From the NCBI GenBank assembly GCA_002633005.1, contig NMRA01000851.1:1-64000 (forward strand): a stretch of 64,000 nucleotides of DNA, in the 5' to 3' direction. The notes under the pieces are model-generated. The model was not told the origin of the DNA, searched no databases, and worked only from the letters and a program-made list of their open reading frames with translations. Positions 1-64,000 of this stretch are shown here, piece by piece; within the stretch, counting starts at the first letter, position 1, and each line of letters opens with the position of its first letter. This stretch comes from Phoronis australis (taxonomy: Eukaryota; Animalia; Phoronida). The position numbers and the translations under genes were made by a program.

Positions 1-1170
1 AATTAGGGCGAATAGCGGCAGAATTACATACAGCAGCGTAGTTTAATGCACACAAATTACACGTCGTGCAAACCAATCGGCCATCCCGTTTACCATCAAC
101 AATCCCAGTAGCCTTTGCGCACCCTAATTTCCGGACATGCGCAATCGTTAAATCGATTCGGTTGCAACTCCGCTATTATAGGTGAGCAGTTTATTGTTAG
201 AAACGTCAAGCGCTGAAAGACTGGTATCAAAACCAAGTACAAAATGGATACAGAGGTCGTTTCAGTGGTTAAAGTAAGTCGTGAGCATGAGATCGAAACA
301 ACAAAATTTACCCGAATTATAGAATTTGGGTGAGGATTTATCTCTTTTCACAACTTGCTGTGTTCGTAAACACTAAATCTCAGGGGCATAAGTCGACTTG
401 TACATGTGCATTCGTTCTTAACTGTCTGATGCATACACACAACTCTCAATGGATCAATGGTACGTTTTGTCTTCGTTTTCCTGGAAATCTTTCTACCATT
501 TTCACACGTCTTTGACGCAACGTTTTGGCACTTTGGTGAATGAAAGGACTCGGCGTACATGTAGAGTGTATCTACTTTTGTCTGGTCCACTCGTGGGTGT
601 GCATTTAAGTTACTTCATGAAATACGCTTTCCACAGATATCGACCTGCCAACGTATGATGGTAATGCTGGTGGTTCATCGTGCATGTTCCCGTTCATTTA
701 CAAAGGTCTGTCGTACAGTACGTGCATTGATGTGGATCACAATCAACCGTGGTGTGCGACCACCTCTAATTATGACATCGACCATAGATGGGGACATTGT
801 CCAGGTAAGGAAAGTTAAACAACAACTAGTTCCCCATTTTTTCGGCTGGGCGCGCAAATGGTTCAGCCATGCATGGCAAATCAAAAAAAAACCTAAGACG
901 GTAGACTAAAAGTCATTCTGTAGCAACAGAATACCAGAATACTATGTCTCATCAAGGTGTCGCTCCTTCGTCAGACGAAAACTTTCAGGAACTCATGATT
1001 GCTGTGTACATCGAAAGTGGCGTCCACATCACTTATTACTGCTCACATGGCGCTGAAAATGGCAGCGTCACTCCGATCAAATCACTAAACTTCGAAGGGA
1101 AATAGCTGTTCAACATCAAATTTCGACACTGGAATGGGGACAGCAGGAGTGATTGGCGCCCTCACTTTAA

Positions 1171-1691
1171 AGGTGAAGGCAACCTTTTTCCATGTCATTT
1201 TGAGCTAAAATAAGGTGGGTTGGTTATCCTAGACATATTTTCCACTTAATTACAGCTTTTCGTAATTTTATTAATTACTCGTCCGCTACTCCGGAAGTGA
1301 CGTTTTAGGAGACAAGCGTTTCCCGCCACTTGGTTTTGCGTTGACTTTACCGTGCGAATCTGTTCTATTATACTTTTGTTTTGTGCTGTTTCTCAGCAAT
1401 TGTCGCCACCACTTTCCATCGGCGAGTATTCTGCGGCAAGATTGGTTAGCAGAGAACTCAACTACGTTGGATTTAGGGATTGTTTAGTGTGTTGTAAGCT
1501 AAAAATGGCTGGAGTCGGTGACCCGTATCCCAGTGACATTAGTGTGAGTGACGGAGACCTTGTTCACAGCAGTGGTGACGAGGAATTTTTTCACGGACAT
1601 TCAGTGGGTGGGTACATGTTTGAGCCCGAGTATAACGAGGCAGAGTACGCACAGGCACAGGCAGCTGTTGAGAGAAACGAGGCGGCTACTG
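1171..1691. mobile_element. Kolobok DNA transposon, left end (about 160-bp TIR), cut by a scaffold N
   Basis: TTAA (1167-1170) precedes AGGTGAAGGCAACCTTTTTCCATGTC, the reverse complement of the end at 5997 and nearly identical to the TIR at 13172. TTAA TSD, RR..YY termini and THAP are Kolobok hallmarks. Confidence 0.85.
1505..1691 (+). CDS. 5' part of Kolobok accessory protein (KolX; P2X7 C-terminal/nanor-like)
   Basis: MAGVGDPYPSDISVSDGD...GGYMFEPEYNE: acidic N-terminus with a YMFEPE motif that I recognise from this family. Starts inside the left TIR arm, convergent with the THAP ORF. Truncated by N at 1692. Confidence 0.6.
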
Positions 1692-1969
1692 NATTTTACG
1701 TCATACATTTAGTCTGTGGCCACTGGTAATTCGAAATGTGCAAAAATCCATGGTGTGTACTGTTTAAAACAATCCTACAATGCATGATACATTCAACATT
1801 CATGTCACACTTCTCGTTTCTAATTGTTCAAAATATCGTGAAAGAAATCCGATACCAGACCAATCCAGTATTAACACTTTTCCTTCAACATGTTATCAAC
1901 TGTTTTCAAAATTACAGGGATAATTCAACTCCGGAATTTCATGGTTTCTTTAGATTTCTGGGGATTGAT

Positions 1970-2240
1970 CTAAAACCCATAGACACACACCCCCACAACT
2001 CGCTTGACCCACGACCCCCCCCCCCGACTCAGAAATTCCACGGCACGACACCAGCCACAACCCCAAAGGGAAAAGCCAGCCGAGCTCACGGCTCGACTCG
2101 TTGGTCCTGCAGGTCAGCGCTTGTTCTATATTCAGATAGAGTGGAGCTTGGGTAGATTGGGTGGAGCGGGTTGTGGGCGTGGCCAGGTCCAGCAGTTCGA
2201 AGGGTCGTGGTGTGTGAGGGTCGATGGAGTGTTTGAACAA
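1970..2240. repeat. Dispersed repeat with internal hairpin; inverted diverged copy at about 56,790-57,285
   Basis: GAAAAGCCAGCCGAGCTCACGGCTCGACTCGTTGGTCCTGCAGGTCAGCGC matches the reverse complement of 56,900-56,950. ORF-track translations share KPAELTxRLVxPAxQRxFYxQI. Confidence 0.65.
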
Positions 2241-2344
2241 TCTGATTTCTGGTGTTTCACAATGATGACCGCCAATGTTAATTGACATTTGACTTCAAAA
2301 TTGGTGAATTGTCAAAAATGAACACAAATAAGGGAGTTTTATAA

Positions 2345-2530
2345 TATACGGAATGTTAGACCTCGTTCGGCTGCCATTGCCTCCGGTCAGCCTAGGCGTG
2401 AGCGTAACAGGAGATTGACCGGAGAGCCAGATGTTAATCGACCATGGCAACTGGCGTGAGCCTATGCGTGACTTTACCCGGAATTTAGCGTGAGTTGGGT
2501 CTGAACGAAGCGCCCGGCGTGAGCTCCTCT
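2345..2530. mobile_element. Fragment related to the subterminal region of the 52,733-54,124 element
   Basis: Cluster of GCGTGA(G)/CCGGA motifs after TTAGAC, with the same layout as 52,752-52,920. Confidence 0.5.
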
Positions 2531-2964
2531 CACATAGCTACAGTCGAGACAATCTCAACTGCTATCCTCACTTGTTTAGCACGACTAGAACAAGGTACTG
2601 TCTCGTATCTCGAGTGAAATTTCCGTAAGCTATATAATGTTTTTACTATATTGCCCTTATTGTTTGGCATCAGTCTTGTTGCACTAGAGATGCATTGTAC
2701 ATTGTGAATTATTTCTCATTTATTTTTTACTGGTCGATCAAAGGAACTCTTCAACAGAGAGGCACTACTGCCGCTACCAAGTATTAATAGTGTAAGTTTC
2801 TGAGTGCACTTGAGAGCTCGCTTTACTCTCTGGTACATGCCATGACCATGTGTCTTAAAAAGAATTTCATCGATACATCTTAAGAGATTTAATAGCCTTT
2901 AGTATACCTGTTACCAAGAAACAAGCCAAAGTTAAAAACATTTTTTTTCTGCTCTTGGTGTTGT

Positions 2965-3722
2965 ACCTGATGGGTGGAAGACCGTCTCCGTCATCCAGTG
3001 CGATAGTGAGGAGAATATCCGTGAACAGCCGCCTTTTCAGTCATCTAAAGGTGCGTTTGTGGGGCTGCAGTAACAGCAACTTGACTGAGGACGTATCTGT
3101 GTTAAAAATTCTTAAAAACGTGAAAGTTGCACTTAAATGGCTTCGGTTTGGGCGCCTCACGAGAGTGCGGAGCATGCAATTCAGTCGTGAGCCAAACTTT
3201 GTTTGGCACATTTCAATGAATGATGCTCCGACAAAACACAGAAACAACTTTACGACGAACGACTCGCCACCTTCTAAGTGAATTTGCTAATTTTATAAAT
3301 GACGAACAAACTGATTCCATTCTAGGGTGAGTGATGCCAGGCTCCGATTCCGTTCAAGTGCTAGGAGACGTATGCAAATTTAGGCTTATGAATTGTGTTA
3401 GGGCCGTGGGCTCATTCCAACATGGCAATAGTGAATACTAGTGACCCAGATTTACTGTGGCCTTTGTCAGTGTCTATTTTGTGAAAATTGACCACCTATT
3501 GGTTTAGTTGGTGGTAGCTCACATGTGTCTGCAGTATTCCTCGTGCAACTGGGTCGTGTTCCTACTATATTAAAGCCGACGAAAGTGAGAAGTCCAATTC
3601 ATTGTCTGATTCTTTAAGTACTTGAGTGTGATGACCGTAACCTCTCTTTCTCTGTCTGCATAATAATTATCCAGATCTCGCTCATAATCATCCTCGTCCT
3701 CTGAACTGCTATGTTCCGCCAT
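2965..3722 (-). pseudogene. Decayed coding sequence of unknown family (diverged copy at about 58,080-58,750)
   Basis: Starts MAEHSSSEDEDDYE at 3722. Peptides shared with the 58-kb copy include PNKVWLxT, KPxPFxCNFHV, GHHTQVL and ESDNE. Multiple stops and frameshifts. Confidence 0.4.
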
Positions 3723-5438
3723 TGCAATTAATTGTCATGTAACCAAATGTCGTCCACACATTACATCATTTGGCGGGAAACTTGGAAATACCAAATTTGT
3801 CTTCATAATATCGCGACTATTTGGCACAAAGAAGTGCTTAATTAGTTAGATTTTATGGTATTCATTTCATAGTGGCTAACTAAAGCCTAACGAAACCGTA
3901 CGAAAATGCATGGTGGAAACACTTTAACTGAGGATAATGTTAATACATGTATTACATCTGCGCAGGGGATAAAATGTTTTGTGCAATTCATATCTGACCC
4001 AGGGTATATGAGTGAGCTTTGACCTTCAATGTCTTAATTCAAATTTGTCCCTTTCACTGAAATGACAACTGTGTGTTTCCATTTGTAAAAAATGATCGCA
4101 AAAACTTTTGAAATAATACAACTTCCACAGTGAAATTCAAATCACGTCTAACTTGCACACATACTTCTTCCTGTGAAGGCAATTACGTCACATCGTAATC
4201 GAGCAGGCCGATTGGCTACGCCATGCTTAACTTCCGTGTACCACACGGCATGATTCGGTCATACGGAAAAGAAAACTGAGGCGAGATTTTCTGGATAGAA
4301 ATACTTTATATGGTTTCATATCATTTTGATTAATGTGCTAACTAATATTCACTTGTTTTAGTGTTAGTTGAATAATTGAGGAAAACATAAGATAATTTAA
4401 TAGATTCTGATTTTATCGAAAAATTGAACATTCATTTGTACCCACTATATTTCCAAATCAAATCTTTGGTAGGCAGTGCATCCAAAGTTCCACACGTCCT
4501 CTCTTTAGTCGGCTTTTTGTCGACCACCAGCGTAGCAATTTATTTCGTATTGCTATTATTACAGTAGCAATTTTTTCGTCCATCTTTCAAATGTTACTTA
4601 TCAGTATTAATTTTCGGTATATTAAACCTCACATATGCCTATTTTCTACGTCTATTTCTCACTCTAAGCACTGAACACACACTGTTCCAAAAGTTTTACA
4701 TATTTCATGGACATCACTAAGTTATCAAAACTGTTAACCTTTTACCGTACTGTGGAGATATTTTCGTGAAATTAATTTTGCGTAATGCATGATATTTATT
4801 GCATCCCTAATTGCCTAACTTGTTCTTGTTATGGATAAACCAAGATGTAAATTACATGCGAACTTTTCTCACGGCGGGGCAGCTTTTCATCTGAATAATT
4901 ATCAAATATAATTCACCCTTCTGATTCACCACCAATAATTTGACTACAAAATAAAATAATTTAAACTTTAGACATGTATATTGGGCATTTCACACAATGA
5001 CAATTTGTTCATTTTCTAATTTTCGGCCAAATTTGGCACTCTCTAGCAGCCATACTGCATCTTTTCAAAAAGTAACTTTATAATAATTTGTTTAATCATT
5101 CCTTACATCTTCATAATCTAAAATAAATATTCTTGCCTCTCCCGTAGTTTTTACTCACGAAGCATTACCCCAACTGGACTTCGTCCTGTTTTCCTGTTCT
5201 CAGTTGGATCAAGCCCCAATAAGGGGCCTCTTGAAACGTGTAATTAGCTTTGCTGGTTCCCTGGGTACCGCTAGGTGGGGCGGTAGCCACGCCAGCACGC
5301 AGGTATCACTTAATTGTCCTCGAATTTTTTTTTTACACCGACGTTTCTGATTGGGTAGTCGAATTCTCAACAGGCAGCGCAGTACACAAACAAACAGGCA
5401 TGACTGATGGACTGAAGTGTAAATGTGGTCTGTTGTAN

Positions 5439-5997
5439 CGGGAATCAACACAGACGGAATGGCATCCTTCTTCGTTGTTTCGCAGGGACCTTCATCAGTT
5501 CAGCGTACAAATCCCTTTCGTAATCGGACGGCAGAATGTGCTTGCCACACACACGGTAATTCTCGACAGCTTTGTACATGTACGTTGCGTGGACGGGTAA
5601 CGCTGCGTTCTTCACACGAGCGAGCCAAGTACGGCGAAGTGTGCCATCCATCGGAAAGCGATGCAAAGGTACTCCCAAAGCGCGTGTGAGCCGATAATTA
5701 GTACATCCTGGTACGCAGCAACAGTGTGGCATGCTGACTAACTAGTAAATGAAAGCAAACGACGACGGAACTTAACACAACCGAGGTAGAACAATGACTG
5801 ACTCGGCAGCTCTCACAGTCAGAGTATATGAAAAGAAATTGGCGCGAAATGCTTGCCTCTTAAAACGTCACTTCCGGAGTAGCGGACGAGCAATTAATAA
5901 AATTACGAAAAGCTGTAATTAAGTGGAAAATATGTCTAGGATAACCAACCAACCTTATTTTAGCTCAAATTGACATGGAAAAAGGTTGTCTTCGCCT
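5439..5997. mobile_element. Kolobok right end with THAP transposase start
   Basis: Ends ...AAAGGTTGTCTTCGCCT followed by TTAA (5998-6001). TIR matches 1171 onward. Confidence 0.85.
5445..5732 (-). pseudogene. THAP zinc finger, N-terminus of Kolobok transposase (damaged)
   Basis: MPHCCCVPGCTN...LHRFP...W...RVCGKH = THAP C2CH. Frameshift before the xLKxDAIP box relative to the 14-kb copy. Confidence 0.8.
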
Positions 5998-8014
5998 TTA
6001 AGTACTTGAGTGTGATGACCGTAACCTCTCTTTCTCTGTCTGCATAATAATTATCCAGATCTCGCTCATAATCGTCCTCGTCCTCTGAACTGCTATGCTC
6101 CGCCATTGCAATTAATTGTCATGTAACCAAATGTCGTCCACACATTACATCATTTGGCGGGAAACTTGGAAATACCAAATTTGTCTTCATAATATCGCGA
6201 CTATTTGGCGCAAAGAAGTGCTTAATTAAATAGATTTTATGGTGTTCATTTCATAGTGGCTAACTAAAACCTAACGAGACCGTAAGGAAATGCATGGTGG
6301 AAACACTTTAACTGAGGATAATGTTAATACATGTATTACATCTGCGCAGGGGATAAAATGTATACATGTGCAATTCATATCTGACCCAGGGTATATGAGT
6401 GAGCTTTGACCTTCAAAGTCTTACTTCAAATTTGTCCCTTTCACTGAAATGACAACTGTGTGTTTGCCTTTGTAAAAAATGATCGCAAAAACTTTTGAAA
6501 AAAATACAACTTCAACAGTGAAATTCAAATCACGTCTAACTTGCACATATACTTCTTCCTGTGAAGGCAATTACGTCACATCGTAATCGAGCAGGCCGAT
6601 GGGCTACGCCATGCTTAACTTCCGAGTACCACACGGCATGATTCGGTCATACGGAAAAGAAAACTGAGGCGAGATTTTCTGGATAGAAATACTTTATATG
6701 GTGTCATATCATTTTGATTAATGTGCTAACTAATATTCACTTGTTTTAGTGTTAGTTGAATAATTGAGGAAAACATAAGATAATTTAATAGATTCTGATT
6801 TTACCGAAAAATTGAACATTCATTTGTACCCACTATATTTCCAAATCAAATCTTTGGTAGGCAGTGCATCCAAAGTTCCACACGTCCTCTCTTTACTGGG
6901 CTTTTTGTCGACCACCAGCGTAGCAATTTATTTCGTATTGCTATTATTACAGTAGCTATTTTTTCGTCCATCTTTCAGATGTTACTTATCAGTATTAATT
7001 TGCGGTATATCAAACCTCACATATGTCTATTTTCTACGTCTATTTTTCACTCTAAGCACTGAACACACACTGTTCCAAAAGTTTTACATATTTCATGGAC
7101 ATCACTAAATTATCAAAACTGTTAACCTTTTACCGTACTGTGGAGATATTTTGCGAAATTAATTTTGCGTAATGCATGATATTTATTGCATCCCTAAATC
7201 CCTAACTTGTTCTTGTTATGGATAAACCAAGGTGTAAATTGCATGCGAACTTTTCTCACGGCGGGGCTGCTTTTCATCTGAATAATTATCAAATATAATT
7301 CACCCTTCTGATTCACCACCAATAATTTGACTACAAAATAAAATAATTTCAACTTTAGACATGTATATTGGGCATTTCACACAATGACAATTTGTTCATT
7401 TTCTAATTTTCGGCCAAATTTGGCACTCTCTAGCAGCCATACTGCACCTTTTCAAAAAGTAACTTCATAATAATTTGTTTAGTCATTCCTTACATCTTCA
7501 TAATCTAAAATAAATATTCTTGCCTCTCCCGTAGTTTTTACTCACGAAGCATTACCCCAACTGTACTTCGTCCTGTTTTCCTGTTCTCAGTTGGATCAAG
7601 CACCAATAAGGGGCCTCTTGAAAGGTGTAATTAGCTTTGCTGGTTCCCTGGGTACCACTAGGTGGGGCGGTAGCCACGCCAGCACGCAGGTATTACTTAA
7701 TTGTTTCTGATTGGGTAGTTGAATTCTCAACAGGCAGCGCAGTACACAAACAAACAGGCATGACTGATGGACTGAAGTGTAAATGTGGTCTGTTGTACAG
7801 ACAAATCGGTGCTTAAAATTTATGTTCAGGAAATGTGAAGCCTAGAAATCGTGATTGCGCCTTTTCGGAATGCATCTTTCTAAAGTCGATGACATTTGTT
7901 TACGATAGCGTCCTGTCTATTCATACAGTTTGAATAACACTCCGGTTAACTCGGTACATATATATGCTTCAAGCACGCGGCTAATAAACATCACTGCAGA
8001 GACGAAATAGGCCG

Positions 8015-8242
8015 CAGTGGCGGATTTAGAGAGTGGGCCACCAGATACAAACCAGGGGGTGAATAAACAAATGTATAGGCCCTGAAAAAACCCCGTTTAC
8101 TGTTTTTTTGTCAAAAGGTCCGCAAACACAGAAATTCGAGACCCCGCATCCCCACATTTTAGGCTGGGCGCGCGTATCTGCGGAAATTCTGGTTATTCCT
8201 GTGCCCTGGCCCCCCTAACTCAAATTCCTGGATCCGCCCCTG
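8015..8242. mobile_element. hAT-like MITE
   Basis: Termini CAGTGGCGGAT ... ATCCGCCCCTG. No intact 8-bp TSD, so probably old. Confidence 0.5.
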
Positions 8243-9373
8243 AGCCTAGTTGCTGCGACGCCACTTGCATGACAAAGCTAACAATCGTTCACAGTCCGCC
8301 ATTTTTTCACGGTGTTGTACAGCTAACCAATGACTGCCAAGGTTACATCGACCGATACTAAAGCGCGTGCAAGTGCGTGATACCTGCGTGCTGGCTTGGG
8401 AAAGCACGCAGGGAACCAGCGAGGTAATTAGCCGGCGAAAACGACGTAAAAATTTCTATTTTAGAGAAAAAGCAGACAACACTAAGTTACCATTCTCTCA
8501 AAATCACACGGATGATGATCGCTTATTACACAAATTATGTTCATAAATTGTCACTGGCATGCGTGCTTCGTCTAAATGATAGAAGACGTCGTTGTTTGTT
8601 TACATGGAGACCGTGGACGGGGTTATTCCCCTCTATTCAGTCCAAAAAAATCACCAACTCGGTTAAAAGTCATTGTAATTTTGCGTTCTTATTGTAGTGT
8701 CCCCGTAGGTTGCTAAGAGCCTTCAGACCGGATCAGCGGTCACCCCCGGCCAACGTTATTTCTGAAAGTACGATCATTAACGGTATGAAAAGGCATATAT
8801 TCAAGGTCAAGATAAAACATTCATAAAAACAGTTTTATTAATGACTCAGTTCATGACAGACTTTAGGTAAACAGTTTAACACAATGATCTGGACTTCATA
8901 GAAAGCGTACCGAGTGACTGATTCTGTGCCGGAGCAAATGGGGGTCGGATGCCGCCTGGCGCTTGGCGAGCGGTGGGGGGCGGTGCTAAACAGATGTCGC
9001 CCAAGGGGGCACCACTCATTCATGTATGTTAACTGAGGGGTTACAACTTACACAGCTACTGTACCAATCGGGGGTGGGGGGTGCCACTTAGTGTGATGTC
9101 GACAGGGGGCAAGGAAGTGAACGCTACGTCATTTCAATGATTACTGGGATTTCACCTAAACTATAACTGCGATTAACAAACGATAAAATCTAAAACTCAT
9201 GTATATAGCTAGCACTAGGAAAGCAAAGACGGGTCGTTTGACTCCAAATGTGACACACTTGTTCTTGTGGCTCCTGAAGTCAACGGTAACGGGTGGTACC
9301 AATTATGAGCATTTCCAAACCGAGCCAATATACAGTACACCTTGATATGTTGTAGTCAATACCTCGTTCAGAA

Positions 9374-11224
9374 TTTCTTCTGGACAATTTTGGGTGTTTA
9401 GGGTACAGCCATTATCTGTTTGAGTGAAAAGCAAGACCAAATTCTCTTCGGAGAACATGGCATATATATGATTTAATTCCACGACTGGTTCTGCTCAGTC
9501 ACGAATTTACCTATCGCCGCTAGTACGAGCTCATACTCTGCTTTTGGCCTTATTTCATGCGATACATGTACTTTTCAGCATCTCATGTTCTGAATGCCTT
9601 TAGCATCTCTAATTAAAGCCACAAAGCTTTTGTGATCACACTTGTTTGATGAAAATTCTCTAAACGTGGAGAAATGGCCTTAATTCTTCATTTTGTTTTT
9701 AAGAACAAGAGAGCCTTAAAACCAATTCTTTCACAAAGACCACATCATACAAATTCAAAATTCAAAATTCAATGGGATTTATTTCCATTTAGTTGACCTG
9801 AAATTGTCAAATACATAACCAAGGAAGAAAACAAAAGGTTACATGTACAATTTTTACTATATATCCTGAAACCTAATGCCAACTGACTCGCTGGGCAAGG
9901 TCATCTCGTTCAGTTTTGATACTGACCGCGTATTAGGCTTACATCCATTAAATAATTTGTTTACATTTGAAAAATCTTAGACTATATTTTATAACAATTT
10001 AAAGCGGATTTGTTGTTCAAAATTCCGTTCAATTTTTCAGTAAACTCTGCTCATCATTTCCAAAATCGACAGTTTTGCAATACAATTTTCACTAACTGAG
10101 AAGTTGAGGCAAGATATTATTTTTGGTCATTCATCAAAATTTACTCCTTAGCTGCATGTTCAAATTTTACAAATGGCTACAAGGTGCAATATATAGCAGT
10201 AAGAGTGTCACATTGTCACATCATCGATCACTAAAATTAGCTATGAAAAGTGGTCTATGGACTATCTCCCTAGCCTAGCACAAAGCCGTCCAATTTTAGT
10301 AAANTTTCTTCTGGACAATTTTGGGTGTTTAGGGTACAGCCATTATCTGTTTGAAAAGCAAGACCAAATTCTCTTCGGAGAACATGGCATATATATGATT
10401 TAATTCCACAACTGGTTCTGCTCAGTCACGAATTTACCTATCGCCGCTAGTACGAGCTCATACTCTGCTTTTGGCCTTATTTCATGCGATACAAGTACTT
10501 TTCAGCATCTCATGTTCTGAATGCCTTTAGCATCTCTAATTAAAGCCACAAAGCTTTTGTGATCACACTTGTTTGATGAAAATTCTCTAAACGTGGAGAA
10601 ATGGCCTTAATTCTTCATTTTGTTTTTAAGAACAAGAGAGCCTCAAAACCATTTCCTTTACAAAGAACACATCATACAAATTCAAAATTCAAAATTCAAT
10701 GGGATTTATTTCCATTTAGTTGACCTGTCAAATACATAACCAAGGAAGAAAACAAAAGGTTACATGTACAATTTTTACTATATATCCTGAAGCCTAGTGC
10801 CAACTGACTCGCTGGGCAAGGTCATCTCGTTCAGTTTTGATACTGACCGCGTATTAGGCTTACATCCATTAAATAATTTGTTTACATTTGAAAAATCTTA
10901 GACTATATTTTATAACAATTTAAAGCGGATTTGTTGTTCAAAATTCCGTTCAATTTTTCAGTAAACTCTGCTCATCATTTCCAAAATCGACAGTTTTGCA
11001 ATACAATTTTCACTAACTGAGAAGTTGAGGCAAGATATTATTTTTGGTCATTCATCAAAATTTACTCCTTAGCTGCATGTTCAAATTTTACAAAAGGCTA
11101 CAAGGTGCAATATATGGCAGTAAGAGTGTCACATTGTCACATCATCGATCACTAAAATTAGCTATGAAAAGTGGTCTATGGACCATCTCCCTAGCCTAGC
11201 ACAAAGCCGTCCAATTTTAGTAAA
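9374..11224. repeat. Near-identical tandem duplicate (9374-10303 / 10305-11224) across a single N
   Basis: Same start TTTCTTCTGGACAATT and end CAATTTTAGTAAA, with the junction at N10304. Likely uncollapsed haplotypes. Confidence 0.85.
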
Positions 11225-11900
11225 CCCAAATAATTATTCACGGTATACATGTACATTGGTAATTCCAGCCACCAAATTACAACTTTCAATCTATTTTCTA
11301 AGTTACTTATTTTCATTGCTTAAAATAAACAATTTTTGAGATGGTTAATATAACCAAATTTAACCTCAACTGTTACATTCAGTGAGCAAAGGTCATCGGG
11401 TTCAGTTTTGATACTGACAGCGTATTATATCCAAAAAGCATCTTGTTTTCATTTGAAGGAGCTTAGACTTGATTTCTATAACAATTCAAAGCAGAGTTCT
11501 TGCTTAAACTTTGTTCAAATGGTGTGTACACTCTGCTCATTTCCAAAATAAACAGTATTGAAGACAATTTTAACTAAAACGTGAAGTTGAGGCAAGATAT
11601 TTATTGCTCAATCGTCACGATTAACTCTTTAACTGTATGTTCGAAAAGTTACACATGTCTACAGTGGGCAATATGGCAGTAACAAGGTCAAACTAACGGC
11701 CACTAAAATTAGACACAAATAGTAGTCCGTGGATTATCTCCCCTGTCTATCACAAAGCTGTCAGATTTTAATAATGACACAGAATTAGTATACGTTGGAT
11801 ATTCCAGCCACCAAACTATAACTTTTGATCTATTTTGAAGGTTTCTTATTCTCGCTGCTGAAATCATACAATTTGGGAGACGGCTAATATACCCAATTGT
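10810..11900. repeat. Old diverged tandem repeat, unit about 550-570 bp
   Basis: AGGTCATC..GTTCAGTTTTGATACTGAC at about 10,820 and 11,390; ATTCCAGCCACCAAA at about 11,262 and 11,801. Confidence 0.65.
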
Positions 11901-13171
11901 GCCAAATGTGGTCTCATCTTTCAGCGGCAAAATTAGAGGTCACTGTGTGTACAAAAGTTAGAATTTAGCTATTTCTTAGGATACATACTTATCCAAGTGC
12001 AAAAAAAATGAAGTCCAGTTTTGAATTTTCACGTATAGACCGATTTTTGAAATTGTACTGATCTTTATATGGACTGCCTCTGAGTTCTCACTTGTACATG
12101 TACATTGTACAGTGTATACATGGGTTTGGAATAAACATGTAAACAATATTGACGCACTTGTACAAAACGAACAACCCAATTGTCTTCAGGATATGCCAGA
12201 GCATAAAATGTGAATAATGCGCACGTTTATCCCAAATTCCAGCGTCGTGGAGAAAACTGATCACGACCATTTGACGAGTCAGACAGGTTACTGCTATTAT
12301 AATTTTCGCGAAGAATTCCCCTAGGTGGTGGGCCAGAATTTGTAGGGCTTCTAGAAAATGTTTTTTGTGAGTACTTTAGGGGGCAAATTTTATTTTGTTG
12401 TTTTTTAATTCATTTACTAGAGTGTTTTCAATATCTAAAATGTTCCCACGTATAAAGTTGCACATTTTTGAGAAAATTGAGCTTGAAGTTGCATAATAAC
12501 CACCATAGAGCATAGAGAACTTATATGTGTAAGAACAACAGTTTTTGCTATCTTTTTGTAAAACAAGTAATATGGTCCCATCGATGCCACTGTATTGAAC
12601 AATAATATACTCAAATTACATGTTTTACTATTGTAGACTATTTGTAAACAGTGGAATTTAAAAAAAACGCAAACTAAGTCTGAATGTTACTAGGAGGTTA
12701 TTCTGGCATTGTCTGGAAACAAAAATAACACAAAACACTTGACACTGGGCAAAATTTGTCCCTCAATGACTAAAACATTGACTAATGGTGTAAAATACAG
12801 CTTGTTTGCATAATACACCAGAAATACGTTATAGCACAAAAACAATATAGTTGAATGATCTCTGTGAATGTGCACACAGACTGTATGAAAATAATAGATT
12901 ATTCTGACAGTGTTTAGCGAGCAGTACGAGACAGATACATGTACATGACAATGACCAAAGTATGTAATTTCTATGACTTAATCAACAAATATAATTCACT
13001 TTTTAATAAAAAAATCACAAAATAATGGGGTTGGAGGTCCATGTAGGTCTGACTTGTCAAAGAACTATCCAATGTTATGCAGTCAGGATTACGGCAGGGG
13101 ACGACGGCCACTTGGGCATGTTGATTGCAACCATCTACTCCATTCATCATTCCCAAAAAATTTTGACTTAA

Positions 13172-14358
13172 AGGCGAAGGCAACCTTTTTTCATGTCATT
13201 TTGAGCTAAAATAAGGTTGGTTGGTTATCCTAGACATATTTTCCACTTAATTACAGCTTTTCGTAATTTTATTAATTACTCGTCCGCTTTTCCGGAAGTG
13301 ACGTTTTAGGAGGCANNNNNNNNNNNNNNNNNNNNNNNNNNNNNNNNNNNNNNNNNNNNNNNNNNNNNNNNNNNNNNNNNNNNNNNNNNNNNNNNNNNNN
13401 NNNNNNNNNNNNNNNNNNNNNNNNNNNNNNNNNNNNNNNNNNNNNNNNNNNNNNNNNNNNNNNNNNNNNNNNNNNNNNNNNNNNNNNNNNNNNNNNNNNN
13501 NNNNNNNNNNNNNNNNNNNNNNNNNNNNNNNNNNNNNNNNNNNNNNNNNNNNNNNNNNNNNNNNNNNNNNNNNNNNNNNNNNNNNNNNNNNNNNNNNNNN
13601 NNNNNNNNNNNNNNNNNNNNNNNNNNNNNNNNNNNNNNNNNNNNNNNNNNNNNNNNNNNNNNNNNNNNNNNNNNNNNNNNNNNNNNNNNNNNNNNNNNNN
13701 NNNGGTGACAGTAGATGAAGTGCCTCCACTGGCTCCAGTCACTGTACTGGCCACAGCTCGCGAGGCTTCTCGCTTCAAAAACGCACATCTCGGGGGTGGC
13801 GACGGGACAGTGCCGGGAATCAACACAGACGGAATGGCATCCTGCTTCAGGCGTTGTTTCGCAGGGACCTTCATCAGTTCAGCGTACAAATCCCTTTCGT
13901 AATCGGACGGCAGAAAGTGTTTGCCACACACACGGTAATTCTCGACGTTGCGTGGACGGGTAACGCTGCGTTCTTCACACGAACGAGCCAAGTACGGCGA
14001 AGTGTCATCCATCGGAAAGCGATGCAAAGGTACTCCCAAAGCGCGCGTGAGACGATAATTAGTACATCCCGGTACGCAGCAAAAGTGTGGCATGTTGACT
14101 GACTAGTAAATGAAAGCAAACGACGATGGAGCTTAACACAACCGAAGTAGAACATTGACTTAGTCGGCAGCTCTCACAGTCAGACTATATGAAAAGAAAT
14201 TGGCGCGAAATGCTTGCCTCCTAAAACGTCACTTCCGGAGTAGCGGACGAGTAATTAACAAAATTAGGAAAAGCTGTAATTAAGTGGAAAATATGTCTAG
14301 GATAACCAACCAACCTTATTTTAGCTCAAAATGACATGAAAAAAGGTTGCCTTCGCCT
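13172..14358. mobile_element. Kolobok element with both TIRs and TTAA TSDs; interior is a gap (13,316-13,703)
   Basis: TTAA|AGGCGAAGGCAACC ... GGTTGCCTTCGCCT|TTAA (TSDs 13,168-13,171 and 14,359-14,362). Confidence 0.9.
13704..14093 (-). pseudogene. THAP N-terminus of Kolobok transposase
   Basis: CCVPGCTN...RVCGKHF...RLKQDAIPSV. Compensating indels scramble the middle relative to the 5.7-kb copy. Runs into the gap. Confidence 0.8.
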
Positions 14359-17300
14359 TTAAAGTGCTTAAAATCCCACCCATAGTATAACGCCATATGG
14401 TGATCCCCTGGTGCAAGCAGTGTCGATGTGGCAACTGAACAAGGGAGTGTTCGAAAAACAGGATTGCAAGAGTATTTGTTTAAACTGGGAACAAATGAAA
14501 ACATTAACAGCCTCCTCAGAGGCATCTCTCTAAATGGTACTTCTAAACTTAGAGCAACATTTCTTATGGTTTAACCAGTGTGATGCATAATTTGCCGAAA
14601 AGGAGCCGTGGAGTACGTGTACAGTGTACCTATGGTATGATCACCGTCTCTACTGAGTCAACGGTATTGTCTAAGGCGTTGGCAGCCAAGGGGCTGAACA
14701 AGTTAAAAAAACAACTGGTAATGATACTGAAACACACATGGAAAACACCAAGATGTACCTTTCAAAAACACGTACCTGTTTATCAAAGCTATAAAGTTGT
14801 TACTTCTTTCGCTTTCTTGAAATGTGGTCCATAATACAGTATACTTTTCCTGCTAACAAATGGTGCATTCAGAATGTTCCTATCTTGTTCAGGTTAACTG
14901 GGTGTTTCAGATTTTGGAAGTCTAAATAGTTTTCTTGGCAAATTTTGGGTAACTTCTGTATCACTTTCACCAGCGTCAGCTTTAGTACGACTGCTGGTGT
15001 GTTGAAACGTTGCTATGCCTTCCTATGTTCCTTCAATTTTTTGTCTGACACTTGGTCTTCTACAGCAGTATACTGTGTAGGCTATAGCAGGACACGCAGC
15101 TGTTTTCTGCACAAATGTTTATGACACCTCTTCTTCTTTTTGATCTACTGATCTACAGAGCTCCACAGTCCATCAGCTTTCATCAGGGTGCTTCTCTAAG
15201 CTTCTTCTGGTTCTGACATCACAATTTTATGCTGTTTGATAAACCTTGAATTATACAGGCATCACATTCCATGGGAGCAGCCATATTGAAGTAACTAAGC
15301 ACAACAACACAATCTGTCTGTCTGATTGGTCAATTCAATTGAAAAGCACCACCAAGTGACAGGAATGTGCATAATATTTCGTGGACCAAAAACACTTTTT
15401 TAAAAAAAATGTGGAAGTGTAGACGTGGGAACTTTTTATCTAGCCACATAGAAAAAACTAGGTTGTCTTCCCAAAGTACTCACAAGGATGTATGATATGA
15501 GATCTGGCCCACCGACTACCCCGGTACTTCGTGTGCCCGAAATGCAAAGAGGGTGGGGCTACACACAAACGTTTGCTAGGGGTTGAGGGCTTGACATACA
15601 TGGAGGCTAGCCCTGCAAACAGCCACTATTGAACTGGAAGAGACAAAAACAAAGTGACAATAGCGTTTCTGGCTGCTTATTTCGACAGATGTCTGTCAAA
15701 TTTGCATAGACACCTTTCCGGCTGAAACAAAAGTGATGGTGCAACGTACATGAAAATCCTGGGGATATGACACCGCTGAAATTCATCCCTGTAAACACGC
15801 GAGTTACCCATCAATATTCCTATAAATTAAACGTGGTAAAGGATTTGTGTTCTGGGGTTTTTGGTCATACCCCCTGTAAACTATGCTACAGGCTCAAATT
15901 GACAAACGCAAACAATTGTTGTGAGGATTGGGGTAAATTGTGATAATTTGTGCCAGCAGCGCTCACTCAAAATGGCGAAATTTTGTAACAGACAATTTGG
16001 GACGTCGTGACTATTTGCACCTACAACGTGCGTTTCTGCAAAAAGCGACCTTGGTCTCCATTGACCTGTGAATAAAAATACATGTATGATTCGTCCCATA
16101 GCTGCTGGAAGTGATTGGTTTTGTCATGGTATGATGTTGAGGGCTTGCAGATTGAATTGGGGCGCGATGACTTACTATAAGGCGTTTACCTGATAGCTCC
16201 TCTGTATTATAAAATTGTCAATCTGGAAAGCTGGTTGTAAACAGTCGCAAACATAAGGAAACTTGACTGTAGATATATCTAACATCAAACCTCATCATAA
16301 CGTGTATGCTGACCTATTTTACTAGCGGAGCTCCAGATTTTAAGCCAAAAATATCAGACCCCTTGAACAATTCGAGGTACGAGAAAGTCACGTCGCAGTC
16401 ACCCAGTCTATTTAAGCCTACCTTTAACTCAAACCCCATCTGCACGACCAGAAGCCGGATTTGTAATTTTGTATGCTAGATGTATTTTACATTTTTTCCG
16501 TCTCACATATATAACTTGCATTTCGCTCAAATCCAACGTGGATCTGAATTTACTCAACGATGAAAATGATTCAAGAGGACATGCTTGTCATGATAGTATG
16601 CACTAATAAATGGTACAATCGCCCACTGTCAGTGCCAATTCATTTATCTTGCCCTTCTAATTAATTGCATAATTGCAACAGAAAACGTTCCACCGACATG
16701 GGCGTGGTTTATTAGGAATGGTGGGCTCACGTTGGTTTTTGATATTAATGAACGTCACCAATGCGACGTTTGACCAGGCAAGTCTTTACGGTGGACTATT
16801 AAGAGATTTTCAGCAAATTACTGCATGTTGAAATGTCCCATTAATTCGTAATGTGATCGTATTTTTCAGTAAAGCTTAAGCAAGATGAAAAAACAACGAA
16901 ATAATTTGGCTTTCAATGTAAATGTTCAAGGTAAAATATAAAGAACTTTGTTAAAATTTCGCAAATTGTATATTTCACGTTTCCATGTAATAAAATAACC
17001 ATATAGAGGATCACCGACTGACATCCAAGCCTGTTTTATTCATGGTGGGTTTACCGAGTAACCGAATGTAGCTAATGAGCCTAGTGAGTGTTTAAGAGTT
17101 CACTGCAAGTTGAAACTGCAAATAGCGGAGTAAAAGGCAAAAAAATCGTCAAATCTTCGAGTGAATAGGTGTTTTTGAAGTGAGTTGTTTCCCTGCAGTT
17201 CTAATTCTGCAGACATATTACTTAGTGGACTAGGTGTTTATGAAGTGACTTGTTTCCTTGCAGTTGTATTTCTGCAGACATATTACTTAGTGGAATCGTC

Positions 17301-17464
17301 ATGCCAACGCTTGGGGATGAATGTTTGGTGTGCAGTTTCAGTATTATGTGTGGAAAACGAAATACATGACTGAGTTTCAACCTGCTCGGTTACACTGCAG
17401 ATTCAGTGCTGGGTTATTGGCTACTATTTCCCAGAAAGTACCAAATCAGCAATTTTGCGAACAC

Positions 17465-20400
17465 TTTTTTTTCAGATTAAGTATTTTTATTTTCTCTAGC
17501 ATGGGCATTTACAATTTACACGACACAATAAACAATACAGTATACAAGTACATTAGTTGCAACAAATTATCGTCAAGTATCACAATTTGGTATACAGAAC
17601 AGAAATACAGATATGTAAGAAAAAAAATCAAGCCATTCTCACCCTTAACATTACACGTTACACGCAACCGCCCCCCAACTTACTCTTAGTAGGATGTTGT
17701 CAGGCAAAAGTTATGGTTAACCAGTTTCTCCAGGTTGCATGGTATTCATCTAAATTACCATTATTTAATAAAATCCTTCTTTGAATATAAAATTCTCTTT
17801 CTATTATCTTAAGGAACTGACAGAAACTGGGGATTATTTTTTTACACCTGGATAGGTAAATAAAGTGTTTTAATTGCAAAAGTATCCAATTTAAAACTTT
17901 ATTTTCATTACCTATGGGCATTCCAAAAAGCATTGTTTTTTGTCAATAACCATATTTATACCTTTTACCAACAACACCCAAATGCGTAATTCTCCTATCA
18001 ATGTTTTTATATTATTGCATTCGAAAAAGATGTGATCCACAGTTTCACTTTGTGAATGACAGAAAGTACATACATCAGAGTCCACCAGGTTAATTTTTCT
18101 AAGAAAAGAGTTGGTTACAAGTATTCTATGTAATAGTTTAAACTGCAGTGTACATAACTTCAAATCATAAGTAGTTTTAAAAGACATTGAATATAATTTT
18201 TTCCAGTCATCACTTCGTAAGGTATAACCTTCTTTTTGAAATTTTTTTTTGGGCAATACGCAAAATGTTGTTGTGGCAGACACTTTCATATATCATTTTA
18301 CATATTGATGTGCAGTTTAAAAAATTACGGATATTAAAAGGTATTATTGGTCCATATATCTTAATTAACTGCATTTGTAATGGTGTTCTCCTCAGAAACG
18401 ACCTAATAGACTCAATCAGAGAACAATATTCAAAAAAGTTTGTAGATATGTTCGAGATCTTTTTGAATTCAGTAAATGAGTAAAAACTGTTATTTTCATC
18501 AAGTAGGTCATTAATAAAAAGAACACCACCACTTGCATACTTGCTAAAGAAGATAGATTTTCTGTCTATTAGTATTTCATCGTTATGCCATAGACTTGTT
18601 GAGAATAAATCGTTCGCATCTTTATGGGGCTGTTTACTAATGAAAAAAGACCAGTTACTTAGAACTTCGTTCCAAAAAGGATTGATTACTTCAGTATGGT
18701 ATTTAATAAAAACATTTCCAAAATTTTTAATATTTGACTTTGCAATCCCTGTTTCAAGTTCAAACATTTCACCCATTTTGATTCAGAATTAAGTAATCTC
18801 TTTATCCATGAATTTTTTATACCCTTGTTAAATAGAATAATATTTAACATTTTAACTCCCCCTTCCTCATAAGTTTTGATTAACACATCTCTCTTCACTC
18901 TCTCAACTTTGTTATTCCAAATAAACTTAAAAATGCTTGCATTCAATTCATTCATAATAATGTCTGATGGAGTAGGCAGGGTTGTCATAATGTGAATAAT
19001 TTTTGGCACCATCAAGGTCTTCACCACCGTAACTTTCCCAAAAAAGGAGATTTTTCTTCTAGACCAAATTTTGATAAGATTATTGATTTCATCAATCNNN
19101 NNNNNNNNNNNNNNNNNNNNNNNNNNNNNNNNNNNNNNNNNNNNNNNNNNNNNNNNNNNNNNNNNNNNNNNNNNNNNNNNNNNNNNNNNNNNNNNNNNNN
19201 NNNNNNNNNNNNNNNNNNNNNNNNNNNNNNNNNNNNNNNNNNNNNNNNNNNNNNNNNNNNNNNNNNNNNNNNNNNNNNNNNNNNNNNNNNNNNNNNNNNN
19301 NNNNNNNNNNNNNNNNNNNNNNNNNNNNNNNNNNNNNNNNNNNNNNNNNNNNNNNNNNNNNNNNNNNNNNNNNNNNNNNNNNNNNNNNNNNNNNNNNNNN
19401 NNNNNNNNNNNNNNNNNNNNNNNNNNNNNNNNNNNNNNNNNNNNNNNNNNNNNNNNNNNNNNNNNNNNNNNNNNNNNNNNNNNNNNNNNNNNNNNNNNNN
19501 NNNNNNNNNNNNNNNNNNNNNNNNNNNNNNNNNNNNNNNNNNNNNNNNNNNNNNNNNNNNNNNNNNNNNNNNNNNNNNNNNNNNNNNNNNNNNNNNNNNN
19601 NNNNNNNNNNNNNNNNNNNNNNNNNNNNNNNNNNNNNNNNNNNNNNNNNNNNNNNNNNNNNNNNNNNNNNNNNNNNNNNNNNNNNNNNNNNNNNNNNNNN
19701 NNNNNNNNNNNNNNNNNNNNNNNNNNNNNNNNNNNNNNNNNNNNNNNNNNNNNNNNNNNNNNNNNNNNNNNNNNNNNNNNNNNNNNNNNNNNNNNNNNNN
19801 NNNNNNNNNNNNNNNNNNNNNNNNNNNNNNNNNNNNNNNNNNNNNNNNNNNNNNNNNNNNNNNNNNNNNNNNNNNNNNNNNNNNNNNNNNNNNNNNNNNN
19901 NNNNNNNNNNNNNNNNNNNNNNNNNNNNNNNNNNNNNNNNNNNNNNNNNNNNNNNNNNNNNNNNNNNNNNNNNNNNNNNNNNNNNNNNNNNNNNNNNNNN
20001 NNNNNNNNNNNNNNNNNNNNNNNNNNNNNNNNNNNNNNNNNNNNNNCATTAACAGCACATCCAAAAATAGTTGATCATTTATAACAAACTGAATCACACT
20101 GTTCGAAATATTTTGAAGTTTGTCTAAATGGTATACCGGGACGGCATATTGCTTTTTAACATCAGTTATTGTATCTTGAACGATGTCTACATATTCCCTG
20201 TCATTCAAAAGTGAATTTTTAAATTTCCAGAGTCCTTTACCTCTAATAATTTCTCTAAATTTTAGGCTTAACAAGACCCCAGAATGATCTGATCTATAAC
20301 TTGGAGCTATTAATAGAATTTTTTCGAAAGAATGCATCAAAGTTTTGGAAACCAAAAAAAGTCAAGCCTAGCCTGCTTAATTGGATTTTTTCTTCGCCAA

Positions 20401-20900
20401 GTGAATCCTCTCTTTGACGGAAAAAGTTCTCGAAAGGGACCACAGACATCAAACGTATTAATTATTCCCTTAAGAAATTTTGTAGCGTTTGGATTATTGC
20501 AAGATCTATAATTGCAAGTATCCAGTTCTTGACTGAGAAATAAATTAAAATCTCCACATACATGTAAAATAAACTTATCGGCATTCATTTCTTCAATTAT
20601 TGAAAATATATTACTATAAAAATTCGGATTATCAGTATTTGGACCGTACAAATTTACAAGGATGATCCTCTCTCCATCCATAATTAGTTCTATAATAACA
20701 TAATTTCCCGTAGGATCCTTTCTCACACTTTGAACAGTGAACTCAAAGTTATTATTAAATAGAATAGCTACTCCTCTTGAATTAGTCTTGTAAGAGCTGA
20801 AATGACAAGTATAACCCCACTGAGATTCAATGTACGGCTCCAAATCACAAGCAAAGTGAGTGTCTTGTAGACAATATATGCTAAATTTTGCGAACTCTTA
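17465..20900 (-). mobile_element. L1/Tx1-clade non-LTR retrotransposon ORF2, frameshifted; most of RT in gap 19,098-20,046
   Basis: APE motifs IYCLQDTH, SRGVAIL, NLYGPN, GDFN, FTW, ARLDFF, SDH and WKF. Post-RT FIW..K...EGG. C-terminal FKLLHRIL..N..L...CTFC...ETVDHIFFEC. AATAAA (17,486-17,491) and A-tail (17,465-17,472) on the minus strand. Confidence 0.9.
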
Positions 20901-21259
20901 ATCATAGACTGTGACAATTAATGTCGATAGTTCGTAGTAACTGCACAAGCCAGAAAGACACTAATTAAGCAACATGTTATATCATCTAAAATTACCTGGA
21001 ATAGAATTTTCGTCCATTATATGGCTATTATTATTAGAAAAGCACGCAGAAAAACGAACACGTGAAAATCACACGGCAATATAGCATACGGCAATTCACT
21101 AATTAATCGAAACTATGTTTTTGTTACACTTGACATTACAAATCTTGTTTAAATTGGCTTGATGTGTAAAAATTATATAAAATAAGGAATGAAAACGTTA
21201 CTCATCTTGCAAGAAACCTTCATGTCGTGATGTACAAGTTTTTTTGGAAGATTTTCTAC

Positions 21260-22400
21260 TTACTTACTTGTAAACACCGGTTTCGTTGCTGCTGACCGTC
21301 GCTCGTCTTCAGCTGGTTAGGAATCGTCATTGGTCGTTTTGACCCTGATCCAGTACAACTTATAAAACCCGGGCACCTGAGGTGGATTCGCACCTCAGAT
21401 CTTGCAATGGTCGTGTTGCAAAGATGCTTCTTCTCTGCAGGCAGGTGTAAGCTAAACCTGCTTCCATTGCTGCTGAAACAGCACTTTCCTTGAAGTCACA
21501 GTAAGTCCCAAAATATTCGCCAACCTCCAAAGGGATCCTGTGACACTTCCACCCATTTTCTGTACAGCCATGTATCATAACTTGATACTTCAGTGTCTTC
21601 CTCTCGTTAGCTTCATTGACCTGTGTTTCCAATGGCACTATTATGGCCAATTCCTTTAGGCTTTGCGACCATAAGACTATATTAGGCCCCATTGCTGTCA
21701 CTGCTATGCGTCTTGGGAAAACTGCTCGACTTCCCAGAACTACTGTACAATCATCTTCATGTCACTCGACTTGTGGAATAAAACCTGGTGGTGATTTTCT
21801 CTTTCACTGCTCTGCTCTCCTATCATATCCAGGATATATGACAGGGCTTTCAGCACTTGGTTATGCCACCACGTGTACTTTCCCTCTGCTATTGCTGCTT
21901 TACACGCTGATAGTATGAGCTGTAGAGTACCCTCTTTCCCCCACCTATCACATCTGTCGTCTTTAGCTTTCCACCACAGACTCAAGTTCTTCGGCGTGGG
22001 AAGTTGATCGTACACTGCTCTAAGCATAAACCTGTGTTTCTGACTTTGTGATGACAACTGATCCTATGAAGTGACCTTGCTTCTCAAACAGCCATCCTAC
22101 GTCGTCCATTCGCCCTGCTTCATTAAGCCCACCGCTATTACACCTCTCTTCTCTTCCCGAGCATTGCGTATCTACTGAAGCACCATATGTCTTCGTTCCT
22201 TCCCTTTTGTTGTCTTCCATCAGATCTCTTAGTTGGTATGAATCCTAGCCCCTGTCTACCCACGCACACTGTTCCGACTATATCCTTGTGCCGCGATCTG
22301 CTCTCTGCCTCCTCCACAGCCGCTGCTGCTTCCCACTTTGTACCTGCCATGATTCCTACTCTGGCACTTCTCATCAAGCTGTCCTTAATGAATTTCATGA
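21260..22400 (-). mobile_element. Degraded HERO/NeSL-like non-LTR element (3' part, restriction-like endonuclease)
   Basis: GTKWEAAAAVEEAESRSRHKDIVG..GRQGLG; RAVYDQLPTPKNL..W....C....EGTL.. ILSAC...GKYTWWHNQVL (zinc knuckle/RHN); PNIVLWS...IVPLE...ERK..KY...PLEVG (PD-(D/E)XK). Several frameshifts. Confidence 0.8.
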
Positions 22401-24954
22401 GATTGGAATATTTTTCTTAACGTTTGAAAGCTGACCAAAAAGTACACGCTCTCTTGCTCATCAAGTCCGACTATGATACAGTCCCAAAATGCATTCCTGT
22501 TGGGAATGGCTCGATGACCTCGGGTAGGTTAAAGGTTGCTGAATGCAAAACAGTGATGGCTGAGTTCAAAAGCACACCATAGTCCAAATCGGCTGAAAGT
22601 AGCCCCATTTCTAAAGCACGTTATCGATTTATTTTTTTACGCCCAAGTCTGACTGAATCTACTTCTGGCTAGGTTTTCATTTACACGTTTGTACATTTCT
22701 AACGGAAAATGTTCAATTCGTGTCTTATTGTTCTGTGGGTGAAAGCCGTTCGGCTCAAAGATCGACGTATGGTCAACATGAACCCCAACATTTTGCTTAA
22801 AACCTTTCAATGCTCAGAGACTGTACGTAGGATTTATGTATACTAAGTGTTAAGCACAATGTGTCTCAGGGTGATTATTTACTAAATGGCGACGGTGTAT
22901 TCACAGTTTACTAAGTGACTGAGTAGTGCAAGCGCAATTACATGTAATTAAACGCTACCTGTTTTTGGTGGGAAGAAAACGTAGGCTGCTGCATTCCTCT
23001 GAAAATCTTCATCAGGACTTCTTATTTACTGATCCAACAATTCCCCAAAATTTCTTACCCAGGCTTCTTTGGAATTCTGGGCCAACTGCACTCTTGGGCC
23101 CAAACTACAGTGCATTTTGTTGGAGCTGATGGCCATGTGTACGTTGACTTACTGAAATGACTTTACCTACATGTACTTCTTAACTTACATTAATCCTATG
23201 TCTTAATAAACACACGGTTATTTACAATAATTCTAATTTCAAGGTATTTCACTGACTCGATGATTTTTTCAAATTAAACATAAAGAATGGGAAGATTAAC
23301 TTTCTAATGCTAAATTTTGATATCTTTTGAACCTGAAGCACATTTTTGTTACTGTAACATGAATCGGCACGTGCAATTAAGTATGAGTGAAAACTCACGT
23401 CCACCTTGCATTGCGAAATCTCCATTATTTGCAGTATAACGCATGTACATGTAGACAATCCTAAACGAGTCTCAGGTTGGTGACATGGCATAGCCTATTA
23501 GAAATTTCGTAAAAATCCCGAGGCTTGTAGAGGGATGTGACAAAATTTTAAAAGGCTTTGACCATGTCATAAATCTGAGACAAGTGTACGATTTGTTTTC
23601 TCAGATGAATCGTAAAAACGATCTTTTTTGTTGAAAAACTCGACGGGTCTAAAACTTTCAACCACCCGAAGCAAATTTTGTAAAAACACGCCTGCGGAAT
23701 GTAAAGTAATTCAGTTACTTTTTGTTTATAGGTTTATTTTAAGCTTAGCAAATGTTAATTGCGTTCAGCTTTCGTAGCAAACATTCAAGATGAAAGCAAA
23801 TATATAATCTTAGAAGTTTTTATATTAAAACTTAAAAAATGTCTATAAACAATAGTCACCAAGGCTTCCGCGCGCGTGATCACTGAATTGACCTTGAGAC
23901 AGCCTAGCTCGACAGTCTCGACGCGTTTCTTGAGTTGGAGTCCGTCTCCGTTTGAATGAACGTGGATATGGAATTCGCCGCCGAAAGTGGTTCCGTTTAA
24001 GTAGTTGTTTGCTTGTCCTTCCGACTGGGAGTACGTAGATTAGCGGCATCCGGTTTGTCAATCATAACCTTGTCACCTTAGAATCCCAGCATTGTTTGAC
24101 GATGATTTGCGCGCGTTTGATTGTTCTAGTGTTTTGCAGACAATAAAATGAAAGGCACATGGATTTCTACTTTGCACTATTTTGTGATTTGCCCATGAAA
24201 TATCAAAACATTACGTACTCGGTGTTATTAACCAGTCGTGTCGTAACAAATTCCAGGTCATGTGAGAAAATCTAATGAAATGTACATTATTTTAAATACG
24301 TTTGTAAGTGCACGGTAAAATATGACGTTATCAACGTTTTAAAGCGCAATTATAAAAACTACTTTAGATTAATGATCGAGTTCTAAATGTGTTACAAAAC
24401 TAATTGATCATATGATGTGGACCAAAAAGTTTTCGGTAATGGGATTTCGTTTTGGTTTGAAGTTGACTTTTTCATAAAAATCGTGAGAATCCTACAACTT
24501 CCTGTATTTTATTAGCTTGCAAGTGTAAAATTTGGAAACAATTCCAAAATCAGTTAGCAAAATTGTGCATAAAAATTGCATCTTCACGTTTGGGATCAAT
24601 CCATACAGATAACCTGTACTAAGTTCTGAAGTGTTCCAAATTTGATTTTTTTTTCTACAAATTTTGATTAAAATGTTAACATTGAAACGATCGTGTTATT
24701 GAAAGGTCGGATATTATTCTAACTGAAACACACGAAAACGAAAGAGAAAATGAAGACATCAGGTTATTCGTTCACAGCATTATATTATGGTGCGAATGTC
24801 TATGAAGCACGTGAGCCCACGTCACAGCAATTTACTGAATTAAAATGTGCTCGAGTCCGCCTTTTCTAATTGGTCATTGTAAGTTTTACTCAGCTTTTGA
24901 GCATCTTATGTTAATGTAGCACACCGACTGACAGCGGATGAAGTTCTTATTTAG

Positions 24955-25136
24955 TTATTTTCTTGAGCTCTTCTCTAATACAACTGCAGTCGACTTTATC
25001 TCATCCGCAACATACCCGGCGCCCTCAAGCTTGCGACGAACGACTATAGCCGCTATGGCGAAAAGAACGATGAGGGCTAAAGCAACCACGAATCCAATGG
25101 CAATGTGTGTTGAAGACGAGACGCCTATACTTATTT
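24955..25136 (-). CDS. Terminal exon: transmembrane helix and short cytoplasmic tail
   Basis: ccttgcag| phase 1: EISIGVSSSTHIAIGFVVALALIVLFAIAAIVVRRKLEGAGYVADEIKSTAVVLEKSSRK*. About 22 hydrophobic residues, then RRK. Confidence 0.8.
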
Positions 25137-28100
25137 CTGCAAGGTTATGCAGTAAGCTTAGATATAATTAGGCAGCTCTTTCAAAAGTTGCAAAACAGTT
25201 CCTTGAACGTTTGGATACTGTGATACCACCAATTATCGGCATTATGGAATGATGTACATGTAACAGCGTGTACAGCCCAGGTGGTTCGCTCTTTATCAGT
25301 GGCAGGAGGAGAAGCAGAGTGATAGGATCAAGTACATGTACATGTAGCATAGCGTTACACATTAATTATCAGAACGACGTAACACTAGAGCATTCCGATG
25401 ATTGGTTGGAGTCTCACGATAACACATTCCAATTGGCCAATGTTGAGATACATGCACGTGTAATGCATAGGTGCAGATAGGCCAGGGCTGCGGCTAATTT
25501 GCACGGTCAAGATATTAAAATCTAGGGGTAAGCCAGGCTTGGAGACAGTTTTTAGTTACGTGTTGCATATAGGCTTAGCGAAAGTGGATTATTTGTACAT
25601 GTAATTGTCAACATGTTGAGAATGAGAAAATACCACTTGCTTTTCTGCCGCTATGCTCTTCCTCAAGAAGGTGGCACCGTGTTACAGTTTACATTTGTGT
25701 CCTGCTGGTTAGCGACTGAGGAATTGCCTGCGATCTCAGGTAACCAAGCCAGTTTTGCAAAAAAACTTGTTACTTGATGGTACTTTTAGACCACATTTTA
25801 GAATCTGGAGGAAGTTTGCCTTCAGAATATAATCATGGCTTACTTCAAGCATCGGCAAGGAAGTGGGGGTGGGGGTGAAAAGTACCAATTTTGTGACTTT
25901 TTGCTCATTTTTTCTTTGCCTACTTTACTTTTCACTAGGAGTAAAAGGGTCAAAAATACAACACACGATAACTTCTTTGTCCTCATTTGTCAGGTTTTGA
26001 ATGTGGAAAGAGTCAAAACAAGTCATTATTTGCATAAGGTTTTCGAAAGAATGAAGAAAAAGTGACAAATCCAACGGTGCATGTTTTGCTAGGCGAAACC
26101 TAGTGAGAACTGTTTATTCTTGTTTTGGCTTGCTATTGCCGCTCACAACACGTCAGACACAATAGTCGTTTTTTACACATCCATGATTTCAAGGTAAGAA
26201 AACAATTCTCACTTTCCGACTTATTTCTGCACCATATGTAGGGTGCTACGACACAGAAATAACGCAAATAGGATCTTTTATAATAGACAAAACTGAAACA
26301 AAACGTGTTTTAACTGTCATTTTATTTTAAAACTTTACTTTGAATTGTAATTATAGAAGAAAATGAAAAAACCTCCGAGAAACACGATGTCGCACAAGCA
26401 GTTGCAATCAGTATCCCTGCTGCACACCCAAAAGGACAGGAGCATTGATTTGTACATGTACATGTACTGACAAACCTCAAAGAAAGACAACTGCGTTCGT
26501 TAACTGATGAAACTCATGCACGAGTTTTGTTTCTACGTACAGTTGGTGCTTCAATAATGTCTTCACGTAACCATGTAAAATCACGAGAGAATATTAGACA
26601 CATTTGGACGTAAGTACTCAATTACTTGTTCCAAATAACCAACAATCGAACCGCCCGAACAACTTTTTAACGGTCAAAACTATTGTCGATTTTGAATTTC
26701 GAATAATTATTATAAACAGCTTATTATTTAAAATGACTTATTCTTATTAAAATGACGTAAGCAAAAAATTGAATTTCGTACCTCAAAAGCGAGGACCCCT
26801 ATATTAATATAGGGGGCCTCGCTGAACGGAGGCCGGAGAGCGGGGCCTCCTATATTAATATAGGCGACCCCGCCGAAAGGAGGCCGGAGAGCGGGGCCCC
26901 CTATATTAATATAGGGGNNNNNNNNNNNNNNNNNNNNNNNNNNNNNNNNNNNNNNNNNNNNNNNNNNNNNNNNNNNNNNNNNNNNNNNNNNNNNNNNNNN
27001 NNNNNNNNNNNNNNNNNNNNNNNNNNNNNNNNNNNNNNNNNNNNNNNNNNNNNNNNNTTTCGAAAGAATGAAGAAAAAGTGACAAATCCAACGGTGCATG
27101 TTTTGCTAGGCGAAACCTAGTGAGAACTGTTTATTCTTGTTTTGGCTTGCTATTGCCGCTCACAACACGACAGACACAATAGTCGTTTTTTACACATCCA
27201 TGATTTCACGGTAAGAAAACAATTCTCACTTTCCGACTTATTTCTGCACCATATGTAGGGTGCTACGACACAGAAATAACGCAAATAGGATCTTTTATAA
27301 TAGACAAAACTGAAACAAAACGTGTTTTAACTGCCGTTTTATTTTAAAACTTTACTTTGAATTGTAATTATAGAAGAAAATGAAAAAAACTCTGAGAAAC
27401 ACGATGTCGCACAAGCAGTTGCAATCAGTATCCCTGCTGCACACCCAAAAGGACTGGAGCATTGATTTGTACATGTACATGTACTGACAAACCTCAAAGA
27501 AAGACAACTGCGTTCGTTAACTGATGAAACTCATGCACGAGTTTTGTTTCTACGTACAGTTGGTGCTTCAATAATGTCTTCACGTAACCATGTAAAATCA
27601 AGAGAGAATATTAGACACATTTGGACGTAAGTACTCAATTACTTGTTCCAAATAACCAACGATCGAACCGCCCGAACAACTTTTTAACGGTCAAAACTAT
27701 TGTCGATTTTGAATTTCGAATAATTATAGCGCTTTACCCAAAAATGGCAAACTAATTCTTGCCTACCTCAGTCAAACGCAAAAAATACATGTGCACTGAT
27801 GCGTCCTCAAACTTGTTTGAAAACGAAAACCAATGAATTCCATAATCAAAATCGCAAACCCTTGAAAATGCACTGCAGCATACATGTAGATTCCTTAAAA
27901 CACTACATTTACACTACACTTGTTCATGTATGAACTGGTGAAAACACAACTTAACGATCGTACACGTAATGCCAGATACTGGTGAGGACGGAAGCGACTT
28001 GAAAACGCAAAAATACATGCCCTGTTGGTCATATCAACGTACATGTATTTGTGTCACAGGAAAAACTTTTGAAAACGACACGATTGGGGTGCACGGTCTA

Positions 28101-31100
28101 CCTTTTAAAAACGCAACCAGACGTTGTTTAAAGGTAACAGACCACCCTACTACCAGTAGTTCACGACTGGTCGCCAACTCGTTTCGGACCGTTCGACCAA
28201 TGAATCGTGACCTGTACTGTAAATCAAGACTAAGCATAGATTAGTTCCAACGTCGTACCTTTTTAACAATGATCACGCTATAACGGATGATTGTCAGACT
28301 GTTACATACTTACCGATGGATGTCCCGTTTGGCAAGTTCGCGTCAGCTGAATACCACTCATCGACAGTATCATTTTCGCTGTAGTCTGAAAGAAATAAAA
28401 AACAGATTAGCACTGGACTACTGTACCTGTCTACATTGACCAAATCGAATATAATAAAAATGCCAAAATTAAAAACACATGTTATAGTTATAATAAGGTC
28501 AGCTTTAAATAACTAAGCATTTCAAAAACGTCACCTGGCTACGGATCAGTTCAATATTAATCGGCCACACACCGTCTGGTTGTCTTAGCTGTTGCGACCA
28601 AACGATGCGTCAGAATCCAGCGAGATGTTGACGACTACTTCTCGTTCTCCTAGCAATGAAAATATAACTACGTACAGAGCAAACGCAGTCCTTGGAACTG
28701 GATCGGTTTTCCCAGCACTCACCATTAACAACGACTTTCGCGTTTTGTCTGGTGTTGTCCTTGAGTGTTAATTCCTCCAAAGCCTCAGGGTCTGAATAAG
28801 AAGAACGTGTACTAACATCTCAGTACAACGCTAGGAGTTCAAATCGAGTACCAGTTGACAAGAATCTGTATGGGTCTGGTTATATACTGTACAGTTGCAC
28901 CTTGCAGTGAAAGAGCACATAGGTGCGTGAGCTATTCCAAACTATAAGTTCCTTCAAGGCGCTCACTTTTGGAGGAAAAACATTCATCGCACCGAATTAG
29001 TGGGAGGTCATACATATCAAGGAGGACAATGGACAAGTAATCGTCTTCCCCAGATCATAAGCACTCCGTTTAGTTTAGTTCAAGGATTTCATGTTTTGCT
29101 CACATGTACTTAGTGTCCTGTTGGTGTTGGATTTTAGTGATTTTATAACCTCCAGAGGAGTAAGTCATCGAGATCCGATATGGATCTTGTAATTGCTTGG
29201 GAATTGATTGATGTAGATGTACACCTTATCCCATACTAGAGTTCACCGAACCGGGTGATAACTTTTAAATCCGGTTTTAAGAAAATACCCGCGCAAGTCA
29301 CTTTGTGAACATTTTGATGAACTATATAAATAATATTCATTGAAAGAAAATAATTTATTCATCATTTGTTAGGTCTTATTGGCAGATTTCAATGTGTGTA
29401 CTATTCTTCTGTGCCCGGTTGCATGAAACAGTACCTAATTAGGGACTTAACCAAGTTCCCAAACTACGTAGTTAAGTCCGTATAAGGATTTTGTTTAAGG
29501 ACTGTTGCATAAAAAGGTCCCACACTCGGTCCTTATTGGGAATGCCCTATATCCGAAGTAGGTTCCCAAAGCCGTGGCTAAGGTCGCTTAATATGGCATA
29601 ATTATTGTCAACGAGAGAATACCTGCCGCATTTACGTCCTGTGTTCCACCATTTGAATGATTGTTTGAATAAAGTGCACACTCAGTGTGCATTATCTGAG
29701 AATTCCAGTTTTCAACTGCTGTTGAGAGAGCGGACGATGTATTGTGGCCGCCCACGCGAATGCAAATTAAAAACCAGTAAGGCGAACTGGTGAGAATACC
29801 ATAATCTCCGGTAGGAGTCGCCGCACTTCCCAACGCGCTGTTAAATTCGTCTGCCCTGCGTAATAAGTGAGACGTGGGGTAAGTCGTGGCACTATAGTAA
29901 TCGATAAATTCAGTTTACGATGGAAGTACTACATGTACTTCAGTGGGTGAGATCACGCATTTCCTGTTCGACAACTCTAGCTTCTTTCCAACGTTTCTAA
30001 CTATCATGAATATCCCAACCCTTGAACATCTAAATCTTGTTTAGCTCACTGCCGCTAAACGTCGCGATCGGATTTGTTATGTCACGAAAAATTCTTTTTT
30101 CAACAATATGAGCTTGATCGGCCATTTTATTGCTAGGAACTCAACTTAGAAACTTACTTTAGGTAACCCCAAAAGTTGAGTCTCTATTTAATGCCTAAAC
30201 TAACTGGGAACTTTTCATGCAACAGTCCCTAAAGACCAAAGGACATTCCTAACATTTTGGTACTGTCTCTTGCAACCGGGCACAGATCTTTTCCTGAGCA
30301 TACGATCTCATTTTGTCTGAAACGGACTATATAACCGCAAAGTAACGCTGTTCTTGAGAACAACTCTATGGCTTGCGAGAGTTGACGGCAGCCAGTAGGT
30401 TACATGCAATGGCATAAATGAGATAGCTTTGTACTTACATGTACCAACCTGTTCCCGTTTATCAGTCGCTGTAATGCAAGCATACAAATTAAATTCTCCA
30501 ACGTGAGACGAGAAGCGCTTCGATCCGTTAGAACATATCGTACCTCCAGTTAGTTTAGTGTATGCCGTAAGCACGTGATAACCCGTTACTTCGCCGAGGT
30601 TCTTTATCTCTCCGTTTAATTACCTAATGCTTGACCATGGATTTGGTTTGACAACGAATGGTCCTCATTCAAGGTCAAGTATTGGCAGATCATAACAATC
30701 AACACGCGCCTTACTTGATGGCAAAATTGGGAACCGGGCCAGGCTTCTAGCACATCTACATGTATACCTGACAATTGGCACACATCACACATGTGCTACT
30801 GTATAATGTATTCTCCGCGGTACCATTGGTGTGCAATATGCTTACACATTGAAAGAAGCTCCCATGTTGCAAGCTATTCAATCTCCTGTTTCATGTAGCA
30901 AACCGAAGTCACTTACAGTGTAGTTCTACGGGTTTTTGAACAGCAGGTCATCAATTGAAAGCAGGTGAATGTTTTACTATGAGACTGACTTTTTTAGTAA
31001 TAATGTAATCATAACCAAAAACTTATAGACCCCCTTCATTTTAGGCTAGGCCCGCGCATGAGACAAAATTCTGGTTATTTATGAGCCCTNNNNNNNNNNN

Positions 31101-34100
31101 NNNNNNNNNNNNNNNNNNNNNNNNNNNNNNNNNNNNNNNNNNNNNNNNNNNNNNNNNNNNNNNNNNNNNNNNNNNNNNNNNNNNNNNNNNNNNNNNNNNN
31201 NNNNNTTCATAGTTCTTTGATGGATATCCATGGACTTCATTTCAAGTCATCTATTTATTAGCTGACTCTGCTTTCCTTTTACAGATTGATTCAATTCAAT
31301 CTGTGGCTCATATACGCCATCTTTGCTGTTTTTAGTGTTTTTTGTGGTACCCGCCTTTCTTTTACCCAATCCGCTCTAATCGTATGTGTGTTCCTACGGG
31401 AGTGAGGACTTGGTGATGATTTTCAGATGTTTCCGGCTACTGTGTTACATCATACATGTAGTTTGAGTTTCGTTTCTCGCATAAATCATTTACAGGAACT
31501 TCGTTAAATTTGGCAAGTCTTCTAATGAAAATGACAACATAATATGGCGACTTTTGAATGGATCCAACTACCATTCTCTGTGGATGTATTATTTCTCCCA
31601 ACGTCCTATTCATCTTCAAATTTCATTGACATGTTTCGCAGCAGCGGTCTAAAGTTTGCTGAAATTGGCGTTGTAGTTCCACATCAAGTCATATCCCCGA
31701 AACGTCCGATATTATCGTGCAATTACTCTTACATGTCCTTATAATACCGACCGAAATCGGTGTATATTTCTGATACGCTCGCTTCTCTACTATAATTCTT
31801 TCGTTTCTTATTGAATCGGAGTGATTACATGTAACTGTTTTGACCCCCAGATGCTGCCATCATCCTCTCACTTTGCTTGCGAAGTCAGGGCTGCACATCC
31901 CGTTTTATTTGATACAAAACTGGCATACCACAAACTTAACCTGAATTCATAAATAATTGCCTGACTTCCCATGTTCTCTGCGGCCTGTAATTAGTCAGAT
32001 AACGAGTAGCCGTGTCGCACCCAATTTCTGCGTACATGTACCAAAGCGGCCCAGGCTAGAAAACAGTCATTCTCACATCACGTCTATTCGCGCTCCGGGG
32101 AAAACAGTACATGTACAATAACCCTTGAGGAGTGCTCTTTTGGGGAATACCCTGCCCTCGTAGCGTGTTTTAATGATTCTGAAACGCGTGTCGATTGACG
32201 TCATATGTGGTTTACGTACATGTACATGTAGTTGCTAATTAGAATTTACACATTACCAAAGAAGGCCGATTATAGAGTGGTTAACTTAAGCGGTGAGATT
32301 GTCGTTGTCGTAAGTAGTTCTTCTGCGGCTGTAATAATTGAAAGGGATGAATAGGTTGAGGTCTTACCCATACACCTGACGATGCCAGTGAAATGTGAAA
32401 TAGCTAGGATGCAAGAATATTTAAACGGCGACTGAACCCTATTTTGATGAATTAATCGAATCCTGGCTCAATCACCTGCTGATACGACATTGGCGTCAGT
32501 CTTGAGCGGCAAAAGCAGAAATCAGCCACAAACTCGTACTCCCTCTGTCAAAGATTGAATATTATGATTCTTGGTGGGTGATCACTGAGTTGCCGGGTAA
32601 ATCCTATGAAGCTCAAATCACGCTTAATTATTCGTGCAAAAGTCTTTGAAAAGAATTTTCACAATGTCCTCCAAACATAGGCGGCGCACCGTGCACATAG
32701 TCGGCGCACCATACAGTAAGTGGCCGGAAGTTTTAGCCCCGCCCTTTTTTCAATGCTGCACCGCCCATGCCAAAGTTTTGAAGATTTTTGGGGTTTAACC
32801 GTGCTTCAGTGAACTGTTTATATGAATCACTTGGAATATTTCTAATTAGGCAGATCACGAGTAGCCGCATCGCACCCCATTTCTGCGTACCAAAGCAGCC
32901 CAGGCTAGGACCCAGTCCTTGATCAAACCACGTCTGTGTGTGCTCTTGGAAAACAGTACAATAACCCTTGAAGGGTGCTCTTTTGGGCTAACCCTGCTCT
33001 CGTAGCATGTTTTAATGATTCTGGACCGCGTGTCGATTGGCGTCAAATGTGGTTTAAGTAGCTGCTCATTAGAATTTACAGAGAAGGCTGATTACATTTA
33101 CAGCACCATGTGTTTGTGGTTAACTTACACGGTGAGATTGTCCTTGTAAGTAGTTCTTCTGTAGCTGTAAATAAAGGGATGAATACATGTAGATTGAGGT
33201 GATAGTTTTGCCGGTAAACCTCACGACAGGAGAGAAATGTGAAATAGCTAGAATGCAAGAGTATTTAAACGGATACTGAACCCCGTTTAGAAGTCTTTGG
33301 GAAGAGTTTTTAAAATGTCCTCCAAACATGGGCTGCGCACCGTGCACATGGGCGGCGCACAATATGACGCCAAGAGCTTTAGCCCCTCCCTTATTACAGT
33401 GCAGCGCCGCCCATGCTTTGAAGCTTTTCTGGGGTTTGTTGTACTTCAGTGAACTGTATAGATAAGTCGATTGGAACATTTGCTAACATGCCAGAGCAGA
33501 TTTGGAATCATTTTAAGCATCTCGTACCTCCCGTAGTTGTGAGTACAGGTAACCAGATTCAGAATTATCAAGACATTTCACGTTAGACTACGCCCTGACA
33601 GCTAGATTACCTAAAATTAAGACGACACGGCAGAAAAAAACGAGCACATATCAAGTATTAAATGGGGGTTGACGTAACCTCGGCAGTCATTGTTTAGATT
33701 TTCCACAAAGAAAAACAATGCCGTGATGTTAACTATTTTAAATTATGTCAATATCATTGCGAGCCAACTTTTTTCAACAGCCGTGCGCTTGAAGCAAAAA
33801 CAATAGACACTGGTCTGCCCTATTTCACCAGTATGCTAGTCATACAGTTTGAATGCAAGCCAGCAACGTTAACGAAAGTCAGTAACAATTGAAAAACGCA
33901 CTCCGAAACGACACAAAAATAACTTTACATATTTCTTAAACTTATTCCAATTAAGCACCGATTTGCCAGGAAACAGACAAAAGACCATATCCGCATTATA
34001 CTTCTGCATCAATTTTGCCGGTTTGTTTTCGTAAAAACGCCGGCGTAAAACTTTTCCCGAGGAAAATTGAATGATTCATGCGTGTCCCCTTCCCTTAGCA

Positions 34101-37100
34101 GACACCCCATGAACCAGTAAGAATATCACCAAGCATTGCCCTGTTTTCGGTTAGAGATTTGTCAGATATCTGCAAAGAAAATGATCTTTTCATATTGACG
34201 CTCTCTACTGTAGTGACAGCACGAATTTCATATCGGATTGGTCTCGACTCAGATTTGGGGGACAGGAATTCAATTACTACTCAGTGGTCCATTAAACCAT
34301 TCACACCATGGTCATGCATGAGTGAATCCGTTTACCAAAAATGTTGGTATGATATTTTAATTATTCCTTCTTCAATCTGTGTATTTTTAATCAAGAAATA
34401 TATGCAAAATTCCAAAAAAAATCATTGTGACGTGATCAGTGAGCCTGGGACCTGCTTCAAGAAACTGACTTAATTTTGTTTTTGATTTCAGTTTAAGATT
34501 TTTCTTAACTTTCAAACACTGAAACGTCCACATTCGGTAAGAAAGTCAAAATTAAGACAAAACTTATGCCAAACACATGAGTAAAACTTATGATTTCTTT
34601 CTTGAATTGGCTTTGAGACAAATAAATCTTTTATTCCAAATTTTACACAATAATAAGAAATGTCTTAGCTACAGGTAAGTCTGTTTTGTCGGAACGGGCC
34701 TAAGGTCTCTATCATTGTGTAATTCTACACCAGTCGTAATGTTCTAAAAAACTGAGTCTTATGAAAGTTGTACATACATGTATGAGCAGATTATGCAGTA
34801 ATAGCAATCGAACAGACAATATTTCAATGTTTACATTTCATGAAGTCACAAGCACAGGTTCGTTCGTCAGACACGGATACATAGACGGCGTCACGGTGTA
34901 GCAAACGATCAGTTCAAGGGGTGCGCCGTGCCAGTCATCCCATTTTGAAGAATTTTCGTTCGATCCGTGGCAGAATCGGGAGATTTTGGGATTGTTTATC
35001 CAAAGATTACATGTAAATGCACTCGATGGGGAAAAACGATTGTGCTGTGCCATTGCTGGGGACGAGCATGAGCCTCAATATCGTATTGTGACTTAAATAA
35101 CGAACGTCAGTCTATTCTTATTCAAATGCGTGTTATACACAGATACGTCAAACTCCATTCGTAGAAAAGGTAATGTAGATGCCTCCCAAATAGTTTGAAA
35201 TCGCGACCGCAACCGACACAGAGGCTTGAGCTTGACACAGGAACGAAATAGTGAATCGATCGATCTCAACAGTACAAAACTTTCACAAAAACAATATTTT
35301 GGAACATAAAAGACAGAAATGAGTATCGTTATCCATTAAAATCCATTTAACATCATTATAATTAAATATGATTGTTCCTGACAATCCCACTCGAAATTCG
35401 AAGAAATAAAATCAGTGTCGGCTATTCGCGACTGGGCTTTGACAGGCTAAAAACTTCGGTTAGATCTACATTCGAAGACACCCATTATCCAACACTTAAG
35501 TGGTTAGAAAATTAAATATTGATTCAATAAATATGCTTTAATCTCTACTCTGAAATCAGAACTGTCTGCAGACAGAGTAGGCTCCAACTAGGTGTCACTC
35601 GCAGAAGATGCTGCTGCGGGAGTGTCGAGTTCGTACGGCATCAAACACGCAGTCTGCCAATAATGCGAGATCTAACTTCGTACTGCCTGCTTTTTCTTTG
35701 ACCTCAGTGACCCATTTAACCCCATCTCCACACTGACCTACAAAATCACCTCTATCCACCGCTGTATATACTGTATACGTGTTCAACGTCTTTCACGTGG
35801 GGGAAACCAAAAATCTCAAATTTTTCTTTAAAATTCAAAATTCCTTAACTATTTCCCAAAATAAGTGCTTGCTTAGTTAGACTTTGGGTTATAAATTTAC
35901 TATAAGCTGTGCAAATCTACTAAAAGTGGACAGGTCCTTTGTGGGAACGCTTTAACATGAAAGCAGAGGATTAAATGGCACTTGTCAGTCGCTCCCCAGA
36001 TTAGTACATGTATAAGTTCACAGTGGGAAATGTATGAAGCATGACGTCCTTGTTCATCCATCGATAGTTCAAAAGGTTTGTGTTTGCTGGAAGTCTTTGG
36101 TACATCCCACCGCGAAAGAGTTAACATTTCCTGTATGATAACAGCAAAAAGTCTAAAACGCCGTTTATACCACTACGCTGGACCGCCCGCATTGCACGGG
36201 ATCTCTAGGCAGCTCTGAACGCCTGTCCAACATAAACCCGATTGCCGTCTGGCGGAGTCACGAATTTCAGTATGGCACGTCTATTTCGAGTCAGCTATTA
36301 TATGATATCCCTATTCCAAACAGAATGAAACCAACCAATGAACCGCACACCTATATTTGCATCCATTACATGGTGAAGAAGAGGAATATCCCTTCATTTC
36401 TATCCGTAAATTCAATTTCATTGTTAAAAGCAAACCAATGACAATATTTTTTTCATTCCAATGTCTTATAGAAACGATGCCCACATGGACGCATTAGAAT
36501 AAAATATCAAATAGCTAATATGAAAGTGTATTTAATTGTCTTGTCTTTCCCAAAGTTACATGTACAGCTGAACCGCATTCAGAATTATCAAGGCGATCCG
36601 GGTCAAACTGCGTCCACACAACAAGATAACCCAAAAACGAACACGGCTGAAATGAAAATCGATGGATAGTGCCCTCTGCAGAGGTCGGCCCACAAAGTTT
36701 ATTTATACAATAACATGTGACCAATGGCTGGCTTCATAAGATTCTGACGTCATTAGGTTGACTGAAATCGGGTCATTTTAAACTAATCTACCACCGTTCG
36801 GTGAAATGCCTCAAGATCGAGACTGCTTTGGCCAATACCGGAAGTTCGCCCGATATGGAGTAGAATAGGCTTAATGTGGAGCTGTTGAATTTCCATTAGA
36901 AAATGACTGTCATCACTGTAAACTGTCCGAGCACACATTCCACTGATATTTGTATTTAAGTAACTTATTAAATGTAGGAGTCCCATGCCAAGTCAAATTC
37001 TACAAGGAATACTTTTGAGCATGTTCGTACTTTGATTATTACGCTTTATCTGCCAACAGTTCTGACTGTTAAGTCGACACGATTAGTCAGAAGTTTAACC

Positions 37101-40100
37101 AGGGTTAACAGATAATGAATTTAGCTTCGCTCAGTCGAAGAAACTCCACGTTACGGTAAAAGCCTGAAGCAGTTGAATTTTAAAAATCAAAATACAGAGC
37201 AAGCTTTACCGCTATCAAAATCGTTTAGTAAAATTGGAGAAACTGTAATGAAGCCAATGAAAGATCATTTTACTACCATTATAACATGCAAGAAAAATAA
37301 CGTTGTTTTGGATGTTTTTGTGTATATGTTCAATGTTTTGGAAAATTCACTCACTTGGCCACACTTCGACTTCACACAACGTCAAATTTGCGTTCCGCGG
37401 ATTCTGGGATTCGATTCGCACAGTTTTGCCAGTCAAAACGTTTGTGCAGGGGGTTTCTACAACACGTCCCTTTGGCACGCCAAGGCTGCTAAAGCAGAGA
37501 TTTTTTGTACCATCATCCCGTAACACGTATGCATTAATGGGAGGCACCGCTACATCTTAAAGTAAAATATAACATACATGTATAACACCGTTAGCGATGC
37601 ATCGTATTCTGGCTATTGCAAACAACAGTGAACTGTTGAGATCACGTCAGTGGCACGGGATTTGCAATCACACACATTTTGGTAAAGGCGACGAAAATGG
37701 TTGACACTGGTCTGCTAGGGTGCGGTCGGCAGAAGTATGGGGGGAGGCGGTCGGCAGAAGTATGGGGGGAGGCGGTCGGCAGAAGTATGGGGGGAGGCCA
37801 TATCAAAAAACACCTGTGAGCTTCCACTACACCTTAATTGTCAAGACAATTGCATTGCAAGCGAAGTTTAAAAAGCTTTCTTGTAATCAGCGGTGTTCCA
37901 TTGCGTGGTGGGTAATTACTAGGAAAACCTGATAAGAAAAATACAAAGACATATTGTGGCTTTAAAAGCCCGAATAGTCCTTTTGCGAATTTCTAACAAT
38001 AACGTAAAATTCTGTAAGACTAAGGTGTGTCGCTTCTGAAAACAAATCAGTTGTCCTTGCCAGTTGACCCGGCGGAACAGGTGAATATACCCACTGGCAA
38101 ACACGAAAAAACATGTGCGCTCTCTATTTCACCAAACCAAGCCATACCTCGACCGGGGAAGATACCCATTACAATATATTAAACAAACAAGTGCTCTCTA
38201 TTTCACGAAATCTAAACCATACCTCGACTGGACGAGATAGTTAGACTAGCTATTTTATATTCGCCCTCCAAATCCACTTCCCACCAAGTCTCGTTTATGC
38301 TCATTGCGTGCGCGCAAGAAAGGAACATCTCAACATGGTCTCGGCTGCCGTCTACGGCCAGTTTGGATTCTGGTGAAGTGTCGCCTGAAGACTGTCTTGT
38401 CGGTTTCCCTTGTGATATAGGTTTCGCTGCAAAAAACACAAGATCAAAATCATTAGTTTAAGCTCAGGAGTAGAAATTGGCGGGCAGTTCACAATTCCCA
38501 ACTGGGTTTTATGATGCACTGATTCAACTACATGTAATATTTAGCAAAAACTCGTCTAAACGATACTGCCATCAGTAATGCAGCAACACGAAACTACTCT
38601 TTTTCACCCGATTATGTATTCTTCGTGAATTCGTACCACTGAGGATTTCTCCTCAGTTGCTACCCTCGAAATTCTTGTTTCATTTTGGCACCACCATAAC
38701 CAAACTATTGAGAATGTCCCGTTTTCTATTTTTCCGCTGCTTCAGTTATCATTCTATTCCAACATGTTTGCATCCAGCTTCATGAAACAGTTCTAGTATA
38801 GAGAATGAACCTGTACTATGCAACTTGAATACACATGTAACTGCTAAAGCATGAAAACCTCACAACTCAACATATTCTCGCCAGCCTTCATGTACTTACG
38901 TGTACATCGAGGAATGTTGCAATAGTCCCAACGCCTCTGGCCGGATTCAGGCCCATAGAGGTAGCACCAGGGGCCACCAATGCTGCGATCGGCATTCCGG
39001 CAAAAATTGTAGTCTAGTTCTCTTAAATATACGTCTCTGGTGAAAGAACCTAACCCCGATAGTTTGTTCGGTGCCCAGTGCCACGGCTGACACAAGTGAT
39101 CGTTTTTAGATACGGATACTTTTCCTCTGAAGGCAGTTCCAAGGTCATCCTCTTTGCATGACTTGTTGGGAGATAAATCTACCGAGGCAGGCGCATTATA
39201 ATGCTGAGTGAACTACACTTAATAGAGTCATCATGCTGTAGCTCTGACAAGAGGAAGTCGGTAGATAAGATAATCCATTTCCTGCACTCCCTGTTGCCAA
39301 TGTGCACCAATTCGTGTGGAAATACCTACGTCGTTTATGCAGTTGAAATACTGCATTTTCAGTTGGTTATCAAATCAAACGTATGGAGAATTGCGAATTA
39401 ATTTAATTCTTTCTAATGATAATCATTAGTTTCCTCTCAGTTAAACAATATACATGTGTGTATGCAATTTTACTCTAATCACAGCAACACCAACGGCGTC
39501 GTTCATTTAACACCGGTTGGGTATTTCTTCCAGGTTGTGAGGTAGTTAAGTTTCTATCAGAAAAGAAATGCGACATGTAACGTGACAAAGAAATATATCA
39601 CGATATCATCATGCAGGCTACTCCAAAATACCCACGTGTTTGACAGTAGTCTGGAAATCGGTCGGTACCACTCACCTTGGCAGATCTTAGATGCCTGCTT
39701 CTTCCACGGGTGACAACTTTGACCTTTCAGACTGCCCTCTTTGCAATCCCGAGTTCTTGAACGGGTATGGGTCTCCTTGTCACACGGGCCCCAGGGCGTC
39801 CATTGCCCAAACTGTACTTCATATGTGTCTGAAATCATGAAAACGTGGACCCAGAAACTGCGCTAACACACACACTGAGTCCGCTAAACTTCCCATGGTT
39901 CTCACAGGTTATCGACTGCAAGTACCATCTCCGCCTTTTGGAAGTTGAAAATCGCGCGAAAATTCACGTTATCTTTCCTCTCAAATAAGTGGCAAAGGTA
40001 TTGTTTTTTATTAGTGAAGCTGAATCTTATGAATATTTGGGTTTATATGGGTTCACAAACTGTACATGTATGTACATGTATGTGTGACCACGTTTATTTA

Positions 40101-41848
40101 TTGCGTTGATTAAAATGAAGGGGGACACTTAAATGTTTGCACAGATTTCCAAAAGGGCTCTCAACAACATATAATTATAAGTAAAATATAATATAGTCAG
40201 GTAGTCAGGGAAAAATGAATACGGATAGCAAAGCAACAATTAAAAGAGGTTGAGAATGTAGAGAATAAATAACTGACGAGGGGTTGAAGAAATTACTTAA
40301 GAGACATGAAATTCAACAAAGATGTGACGCTAAATATTGAGCGTATTAACACCTGAAAGGCCCCATGTTGTGATATTGCAAAACCACTTTTGGATACACC
40401 TTTCAAGAATTTTGGAAATTGCAGGGAAGTCCGATATTGCTTTACAATTCTCGAAGTGTCTTGAAAACACGAATAACGAACGCATTTTCTATCCCACGGG
40501 AAACTATGTCGCAATCTCATCGCAGTGATGTCGGTATATAGGCGTAAACATTGTTCACTTCTTTTTCTCCCTTATAATAAAGATCTTGGTAAGCATTTAT
40601 CGGTAACGGGCTGATTATTGACTAAGTAACGATATTCGTGCAGTCTGTATTGTTATATATAACAAAGACGCTCGTGGCATACATGTAGATCTCATAAGTT
40701 AAACACGATTATATAACCACAAGCTACTTTTTGGCTTCGACATTTAGTCTACTGTCAAGTAGGCAACAGTATTCATGGTTATGGTTTCGGGTTGTAGACA
40801 GATTCCGGACTTTTAGCCTTTGCATGATTTCATGAAACAGATTTAGTTGTACTAGAATGACATTTAGCTAAAAGAAAAATGCTGCAGCCTCTTCGAGAAA
40901 CAAATCCCCGGACCCTATGTTCGGGTTGCTTCACGTATTGACTCACCGTCTGTACACTCGGGTGGGTCACAAAATTCGTAAGTGCTGGAAGTAGGGTTAG
41001 GGTCCACATAGCACCACAGCCGGTTTTGTGTATCGGGAGAATTATGGCAGTCACTGTTGTCGCGGCATTTCTTACCCGTCCGTGTTACTTTAAGTTTCTC
41101 CGAGTGTGCGTAGTTATTACTCCGATCGTAGCAGCCTTACAAGAATTATACGTTATAGGTGGCATGCGTATAATTGACTAAAGTTTCAATTAGCAGTTGT
41201 GAACTTGGGTATTTCACATTATTGAGATCTCAAAATCAATATACTCACCCCCCGTGAAAATCAAACTTCGTTTACCATTTATCGTATGCACAGATATCAA
41301 ATGCCGATAAAACCACTTTGCTGTAGTGAAGCAATTACATATTATGGAACATGTCATCTTGTAAAATGTTGGAACTAAATGTACGACGATTTGAAGTATG
41401 GTATTCGCAAGCCAAAAGAAAGATGATTAAACTACAGGTGCTTGAATTTGTAACAACCCTGAACCCTAAAGCTCTCTTTTCAAGAGACTGGAGGAGATAC
41501 GGGAACGCATCAAAATGAAATACGAGTTTAAGTAACGATTTAAATCATTACTGGAGGATTCACTTTGTCTTTTTAAACACAATACTCACCGATAGGCTCG
41601 AAATAAACAGCTACCTCACAAAGCGATAAGTTGTCTTCCGTCGTCGAGACCTTCAATGTGTTGCCATACGTATCTTTTTTACACTTAATTACCGTGCCTT
41701 TGTTTACTGGAAGTTCGCCTTCCCAATGGAAACATTCCGTTTGTATATCGTCTTCTGTGTACACTAACAGCTTGATGTTGCTCAGTGGTCTCCGGACTAC
41801 AAGGTGAAGATAAATATGAAATACACAAACGCAGAGGGAGAGAGAACA

Positions 41849-41887
<39 letters not shown>

Positions 41888-44800
41888 AGGGAGGGAGGGT
41901 GAGGAAGGGTGGAGTTATACATGGAATATTATAAAGATGGGGCAAGGGCTAGAGAGACAAATTTCATCGAACAGAGTTCATTGATCATCCGTGTGACATT
42001 TTTGGGCTTGCACAAAGGTCAGCGATGAATCGGCCAGGAGAGTTAAACTTCGAACTGAGTGTCGACTGCAAAGCATCAATTCAAATGGGGCTATTCGGAA
42101 AATCTGCAATAACTAGAGGGCATGCTTGTACTAGTGGTGATAGATTAACAGCCTCGACTTCGCGAGCCCTTTAAATACATGGTGAAATGGCTTGCAGCCG
42201 TGCAACTGAATCTGAGATTGCGTAAAAAGGGTGCTTCTAAGAGAGGAAGTAAGCACGACCTCATACAAAGGTAAGGTTTGTGATTATTTTAACAATTATT
42301 CCATGATTATTCTACCGATGCCTGTTAACTGAGGCACTCGCCGATGTCGACTTCGCGGCAGTCAGTCGCCAGCCATTGTCTGGTTAATCTTTGTATGTTG
42401 TGACATGTGATACGATACTTGATGTAGCAATCGGGATCTTTTCGTAGATCAAAGCATTATTATTGTTTGTAATGATTTCTTAAAGTTTATCAGTGACAGT
42501 TACACATCAATCAATGCTGAATGTTTATGCTGTCAACTCGATACAGGCTAATGAGTTAAGATTACAATCCAATCCCAATGGCAAAGGGTACGTGAGTGAT
42601 AAATATCCATTGCATTAGACTATTTGTTTACTCCCTATCATCTTCTTCTGGAAATCTATTACACGTTGAAATGGAAATCTATCACGTCAGTTTTCACGTA
42701 ACCTTTGGTTTTTAGGTTTGAAGGCTTCTACCGTGCAGAGGAGATATGCATCGCTTCTGCGCCGTCCCTGAATGGACAAAAATTGTTTTTTAGCATTTGA
42801 CTGCAGCTAACCAACAAGATCTTCCCATCCAGTGCAGATCTGTTGTCAAAGCCTACATGTACTTTCAATATTGGAGACAACGAACAAAGCCTTTGAAAAA
42901 GAACAGCTATTTTTAAAGTCATTTTGTTAAATTACTTATTCAGGCCCCAAGGGGGGATTGGCATAGGGGGTTGTAATATTTGGTACAACGTGTGGAAATA
43001 ACAGGTAATACATGTTCGGGAAAAGAGCATGGTGTGGTAATTCTTAACCTTCATGAAGTCCCTTCAAGTTGATTTCATGAAACTCTTTTGCTACTTGTAT
43101 CAATTGTAAAACCACGGAAATATATTACATTTTCTGAATTCACAGTGACTGAATAGTCTTAACTCATGCCTTGAAAGTCGTTATGAATTCAAAGGACTGC
43201 CATTTTTGTGAAATATCATTTTTGATGGTGCCTTAAGATTTGTAATTACTCTTAAACAACAGAAAGATTATCCATGACCCAAGTCTTTATATCGTCTATT
43301 AAGAGAAAAACGATTCCCTCAACCTTAGGCTAGAAGTATGCTTGACAGACCCATGAACCTGTAATCTGAGTTTAAAATTGCTGAAAGTATCAAAATTAAA
43401 AAGGCTTGAAAATGGGTAACAAAGGTTTGAAGTTGTCTCAAAAACTTGTATATTTTACAGACAAGTGATGCGTTTAAAGAATTGTTATGGCTAGGGATAA
43501 AAAATAAAGACACAGTTTTATGCAATACTCATTATATACACCCTTGGTTTCTGAAAATAGCAATTATTTACTTTTATGTAAAACTGTAGACCAATCACCA
43601 TATATTTTTGAAAAACAGGGATAACATTTTGATCCAATCTGGAGTACTTAATTATTCATATTTCAATATTTGTTCCAGGATCAGTGACATTTTAAGGCCA
43701 CTTCAAACTGTATCATAGACAAGCTTTGTTACTCCGTTCTCTTCCCACAGCACTTCCACAAACCAGCAGTGCTGCATGGCACAATATGCTAGTCAGTGGC
43801 CCTGGAGAAATGTGAATCGCAGTACTAAGTTACCATAAGACAATGTTCCAGTGGAGTGTCTGTGTATCCAGACGAACTATATCTGACTGCTACACAAATA
43901 AGCCTTGTTGGTGAGGATGCCCTTTCATAGACAATGAGTCATGTGTGGAAAATAGCTTATTTCCTTTCCTTGAAGAAACATGAGAGACTGAAGCTAAAGA
44001 AGACCTAGTCACACTCTGGTCTAGTTCAGAGTCTGATTTTGGGCTCAAAACGATTCAACTGATATGCTGCTGTGTTTACCTTCAATGGTCTAATTGTGGA
44101 TGTTATTGAGGCTTAATGAGGTTATATGAAAGAAAGCCACGTGTTGAAACTGGATCTTTTTTACAAGCACTTCTATAGGCCATTTAAACTAGAACCCAGT
44201 CAAATGAAAGCCAAAAGCTGAGTGACATTAAATTTTCCTTTCAGAAGAAAGGCTTTATACTATCGGTAAAAACTTTTCAATTTGGTACAGATTATGGGGA
44301 AATGACATTCAGTGACTGCATCAATTGTCTTATTGTATGTTTTCATTTGTAGCTAGAGTAGCTGGATAAGAATTTGCTATGCACAAAATTCGAGAATAAA
44401 CAATTATCAGTATATTTAAGAACGAATGGCAAACTGAAAAAGCACAGAAAGAAACAACATTGCGAGGGAGTCCATAATCAGGCATATCAGGTACTGAATT
44501 TCTGAAATACGCTCAATTTTCTCAGGTTATTGCTGAAGGATTGCTTTTCACTTTCTCCAACGGTGAAATAGATGGTCAGGCGGTTGGTTTCAGTTGTTTT
44601 TTCTTGCCTGTAACAGAATAGAAATATAAGCAAATTGTAAAAGAAAAGACAAGACAAAACTACTTTTGTAAGGCAGAACATACTTGACCTTTCATCTTCA
44701 TGCTTATGTGTAGAAACTAATAACCTTTGTACCCAAGTCTTATTTAATATCTGAATTAAAATAAGTGAAACAGGCTAAAAGTGATTTAACATTGTGTATT

Positions 44801-47800
44801 TTTCATGACACTTAAAATGTGCTTCTGATCTCAACAAGTAAAATTCATTCTAGGTGTCAATTTTTTTCCAATGCAATGTTACGACAGTTACTGAATTAAG
44901 GCTTATTCATGTTAATTCGATAACTGAGCTGGTGGTCCTGGGGGTGGGGTCCACGATAAAATAAGGAAACTCACTCATCTAGAGAATTTTATTGGAAACA
45001 GCATAGTTTTGAAGAGAAACTGCTGTGAAAAAGTCACTCTTGACTTCTGTGCATCACGTACTATACACCTCTTATCTTGGGAGCACTCCCACCCAGGACA
45101 ATATGAATATGTGCTGCTAGCCTATCCGGAATCAGGTGAGTTTCCAAAAAGAAACACTTAGTTCGACTCTATAAACCTGTTATTCAGTGGAGTAACTGGT
45201 GGGGATAACATCACCGAACGATGTTGATAGAAACTGATTGCTAAAAACTTACCAAGTAATGTTGTGTAGTCTCCGAATGGAAAAATTCCATCATTTACCA
45301 GTTGTTTACATGCAGACAGCCACGCATGCGCAATTCAATCACCACTAGTACAGCAGCGACACCGCGAGCAGAATTCTCCGAATAGCCCCATTGGCATTGC
45401 GTTTGGCTGCGTTGATTAAGGTGTTTCAAGGTTCTGGTTTAAAATCTCACGTTATCTCGAGGGGTTTGTGGACAAGTCTATGACTTCACTCAATTATCTA
45501 GAAGTGCACTGTACATAGTGCAAGGCTTATCCCTTGGAAAGGGACAGAGGACTCCACTTCCCCCCGTATAATCCAGCATTCTTAACGAGCGAAAGGTAGA
45601 AATGTCCGCCAACAACCAACCACGTCTCTAAGTAAGTGATCATTTTATATACTACTATGAAACGGACCTTGGATTCACAGGTATTCCTTCAGGTTAACGG
45701 GTCTCAGAAGTCGAAGAGCAGAGCGTCATTTTCATCCTTTAATTTGCAGCCTAATAAACTATAAACTCATGTTTAAGATAATGTACACACAGTACGCTTG
45801 TACATCCAAGATCAACACTTTGGTCAACTTCGCAATATCACATCGCATAAGTAATATATGATCCATGAGAATCTTTCAGATACCCTACCTTATAAATTGT
45901 TCTCTAGAACGCTGTTTTAAAAGATTGCACTTTTCAATAAAGACCTACTGTATCTGTACACAGGACTGGCATGATTTGTCTAAGCAGGTTGAAATTAGTC
46001 AAAATCACGACAATATTTTAAAAATTGCAATAGCGTTTCTGAAACAGTACGTTGATTAGTCTTGGGTCAGGAAGTTAGTTATGTACTTGACCGTGTTAGT
46101 TTGCTAGGAATGTAACGTTCGATCTGTTTGTATTTTAAGTATCGTTACGTGAGCATCTTATTGTTATACTGGTTTACTGAAAACACTGACATTTTACCCA
46201 AAATCTGCTGGCAAAAAATCGTGCTTTTGCTATAGTTTGTACAAACTTTTCGATATACTGTAATCCTGCATAACATTGATCTCGCTGGCACATGAATATC
46301 CCAATTAATCTTTACATAATCATCCATTTTTGAAGTTGCATGACTTTCCTTTGGGAAGGGGCCGTTTATCAAGACCAACGCAAATTAAATTTTTAGTCTT
46401 TTTGTAATATCTAAAACGAACCAATTTAAAACTGCTCTCCACATCGCAGGTTATAACTATGTGCAAATAACAGAGAAAAAAAATTTGGGTGTAATAACAG
46501 CCACCATTGTTTAAGAAACTAATGCTAACTATTACTTTTCCACTTCATTAGCTAAGGGACCCGTTCCAACAAAACTGACTTAGCTAAGACAAATCTTAAA
46601 TTTTAGTAAATTTTAAAATAAAAGTTAAGTTCATTTCAAAACCAATTCAAGAAAGAGATCTTAAGTTGACTTAAGTGTTTAACAGAAGTTTTGTCTTAAT
46701 TTTGTCAAACTTACCGAATGTGGAAGTTTCAAAGTTTAGAAGTTAAGACAATTCTTAAACTTAAGTCAAAAATGAACTTAAGTCAGTTTCTTGGAACAGG
46801 CCCCAGATCTACATCAATACAAAGGGCGTGCTGAATAGGCCAACGGAATCAGAGCGGTGACCATTGTAAGCTAGAAATTTTCAACATGAAAAAACATACG
46901 ACCTCCAGGAGCCTTCCGACAACTACAGGGATAGAATTGGGAATTTCTCATCTTGTTATCATAATCAACCTCAGTGGTGTGATTTAAAGTTGTAGGATCA
47001 GGAAAATGCTTATCCAATATGACTCTGGGGAATTCACTAGATGAAGTAGTGCATGTCCATCAACGCGTAGGATTGTCTCCAAATGAACAGTCTGATCTTC
47101 CCTCAGGACCTGAACAAGATAGACTTGACCATTCCTGCCACGAGCTCCGATTTGTGACACAGACTGTCAATTCATTTCACTATCTGCACGTAAGGCAATC
47201 CTATGAGATTTCCTTGTAATCCGGAAGAGAAGTGAGCTCTTTGGTCCATGAAATCTGGCGATTAGTTTTTCTCCTGAGACTTATTACTCTTGTATTGTGA
47301 GCAACATTACGGACTCTAGTCAACGAATCTGGGACAGTATCACATAGCTTGTGAACTGATTTCAGCACGTGTGCGGAAATCCTGTCAATCATTTTTAATG
47401 ATTTTGCTATACACAGTGTATAGGGTACGGCGAACATGTAAATTAACACCTTGAATCCAATATACCCGTAACATAAAAAGATACATGTAGGACTGTGAAT
47501 CTACTATCCAACACCTAACCGCATCAACTGCAAGTATATTCACTAAATTCAGGTTAAAGATCTCGTGGCGATTCATAAAAACAAAAGCACTTTCATTTTG
47601 TCTGTTGCAAATGGTCAGTTTATTAGCGACATTTATTTTTTACACGGATACATCTCTACAATTGGAAACAGAACTATTGATCACCTCATGGAGAACAATG
47701 GCATCACACCTTATCATTAAAGGACTCTGACATTTACTGCATAGTTGTGGAACACTGTATCAATTGGAGGTTCTTCAACTGGTTCCTTGTCATATCTGCT

Positions 47801-50800
47801 GATATACAGAAACTTCGTGCTCATTAACGCCAAAAAGGTCGCACACTACAGTGGCAGCAGTGATAATTTAGATATCAAACCAGCTGCTATTGGCCTCAAG
47901 ATGCTATCCAGTCGCTCGTAATATGGTTTTGTATAACGAGAAACGTTAAAAGGGAACTGTATTTTATTCTGAATAAATTTTGGATATTTTTTCTATGAAC
48001 TGTTGATTAATTTCACAAATAATTCAACAACAAAGAGCAAACTTATATTCTCTGACCAAGCTCAAAAAATTACAGGCTTGTAGCGCTGCTTCTTGTGACG
48101 TATTTGGCGGGGGAAAAGTCACTGTCCTGTGTTAGCGTGCAGTCAAGTGGCGTTTTTCATATTGTCAGAATAAGAAATTTTAGAGTGAAATGTCGGGTCA
48201 CCAGGGATACCTGATTGAGTCGAGGCAACACAAAGTGATACCCAGTCGTCGTCATCGCCAGACGAAAATTTGCCGGACGGGTGCAACCAGTCCGTGTCAA
48301 CAATTTACACTGGTTTGACTGTGCCGTGGGCAGTGTGGACTCTAGCCAGTCAGTCAGCCAGCTGCCTGCCAAAACTCAGCTCTGTAAACTTGAAGACTTG
48401 GTTAGTTACCGACTATAGCTGTATGACTATCGTACCACTGTGTGTTGAGCTTCGTTAACCCCGAAATTTCAGACAGCCGTTGACAAATCAGGTACAGTTG
48501 ACTTTTGCTCGTCACCTTGTCACAAAATTAAGGCTACTTCAACATATAAAGGCAACGGACCGGCGGGGGCGCATGCAAAATCTGGTATAAACGGACACTC
48601 ACATTGTTCGCTGCAGCCGCTTAAGTTGAAAACAATCAAATAAACGTCATTTGGTAGCATATTTTGCCGCCATTTGTAACAAAGAAGTGGTTTGTCCGTT
48701 TCAGAAACATGGTGCACTCGACATTTCCTAAAAATTTGAGACGTCTTTCGGGACATGATGACAGCTTCCCAGCACCAAAGTTGTTCTAAATTTCGGTTTG
48801 CTGGCATAAAAATACTAAAAACATGTAACGAAATGAAACAAGTTCCGATAATTTATTGTAACATACATGTATACGTGTACATGCACGCAACTTAGGTACC
48901 GGCAGCGACGATAAAAGAATCGGGGGAAAAGAAACTGGTAAAGGTCAGGTGACTTAATCGCAAAAGCAGACTTGAGAGAACACATCACAACTTTAGCAGC
49001 AGCCGATGAACGATCGCTTTTCCAACACCGGTAAATACTGAAGTTAGTTTACTCTAGGAACCTGTTTTCTAGCATTACTCAAGGGTGAGATTACATGTAG
49101 TTTGAATGACATTAATTTTGAGTAAGGTTTGGGCCAAGTCTTGGGTAATCCGGCGATGGTATGCGATGACCATCCCTTTAGAAGGCACCTTTTCGAAAAG
49201 TGTGAGCAACCGGGTGCCATAATAAAAGGTATAGCGAACCTTTTACAACACTGCAGCAAGCAACAAAAATAAGGACGATTGATACATTGATAAATTACGA
49301 TGTAAAGTCTTCAAAATATGACATAAGCAATGAATGTGTAAAGCAGCCGATACCCAGCCATTCACGTAACTGACACATCAGCCAATCAGCGATCGCTTTC
49401 AGGATTTAACCATGAATACGAATCGGCTTTTGTTTGACACGCAAGTCAGGCAAATGTGAGTTTTATTTGTATGTTAGAACCGATTAACTGCAACATCATT
49501 TTGACTACAGTCCCCTTTAAAGCACCGTGTTCCCCTTACAGTAACGCTGTTGGATCAGAGACACAAAACATGTCTCTTTATTTGCATACTTCTTTTGTTG
49601 CAGGAGGACAATACCCTACAAAAATAACAATCCAGTTGAAGAAGGCACAGCGCCAAAAGTTTTATGATATTTGTCGCCAAGCAATCAGCTATTGAAACCT
49701 GGGCAGGTAATTTGATGTCATTTGCGCGCATTACACGGTTTGGCCAAGAGTACCAAAAAACAGCAGAGGTCAGGTCAATAGGTTCTTCAGGAAGGAAGTT
49801 TTAAAGTCCGACTATCTCCTTTTAAATTATACAGGCTTTTCCATAAGTTGCCTTTCACATTAGACCAGTGTTGAAGGTGGGTAGCAGTGGCACGCAGTAC
49901 ATCACCCTATAAAAAGTGGGTACCACACTCGTGGTACATACTGGGCTTCCCATATGCCAATGATGGCAATGTGTCGGGCTTCGTAACCAGTAACCGTCGA
50001 ACGATTAATGACGGGATTTAAGCCCAAGTAATCAAAACCTGTTTGAACCATTTGGCTTAATAACATTGGGATGTATCTGCAGGAATTGAAGGAGAATACC
50101 ATCCGATTGAATTAGTTTTTTTTACCTTCTATATCCACATCGCCTCTTACACGGTCGACCTCATCTTGCCGAGAGGTGTTGCGTAACCTGTGAGGAAAGT
50201 GAGAAACGACGCAGTGACGTCAGTGTTTCGTCTGCTCAGTGACTACCACTATATTGCGGTGTATCGTTCCCGCTTGTCGGAATTATGAAGCAACCAAGAG
50301 AGCCCGGAATGCTTAGGAAGTGGCTCGCAGTAGTGAAGAATGAAAGGTACACTGTTAATAGCAAGTATGAAGCCGTGAATCATCTCCGTGTCTGTGGCCG
50401 GCATTTCTTCGACAGTGATTTCTATGACGAATTCCGGCTTACCAAAGAAGTATCCATACGTTCCATTGCCTGTGCATGTTCACGGCGCCTCTCTAATATT
50501 TCTTGATCATTGTACATCGGTTCGAACTGATAGCCTGTGAAACCTAAGGACCCGACCCGATGAGCTCTCGACTAAGTCAGGACTGGCGCCGGACGAGTTG
50601 CCAAGTAGATATTTATTATTCTGCGTTCCGTTTCAAAATGAATTATTCTCATCCTAACCAATGCTTACATAAAACTGAAACAAAATTTGTCTCAATAGAT
50701 AAAATTACAATGCCTTTGCGGTGTTCGTGAGCTCCAATGTTGAGAAACCAGCAATGAACAAACCACTTCGTTATCGTTTTTTGATGCCGGCAGCAAAGGT

Positions 50801-53800
50801 AGTCCGTTTAAGCGCGTGCTTATTCAGTGTTTGCTAACAGAAAGCTGTTTTGGAACAATTACTCGATTTTGTATGCTATGGTCACATGTTAGGGGAATTT
50901 TTATTTAGAAATACAAATACAGTATTCAACTCATTGTTTCTGCACAACCTTTGCTCTGACGGTCTGTGGAAGGGGAAACCGTTTTCGCCGCCCCCGAAAA
51001 GTAAGTAGATTTTCAGTTTCGTGGCTAATTCACATAAATAATTACGTGCAAATTATTTCTTTGGATCATTTCAAATGAGAATATGTTTATACATGTAGTC
51101 TTTTCGTGACTGCAGGTTTTGTTTCCAACTCAAGGTGGTTTATGTTCGTGCCAGTCTCGGCGTTCGCGACGGGCCTGATCGAGTTCCGAGCCATCGGTCA
51201 GGATAACAAGCGATTTGCGTGTTCAGAACTCAAAAAATCGCAACTCTAAACAACACAGATCTAGGTTCTCCTATCTGTATTTCACGGAAAAATACTTTGA
51301 ATTTATCTCCGAACATACCTCAAACTTCTGCTACGGACCTTGGTAAAATGGCATGCAGATCTTTGTAGGCTACGGTGTGTCCAAAGACCAATAAATCCGT
51401 AACAGCGAAATAAAACAACACGTTTGTATAAGAACTCGGTGTACTTTTAAGGGATTTACATCGAAATTTGATGCTTTATTGGTGATAAACGATGATTTCA
51501 AGCGGTAAGCTGACACCAATAACCAGTGTTGTGAACTCCTGAACAGACTGCGTGTGAAACCAATTGGAAAATTTCAACACCTCGTCTGCCGTCAGGTGTC
51601 AGGTGACGCAACCGAACGTGCCGTTGTCGAGTAGAACTACTCGATCTAAATTGATACAAAATAGGTTGTTTTTTGGTGGCATTCTCCTTTAAGTGACGGG
51701 CGGTGGGCTGCAGACTGGGTATGTAGGTAGTTCGTGCTCTCATCATGTAGCATCCTTATGATATCGGAAAAAAGAGTTCAGGTGCCTGTACTGTACACAA
51801 TGCAGATCGCTGGTTCGTGTCTTTGCGAGTCGGTCTACATTTTCGTTGCTGTTAATACCTACATGGACCCTCACCCAGTGTTCATTGACGTTTGTTACAA
51901 CTGCAAGTTTGTTAATCTCATTAGCGCAAGCATTAGACAAGACACTTGGTTTCTGCAGGGGTTTTACTGCAACTTTGGTAATTGAAAACATGGTAATGGA
52001 CCGGTTGACCACCTTTTCATTGTACTCGCGTGACATAAACAATGATACTTCCAAGCAGCTCAAAACAAGCAATCGCATCTATTTATATGTTACAAAGCAT
52101 AATTAATACATGACTGCATAATGGGGCTCTTCGGAAAATCTACAATAACTATAGGGTGCGCGTGTACTAGTGGTGATAGATTAATAGCCTCGATTTCGCG
52201 AGCCCTTTAAATACATGGTGAAATGGCTTACAGCCGTTCCAACTGAATCTGAGATTGCGTAAAAAAGGGGCTTCTACATGTATGAGAGGAAGTAAGCACG
52301 ACCTTATACAAAGGTAAGGTTTGTGATTATTTTANAAATGCTTACAGCCGGACAAAATGTTGTGATATCCTAGATCCGCCACTGCAATCAATGCTGATTG
52401 TTTATGCTGTCAGCTCGATACAGGTTAATGAGTTAAGATTACAATCCAAGCCCAATGATAAAGCGCGGTACATGACAAATATCCATTGCGTTAGACTATT
52501 TGTTTACTCACTATCATATGTCTTCTGGAAATCTATTACACGATGAAATGGAAATCTATCACGTCTGTTTTCACGTAACCTTTGGTTTTTAGGTTTGCGG
52601 GCTTGTACCGTGCAGAGGAGACATACATCGCTTCTGTACCATCCCTGAATGGACAAAAATTGGTTTTTAGCATTTGACTGCAGCTAACCAGCAAGATCTT
52701 CCCATCCAGTGCAGATATTTTGTCAAAGCCTACAGTACAGCCAGTGAATTATTAGACTCTCTCCGGTGTCTCTCCGGTCTAGCCACCCGTGACCGTAACC
52801 GGAGACAGACCGGAGAGTGAGACGTGAATCAACCGTGACAGCTGGAATGAGCCTAACCCGGATTTTACCGTGAGTTAGGCGTGAACAAAGCGCGAGCCAG
52901 CCGTGAGCCAGGCGTGAGTTTACCTACATCGCAGATGAAAAAGTAATTTATCAAAATTATATCAGAAACTAGCAGTTATGTGTGTGTTCTCATACACTTT
53001 TGCTCATGTGAGGTTTATTTTTTTGAAATCGTCACGTTCAGCAAAAGACCAAAATTTTCTTCTCAAATCTTAAGTCACTTCAGGAAACAGACCTGTGGAC
53101 TATACTTTTCACTTATATATAATTATTTGTTTTTATATAAACTAATAAAGAATCTTAACACGCGTGTACATGGCGAACTTATTCAATTGCCTCCACGATA
53201 TAAAGGAGCATAGCATGTCAATTCTCAGCACATTGATACCAAGTTCCGGCTTCAAGCGGAGAAAACTGATCGTGCCCATGCATTTGACCAGTCAAACAGA
53301 TCACTGCTATTATTATTTTAGTGAAGAAGTACCCCGGAGATACTGTGAACTCAGTCGAAACGCATGTACTACGTGGATGGGGTTACAAATACACTGTAAT
53401 TTAACTGCACTACGGATTGAGGACTTTTTAGTCAAAACATTTGCTTGCAGGAAGGGATGGGTATGTCAGAGTGGCGGCCTATTGAATTTTTGTGTACCCC
53501 AGTGCGGTGAAAAAATTTACGAAGTGACACAATACTTCAAAAGATGCATAGGCTATTTTTAGGGCAAATTAACTATACCAACACGTGACAAGTTTATAGG
53601 AGTCCACAGCCATGTAAAGACGACTCTGGACACAGGGTTGCGTATATTCGTATTTACTAATCGTGGTTATTGTACATGTATGTCGTTGATGGGACTGGCT
53701 CTTAAGTCGTAAATAGAAAATGTACATGTAACCGTAACACAAGATGAGCTGCAGGAAGACGTTTGTATGAACAACACGTGGAATTACAAAGTGTAACCCA

Positions 53801-56800
53801 AGTGTAATAGGTGAATGCTTGCAAAGATACTATATAATATACTATAATGTCTTTGCAACTTGTCCGAAACGACAGGCAATCAAGACGTTACAGGTATTTT
53901 TATTGATTAGACCGGTGCCCTACCATGGTTACCACAGGTACCGAAGGCGTGAAGAAAGCCTGAGGAAAGCGTGAACTAAACCAGAGGCAAGCGTGAGGAC
54001 TACCCGGAGATTGGGCGTGAGGTGACCGTGACTGATTTCTGTCACGCCTGCGTTCCGGCTCGGCTCCGCTCTGGCCAGGCGTGAGGTAGTCCGGACGAAG
54101 TCTAAAAATTCAGTGGCTGTACTGTACTTTCAATATTGGAGGCAACGAACAATACCTTTGAAAAGGAACAGCTATTTTTAAAGAAAGGTATGTAAGTCAT
54201 TTTGTTAATTTACTTATTCAGGTCCTTAGCGGGGGATTGGCATGTGGGGTTGAGGTTGTAATATTTGGTACAACTGCATGTGTGGAAATAACAGGTAATA
54301 CATGTTTGGGGCAAAGAGCATGGTGAGGCAATTCTTAACCTTCATGAAGTCCCTTCAAGTTGATATCTTGAAACTGTTTTGCTACTTGTATCAGTTGTAA
54401 ACCAATGAAAATATATTTACATTTTCTGAATTCACAGTGATTGAATAGTCTTAACTCATGCTTTGAAATGTTGCAAGTCGTTATACATTCAAATGTCTGA
54501 AATTTTTATGAAAATTGCATTTTTGATGATGCTTTACGATTTGTAATTACTCTTAAACAACAAAAAGATTAGTCATTTTTAAATTACCCAAGTCTTCATA
54601 TCTTCTATTAGGAGAAAAATTAAAAGTCTGAGAAACGGTCCCCTCAACCTTAGACTAGAAGTATTCTTGACAGACCCATGAACCTGTAATCGGAGTTTGA
54701 AATTGCTGAAAGTATCAAATTTAAAAAGGCTTCAAGTGATATGCTGCTGTGTTTACCTCCAAGTGTCTAATTGTGGATGTTATTGAGGCTGAATGAGGTT
54801 ACATCAAAAAAGACACATATCGAAATTGGAACTTCTTTACAAGCGCTTCTATAGGCCATTGAAACTAGATCCCAGTGAAATGAAAGCCAAAAACTGAGTG
54901 ACATTAAATTTTCCTTTCAGAGGAAAGGCTTTATACTATTGGTAAAAAATTTCAATTTGGTACACATTGTGGGGAAATGACATTCAGTGACTTCATCGAT
55001 TGTCTTATTGTATGTTTTCAGTTGTAGCTAGCTGGCTAAGAATCTGCTATGCACAAGATTCGAGAATAAAGAATAATCAGTGTACTTAAAAACAAATGGC
55101 AAACTGAAACAGCACAGAAAGAAACAACATTGCAACGGAGTCTATAATCAGGCATATCAAGTGCTAATTTCTGAATTACGTTCAATTCTCTCAGGTTATT
55201 GCTGAAGGATTGCTTTTCACTTTTTCCAAAGGTAAAATAGGTGGCCGGGCGGTTGGTTTCAGTTGTTTTCTCTCACCTGTAACAGAATAGTCGGAGAAAT
55301 ATTAGCATATTGTAAAGGAAAAGACAAGACAAAACTACTTTTGTAAGGCAGAACATACTGGACGTTTCATCTTCATGTTTATGTGTAGAAACTAATAACC
55401 TTTTTACCCAAGTCTCATTTAACATCTGGATTAAAATATGTGAAATAGACTAAAAGTGATTTAACAATGTGTATTTTTCATGACACTTAAAATGTGCTTC
55501 TGCTCTCAACAAGTAAAATTCATTCTAGGTGTCATTTTTTCCAACGCAATGTTACGACATTTACTGAATTAAGGCTTATTCATGTTAATTCGATAACTGA
55601 GCTGGTGGTCCTGGGGGTGGGGTCCGCGATAAAATAAGGAAACTCACTCATCTAGAGAATTTTAATGGAAACAGCATAGTTCTGAAGAGAAACTGCTGTG
55701 AAAAAGTCACTCTTGACTCCTGTGCATCACGTACCATACACCTCCTATTTTGGGAACACTCCCACCCAGGACAATATGAATATGTGCTGCTAGACTACCC
55801 GGCATCGGGTGAGTTCCCTAATAGAAACACTTAGTTGCACTCAATAAATATGTTATTCAGTGGAGTAACTGGTGGGGATAACATCACCGAACGATGTTGA
55901 TAGAAACTTGATTGCTAAAAACTTACCAAGTAAAGTTGTGTACATGTAGTCTCCGAATGGAACTGCATACAGTAGTCATAGAGCAAACACGGGGCTTCAG
56001 CATCCACACACTTTTTGTCAGTTACTTGACTCTTTTGACCGCAATTGTCCACGGATATAGTAACTTTAGGTCTTTTGGGAATTTTGGTCACCTGTCGAAG
56101 ACTTGCACCAAAGAAAATAGAAGTAATAAGGCTAAGGGCGACGACGTATTTTGATAAGAATTCATCTTTTATCAGTTGTTTACATGCAGACAGCCATGCA
56201 TGCGCAATTTAATCACAACTAGTACAGCAGCGACACCGCGAGGAGAATTCTCCAAATAGCCCCATTTAGCAAAATGATTCTTGCAAATCTACAGCAAAAC
56301 ACTCACTTGGGTGGTCAGCCGCAAACGCTACTTCATAATGTTCGTCCCTGCAGTTACGCTGTCGTTTGAACTTCACCCTGTCCCTGTACAATTTATGGAC
56401 ACAATAGCATGTTTTGTCTCCTCTGTGGAAAACAGCGTACAGCCGTTTATAACCTGCTCCAACTTTGCATTCCAGGGCGCATTCGGCGAGTGTCGATGTT
56501 CCAGGTCGCTTTTTCCATCTCTGGCCAGGTAACGTTAACGTGTAACAACCTAAAGCTGCCAATTTATTACTCGATATAGAGTGAAACTCACTGTCAGTAA
56601 CGGACCTGCACACAGCAGAGGGTCATGTTTCATAGACTATACTTTCTATGGACTATAGACAAACTAACTCGCTGAAAACAAACAAACTCGCAGTCGTTTT
56701 CAAGATCTGAAAACAAACCATTTACCTTGTTTACGAATCGCTTCTAAGGCCAGTTCCAAATAATTTATCAAAGAAGTTGTGCATGTAGGGATTGTTATAA

Positions 56801-59800
56801 CACCCTATCGACCCCAAACTCCACGATCCCCTCGGCCCACGGCGAGCAACACCCTCGATCATGTGTTAACCAGCTCGACACAATCTGAACATAGAACGCG
56901 CGCTGACTTGCAGGGCTAACGAGTCTGACCGTGAGCTCGGCCGGCTTTCCTTGCTTTTTTGCAATTAAGAGAGTAGACGCGACAAGTTTGAAAGCCAAAA
57001 AACATTACGCCCGCTCCCAATCCGCTATTTCAGATCATCTGATTACACAACTTTCTGTTTTAACCACTAGACTTGAGCCACAGCAGATTCGCGGTTAGGT
57101 ACAGTACATGGAAGTCTGACTACATGTACATGTATAGAGTCACTTAACAACGTAATATGATAGTGAAATGTGTAAAAAGCGCAGATACATGTACAATTCA
57201 TTGCCGGAGGTCGTCGGTGTAGGAGGTTGTGGCTCTTGGGCTTATCGGTCGAGGGGGTCGTGGGTAGAGGGGTTTTGAGAACTATCTTACACATAGGGAC
57301 ATATATCGTTTTGTTTAACAGTTCTGACAATGGATAACGGAAGATCAGGTGCCCAGGGTAAATAAAATCATTTTATTAGTTCTGTTGTTGTTATCGGGTC
57401 AAAATCTTTCCATGAAAACATACCCGGTAACCAAAAACATGTGGCCTGTGATAATTAAGACAGGAGTAACTGAAATGTAAGCCTGATGTTGTGTTGTCCG
57501 CTACATTGTCAGATCTCCGAAAACACATTCAAAGTAATCGCGAAGAGGGTTAAAAGGCCAAAATTATTGTTTTTGTGAGAAACGATAAGAGTTAGATTAT
57601 CTAAATAACAATCAAAACCACTTTAATAGTGCCTGCACGGAAGAATCAGGCACAATGCAATAATCTGGAAACATCACTTGTCGCGAAGTTTGAAATTGGT
57701 ATCTCACGGGTTGCCCAAGCTCCAAACAATTGAAAATTTGTTCAGGACTCTATTAAAGAATAAAGAAAACTAGCAATTCGCTTCAACTGTGTCGCCAGTT
57801 ATGATCAGATAATTCATGTTCCAGTTTTAATAAAAGACTTTAAAGAGTTACCACCATGGCCCTGTGTCTAAAAGAACTTTTGTTACCGTGTGACTTTTAA
57901 TTACATGTATGTCGCTAAGCTAGTTACTTAATCTATGTTCAGTTGAGAGTAGAGATTTATTCCGCAGGTACATGTATGAACGTAACGGAATAAAGGCTGT
58001 GGACAATGAAAAGTGTTTTGCGTTTAACCAATTCGTGTTACTAAACAAACCAAATGTGTTTTGATATAATCGGGGTTGTACGTAATGGGTGGAAGATCGT
58101 CTCCGCCGTTGTTTTTACCCGTGCGGAACTTAGGAGTTGTGAGGGAAGTCTGTGGAGAGCCACCTTTTTCAGACATGAAAAGGTGCCTTTGTGGAGGAAG
58201 ACTGAGAACGCCTCTGTGTTCGAATTGACGTGAAAGTTGCACAGGAATGGCATCGGTTTGTGCGCCGTACGAGATTGTGGAATGACAATGTGGAACAAAC
58301 GATTCAAGTCGGTCGGTAGCCACACTTTGTTCGGCATATTTCAGTCGAGGACTTGTGTTTCGACCAAACACAAAAGAGGCCTTACAATGAAGGACAAACT
58401 GCTTCCAAGTGATGCCAGGCAATCTACCCCGTCCCAGATCGAGTGCTGTAACACGTACATGTACATGTAGGCTTATTCAGTGTGTTTAGACGGTGCTAAT
58501 TCCATCAAGCCAACATTTAATACGACTGACCCAGGTTTAATGTGTCCTCAATCAGTGATTATTCAGTGAGAATATTGACCAACCCTTGGTTCAGTTGGTT
58601 GTGGCTCAGATACATGTATGCCTGCTGCATTCTCGTGCAAGTGGGCCTCTCGTTCATGTGGCCTCAAAGCATACGAAAGTTGGCCAGGAATTCGAATTCA
58701 TTGTCTGATTCTTCTAGATATACTGTAGTACTTGAGTGTGATGGCCGCATTCACCAGGGGATTTACATCAAACTGTTACCAAACATTGATTGACAAAAAA
58801 CTTAAGGATTACCGGATATATCGTGCCGGTAAAAATATTTAATTGCATATGTTATGTCTAGTTAATGTGGACTGTTCATTGGTCAGTTGCATAAGTCAAT
58901 AAATGAAAACCGACCTCCTATTTTATAAAGACCTGGGTATTCATCAACTAAGTCGTTCGCAGAATATTCAAACAACATTACCCAATTAGATTCATCATTG
59001 TTTTTAAACAGTTTGAACCCCAGAGCTGTCCTATGATAGGGGGTGGTGAGGGCAGGCCTGTAAACCGAACTCCTCCCCCTGCCGAAAGGATCCAACCCCA
59101 GCCCGGCTATCCGCTGCCGTAAGGTGTAGTTCAACAACAACAAAGATGTTTTCGTTTTGTATACATAACTTCCCTGCACTTCCCGTTGTTCAAAACCAGA
59201 CTTTAAGCCGCATTTTCCTGCAGAAAACTCCAACATGTCAAAAGCTGCTAGTTTACAGTATTCTTAAACAAGTAGGAATAGGCCTATCAACAAATCTTTG
59301 GCAAATAAAAACAGACTTCTCATGTTGACAGGGAATTAGTATGGAGGCCGACCTTGCAAGCTTCATACTAGCAAAAGACTCGACGGAAGAATTGTCTAAC
59401 GCTAGAATTCTGGAAAAGGATACTGAAGTGGTTTTAGACAGAAAGGTGAACGTACACTTTAAGGAAAATGGGAACAACCCCATGGCAAAAGATCAAGCGA
59501 TTATCGATGCTTTCTCCATTGTAATGCATGGAGTGGTGACTCTGAAAGATTGGCAGAAGATAACGGTTATCCAGAAAAGTATACCTGTAACGATACTTTT
59601 ACATGCGCAGCATTGGAAAATGAAGAACGTCATCTATAATTCGGCTTTAGTTCAAAGTGAAATTTGGGACAACATGTCTAACAAACCGACATTGTAAAGG
59701 AAATAAAATATGTTATTGCTGCTGAAGTTAGGTCCAACAAGGAAGAACTATCCCATACCCTTGCTCAAACAAGTAGTAAATGCCAACGACGTCCGACAAA

Positions 59801-62800
59801 AATACATAGCAGTAGCGTTCAGAGTTTTCTTACAACTCACTTTCTATTCAAATGCCTGCATCCTAGTTCTAGGAAAAGTAAAAAAAATGAAACATATTTA
59901 ATTTAACTGCAAATCAGTCACAATTTCAAAAACGTTATATATATGTATTCATTGGATGGCCCCTCATGTGAATGGCCCGGGCCGTCGTCCCGTCACCCCC
60001 TGTCCTTCCGCAATCTACTGGTTGCAAGTAATAATCTTTCGCGGAATACAGCGGACAAGCTTGTAGTTGAATGCATTAGGAACTCCCTTGGTGTCGACGT
60101 TGCCAACTGCCCAGGCCAAAGATATTTATAAATCTGAATCAAATGCACGTGTAATGTAAGTGATGAACAGAATGGCGTTCAGGCACTCCTGCACGCTTAT
60201 GTTTAAAGAATACGAATCTGTAGACCCTCTTCTCATGTGCGCCTTACTCGTTGTGCTGGGGCAAGCCACGAAGCATACATCTTCATGGGAGCAGGTTTGA
60301 GTGGAGTCTCACTGAAACTGACGCGTGCTGCGTTTCCCACTTTCCCTTATGTATTGATAACTTAATGAGACTTTGCCTGCACAAGGTTGCTTCCGAAAAA
60401 GTACAGGGTCAACGTCAATTTTTCGAAATGTCATCAAGAGGTCTACTGTTTTAGAAACGCGTGCCACCTTTGCGTAACCCTGACTACTGGACTGCATTTC
60501 TCCAAGTCAAGTGGGTATTTTGCTCTTTCATTTATTGCTTCTATTTAATCCGACTTCTTGATATAATTTTGGATGAAAAAACGAAAGAAACAAGACAATT
60601 CGTTATTTAGTATTTTCTCGGCTATCTTCCTAGTAGAAAGAACATAACCTTGTCTTGAAACATTACGCTCTATTTACCGGAGAAACAAATTAAACGGTGC
60701 ACAGAAAATTAGCCATATCAGACAAAATTTCTCAAAAACAAAATGCAGGGAACGTGTGAAACAGATTTTCTCTAGTTGGGGTCGTTTCATAATCTGAAGC
60801 CCAGCTCATGCACCCCGTATAGCTCACGTGGTTTTGAAATCAAACACATGGTAGCATTGTGTTTTGACAAGAAAAGTTTCCAAATGCGGAATTCAGACTG
60901 ACGATTTTGGTTTTGTATCCAGCGCAAGGTTAACTTTCAGACAATTTACCTAATTCAAGTATGTTTATTGACTAACGAGCAATTTTAGTTATTTTGTTGT
61001 GAAAAACACGACTAGGGGATCGCCTGCATTCCACCGTACATTAAAGGAGAGGCAACATTTTCCACATGATTTAGCAAAAATAAGGTTCATTCATTATCCC
61101 AGACATAAGTTTCACGTAATTACAGTTTTTCACAACTAATTTTATAATTCGTCCTCTATTCCGGAAGGACCTCGCTAAAAAGCAAGACTTCGCGAGATTA
61201 AGTGAGATATTGCCGTGTATTTTAAATGAAAACACGTGACTTTGACTAGGTTTTAGCTACTGTATGTCCTAGCGTAGGTCCTAGCGTCTACTGAACGCAC
61301 GCAACGCCTGCTAGACACCGAATGAAGAGGACAGTTTGTCGTGCAATGAACAGATCGGTGAGCCAAACATTGATAAATTTATTGAGGACTTCTCTAAAGT
61401 ATTGGAGCTATTTAGAAGGTCCCAGGTGGGTAGCGAGGGAGTCACACAGCGGAATGTAAGCAGTTTGTGTGCTCAGGTAATCATCCAGTGGGGGAGTATT
61501 GCGGGACACTAGGGCAAGTGGGACAGTTGTTCCTCTATCTGTGAGACGACAATGAGTACATCCCAGCACGCAGCAACTGTGTGGCAAGTTGACTGACTTG
61601 TAAACAAAATGAAACGACGACCGAACTTATCACAACCGGCAGCTCTCACAATTGGTCTTCATGAAAAGAAATTGGCGCGAAATTCTTGCCTCCCTAATCG
61701 CCACTTCCGGAGTAGCAAACGAGTAATTGTATCAATGACAAAACGCTGTAATTACCTGAAAAATATGTCTGGGATAATCAACGAACCTTATTTTGGTAAA
61801 ATGTCATTTAAACTGTTGCCTTCGCCTTTAAGTGACAGTGGCTATATTTAGTTGGTGGCCACGGGCGGTGCAGGCTACGATTCAAACAAATATTCACACC
61901 AACTGATACCCAAAAAAACTCTTTCAGAAATTTTATGTGTGTATTCTGAGGCACGTTTGTCACTCTGTACACATACGCTTGATCGTTGCATATATTCTTT
62001 GCGCCAAAATCCCGGGCTTCACGAAACAAGGTTAAAAGATCTTTGAAATAAAGAACTTGCCACATAATTTATATCATTTTGTTGCGTACCCTGAGTAATC
62101 TACAAGTACGATACAAAGATTCAGCACTTATTTAAATGTTTCTAAAATTGGGGTCATCATTCATCAGATTTAGTCCCCAAAATATAAGAAGGTCAATTTT
62201 ACTCAAACCATGATTTTCCAAACCTAACGAACATTTGAATTATTAATCATTCCTTATGTAAAAAATAGTGAAACGAAATGTTCCCAAAAGTTGCCATTTC
62301 ATGCAGTCACTATTAAGGCTATGCAGGGTCATGGAAAATGTTCACTTGGAACATTATATCTCAAAAGCGGCTGAACAATTTTATGCAAAATTATTCTAGA
62401 CACTGCTAGGCATTGTACGTTCTGTTCTTACATGTACATGAGGGGTGTCAAAATTCTTTTATGATTTTAATTAAAAAATCTTGCACTGCATTAAACGTAA
62501 ACGAAACGATAATTTAGAAAAAAATATCGTGCTACTGAGTCTGTTATTTTGCTGTCAGTGTAACTTTCCTTTTTCGCAATATTATGCAAAAAGTCACGAT
62601 TGCCTGACCATATTGATGACAGTTTGGTAAAGACTCGGCAATCAAACTCAATCAGTGCCAAGATTTTTCCTCAGACGGTTGAGCGACCCGAATCTTACTC
62701 ACTACGTCAGGAAGGATCAGCCTTCGGTCTGGCACCAACAGTCGATGTTTTGAGACCGATTACTCAGGGTAGTACATTTATCATATGCTCAAATTCGTTG

Positions 62801-63498
62801 ATGCTCTCCAATGCTAAATCTTAAATTTGCGCTTCACAGGCGCACGCGACTACATGTAAGTTGTTTTCGCATTCGTATTTAAAGGAAATTTAAATACGTT
62901 TCAGCAAATTCAAATGAAAGAAAAAGCCTTACTGTGAGAAAAGTTACAATAATATGAAGAGTGGAAGTCACGAAGTTGGTACTTAGCGTTTTGCTAGTAA
63001 ACTGCTTTGTTTTGAAACTTGGTACCCCAGATGTTCATTTTGAGTTACTGAATTAGGCACAGCACCATGATCCAGAGAGAAATTTCTTAACCTAAAACAG
63101 CTGTTTTGACCTCAAGAGAAAACTTGACTTGAGTCTTTCTAATTTCAGAAACCATATACTGTACCTTTTGCTGAGTTGAAATCAACACTTTTGTAGTTAT
63201 TTGGCTGAATACCGGGTTTGGTTGTTTATATACTCACGTTTGGGAGAAGTATCCGGTGTAAGTATTTGAACGCTGTGGACCGTGAAGGGATAATCATGGA
63301 AGAGGACTTTCCACCACAACGGTTCCTTGCTTTCTTCGCTTAGGCGGAAATGGTTCAAACAGTAGTACCCATACCTTTCGTCTCGGTCGTTAGGCCAAAC
63401 ACCGTCATTGGCTACCATAACGTTTTTTCTTCCAAAGTGATTTTTTTCGTCTTCTTTGTGGGACGACATACTTGATTTCTTGTACACCGCCATGTTAC
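24955..63498 (-). CDS. Multi-exon mosaic type I membrane protein (FTP/F-type lectin, WSC-like, kringle x2, TSP1, stalk, TM); 5' end outside the window
   Basis: At least 11 exons with canonical AG/GT, all phase 1-1, on the same strand, ending in TM + RRK + stop. Joining them into one gene is an inference. Confidence 0.7.
26041..27727. repeat. Near-identical duplicate 26,041-26,710 / 27,058-27,727 around a gap
   Basis: Same start TTTCGAAAGAATGAAG and end GAATAATTAT; the two copies continue into different sequence. Confidence 0.85.
26796..26917. repeat. 51-bp minisatellite containing the palindrome CCCCTATATTAATATAGGGG
   Basis: TATATTAATA at 26,800, 26,851 and 26,902; the array runs into the gap. 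Confidence 0.85.
28314..28385 (-). CDS. Stalk exon (72 nt)
   Basis: ttttatttctttcag|...|gtaagt, phase 1-1, DYSENDTVDEWYSADANLPNGTSI, with two N-glycosylation sequons. Confidence 0.7.
28723..28791 (-). CDS. Stalk exon (69 nt)
   Basis: cttattcag|...|gtgagt, phase 1-1, DPEALEELTLKDNTRQNAKVVVN. Confidence 0.65.
29411..30283 (-). mobile_element. PIF/Harbinger deletion derivative with transposase N-terminal remnant (30,125 to about 29,900)
   Basis: TIR GTGCCCGGTTGCAtGAaACAGTACC / GGTACTGTcTCtTGCAACCGGGCAC. Remnant MAD...KRIFRDITNPIATFSGSEL then (frameshift) RFRCSRVGIFMIV...ISPTEV resembles HARBI1-type N-termini. Confidence 0.75.
31988..33485. repeat. Diverged tandem dimer (about 31,988-32,842 / 32,843-33,485)
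   Basis: Both copies start TAATTAG.CAGAT.ACGAGTAGCCG and share GCGCACCGTGCACAT. Copy A has an extra block of about 190 bp. Confidence 0.8.
34447..34700. mobile_element. Harbinger-like MITE (inverted copy at 46,556-46,804)
   Basis: Termini GGGACCTGCTTCAAGAAACTGACTTAA ... GTCTGTTTTGTCGGAACGGGCC; internal CACATTCGGTAAG is shared with the 46.7-kb copy. Confidence 0.65.
37355..37555 (-). CDS. FTP/F-type lectin domain, C-terminal half exon
   Basis: DVAVPPINAYV...NLC...PCTNVLTGKTVRI...LTLCEVEVWP; phase 1-1, |gtgagt. Confidence 0.85.
37722..37796. repeat. 25-bp minisatellite x3
   Basis: GCGGTCGGCAGAAGTATGGGGGGAG three times. Confidence 0.95.
38223..38426 (-). CDS. FTP/F-type lectin domain, N-terminal half exon
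   Basis: KPISQGKPTRQSS...LAVDG...SCAHA...WWEVDL...; tttgcag| ... |gtatgg, phase 1-1. Confidence 0.88.
38900..39178 (-). CDS. Kringle domain exon
   Basis: SCKEDDLGTAFRGKVSVSKNDHLCQPW...YNFCRNAD...GPWCY...WDYCNIPRC; phase 1-1, |gtaagt. Confidence 0.92.
39676..39828 (-). CDS. Thrombospondin type-1 (TSP1) exon
   Basis: FGQWTPWGPCDKETHTRSRTRDC...C...C; tttcag| ... |gtgagt, phase 1-1. Confidence 0.88.
40947..41135 (-). CDS. Compact kringle-like exon (not in this frame in the ORF track)
   Basis: GCYDRSNNYAHSEKLKVTRTGKKCRDNSDCHNSPDTQNRLWCYVDPNPTSSTYEFCDPPECTD; six Cys, phase 1-1, |gtgagt. Confidence 0.8.
41590..41796 (-). CDS. FTP/F-type lectin domain, C-terminal half exon
   Basis: RRPLSNIKLLV...EC...IKCKKDTYGNTLKV...LSLCEVAVYFEPI; ccttgtag| ... 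|gtgagt, phase 1-1. Confidence 0.85.
41855..41881. repeat. (GA)n microsatellite
   Basis: Direct read. Confidence 0.95.
42087..45389. mobile_element. ISL2EU-like (PHIS group) non-autonomous transposon, copy 1
   Basis: AT|GGGGCTATTCGGA ... TCCGAATAGCCCC|AT. SAP-like remnant VQLNLRLRKKGASKRGSKHDLIQR|gt (about 42,200-42,270) and a YqaJ-like remnant. Confidence 0.8.
43757..43930 (+). pseudogene. YqaJ/lambda-exonuclease remnant of ISL2EU
   Basis: HKPAVLHGTIC*SVALEKCE...GVSVYPDELYLTATQISLVGEDAL resembles the YqaJ pattern AxxHGxxxExxA...GLxVxP..PYLxATPDGLV; internal stops. Confidence 0.55.
46556..46804. mobile_element. Harbinger-like MITE
   Basis: GGGACCCGTTCCAACAAAACTGACTTAG ... CTTAAGTCAGTTTCTTGGAACAGGCCCC; reverse-complement homolog of 34,447-34,700. 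Confidence 0.65.
50255..50465 (+). pseudogene. THAP-domain relic (older Kolobok-like family)
   Basis: RCIVPACRNY, frameshift, then RKWLAVVKN...YEAVNHLRVCGRHFFDSDF...RL. Confidence 0.7.
51743..52000 (-). mobile_element. RNase H relic of an I/R1-group LINE
   Basis: WVRVHVGINSNENVDRLAK matches the WVxGHxGIxGNExADxLAK motif. Confidence 0.7.
52123..56263. mobile_element. ISL2EU-like element, copy 2, with nested insertions and an internal deletion
   Basis: AT|GGGGCTCTTCGGAAAATC ... TCCAAATAGCCCC|AT. Colinear with 42,087-45,389 but lacks about 43,410-44,060. Confidence 0.8.
52733..54124. mobile_element. Non-autonomous TA-targeting (Tc1/mariner-like) element
   Basis: TA|CAGTACAGCCAGTGAATTATTAGACT ... 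AGTCTAAAAATTCAGTGGCTGTACTG|TA (24/26 TIR match), with subterminal (G/C)CGTGA and CCGGA motif arrays. Absent from the paralogous site at 42,854. Confidence 0.85.
56307..56549 (-). CDS. WSC-like cysteine-rich exon
   Basis: GCY...STLAECALEC...GYKRLYAVF..GDKTCYC...C...YEV; |gtgagt, phase 1-1. The acceptor could alternatively be at 56,555. Confidence 0.7.
61045..61827. mobile_element. Older Kolobok internal-deletion derivative (783 bp)
   Basis: TTAA|AGGAGAGGCAAC ... GTTGCCTTCGCCT|TTAA. Diverged TIRs; 61,555-61,690 resembles the THAP start region at 5700-5850. Confidence 0.85.
63238..63498 (-). CDS. FTP/F-type lectin domain, N-terminal half exon
   Basis: GNMAVYKKSSMSS...VANDG...YCLNH...PLWWKV...VHSVQI; ttttgctcag| ... 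|gtgagt, phase 1-1. Confidence 0.8.
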
Positions 63499-63737
63499 CT
63501 GAGCAAAACAGGTTACATTTCAATAGCTTTCGTAGGGAATAACGTTTGGTTGAGATGGATTAACGTAAATAAAGTGTCTCAGTCTACCTGCTCCTTGACA
63601 AGACGAGCTGTGATATTTGCCCATAGAAAAGAATGACTGTTCTGATCAACATTTGACAGCATGCTATGTCTGTGACGCAATTTCTTCCATTTCTGGGATA
63701 ATTGCTGATATCAGGACGAATTCTTAATCACCAGGTA

Positions 63738-63783
63738 GTGTGTGTGTATGTGTGTGTGTGTCTGTGTGTGTGTGTGTCTGTGT
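63738..63783. repeat. (GT)n-rich microsatellite
   Basis: Direct read. Confidence 0.9.
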
Positions 63784-64000
63784 TGGTGTGGACTTAATAC
63801 ATGTAGGTAAGCGTAGCATACCATGTAGGGGTAGCATTTCTACAGAGTGACCTGCCACCGCACATGCATTTACGAAGACAGTACGTCACCTTTATAATAT
63901 TTAGCAAGCATGACGTACGAAAAGCCAAGACCTCCACAATTTTCCTCCCAGTTCCCACTACATTTGCTTATACAAGGACCGTCGTCGTTTAGCTTGTTCG

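Follow-up and report, generated by a model that had tools for sequence, protein, structure and literature searches.

According to the accessible parts of the papers cited here and below, Tc1/mariner enzymes cleave the non-transferred strand within the element, a few bases from its end, and the resulting 3' overhangs become footprints through end-joining (PMC8151067). The Sleeping Beauty footprint is cag or ctg between two TAs (PMC5224488, PMC8151067). For Tc1 in C. elegans, 78% of somatic footprints are TACATA/TATGTA (PMC12632400), and in the germline of this worm homologous recombination restores the element, end-joining scars being mainly somatic (PMC13148408). The target motifs of Tc1 and Sleeping Beauty read CAYATATRTG and RCAYATATRTGY (PMC2577343). 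A first-pass annotation of the DNA studied here had taken it as known that Tc1-type elements can leave the palindrome TACATGTA on excision. This word is indeed an attested footprint, but in C. elegans it is rare (PMC3520976) and TACATA/TATGTA dominate.

The window (the whole stretch that we analysed, 64,000 nucleotides of a Phoronis australis contig) holds 64 copies of TACATGTA in 62,403 non-N bases, spread over 556..63805, which are likely 6-bp excision footprints of the form TA-CA-TG-TA. The first copy starts at 556 and the last at 63,798; the field itself had been correctly described, with a start given as 557, and the enrichment stood while the number did not, since about 50 copies had been reported. 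Merging 6 overlapping doublets (TACATGTACATGTA) leaves 58 loci, or 55 without the 3 that lie in near-identical local duplicates. Markov models of order 0-2 predict 1.5-1.8 copies, in line with an earlier estimate of order 2, and models of order 2, 3 and 4 trained after collapsing TACATGTA to TA predict 1.4, 1.8 and 2.4 (Poisson p ~1e-73). The count against a Markov background that had been suggested as a check, run here within the window, thus returned a strong enrichment (64 vs 1.4-1.8): in this one window, a density of ~1 per kb and a ~35-fold excess. Among the 256 perfect 8-bp palindromes TACATGTA ranks first by count, the second commonest being ATGTACAT (n=15), which overlaps it, and among TA-NNNN-TA words the runner-up is TAAGCCTA/TAGGCTTA, with 8 copies vs 1.2 expected. 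A perfect scar occupies ~1.3% of the window's 4,305 TAs, and the loci are evenly placed along the window (16 bins, chi-square p=0.70), with no link between TACATGTA density and low CpG over the same number of bins (Spearman +0.43, p=0.096). A search of Rfam gave 0 matches. The copies are not assembly artefacts, because 17 of the 21 lying in 31,210-51,200 are covered by gap-free contigs of runs X1 and X2, which may represent the sample from which the window was built.

To look for the state without the motif, we reduced each of the 58 loci to TA and sought matches to it across the window; 16 of them had a paralog spanning the site. In six of these 16 the paralog is cleanly short. Five are the repeat pairs already listed in the first-pass annotation, all of which proved to be exact indels of TA versus TACATGTA at the positions it gave (32,033/32,888; 32,108/32,957; 33,184/32,352; 55,941/45,267; 52,275/42,238), and the sixth is a doublet at 32,217 that is missing from the paralog at ~33,059. 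The paired repeat at 32033..33191 (31,988-32,447 vs 32,843-33,291, 73%) has scars at 32,033 and 32,108 and the doublet at 32,217/32,223 in one copy, a scar at 33,184 in the other, and each scar missing from the partner. Locus 11,246 leans to plain TA in its paralog (75% identity), and a TACAGGTA variant at 34670..34677 is a 6-bp insertion at TA relative to a paralog near 46,582. The paralog pairs for 5,575 and 58,611 are uninformative on insertion state; site 58,456, aligned at hand-chosen coordinates, has an ambiguous paralog state, and the paralogs of 58,456 and 58,611 are too diverged for a clean call. Site 5,575 was also weighed as an insertion that breaks the frame of a THAP ORF, and rejected: the frame is open through the site, and the partner is without 16 bases across it.

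Such pairs cannot separate an insertion from a deletion between TA repeats, and outgroups were therefore sought. At 42,854, 104 of 157 (X5) and 128 of 190 (X6) RNA reads of the repeat family lack the six bases, counts that concern reads without the six bases and describe reads of a high-copy repeat rather than a single locus. The scar at 20559..20566 falls in frame within the ORF of a LINE endonuclease (20,340-20,897, minus strand), where the homolog alignment places the two residues it adds directly before the GDFN motif. Of 263 homologs found, the 120 listed are all gapped at these two residues; 87 of these 120 have a motif spacing of 25, where the window has 27. Judging from family reads and protein homologs, the long form is derived at both polarisable sites, 42,854 and 20,559, an outgroup polarisation that covers 2 of the 58 loci. 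Among the best 12 of 145 indels none placed six extra bases at 42,238 or 45,267, where depth is high, and no heterozygous scar/empty or scar/filled alleles were seen among the best 12 of 145 and 12 of 80.

These results bear on a transposon-free origin, in which either the long form came first or slippage produced it, and the short paralogs lost the six bases by a deletion between TA microhomologies. A change from TA-CATG-TA to TA is plausible, six-base tandem duplications that speak for slippage are present at 9,801 and 54,253, and three single loci adjoin CATG while 6 loci are doublets, all of which could have come from slippage. Yet both the majority of family reads and the protein outgroup point to an ancestral short form (2 of 2 sites), so that the possibility raised in advance against the excision reading, an ancestral long form, failed wherever it could be polarised. 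The short paralogs, moreover, carry no adjacent CATG to serve as template, in the five listed pairs the non-palindrome parts never copy adjacent sequence, and neither the 35-fold excess of one word nor the filled site described below is explained. We regard this origin as very improbable.

One site was found in three states, in connection with two copies of a high-copy host repeat, both on the plus strand: copy A (42084..45392) and copy B (52120..56266), which matches A at 92% of 2,429 aligned bases. The summed contig depth of this family exceeds 1,000 times single-copy, a figure that is not a copy number. Copy A shows the footprint state at 42854..42861, reading GCC-TACATGTA-CTTTC. At the same TA, copy B shows the filled state (52731..54126): GCC-TA, a 1,392-bp element (52,733-54,124), and TA-CTTTC. 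The empty state is seen in family reads that join 52,730 to 54,125, 77 of them (57 starts) in X5 and 32 in X7, at a joint that skips 1,394 bases, i.e. the element plus one TA. The element ends in terminal inverted repeats, CAGTACAGCC...GGCTGTACTG (CAG...CTG), with 24 of the first 26 bases matching, and the bases added by the scar in copy A are its first two and its last two. This three-state site names one responsible element family.

Depth inside the element is 1,800-6,200, against ~40 for single-copy sequence. Beyond its right end (54,126), 22 contigs of X1, 15 contigs of X3 and 43 reads of X5 continue into unrelated sequence (agreement 0.4), and the element therefore represents a dispersed family ending in CTG-TA; the left end was absent from the loose ends listed. 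With TA insertion and TA duplication, CA(G) inverted ends and multi-copy dispersal, all expected of a non-autonomous element of the Tc1/mariner type, it is likely, on these structural features, a non-autonomous member of the Tc1/mariner superfamily, and we leave its family within the superfamily broad. Two TACATGTA copies sit inside the filled element (53673..53730, at 53,673 and 53,723), and these are absent from the best 12 of 80 indels. No footprint-type joint was found among the 15 of 38 joints listed. Another copy of the family, outside the window, has TACATGTA at a TA neighbouring the three-state site, which is the one piece of evidence here from beyond the window.

How much weight this coincidence can bear depends on the number of sites at which it could have occurred. 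Copy A has one TACATGTA, and A and B have 153 TAs in common, so that, were every TA equally likely, the chance of a scar matching a filled site would be ~1 in 150, a post hoc figure that a hot spot would raise. Copy B has scars of its own at 52,275 and 55,941, plus a 5-bp-type scar at 55,968. Next to the three-state site, A and B have TTTCAATATTGG in common, against TTTCTATATCGG in the family loose-end consensus (one of the two changes being at a CpG). At 10 other A-specific positions (those at which A differs from nearly all reads; 4 further ones are unaligned), B has A's letter once, the majority letter eight times and a third letter once, and the outer boundaries of the two copies differ. 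The two letters in common weakly suggest common descent of A and B, while the ten other positions and the boundaries speak against it.

The same data allow us to weigh a route without completed insertion and excision, in which the same kind of transposase would add six bases, for instance when an integration aborts or when a cleaved target is repaired from a template, the element at 52,731 being an independent arrival at a favoured TA. Scars outnumber intact TA-flanked CA...TG elements by 58 to 1, A and B have few derived letters in common (1 of 10), and the target preference described below fits either route. What this account has to treat as coincidence, at ~1 in 150 without a hot spot, is the exact agreement of the inserted bases with the two outermost bases at each end of an element lodged at the same TA. 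We consider it improbable overall, and it may apply to the 57 loci where no element was found.

To compare the scar flanks with known target motifs, we collapsed the scars to TA and folded both flanks together. At position +3, T is found in 51 of 110 flanks vs 34.9 expected; at +1, A is depleted (18 vs 36.1 expected) and C favoured (36 vs 24 expected), T being at background there, unlike in the Tc1 motif; position +2 favours a purine. The half-site score (+2 to +4), taken against the Tc1 and Sleeping Beauty motifs CAYATATRTG and RCAYATATRTGY, is above background for the 55 loci (0 of 100,000 resamplings, p<1e-5), and it stays so for the 52 loci without adjacent CATG (p=0.0002) and the 42 without CATG-like flanks (p=0.002). 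The scar flanks thus carry the Tc1/Sleeping Beauty target signature. Each scar also sets CATG beside its TAs, which fits the preferred target half-site, and independent doublets number 5 vs 0.7-1.5 expected (p=0.001-0.018).

The window contains a second, less abundant class of scar. TACAGTA and TACTGTA together occur 29 times vs 11.9 expected (p=2e-5), 2 of the 29 being the element's own ends. One of them, at 32712..32718, faces plain TA in a paralog at ~33,362, and for the one at 55,968 the family loose-end consensus is plain TA. TACATA/TATGTA are at background (38 vs 41.6 expected). One-mismatch neighbours of TACATGTA are in excess, with 60 vs 39 expected, which suggests a mean scar divergence of ~4%, or a steady gain over ~10% divergence (rough, range 6-14%).

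This decay also speaks to the timing of the events. Seven loci lie in recent duplicates (at least 95% identical) and have the motif in both copies: three pairs in which it is intact, plus the scar at 9,563, whose partner at 10,490 has mutated and reads TACAAGTA. Scars that have been copied and then mutated, together with the one-mismatch excess, point to long inheritance. Ciliates eliminate internal sequences in a programmed way, and by comparison one could picture the programmed somatic removal of TA-bounded elements in this animal, so that germline DNA still holds them. Dense scars beside few intact elements are what such a process would leave. The mutated copy at 10,490 of the scar at 9,563 and the excess of 60 vs 39 speak against it, and we hold it to be extremely unlikely.

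Among window pairs, no TACATGTA is common and intact between paralogs at 64-92% identity, an observation that touches on a further explanation: that the word is a binding site for a transcription factor which selection has maintained or multiplied, along the lines suggested for Phytophthora motif-1 (an Irx-type homeodomain or a Myb protein being the candidate binder). In the accessible parts of those studies, TACATGTA is abundant upstream of Phytophthora genes and a footprint origin is rejected by the authors (PMC3520976), and PsMyb37 binds it (PMC11134190). The excess of exact copies over that of one-mismatch copies, ~3 to 1 (62 vs 21), could also be yielded by selection. However, copies arise here as TA indels within repeats and within a LINE ORF, their spread is uniform (p=0.70) with no promoter-type clustering, none is retained intact across the diverged paralogs, and selection leaves the matching element ends unexplained. 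A regulatory origin is accordingly very unlikely in our view, and by analogy with Phytophthora some scars may have been used as binding sites later. The window's spliced host gene (37355..41830, minus strand; kringle and F5/8-like by Pfam, RNA joints CT..AC) has 0 TACATGTA in ~1,074 coding bases, where ~1 is expected by a hand calculation, so that the comparison has no power to show depletion, and one copy past the stop codon in its last exon (37,575). A search with the kringle exon gave no match at 1e-10, and a protein atlas gave generic kringle clusters; gene and repeat content point to an animal host, probably an invertebrate.

We then turned to the source of the activity. No DDE transposase family was detected when 300 of the 305 window ORFs of at least 55 aa were compared with Pfam, and the element's longest ORF (53,149-53,559) had no homolog among longer proteins. 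Two matches to the terminal inverted repeat in metagenome contigs were considered as partner elements and taken as chance: neither has a second inverted repeat, and that in contig L002 falls in a bacterial gene. A scan of the window for TA-flanked CA...TG inverted-repeat elements gave only one convincing case among 9 candidate pairs, i.e. one intact element vs 58 scar loci.

We conclude that those TACATGTA words that could be checked are insertions of six bases at TA and are likely, with a probability of roughly 0.87, inherited excision footprints of Tc1/mariner-superfamily cut-and-paste elements. The first-pass annotation had arrived at the same reading and extended it to a whole genome saturated with footprints, of which our count covers one window. 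The reading gains support from the polarity at two sites, the filled element at the scar's own TA and the Tc1/Sleeping Beauty-like flanks. A transposase encoded elsewhere would insert CA...TG elements at TA, duplicating the TA. A later cut two bases inside each 5' end would leave TA-CA and TG-TA flanks with two non-complementary CA overhangs, and germline end-joining would fill both and ligate them untrimmed into TA-CA-TG-TA. A three-base cut would give the TACAGTA/TACTGTA class instead. Each excision would move the element yet leave a scar, so that scars accumulate while intact elements stay rare, which would account for scars at ~1.3% of TAs beside so few elements. As the CATG beside TA in a scar resembles the target half-site, re-insertion may stack doublets.

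The broader meaning that we attach to this is more tentative, and we hold it at somewhat less than even odds: that in this germline untrimmed end-joining closes the breaks left by Tc1/mariner excision with such regularity that one word marks more than 1% of TAs; that the scar, resembling the target, makes the process self-feeding; and that it acts as a sequence-specific mutational force which records excision ~50-fold better than surviving elements do, adds residue pairs in frame and seeds a factor palindrome genome-wide. The usual way to date cut-and-paste transposition relies on the copies that survive and overlooks the elements that have gone. With a stereotyped scar inherited at ~1 per kb, past excisions can be counted and, from scar decay, dated. 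Dense heritable +6 scars also imply a germline repair regime unlike that of C. elegans, because in the worm end-joining scars are mainly somatic and the germline restores the element, as far as the accessible parts of that source describe it (PMC13148408). The three-state site gives a direct starting point in the search for the transposase and for tests of the mechanism. In genomes of this kind, motif searches could take scars for regulatory sites.

While the footprint mechanism itself has long been known, its density here is unusual, and no report of genome-scale TACATGTA footprints in an animal was found in the literature that we searched (subscription papers lay outside the search). Tc1 in C. 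elegans is like this system in its TA target, its CA...TG ends, a scar made from two terminal bases and CAYATATRTG-like flanks, the last according to the accessible part of PMC2577343. It differs in that here the +6 scar is dominant (64 vs 1.8) and the +4 scar at background, so that the worm's footprint spectrum, with TACATA/TATGTA as the main forms, is not what we found, and in that scars here are inherited at ~1 per kb. By analogy, the locus would work like Tc1 excision, with a repair outcome unlike the worm's. Sleeping Beauty likewise produces an end-joining scar from 3' overhangs, and its TACAGTA/TACTGTA type is enriched here, with two paired examples; the main scar here has 4 bases between the TAs, however, where Sleeping Beauty has 3, and in the portions of PMC8151067 and PMC5224488 available its footprints are known from experimental mobilisation and not as a standing genomic feature. 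The non-autonomous Stowaway-type Mariner elements of rice are also non-coding, bounded by terminal inverted repeats and moved in trans, and were studied through the same comparison of filled, empty and scarred sites. As described in the accessible part of PMC4423477, rice sites are heterogeneous, with 8 of 94 'perfect' and most carrying deletions or filler, whereas one word dominates here. Finally, the Phytophthora motif-1/PsMyb37 site is an identical and abundant palindrome (PMC3520976, PMC11134190). It is read there, in the parts of these papers that are accessible, as a promoter element with a footprint origin dismissed, while here the palindrome is an insertion at TA within repeats; by analogy, the Phytophthora TACATGTA promoter motif could itself have begun as a scar of this kind and been recruited afterwards.

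Besides the TA-CA-TG-TA palindrome, other TA-bounded words were found in excess across the window: TAATTA (58 observed against 33.6 expected), TAGCTA (19 against 10.8) and the word TAGGCTTA/TAAGCCTA (8 against 1.2). This last word also constitutes the 6-bp indel that distinguishes positions 9,933 and 11,425. The over-represented words could be scars from other element families.

Three near-identical tandem duplicate pairs were detected in the window (3,612-5,437/5,996-7,797, 9,374-10,303/10,305-11,224, and 26,041-26,710/27,058-27,727), all adjoining N positions and showing 96-99% identity between copies. They may represent recent duplications or, alternatively, two haplotypes assembled side by side.

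A spliced gene that encodes kringle and F5/8-like domains occupies 37,355-41,830 on the minus strand and is expressed. Reads that skip the intervening bases also join 33,164 to 37,355 at this gene (107 and 66 reads), and because one side of this joint is just 36 letters long, the last exon of the gene is uncertain. At the start of the contig, a fibronectin type II exon lies on the plus strand (621-815; E=1.5e-18), and on the opposite strand there is a weak Pfam match to a BEN domain (351-614, minus; E=0.002), within which the first copy of the palindrome (556) falls in frame. A LINE remnant, broken by an assembly gap, spans 17,915-20,897 on the minus strand and retains endonuclease (PF03372) and zf-RVT domains, and an RNase H fragment is found at 51,746-52,078.

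Several further sequences carry inverted-repeat ends or are related to an element that does. The 1,392-bp non-autonomous element at 52,733-54,124 has degenerate relatives at 2,381-2,513 and 12,131-12,321 (72-74% identity), and no recognisable terminal repeats were found in these two fragments. A second candidate TA-flanked inverted-repeat pair delimits 736 bp (29,496-30,231), with ends AGGACTGTTGCAT/GGGACTGTTGCAT that lack CA...TG. A high-copy element of ~250 bp with GGG...CCC-like inverted ends is present at about 46,554-46,806 and 34,445-34,700; many reads do not contain it, joining 46,553 directly to 46,804. We take this element to be possibly a PIF/Harbinger-type MITE. Finally, a family with TTAA-AGG...CCT-TTAA ends (1,163-1,337, 5,439-6,003, 13,166-14,366, and 61,036-61,835) has inverted repeats of ~150-170 bp and contains a decayed THAP domain (Pfam PF05485), and to us it looks like Kolobok-type non-autonomous elements.

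Follow-up and report, generated by a model that had tools for sequence, protein, structure and literature searches.

One copy of an ISL2EU-like repeat carries, at a duplicated TA, a 1,392-bp transposon with CAG…CTG ends, and another copy 10 kb away reads TACATGTA at the homologous TA, both within the window (the whole stretch of 64,000 nucleotides that we analysed). We consider it probable that the transposon is a non-coding, TA-duplicating, pogo-like element and that the word in the other copy is the scar of a separate insertion. The element likely belongs among the pogo-like cut-and-paste transposons, moved by an enzyme encoded elsewhere, and its family is one plausible scar maker among probably several. 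The site offers a direct three-state picture: plain TA, filled and TACATGTA. The host repeats and the words discussed first are as follows.

42087..45389: host repeat copy 1, ISL2EU-like, AT-flanked, with GGGG…CCCC ends
42854..42861: TACATGTA word in host copy 1 at the TA that is filled in copy 2, likely left when a separate insertion was excised
52123..56263: host repeat copy 2, which carries the element; by sequence comparison its flanks are unrelated to those of copy 1
52275..52282: TACATGTA word of host copy 2, aligned with TA in copy 1 (copy comparison)
55941..55948: a further TACATGTA word of host copy 2, again aligned with TA in copy 1 (copy comparison)

Both host copies read AT-GGGG…CCCC-AT and so display the AT duplication and purine-start ends that are traits of ISL2EU. 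Two of the 20 short open reading frames listed for copy 1 were scanned against Pfam, with no match. The insert in copy 2 and its relative elsewhere in the window comprise the following parts.

52731..52732: left-hand TA of the duplicated target (a single TA stands in empty host copies)
52733..54124: non-autonomous DNA transposon with terminal inverted repeats, 1,392 bp, CAG…CTG ends, no recognisable coding sequence
52733..52758, + strand: left terminal inverted repeat, 26 bp, 24/26 identical to the right repeat
52762..52917: left subterminal array, 13 CG[TC]GA/CCGGA motifs in mixed orientation, 11-bp phase
53390..53398: TA-CA-CTG-TA within the element, a 7-bp addition at TA (the 7 letters are absent from 174/332 reads)
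53673..53730: two more TACATGTA words within the element, at 53673 and 53723, seen in the sequence only, with the direction of change not polarised by reads
53948..54095: right subterminal array, 11 motif matches, spacing mostly 11-12 or 22 bp
54099..54124, - strand: right terminal inverted repeat, 26 bp, matching the left repeat at 24/26
54125..54126: right-hand TA of the duplicated target (sequence and empty-site reads)
2347..2525, + strand: fragment related to the element's left end, in which the phased motifs recur behind a different start (TACGG…), by sequence comparison

Copy 2 reads CAAAGCC-TA(52731-2)-CAGTACAGCC…GGCTGTACTG(52733-54124)-TA(54125-6)-CTTTCAATATTGG. The 26-bp inverted repeat that the first-pass annotation had described is borne out by the 24 matching positions, and its subterminal arrays of GCGTGA/CCGGA type are equally clear: the left and right ends hold 13 and 11 CG[TC]GA/CCGGA motifs (in about 200 bp each), against 0.75 per 200 bp window-wide, and autocorrelation of the left-array spacing peaks at 11, 22 and 33. 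When up to 3 mismatches are allowed, an 18-nt end pattern matches the window at these two ends only, where 0.10 would be expected. The element is beyond chance, and the subterminal motifs are putative transposase-binding sites. The related fragment shares 74% identity with the element over 2381-2513 and holds eight of the same motifs; a partner end looked for within the window was not found. Termini lying deeper inside (CAGCC…GGCTG or TACAGCC…GGCTGTA) were rejected as improbable on the sequence of this one site, as they would need two symmetric prior events, or insertion without a duplication.

A 137-aa open reading frame within the element (53149-53562) found no match in Pfam, in two homologue searches, in a search of 1.84 billion proteins or in an atlas; its region resembles 12131-12321, but the similarity changes frame. 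We also searched for the transposase partner with the end pattern. A viral scan gave no match and a metagenome scan gave two uninformative ones: in the first (L001) only the 20-nt pattern agrees, and the second (L002) is a chance match in bacterial-looking coding DNA. The termini and flanks of the element's family are known from this insertion, with no other insertion site among the matches shown.

We then compared the site with reads from the host family. Copy 1 reads CAAAGCC-TACATGTA(42854-61)-CTTTCAATATTGG, and the first-pass annotation had considered that the host-family consensus might itself be TACATGTA; instead, the 6 bp at 42854 are missing from 2,392 of 3,019 host-family reads, so that plain TA is the usual state. 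The TA duplication is therefore real and the termini stand where they had been placed, with one TA in empty host copies and two at the filled site. This rules out a zero-duplication insertion into an ancestral TACATGTA. The empty-site joint (52730-54125, with one TA) was recovered in 549 reads with about 214 starts in run X5, and also in contigs of X1, X2 and X4. Few reads show the footprint state here: at most 195 of 2,780 (≤7%), or about 60 once other partial-gap reads are subtracted. Any reads from somatic excision would look the same as those from the many empty host copies. A contig of a third host copy, about 85% alike, crosses the scar site without a gap, which hints at recurrent additions at this TA. 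The reads come from at most two samples, the raw reads being about 4% of one Hi-C library; runs X1-X4 contain 15-20% of the window's words, and none of the contigs listed spans the window.

The first-pass annotation had read the two paralogues as one insertion in two states, filled and excised, and the pair as identifying the footprint maker. This comparison supports neither claim: the copies are not sisters, and the footprint state makes up the small share of reads given above. In a test of 7 sites drawn from the best-supported rows only (871 and 86 further rows are in the tables), copies 1 and 2 have 0 of 7 private variants in common. They differ at a 13-bp indel that segregates in the family (664 of 2,191 reads), at segregating 1-bp and 6-bp indels (554 of 1,291, 253 of 1,182 and 290 of 587 reads) and at a base variant of 22% frequency. 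The ancestor of the two copies thus likely had plain TA, which makes the scar and the insert two independent events on one TA. Gene conversion between the copies was considered and rejected: there is no conversion tract, because differences flank the site 12 bp to the left and 16 bp to the right, and 50-column identities run from 0.82 to 0.96 without a peak at the site.

It is unlikely, in our estimate, that the element or a direct ancestor once sat at the copy 1 site, whether through a filled ancestor of both copies or through a 10-kb hop to the matching TA. In favour are the shared TA, the agreement of the terminal CA and TG, the 10-kb distance between the copies, the rarity of the footprint state in the host family and the local hopping described for Sleeping Beauty (PMC2874221). 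Descent from a filled ancestor, however, sits poorly with the lack of shared private variants and with the differing family-level markers, and a hop would have had to reach one TA out of one to three thousand nearby, for which a rough estimate falls far below the 1-3% background; the third-copy contig also speaks against this reading. Against two independent events stands the coincidence that both would have struck one TA in copies 10 kb apart, at odds of 1-in-15 to 1-in-75. TACATGTA at a given paralogous TA here is not far beyond chance. Some CA…TG-ended element likely inserted separately at the same TA of copy 1 and left the word there on excision. The copy pair fits the element's family, or a relative as the first-pass annotation also allowed, as a possible scar maker without identifying the maker, because two or three matching terminal letters cannot single out a family. 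Filled-versus-scar comparison of paralogous repeats can mislead where, as here, scars are dense (1-3% of TA sites).

Within the window as a whole, TACATGTA is the most frequent 8-mer (64 occurrences against 1.84 expected), with 58 clusters at 4,311 TA sites (1.3%) and 9 at the 306 sites that share the CTAC context of the scar site (2.9%). Of 11 clusters lying in diverged comparisons, 8 appear as clean gaps of 6 or 12 bp at TA; in 97-99% tandem duplicates the word is common to both copies in all four clusters compared. Indel lengths peak at 6 bp (14 indels, with 3 at 5 bp and 4 at 7 bp). Reads polarise the change at two sites, 42854 and 53390, and for the other gaps we infer gain rather than loss. 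Related words are also in excess: TACAGTA/TACTGTA (29 against 11.8 expected), TACACTGTA/TACAGTGTA (4 against 0.9, one of them the read-polarised word at 53390) and the asymmetric TAGGCTTA/TAAGCCTA (8 against 1.25, once seen as a 6-bp gap at TA). TACATA/TATGTA is not enriched (38 against 41.6). The word at 53390..53398 is likely the 2+3-nt footprint of a CAG…CTG-ended element, and the words together support scar makers with CA…TG ends, probably CAG…CTG, to which this read-polarised TA-CA-CTG-TA points.

As the first-pass annotation had recognised, TACATGTA consists of TA, two terminal letters from each end and TA, a 6-bp addition to plain TA. This is the form expected of Tc1-type excision, whose typical somatic footprint is +4 (78%; PMC13148408). 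A transposase of the Tc1/pogo type would make staggered cuts of 2 nt, sometimes 3 nt, at both element ends and leave a 3' CA overhang on each host end; end joining with fill-in might then retain both overhangs to give TA-CA-TG-TA, with TA-CAG-TA and TA-CA-CTG-TA as minor products. Germ-line excision would have to be frequent enough to leave about one scar per kb in the window. Each scar retains two TA sites and so stays open to another hit, as may have happened in the six occurrences of TACATGTACATGTA. A preference of host repair for one outcome, as suggested, would agree with the counts (64 of TACATGTA, 29 of the three-letter scars, and TACATA/TATGTA without excess), the repair route itself being putative.

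The counts also bear on a quite unlikely source of the scars, an unrelated CATG…CATG-ended family that keeps four terminal letters of either end, as in the Minos footprint, and leaves the CAG element a bystander. Such a family would explain one dominant word beside unenriched TACATA/TATGTA, and TAGGCTTA/TAAGCCTA resembles a one-end four-letter scar. Against it, an end-pair scan of the window revealed no TA-flanked CATG-ended element, the 3-nt and 2+3-nt words, one of them read-polarised, point to CAG…CTG ends, and Tc1 itself typically leaves +4 in the soma (PMC13148408). It is highly improbable that TACATGTA arose by point mutation or slippage, or is kept by selection as a protein-binding site, independently of transposition. 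PMC3520976 does report the word as abundant upstream of oomycete genes, where it is read as a transcription-factor site, and as preferred by Irx proteins. Here, however, the addition has a fixed 6-bp length, is not templated by the flanks and lies within decaying repeats, and at 42854 the word is the derived state.

The preferred account, a pogo-like element and a scar of separate origin, supplies a concrete candidate family for an abundant word, and if the scars are germ-line footprints, the top 8-mer of the window records past transposon traffic. We tentatively raise a broader proposal, though a rather doubtful one: that an undescribed TA-targeting transposase lineage, of which the element's family would be the short form, is a main author of TACATGTA fields across marine animal genomes, with near-deterministic germ-line end joining that keeps both overhangs. 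Were this true, hundreds of thousands of cut-and-paste events could be counted in the genome as a fossil record, which would also mark the places of open germ-line chromatin. The top non-subscription literature matches listed included no paper on TACATGTA footprint fields at genome scale in animals.

Among known systems, the long phased motif arrays are reminiscent of CACTA and hAT elements and typical of CACTA. The CACTA/Transib/RAG clan cuts with hairpins on the flanks and would leave no end letters of its own, so an ESTA-like element from this clan would not be the scar maker, a placement that we regard as very unlikely. ESTA, an EnSpm-like group of the CMCT clade, makes TA duplications, and the ends of the clan are mostly CA…TG (PMC12730594); both features are common to our element, which also has the long phased subterminal arrays. 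However, all 23 ESTA starts displayed in the supplement of PMC12730594 (from 30 of 88 places, some skipped) are CAC and fungal, whereas our element starts with CAG and lies in an animal genome. The clade is further marked by a RAG1-like transposase with C(2)C and H(3-4)H motifs, and no coding partner of our element was found. IS3EU, with TAYGG…CCRTA ends and a 6-bp duplication (PMC12730594), was rejected: the inner TACAGCC…GGCTGTA pair lacks a 6-bp direct repeat, and a TACGG start occurs only in the related fragment.

Pogo-like elements target TA and have terminal inverted repeats under 30 bp (PMC9976928), pogo_NA starts with CAGTA (PMC3845634), and subterminal motifs are bound by a pogo-like transposase (PMC1636448). 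Our element resembles pogo_NA, Emigrant/Lemi1 and Passer in its TA target, short inverted repeat, CAGTA start and repeated subterminal motifs, and the TACATGTA scar, at +4, falls within the 0-4 bp footprints that pogo-like elements leave. At 1.4 kb and with longer arrays (11-13 motifs in 11-bp phase) it is unlike the pogo-like example. Its first 11 letters equal those of pogo_NA, the sole inverted repeat compared, at 7 positions, where the Repbase rule asks for a match to a classified member with at most one mismatch (PMC4455052).

The closest counterpart of the scar itself is the somatic footprint of Tc1 in C. elegans, which has the same word and the same geometry; this +4 footprint, taCATGta, is the typical one (78%) and depends on non-homologous end joining (PMC13148408, PMC3520976). 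In the worm it arises chiefly in somatic cells, and germ-line breaks are repaired by homology. The words in our window are far denser, at about one per kb, and appear heritable because they are common to duplicated segments. If these scars are germ-line footprints, this germ line mends such breaks by end joining, unlike that of the worm.

Five public sequencing runs matched the stretch, and the raw reads of one Hi-C library (X5) were aligned to the two states of the site present in two host repeat copies, ISL2EU-like: the filled site in copy 2 (52123..56263) and copy 1 (42087..45389), which carries the word TACATGTA at 42854-42861. In 549 X5 reads (~214 starts), and also in contigs of three other runs (X1, X2 and X4), the sequence joins directly across the site, omitting the element together with one TA; the six extra letters of the copy-1 word were missing from 2,392 of 3,019 reads. 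Plain TA is therefore the host-family state and the TA duplication is real, bearing out the duplication claimed by the first-pass annotation; the reads show no family consensus that already held the word and received the element without duplicating TA. Both junctions also read as first written. When the listed gaps are subtracted, at most 195 of 2,780 reads (7%) can hold the whole word at the copy-1 site; excluding those that have some other partial gap lowers this to about 60 (2%). X5 depth is 58-463 over the element against ~440-3,600 over the host (~1,900-3,600 beside the site), values that are relative only.

Both hosts belong to a repeat of 3.3-4.1 kb; each copy has AT on either side, and the sequences that flank the two are unrelated. 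The insert lies as follows:

52733-54124 (1,392 bp): element insert, TA on each side

Its inverted ends span 26 bp, 24 positions being identical, and CG[TC]GA/CCGGA motifs cluster near them (13 left, 11 right; 0.75 per 200 bp window-wide), mostly spaced by 11 or 22 bp. The fragment at ~2347-2525, described earlier as related, does have the left array in common with the element (74% over 134 columns), while its start differs: 2347-2361 begins TACGG, resembling the IS3EU end TAYGG, and the inner end sequence and arrays are as in the CAG-ended element. At its own end the element has CAG-TA-CAG-C-CAG, letters that look as if built by stepwise additions of ends. The interior segment 53137-53334, 72% alike to 12131-12321, has the deepest read coverage within the element, and it gave no protein match.

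TACATGTA is the commonest 8-mer of the window: it occurs 64 times, where an order-3 model, built on the window after the word was collapsed, predicts 1.84. Of the 11 clusters in diverged comparisons, 8 are cleanly gapped by 6 or 12 bp at a TA (seven paralogue pairs and the read test at 42854), one falls inside a gap of 16 bp, and the other two align ambiguously in a pair 78% alike. Tandem duplicates (97-99%) have all four scar clusters in common, one with a substitution, and the added letters show no templating from the flanks. One-mismatch neighbours number 60 (39 expected), suggesting that the words have decayed by a few percent on average. The background scar rate, 58 of 4,311 TA sites and 9 of 306 in the CTAC context of the studied site, is near the read-based estimate at the copy-1 site. 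By context, the rate runs from 2.9% at CTAC down to 0.25% at ATAA, with 0 of 131 at CTAG; across the window, C at +1 is enriched 1.56-fold at scars and A depleted to 0.5-fold.

Words derived from CAG…CTG ends likewise show an excess: TACAGTA/TACTGTA (29 vs 11.8 expected) and TACACTGTA/TACAGTGTA (4 vs 0.9). TACATA/TATGTA shows none (38 vs 41.6). TACACTGTA at 53390, within the element, is missing from 174 of 332 reads and is thus a derived 2+3 addition. Two further words were noted:

3381, 9934, 10855, 16413, 20263, 25570, 36866, 58468: TAGGCTTA/TAAGCCTA
14835, 17536, 28883, 35767, 46254, 58719, 63155: TATACTGTA/TACAGTATA

The former (8 vs 1.25 expected, ~6 independent; at 10855 the paralogue is gapped by 6 bp at TA) is possibly a second, asymmetric footprint word. 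The latter (7 vs 0.75) is a three-letter scar adjoining a doubled TA.

We then considered whether copies 1 and 2 form a before-and-after pair, as had been proposed in naming this family or a relative the scar maker. Had both descended from one filled ancestor, they should have derived changes in common. Copy 1 carries the majority letter at the five listed host sites where copy 2 departs from >90% of reads, and copy 2 does so at the two where copy 1 departs from ~90%, so that 0 of 7 private variants are common among the sites listed (871 and 86 weaker rows lie beyond). The copies also differ at a 13-bp indel segregating in the family (664 of 2,191 reads), at further family-level indels of 1, 6 and 1 bp (554/1,291, 253/1,182 and 290/587 reads) and at a base variant found at 22%. 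Gene conversion between the copies was rejected, since they already differ 12 bp to the left of the site and 16 bp to its right, too close for a tract to fit. Scar and insert each occur in at most ~7% of reads, so both lineages were mostly plain TA. A third host copy (one contig, ~85% identity) crosses the site ungapped, as judged from its alignment; another contig has TACATGTA at the next TA. Local hopping, described for Sleeping Beauty (PMC2874221), may have carried the element from copy 1 into copy 2, but it would have had to choose one site among thousands. Given the private variants, the family markers and the background scar rate, independent hits on one TA are the simplest account, and the window pair does not identify the scar-making family.

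A Kringle exon and LINE relics give the window an animal-like character. These and other features are:

38847-39212, minus strand: Kringle-domain exon
20340-20897 and 17915-18292, minus strand: LINE endonuclease and zf-RVT relics
51746-52078, minus strand: RNase H, weak match
29408-30286: 880-bp inverted-repeat element, two nested inverted pairs
1163-1337, 5831-6003, 13166-14366, 61036-61835: inverted-repeat family, ~170-bp arms
26788-26917: nested palindromic repeat of CCTATATTAATATAGG units, adjoining an assembly gap

That gap separates two 670-bp copies, 99% identical, which may be an assembly duplication.

The TA target, its duplication, the CA…TG ends and the constant 6-bp additions are directly visible. 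Tc1 and Tc3 cut the non-transferred strand 2 nt inside each transposon end. By analogy, such a cut would leave a 3' CA on each host end, and fill-in across the break followed by ligation would preserve both overhangs. Scars inherited through duplications imply that end joining probably repairs such breaks in the germ line here. Somatic excision of Tc1 typically (78%) leaves a +4 scar that requires non-homologous end joining, with homology-based repair in the worm germ line (PMC13148408); the word, given as taCATGta, is rare in worm, and a transcription-factor reading is preferred in oomycetes (PMC3520976).

No partner transposase was found in end-pattern scans of metagenome and viral sequences or in protein searches with the element ORF. 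One metagenome contig from the scan (L001, 35% GC) carries the 20-nt end pattern including TA at 514-533, and is otherwise without similarity to the element. The scar density is striking, and no paper on such density was found among the top-ranked literature matches. The window contributes a candidate family that resides in it, a site whose three states were tested with reads, and a 2+3 scar polarised by reads.

As a working label from its ends, we call the element pogo-like: pogo-like elements have a TA target, a TIR <30 bp and a CAGTA start, as here (PMC9976928, PMC3845634), and binding to subterminal motifs is described for a pogo-like transposase (PMC1636448). Against the sole TIR compared, 7 of 11 letters agree, below the Repbase rule for non-autonomous elements (PMC4455052). 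ESTA likewise duplicates TA, but among the ESTA starts listed from the supplement all 23 begin CAC (PMC12730594), and the element begins CAG. Neither part is of a new kind, the one being a non-autonomous TA element and the other a Tc1-type footprint.
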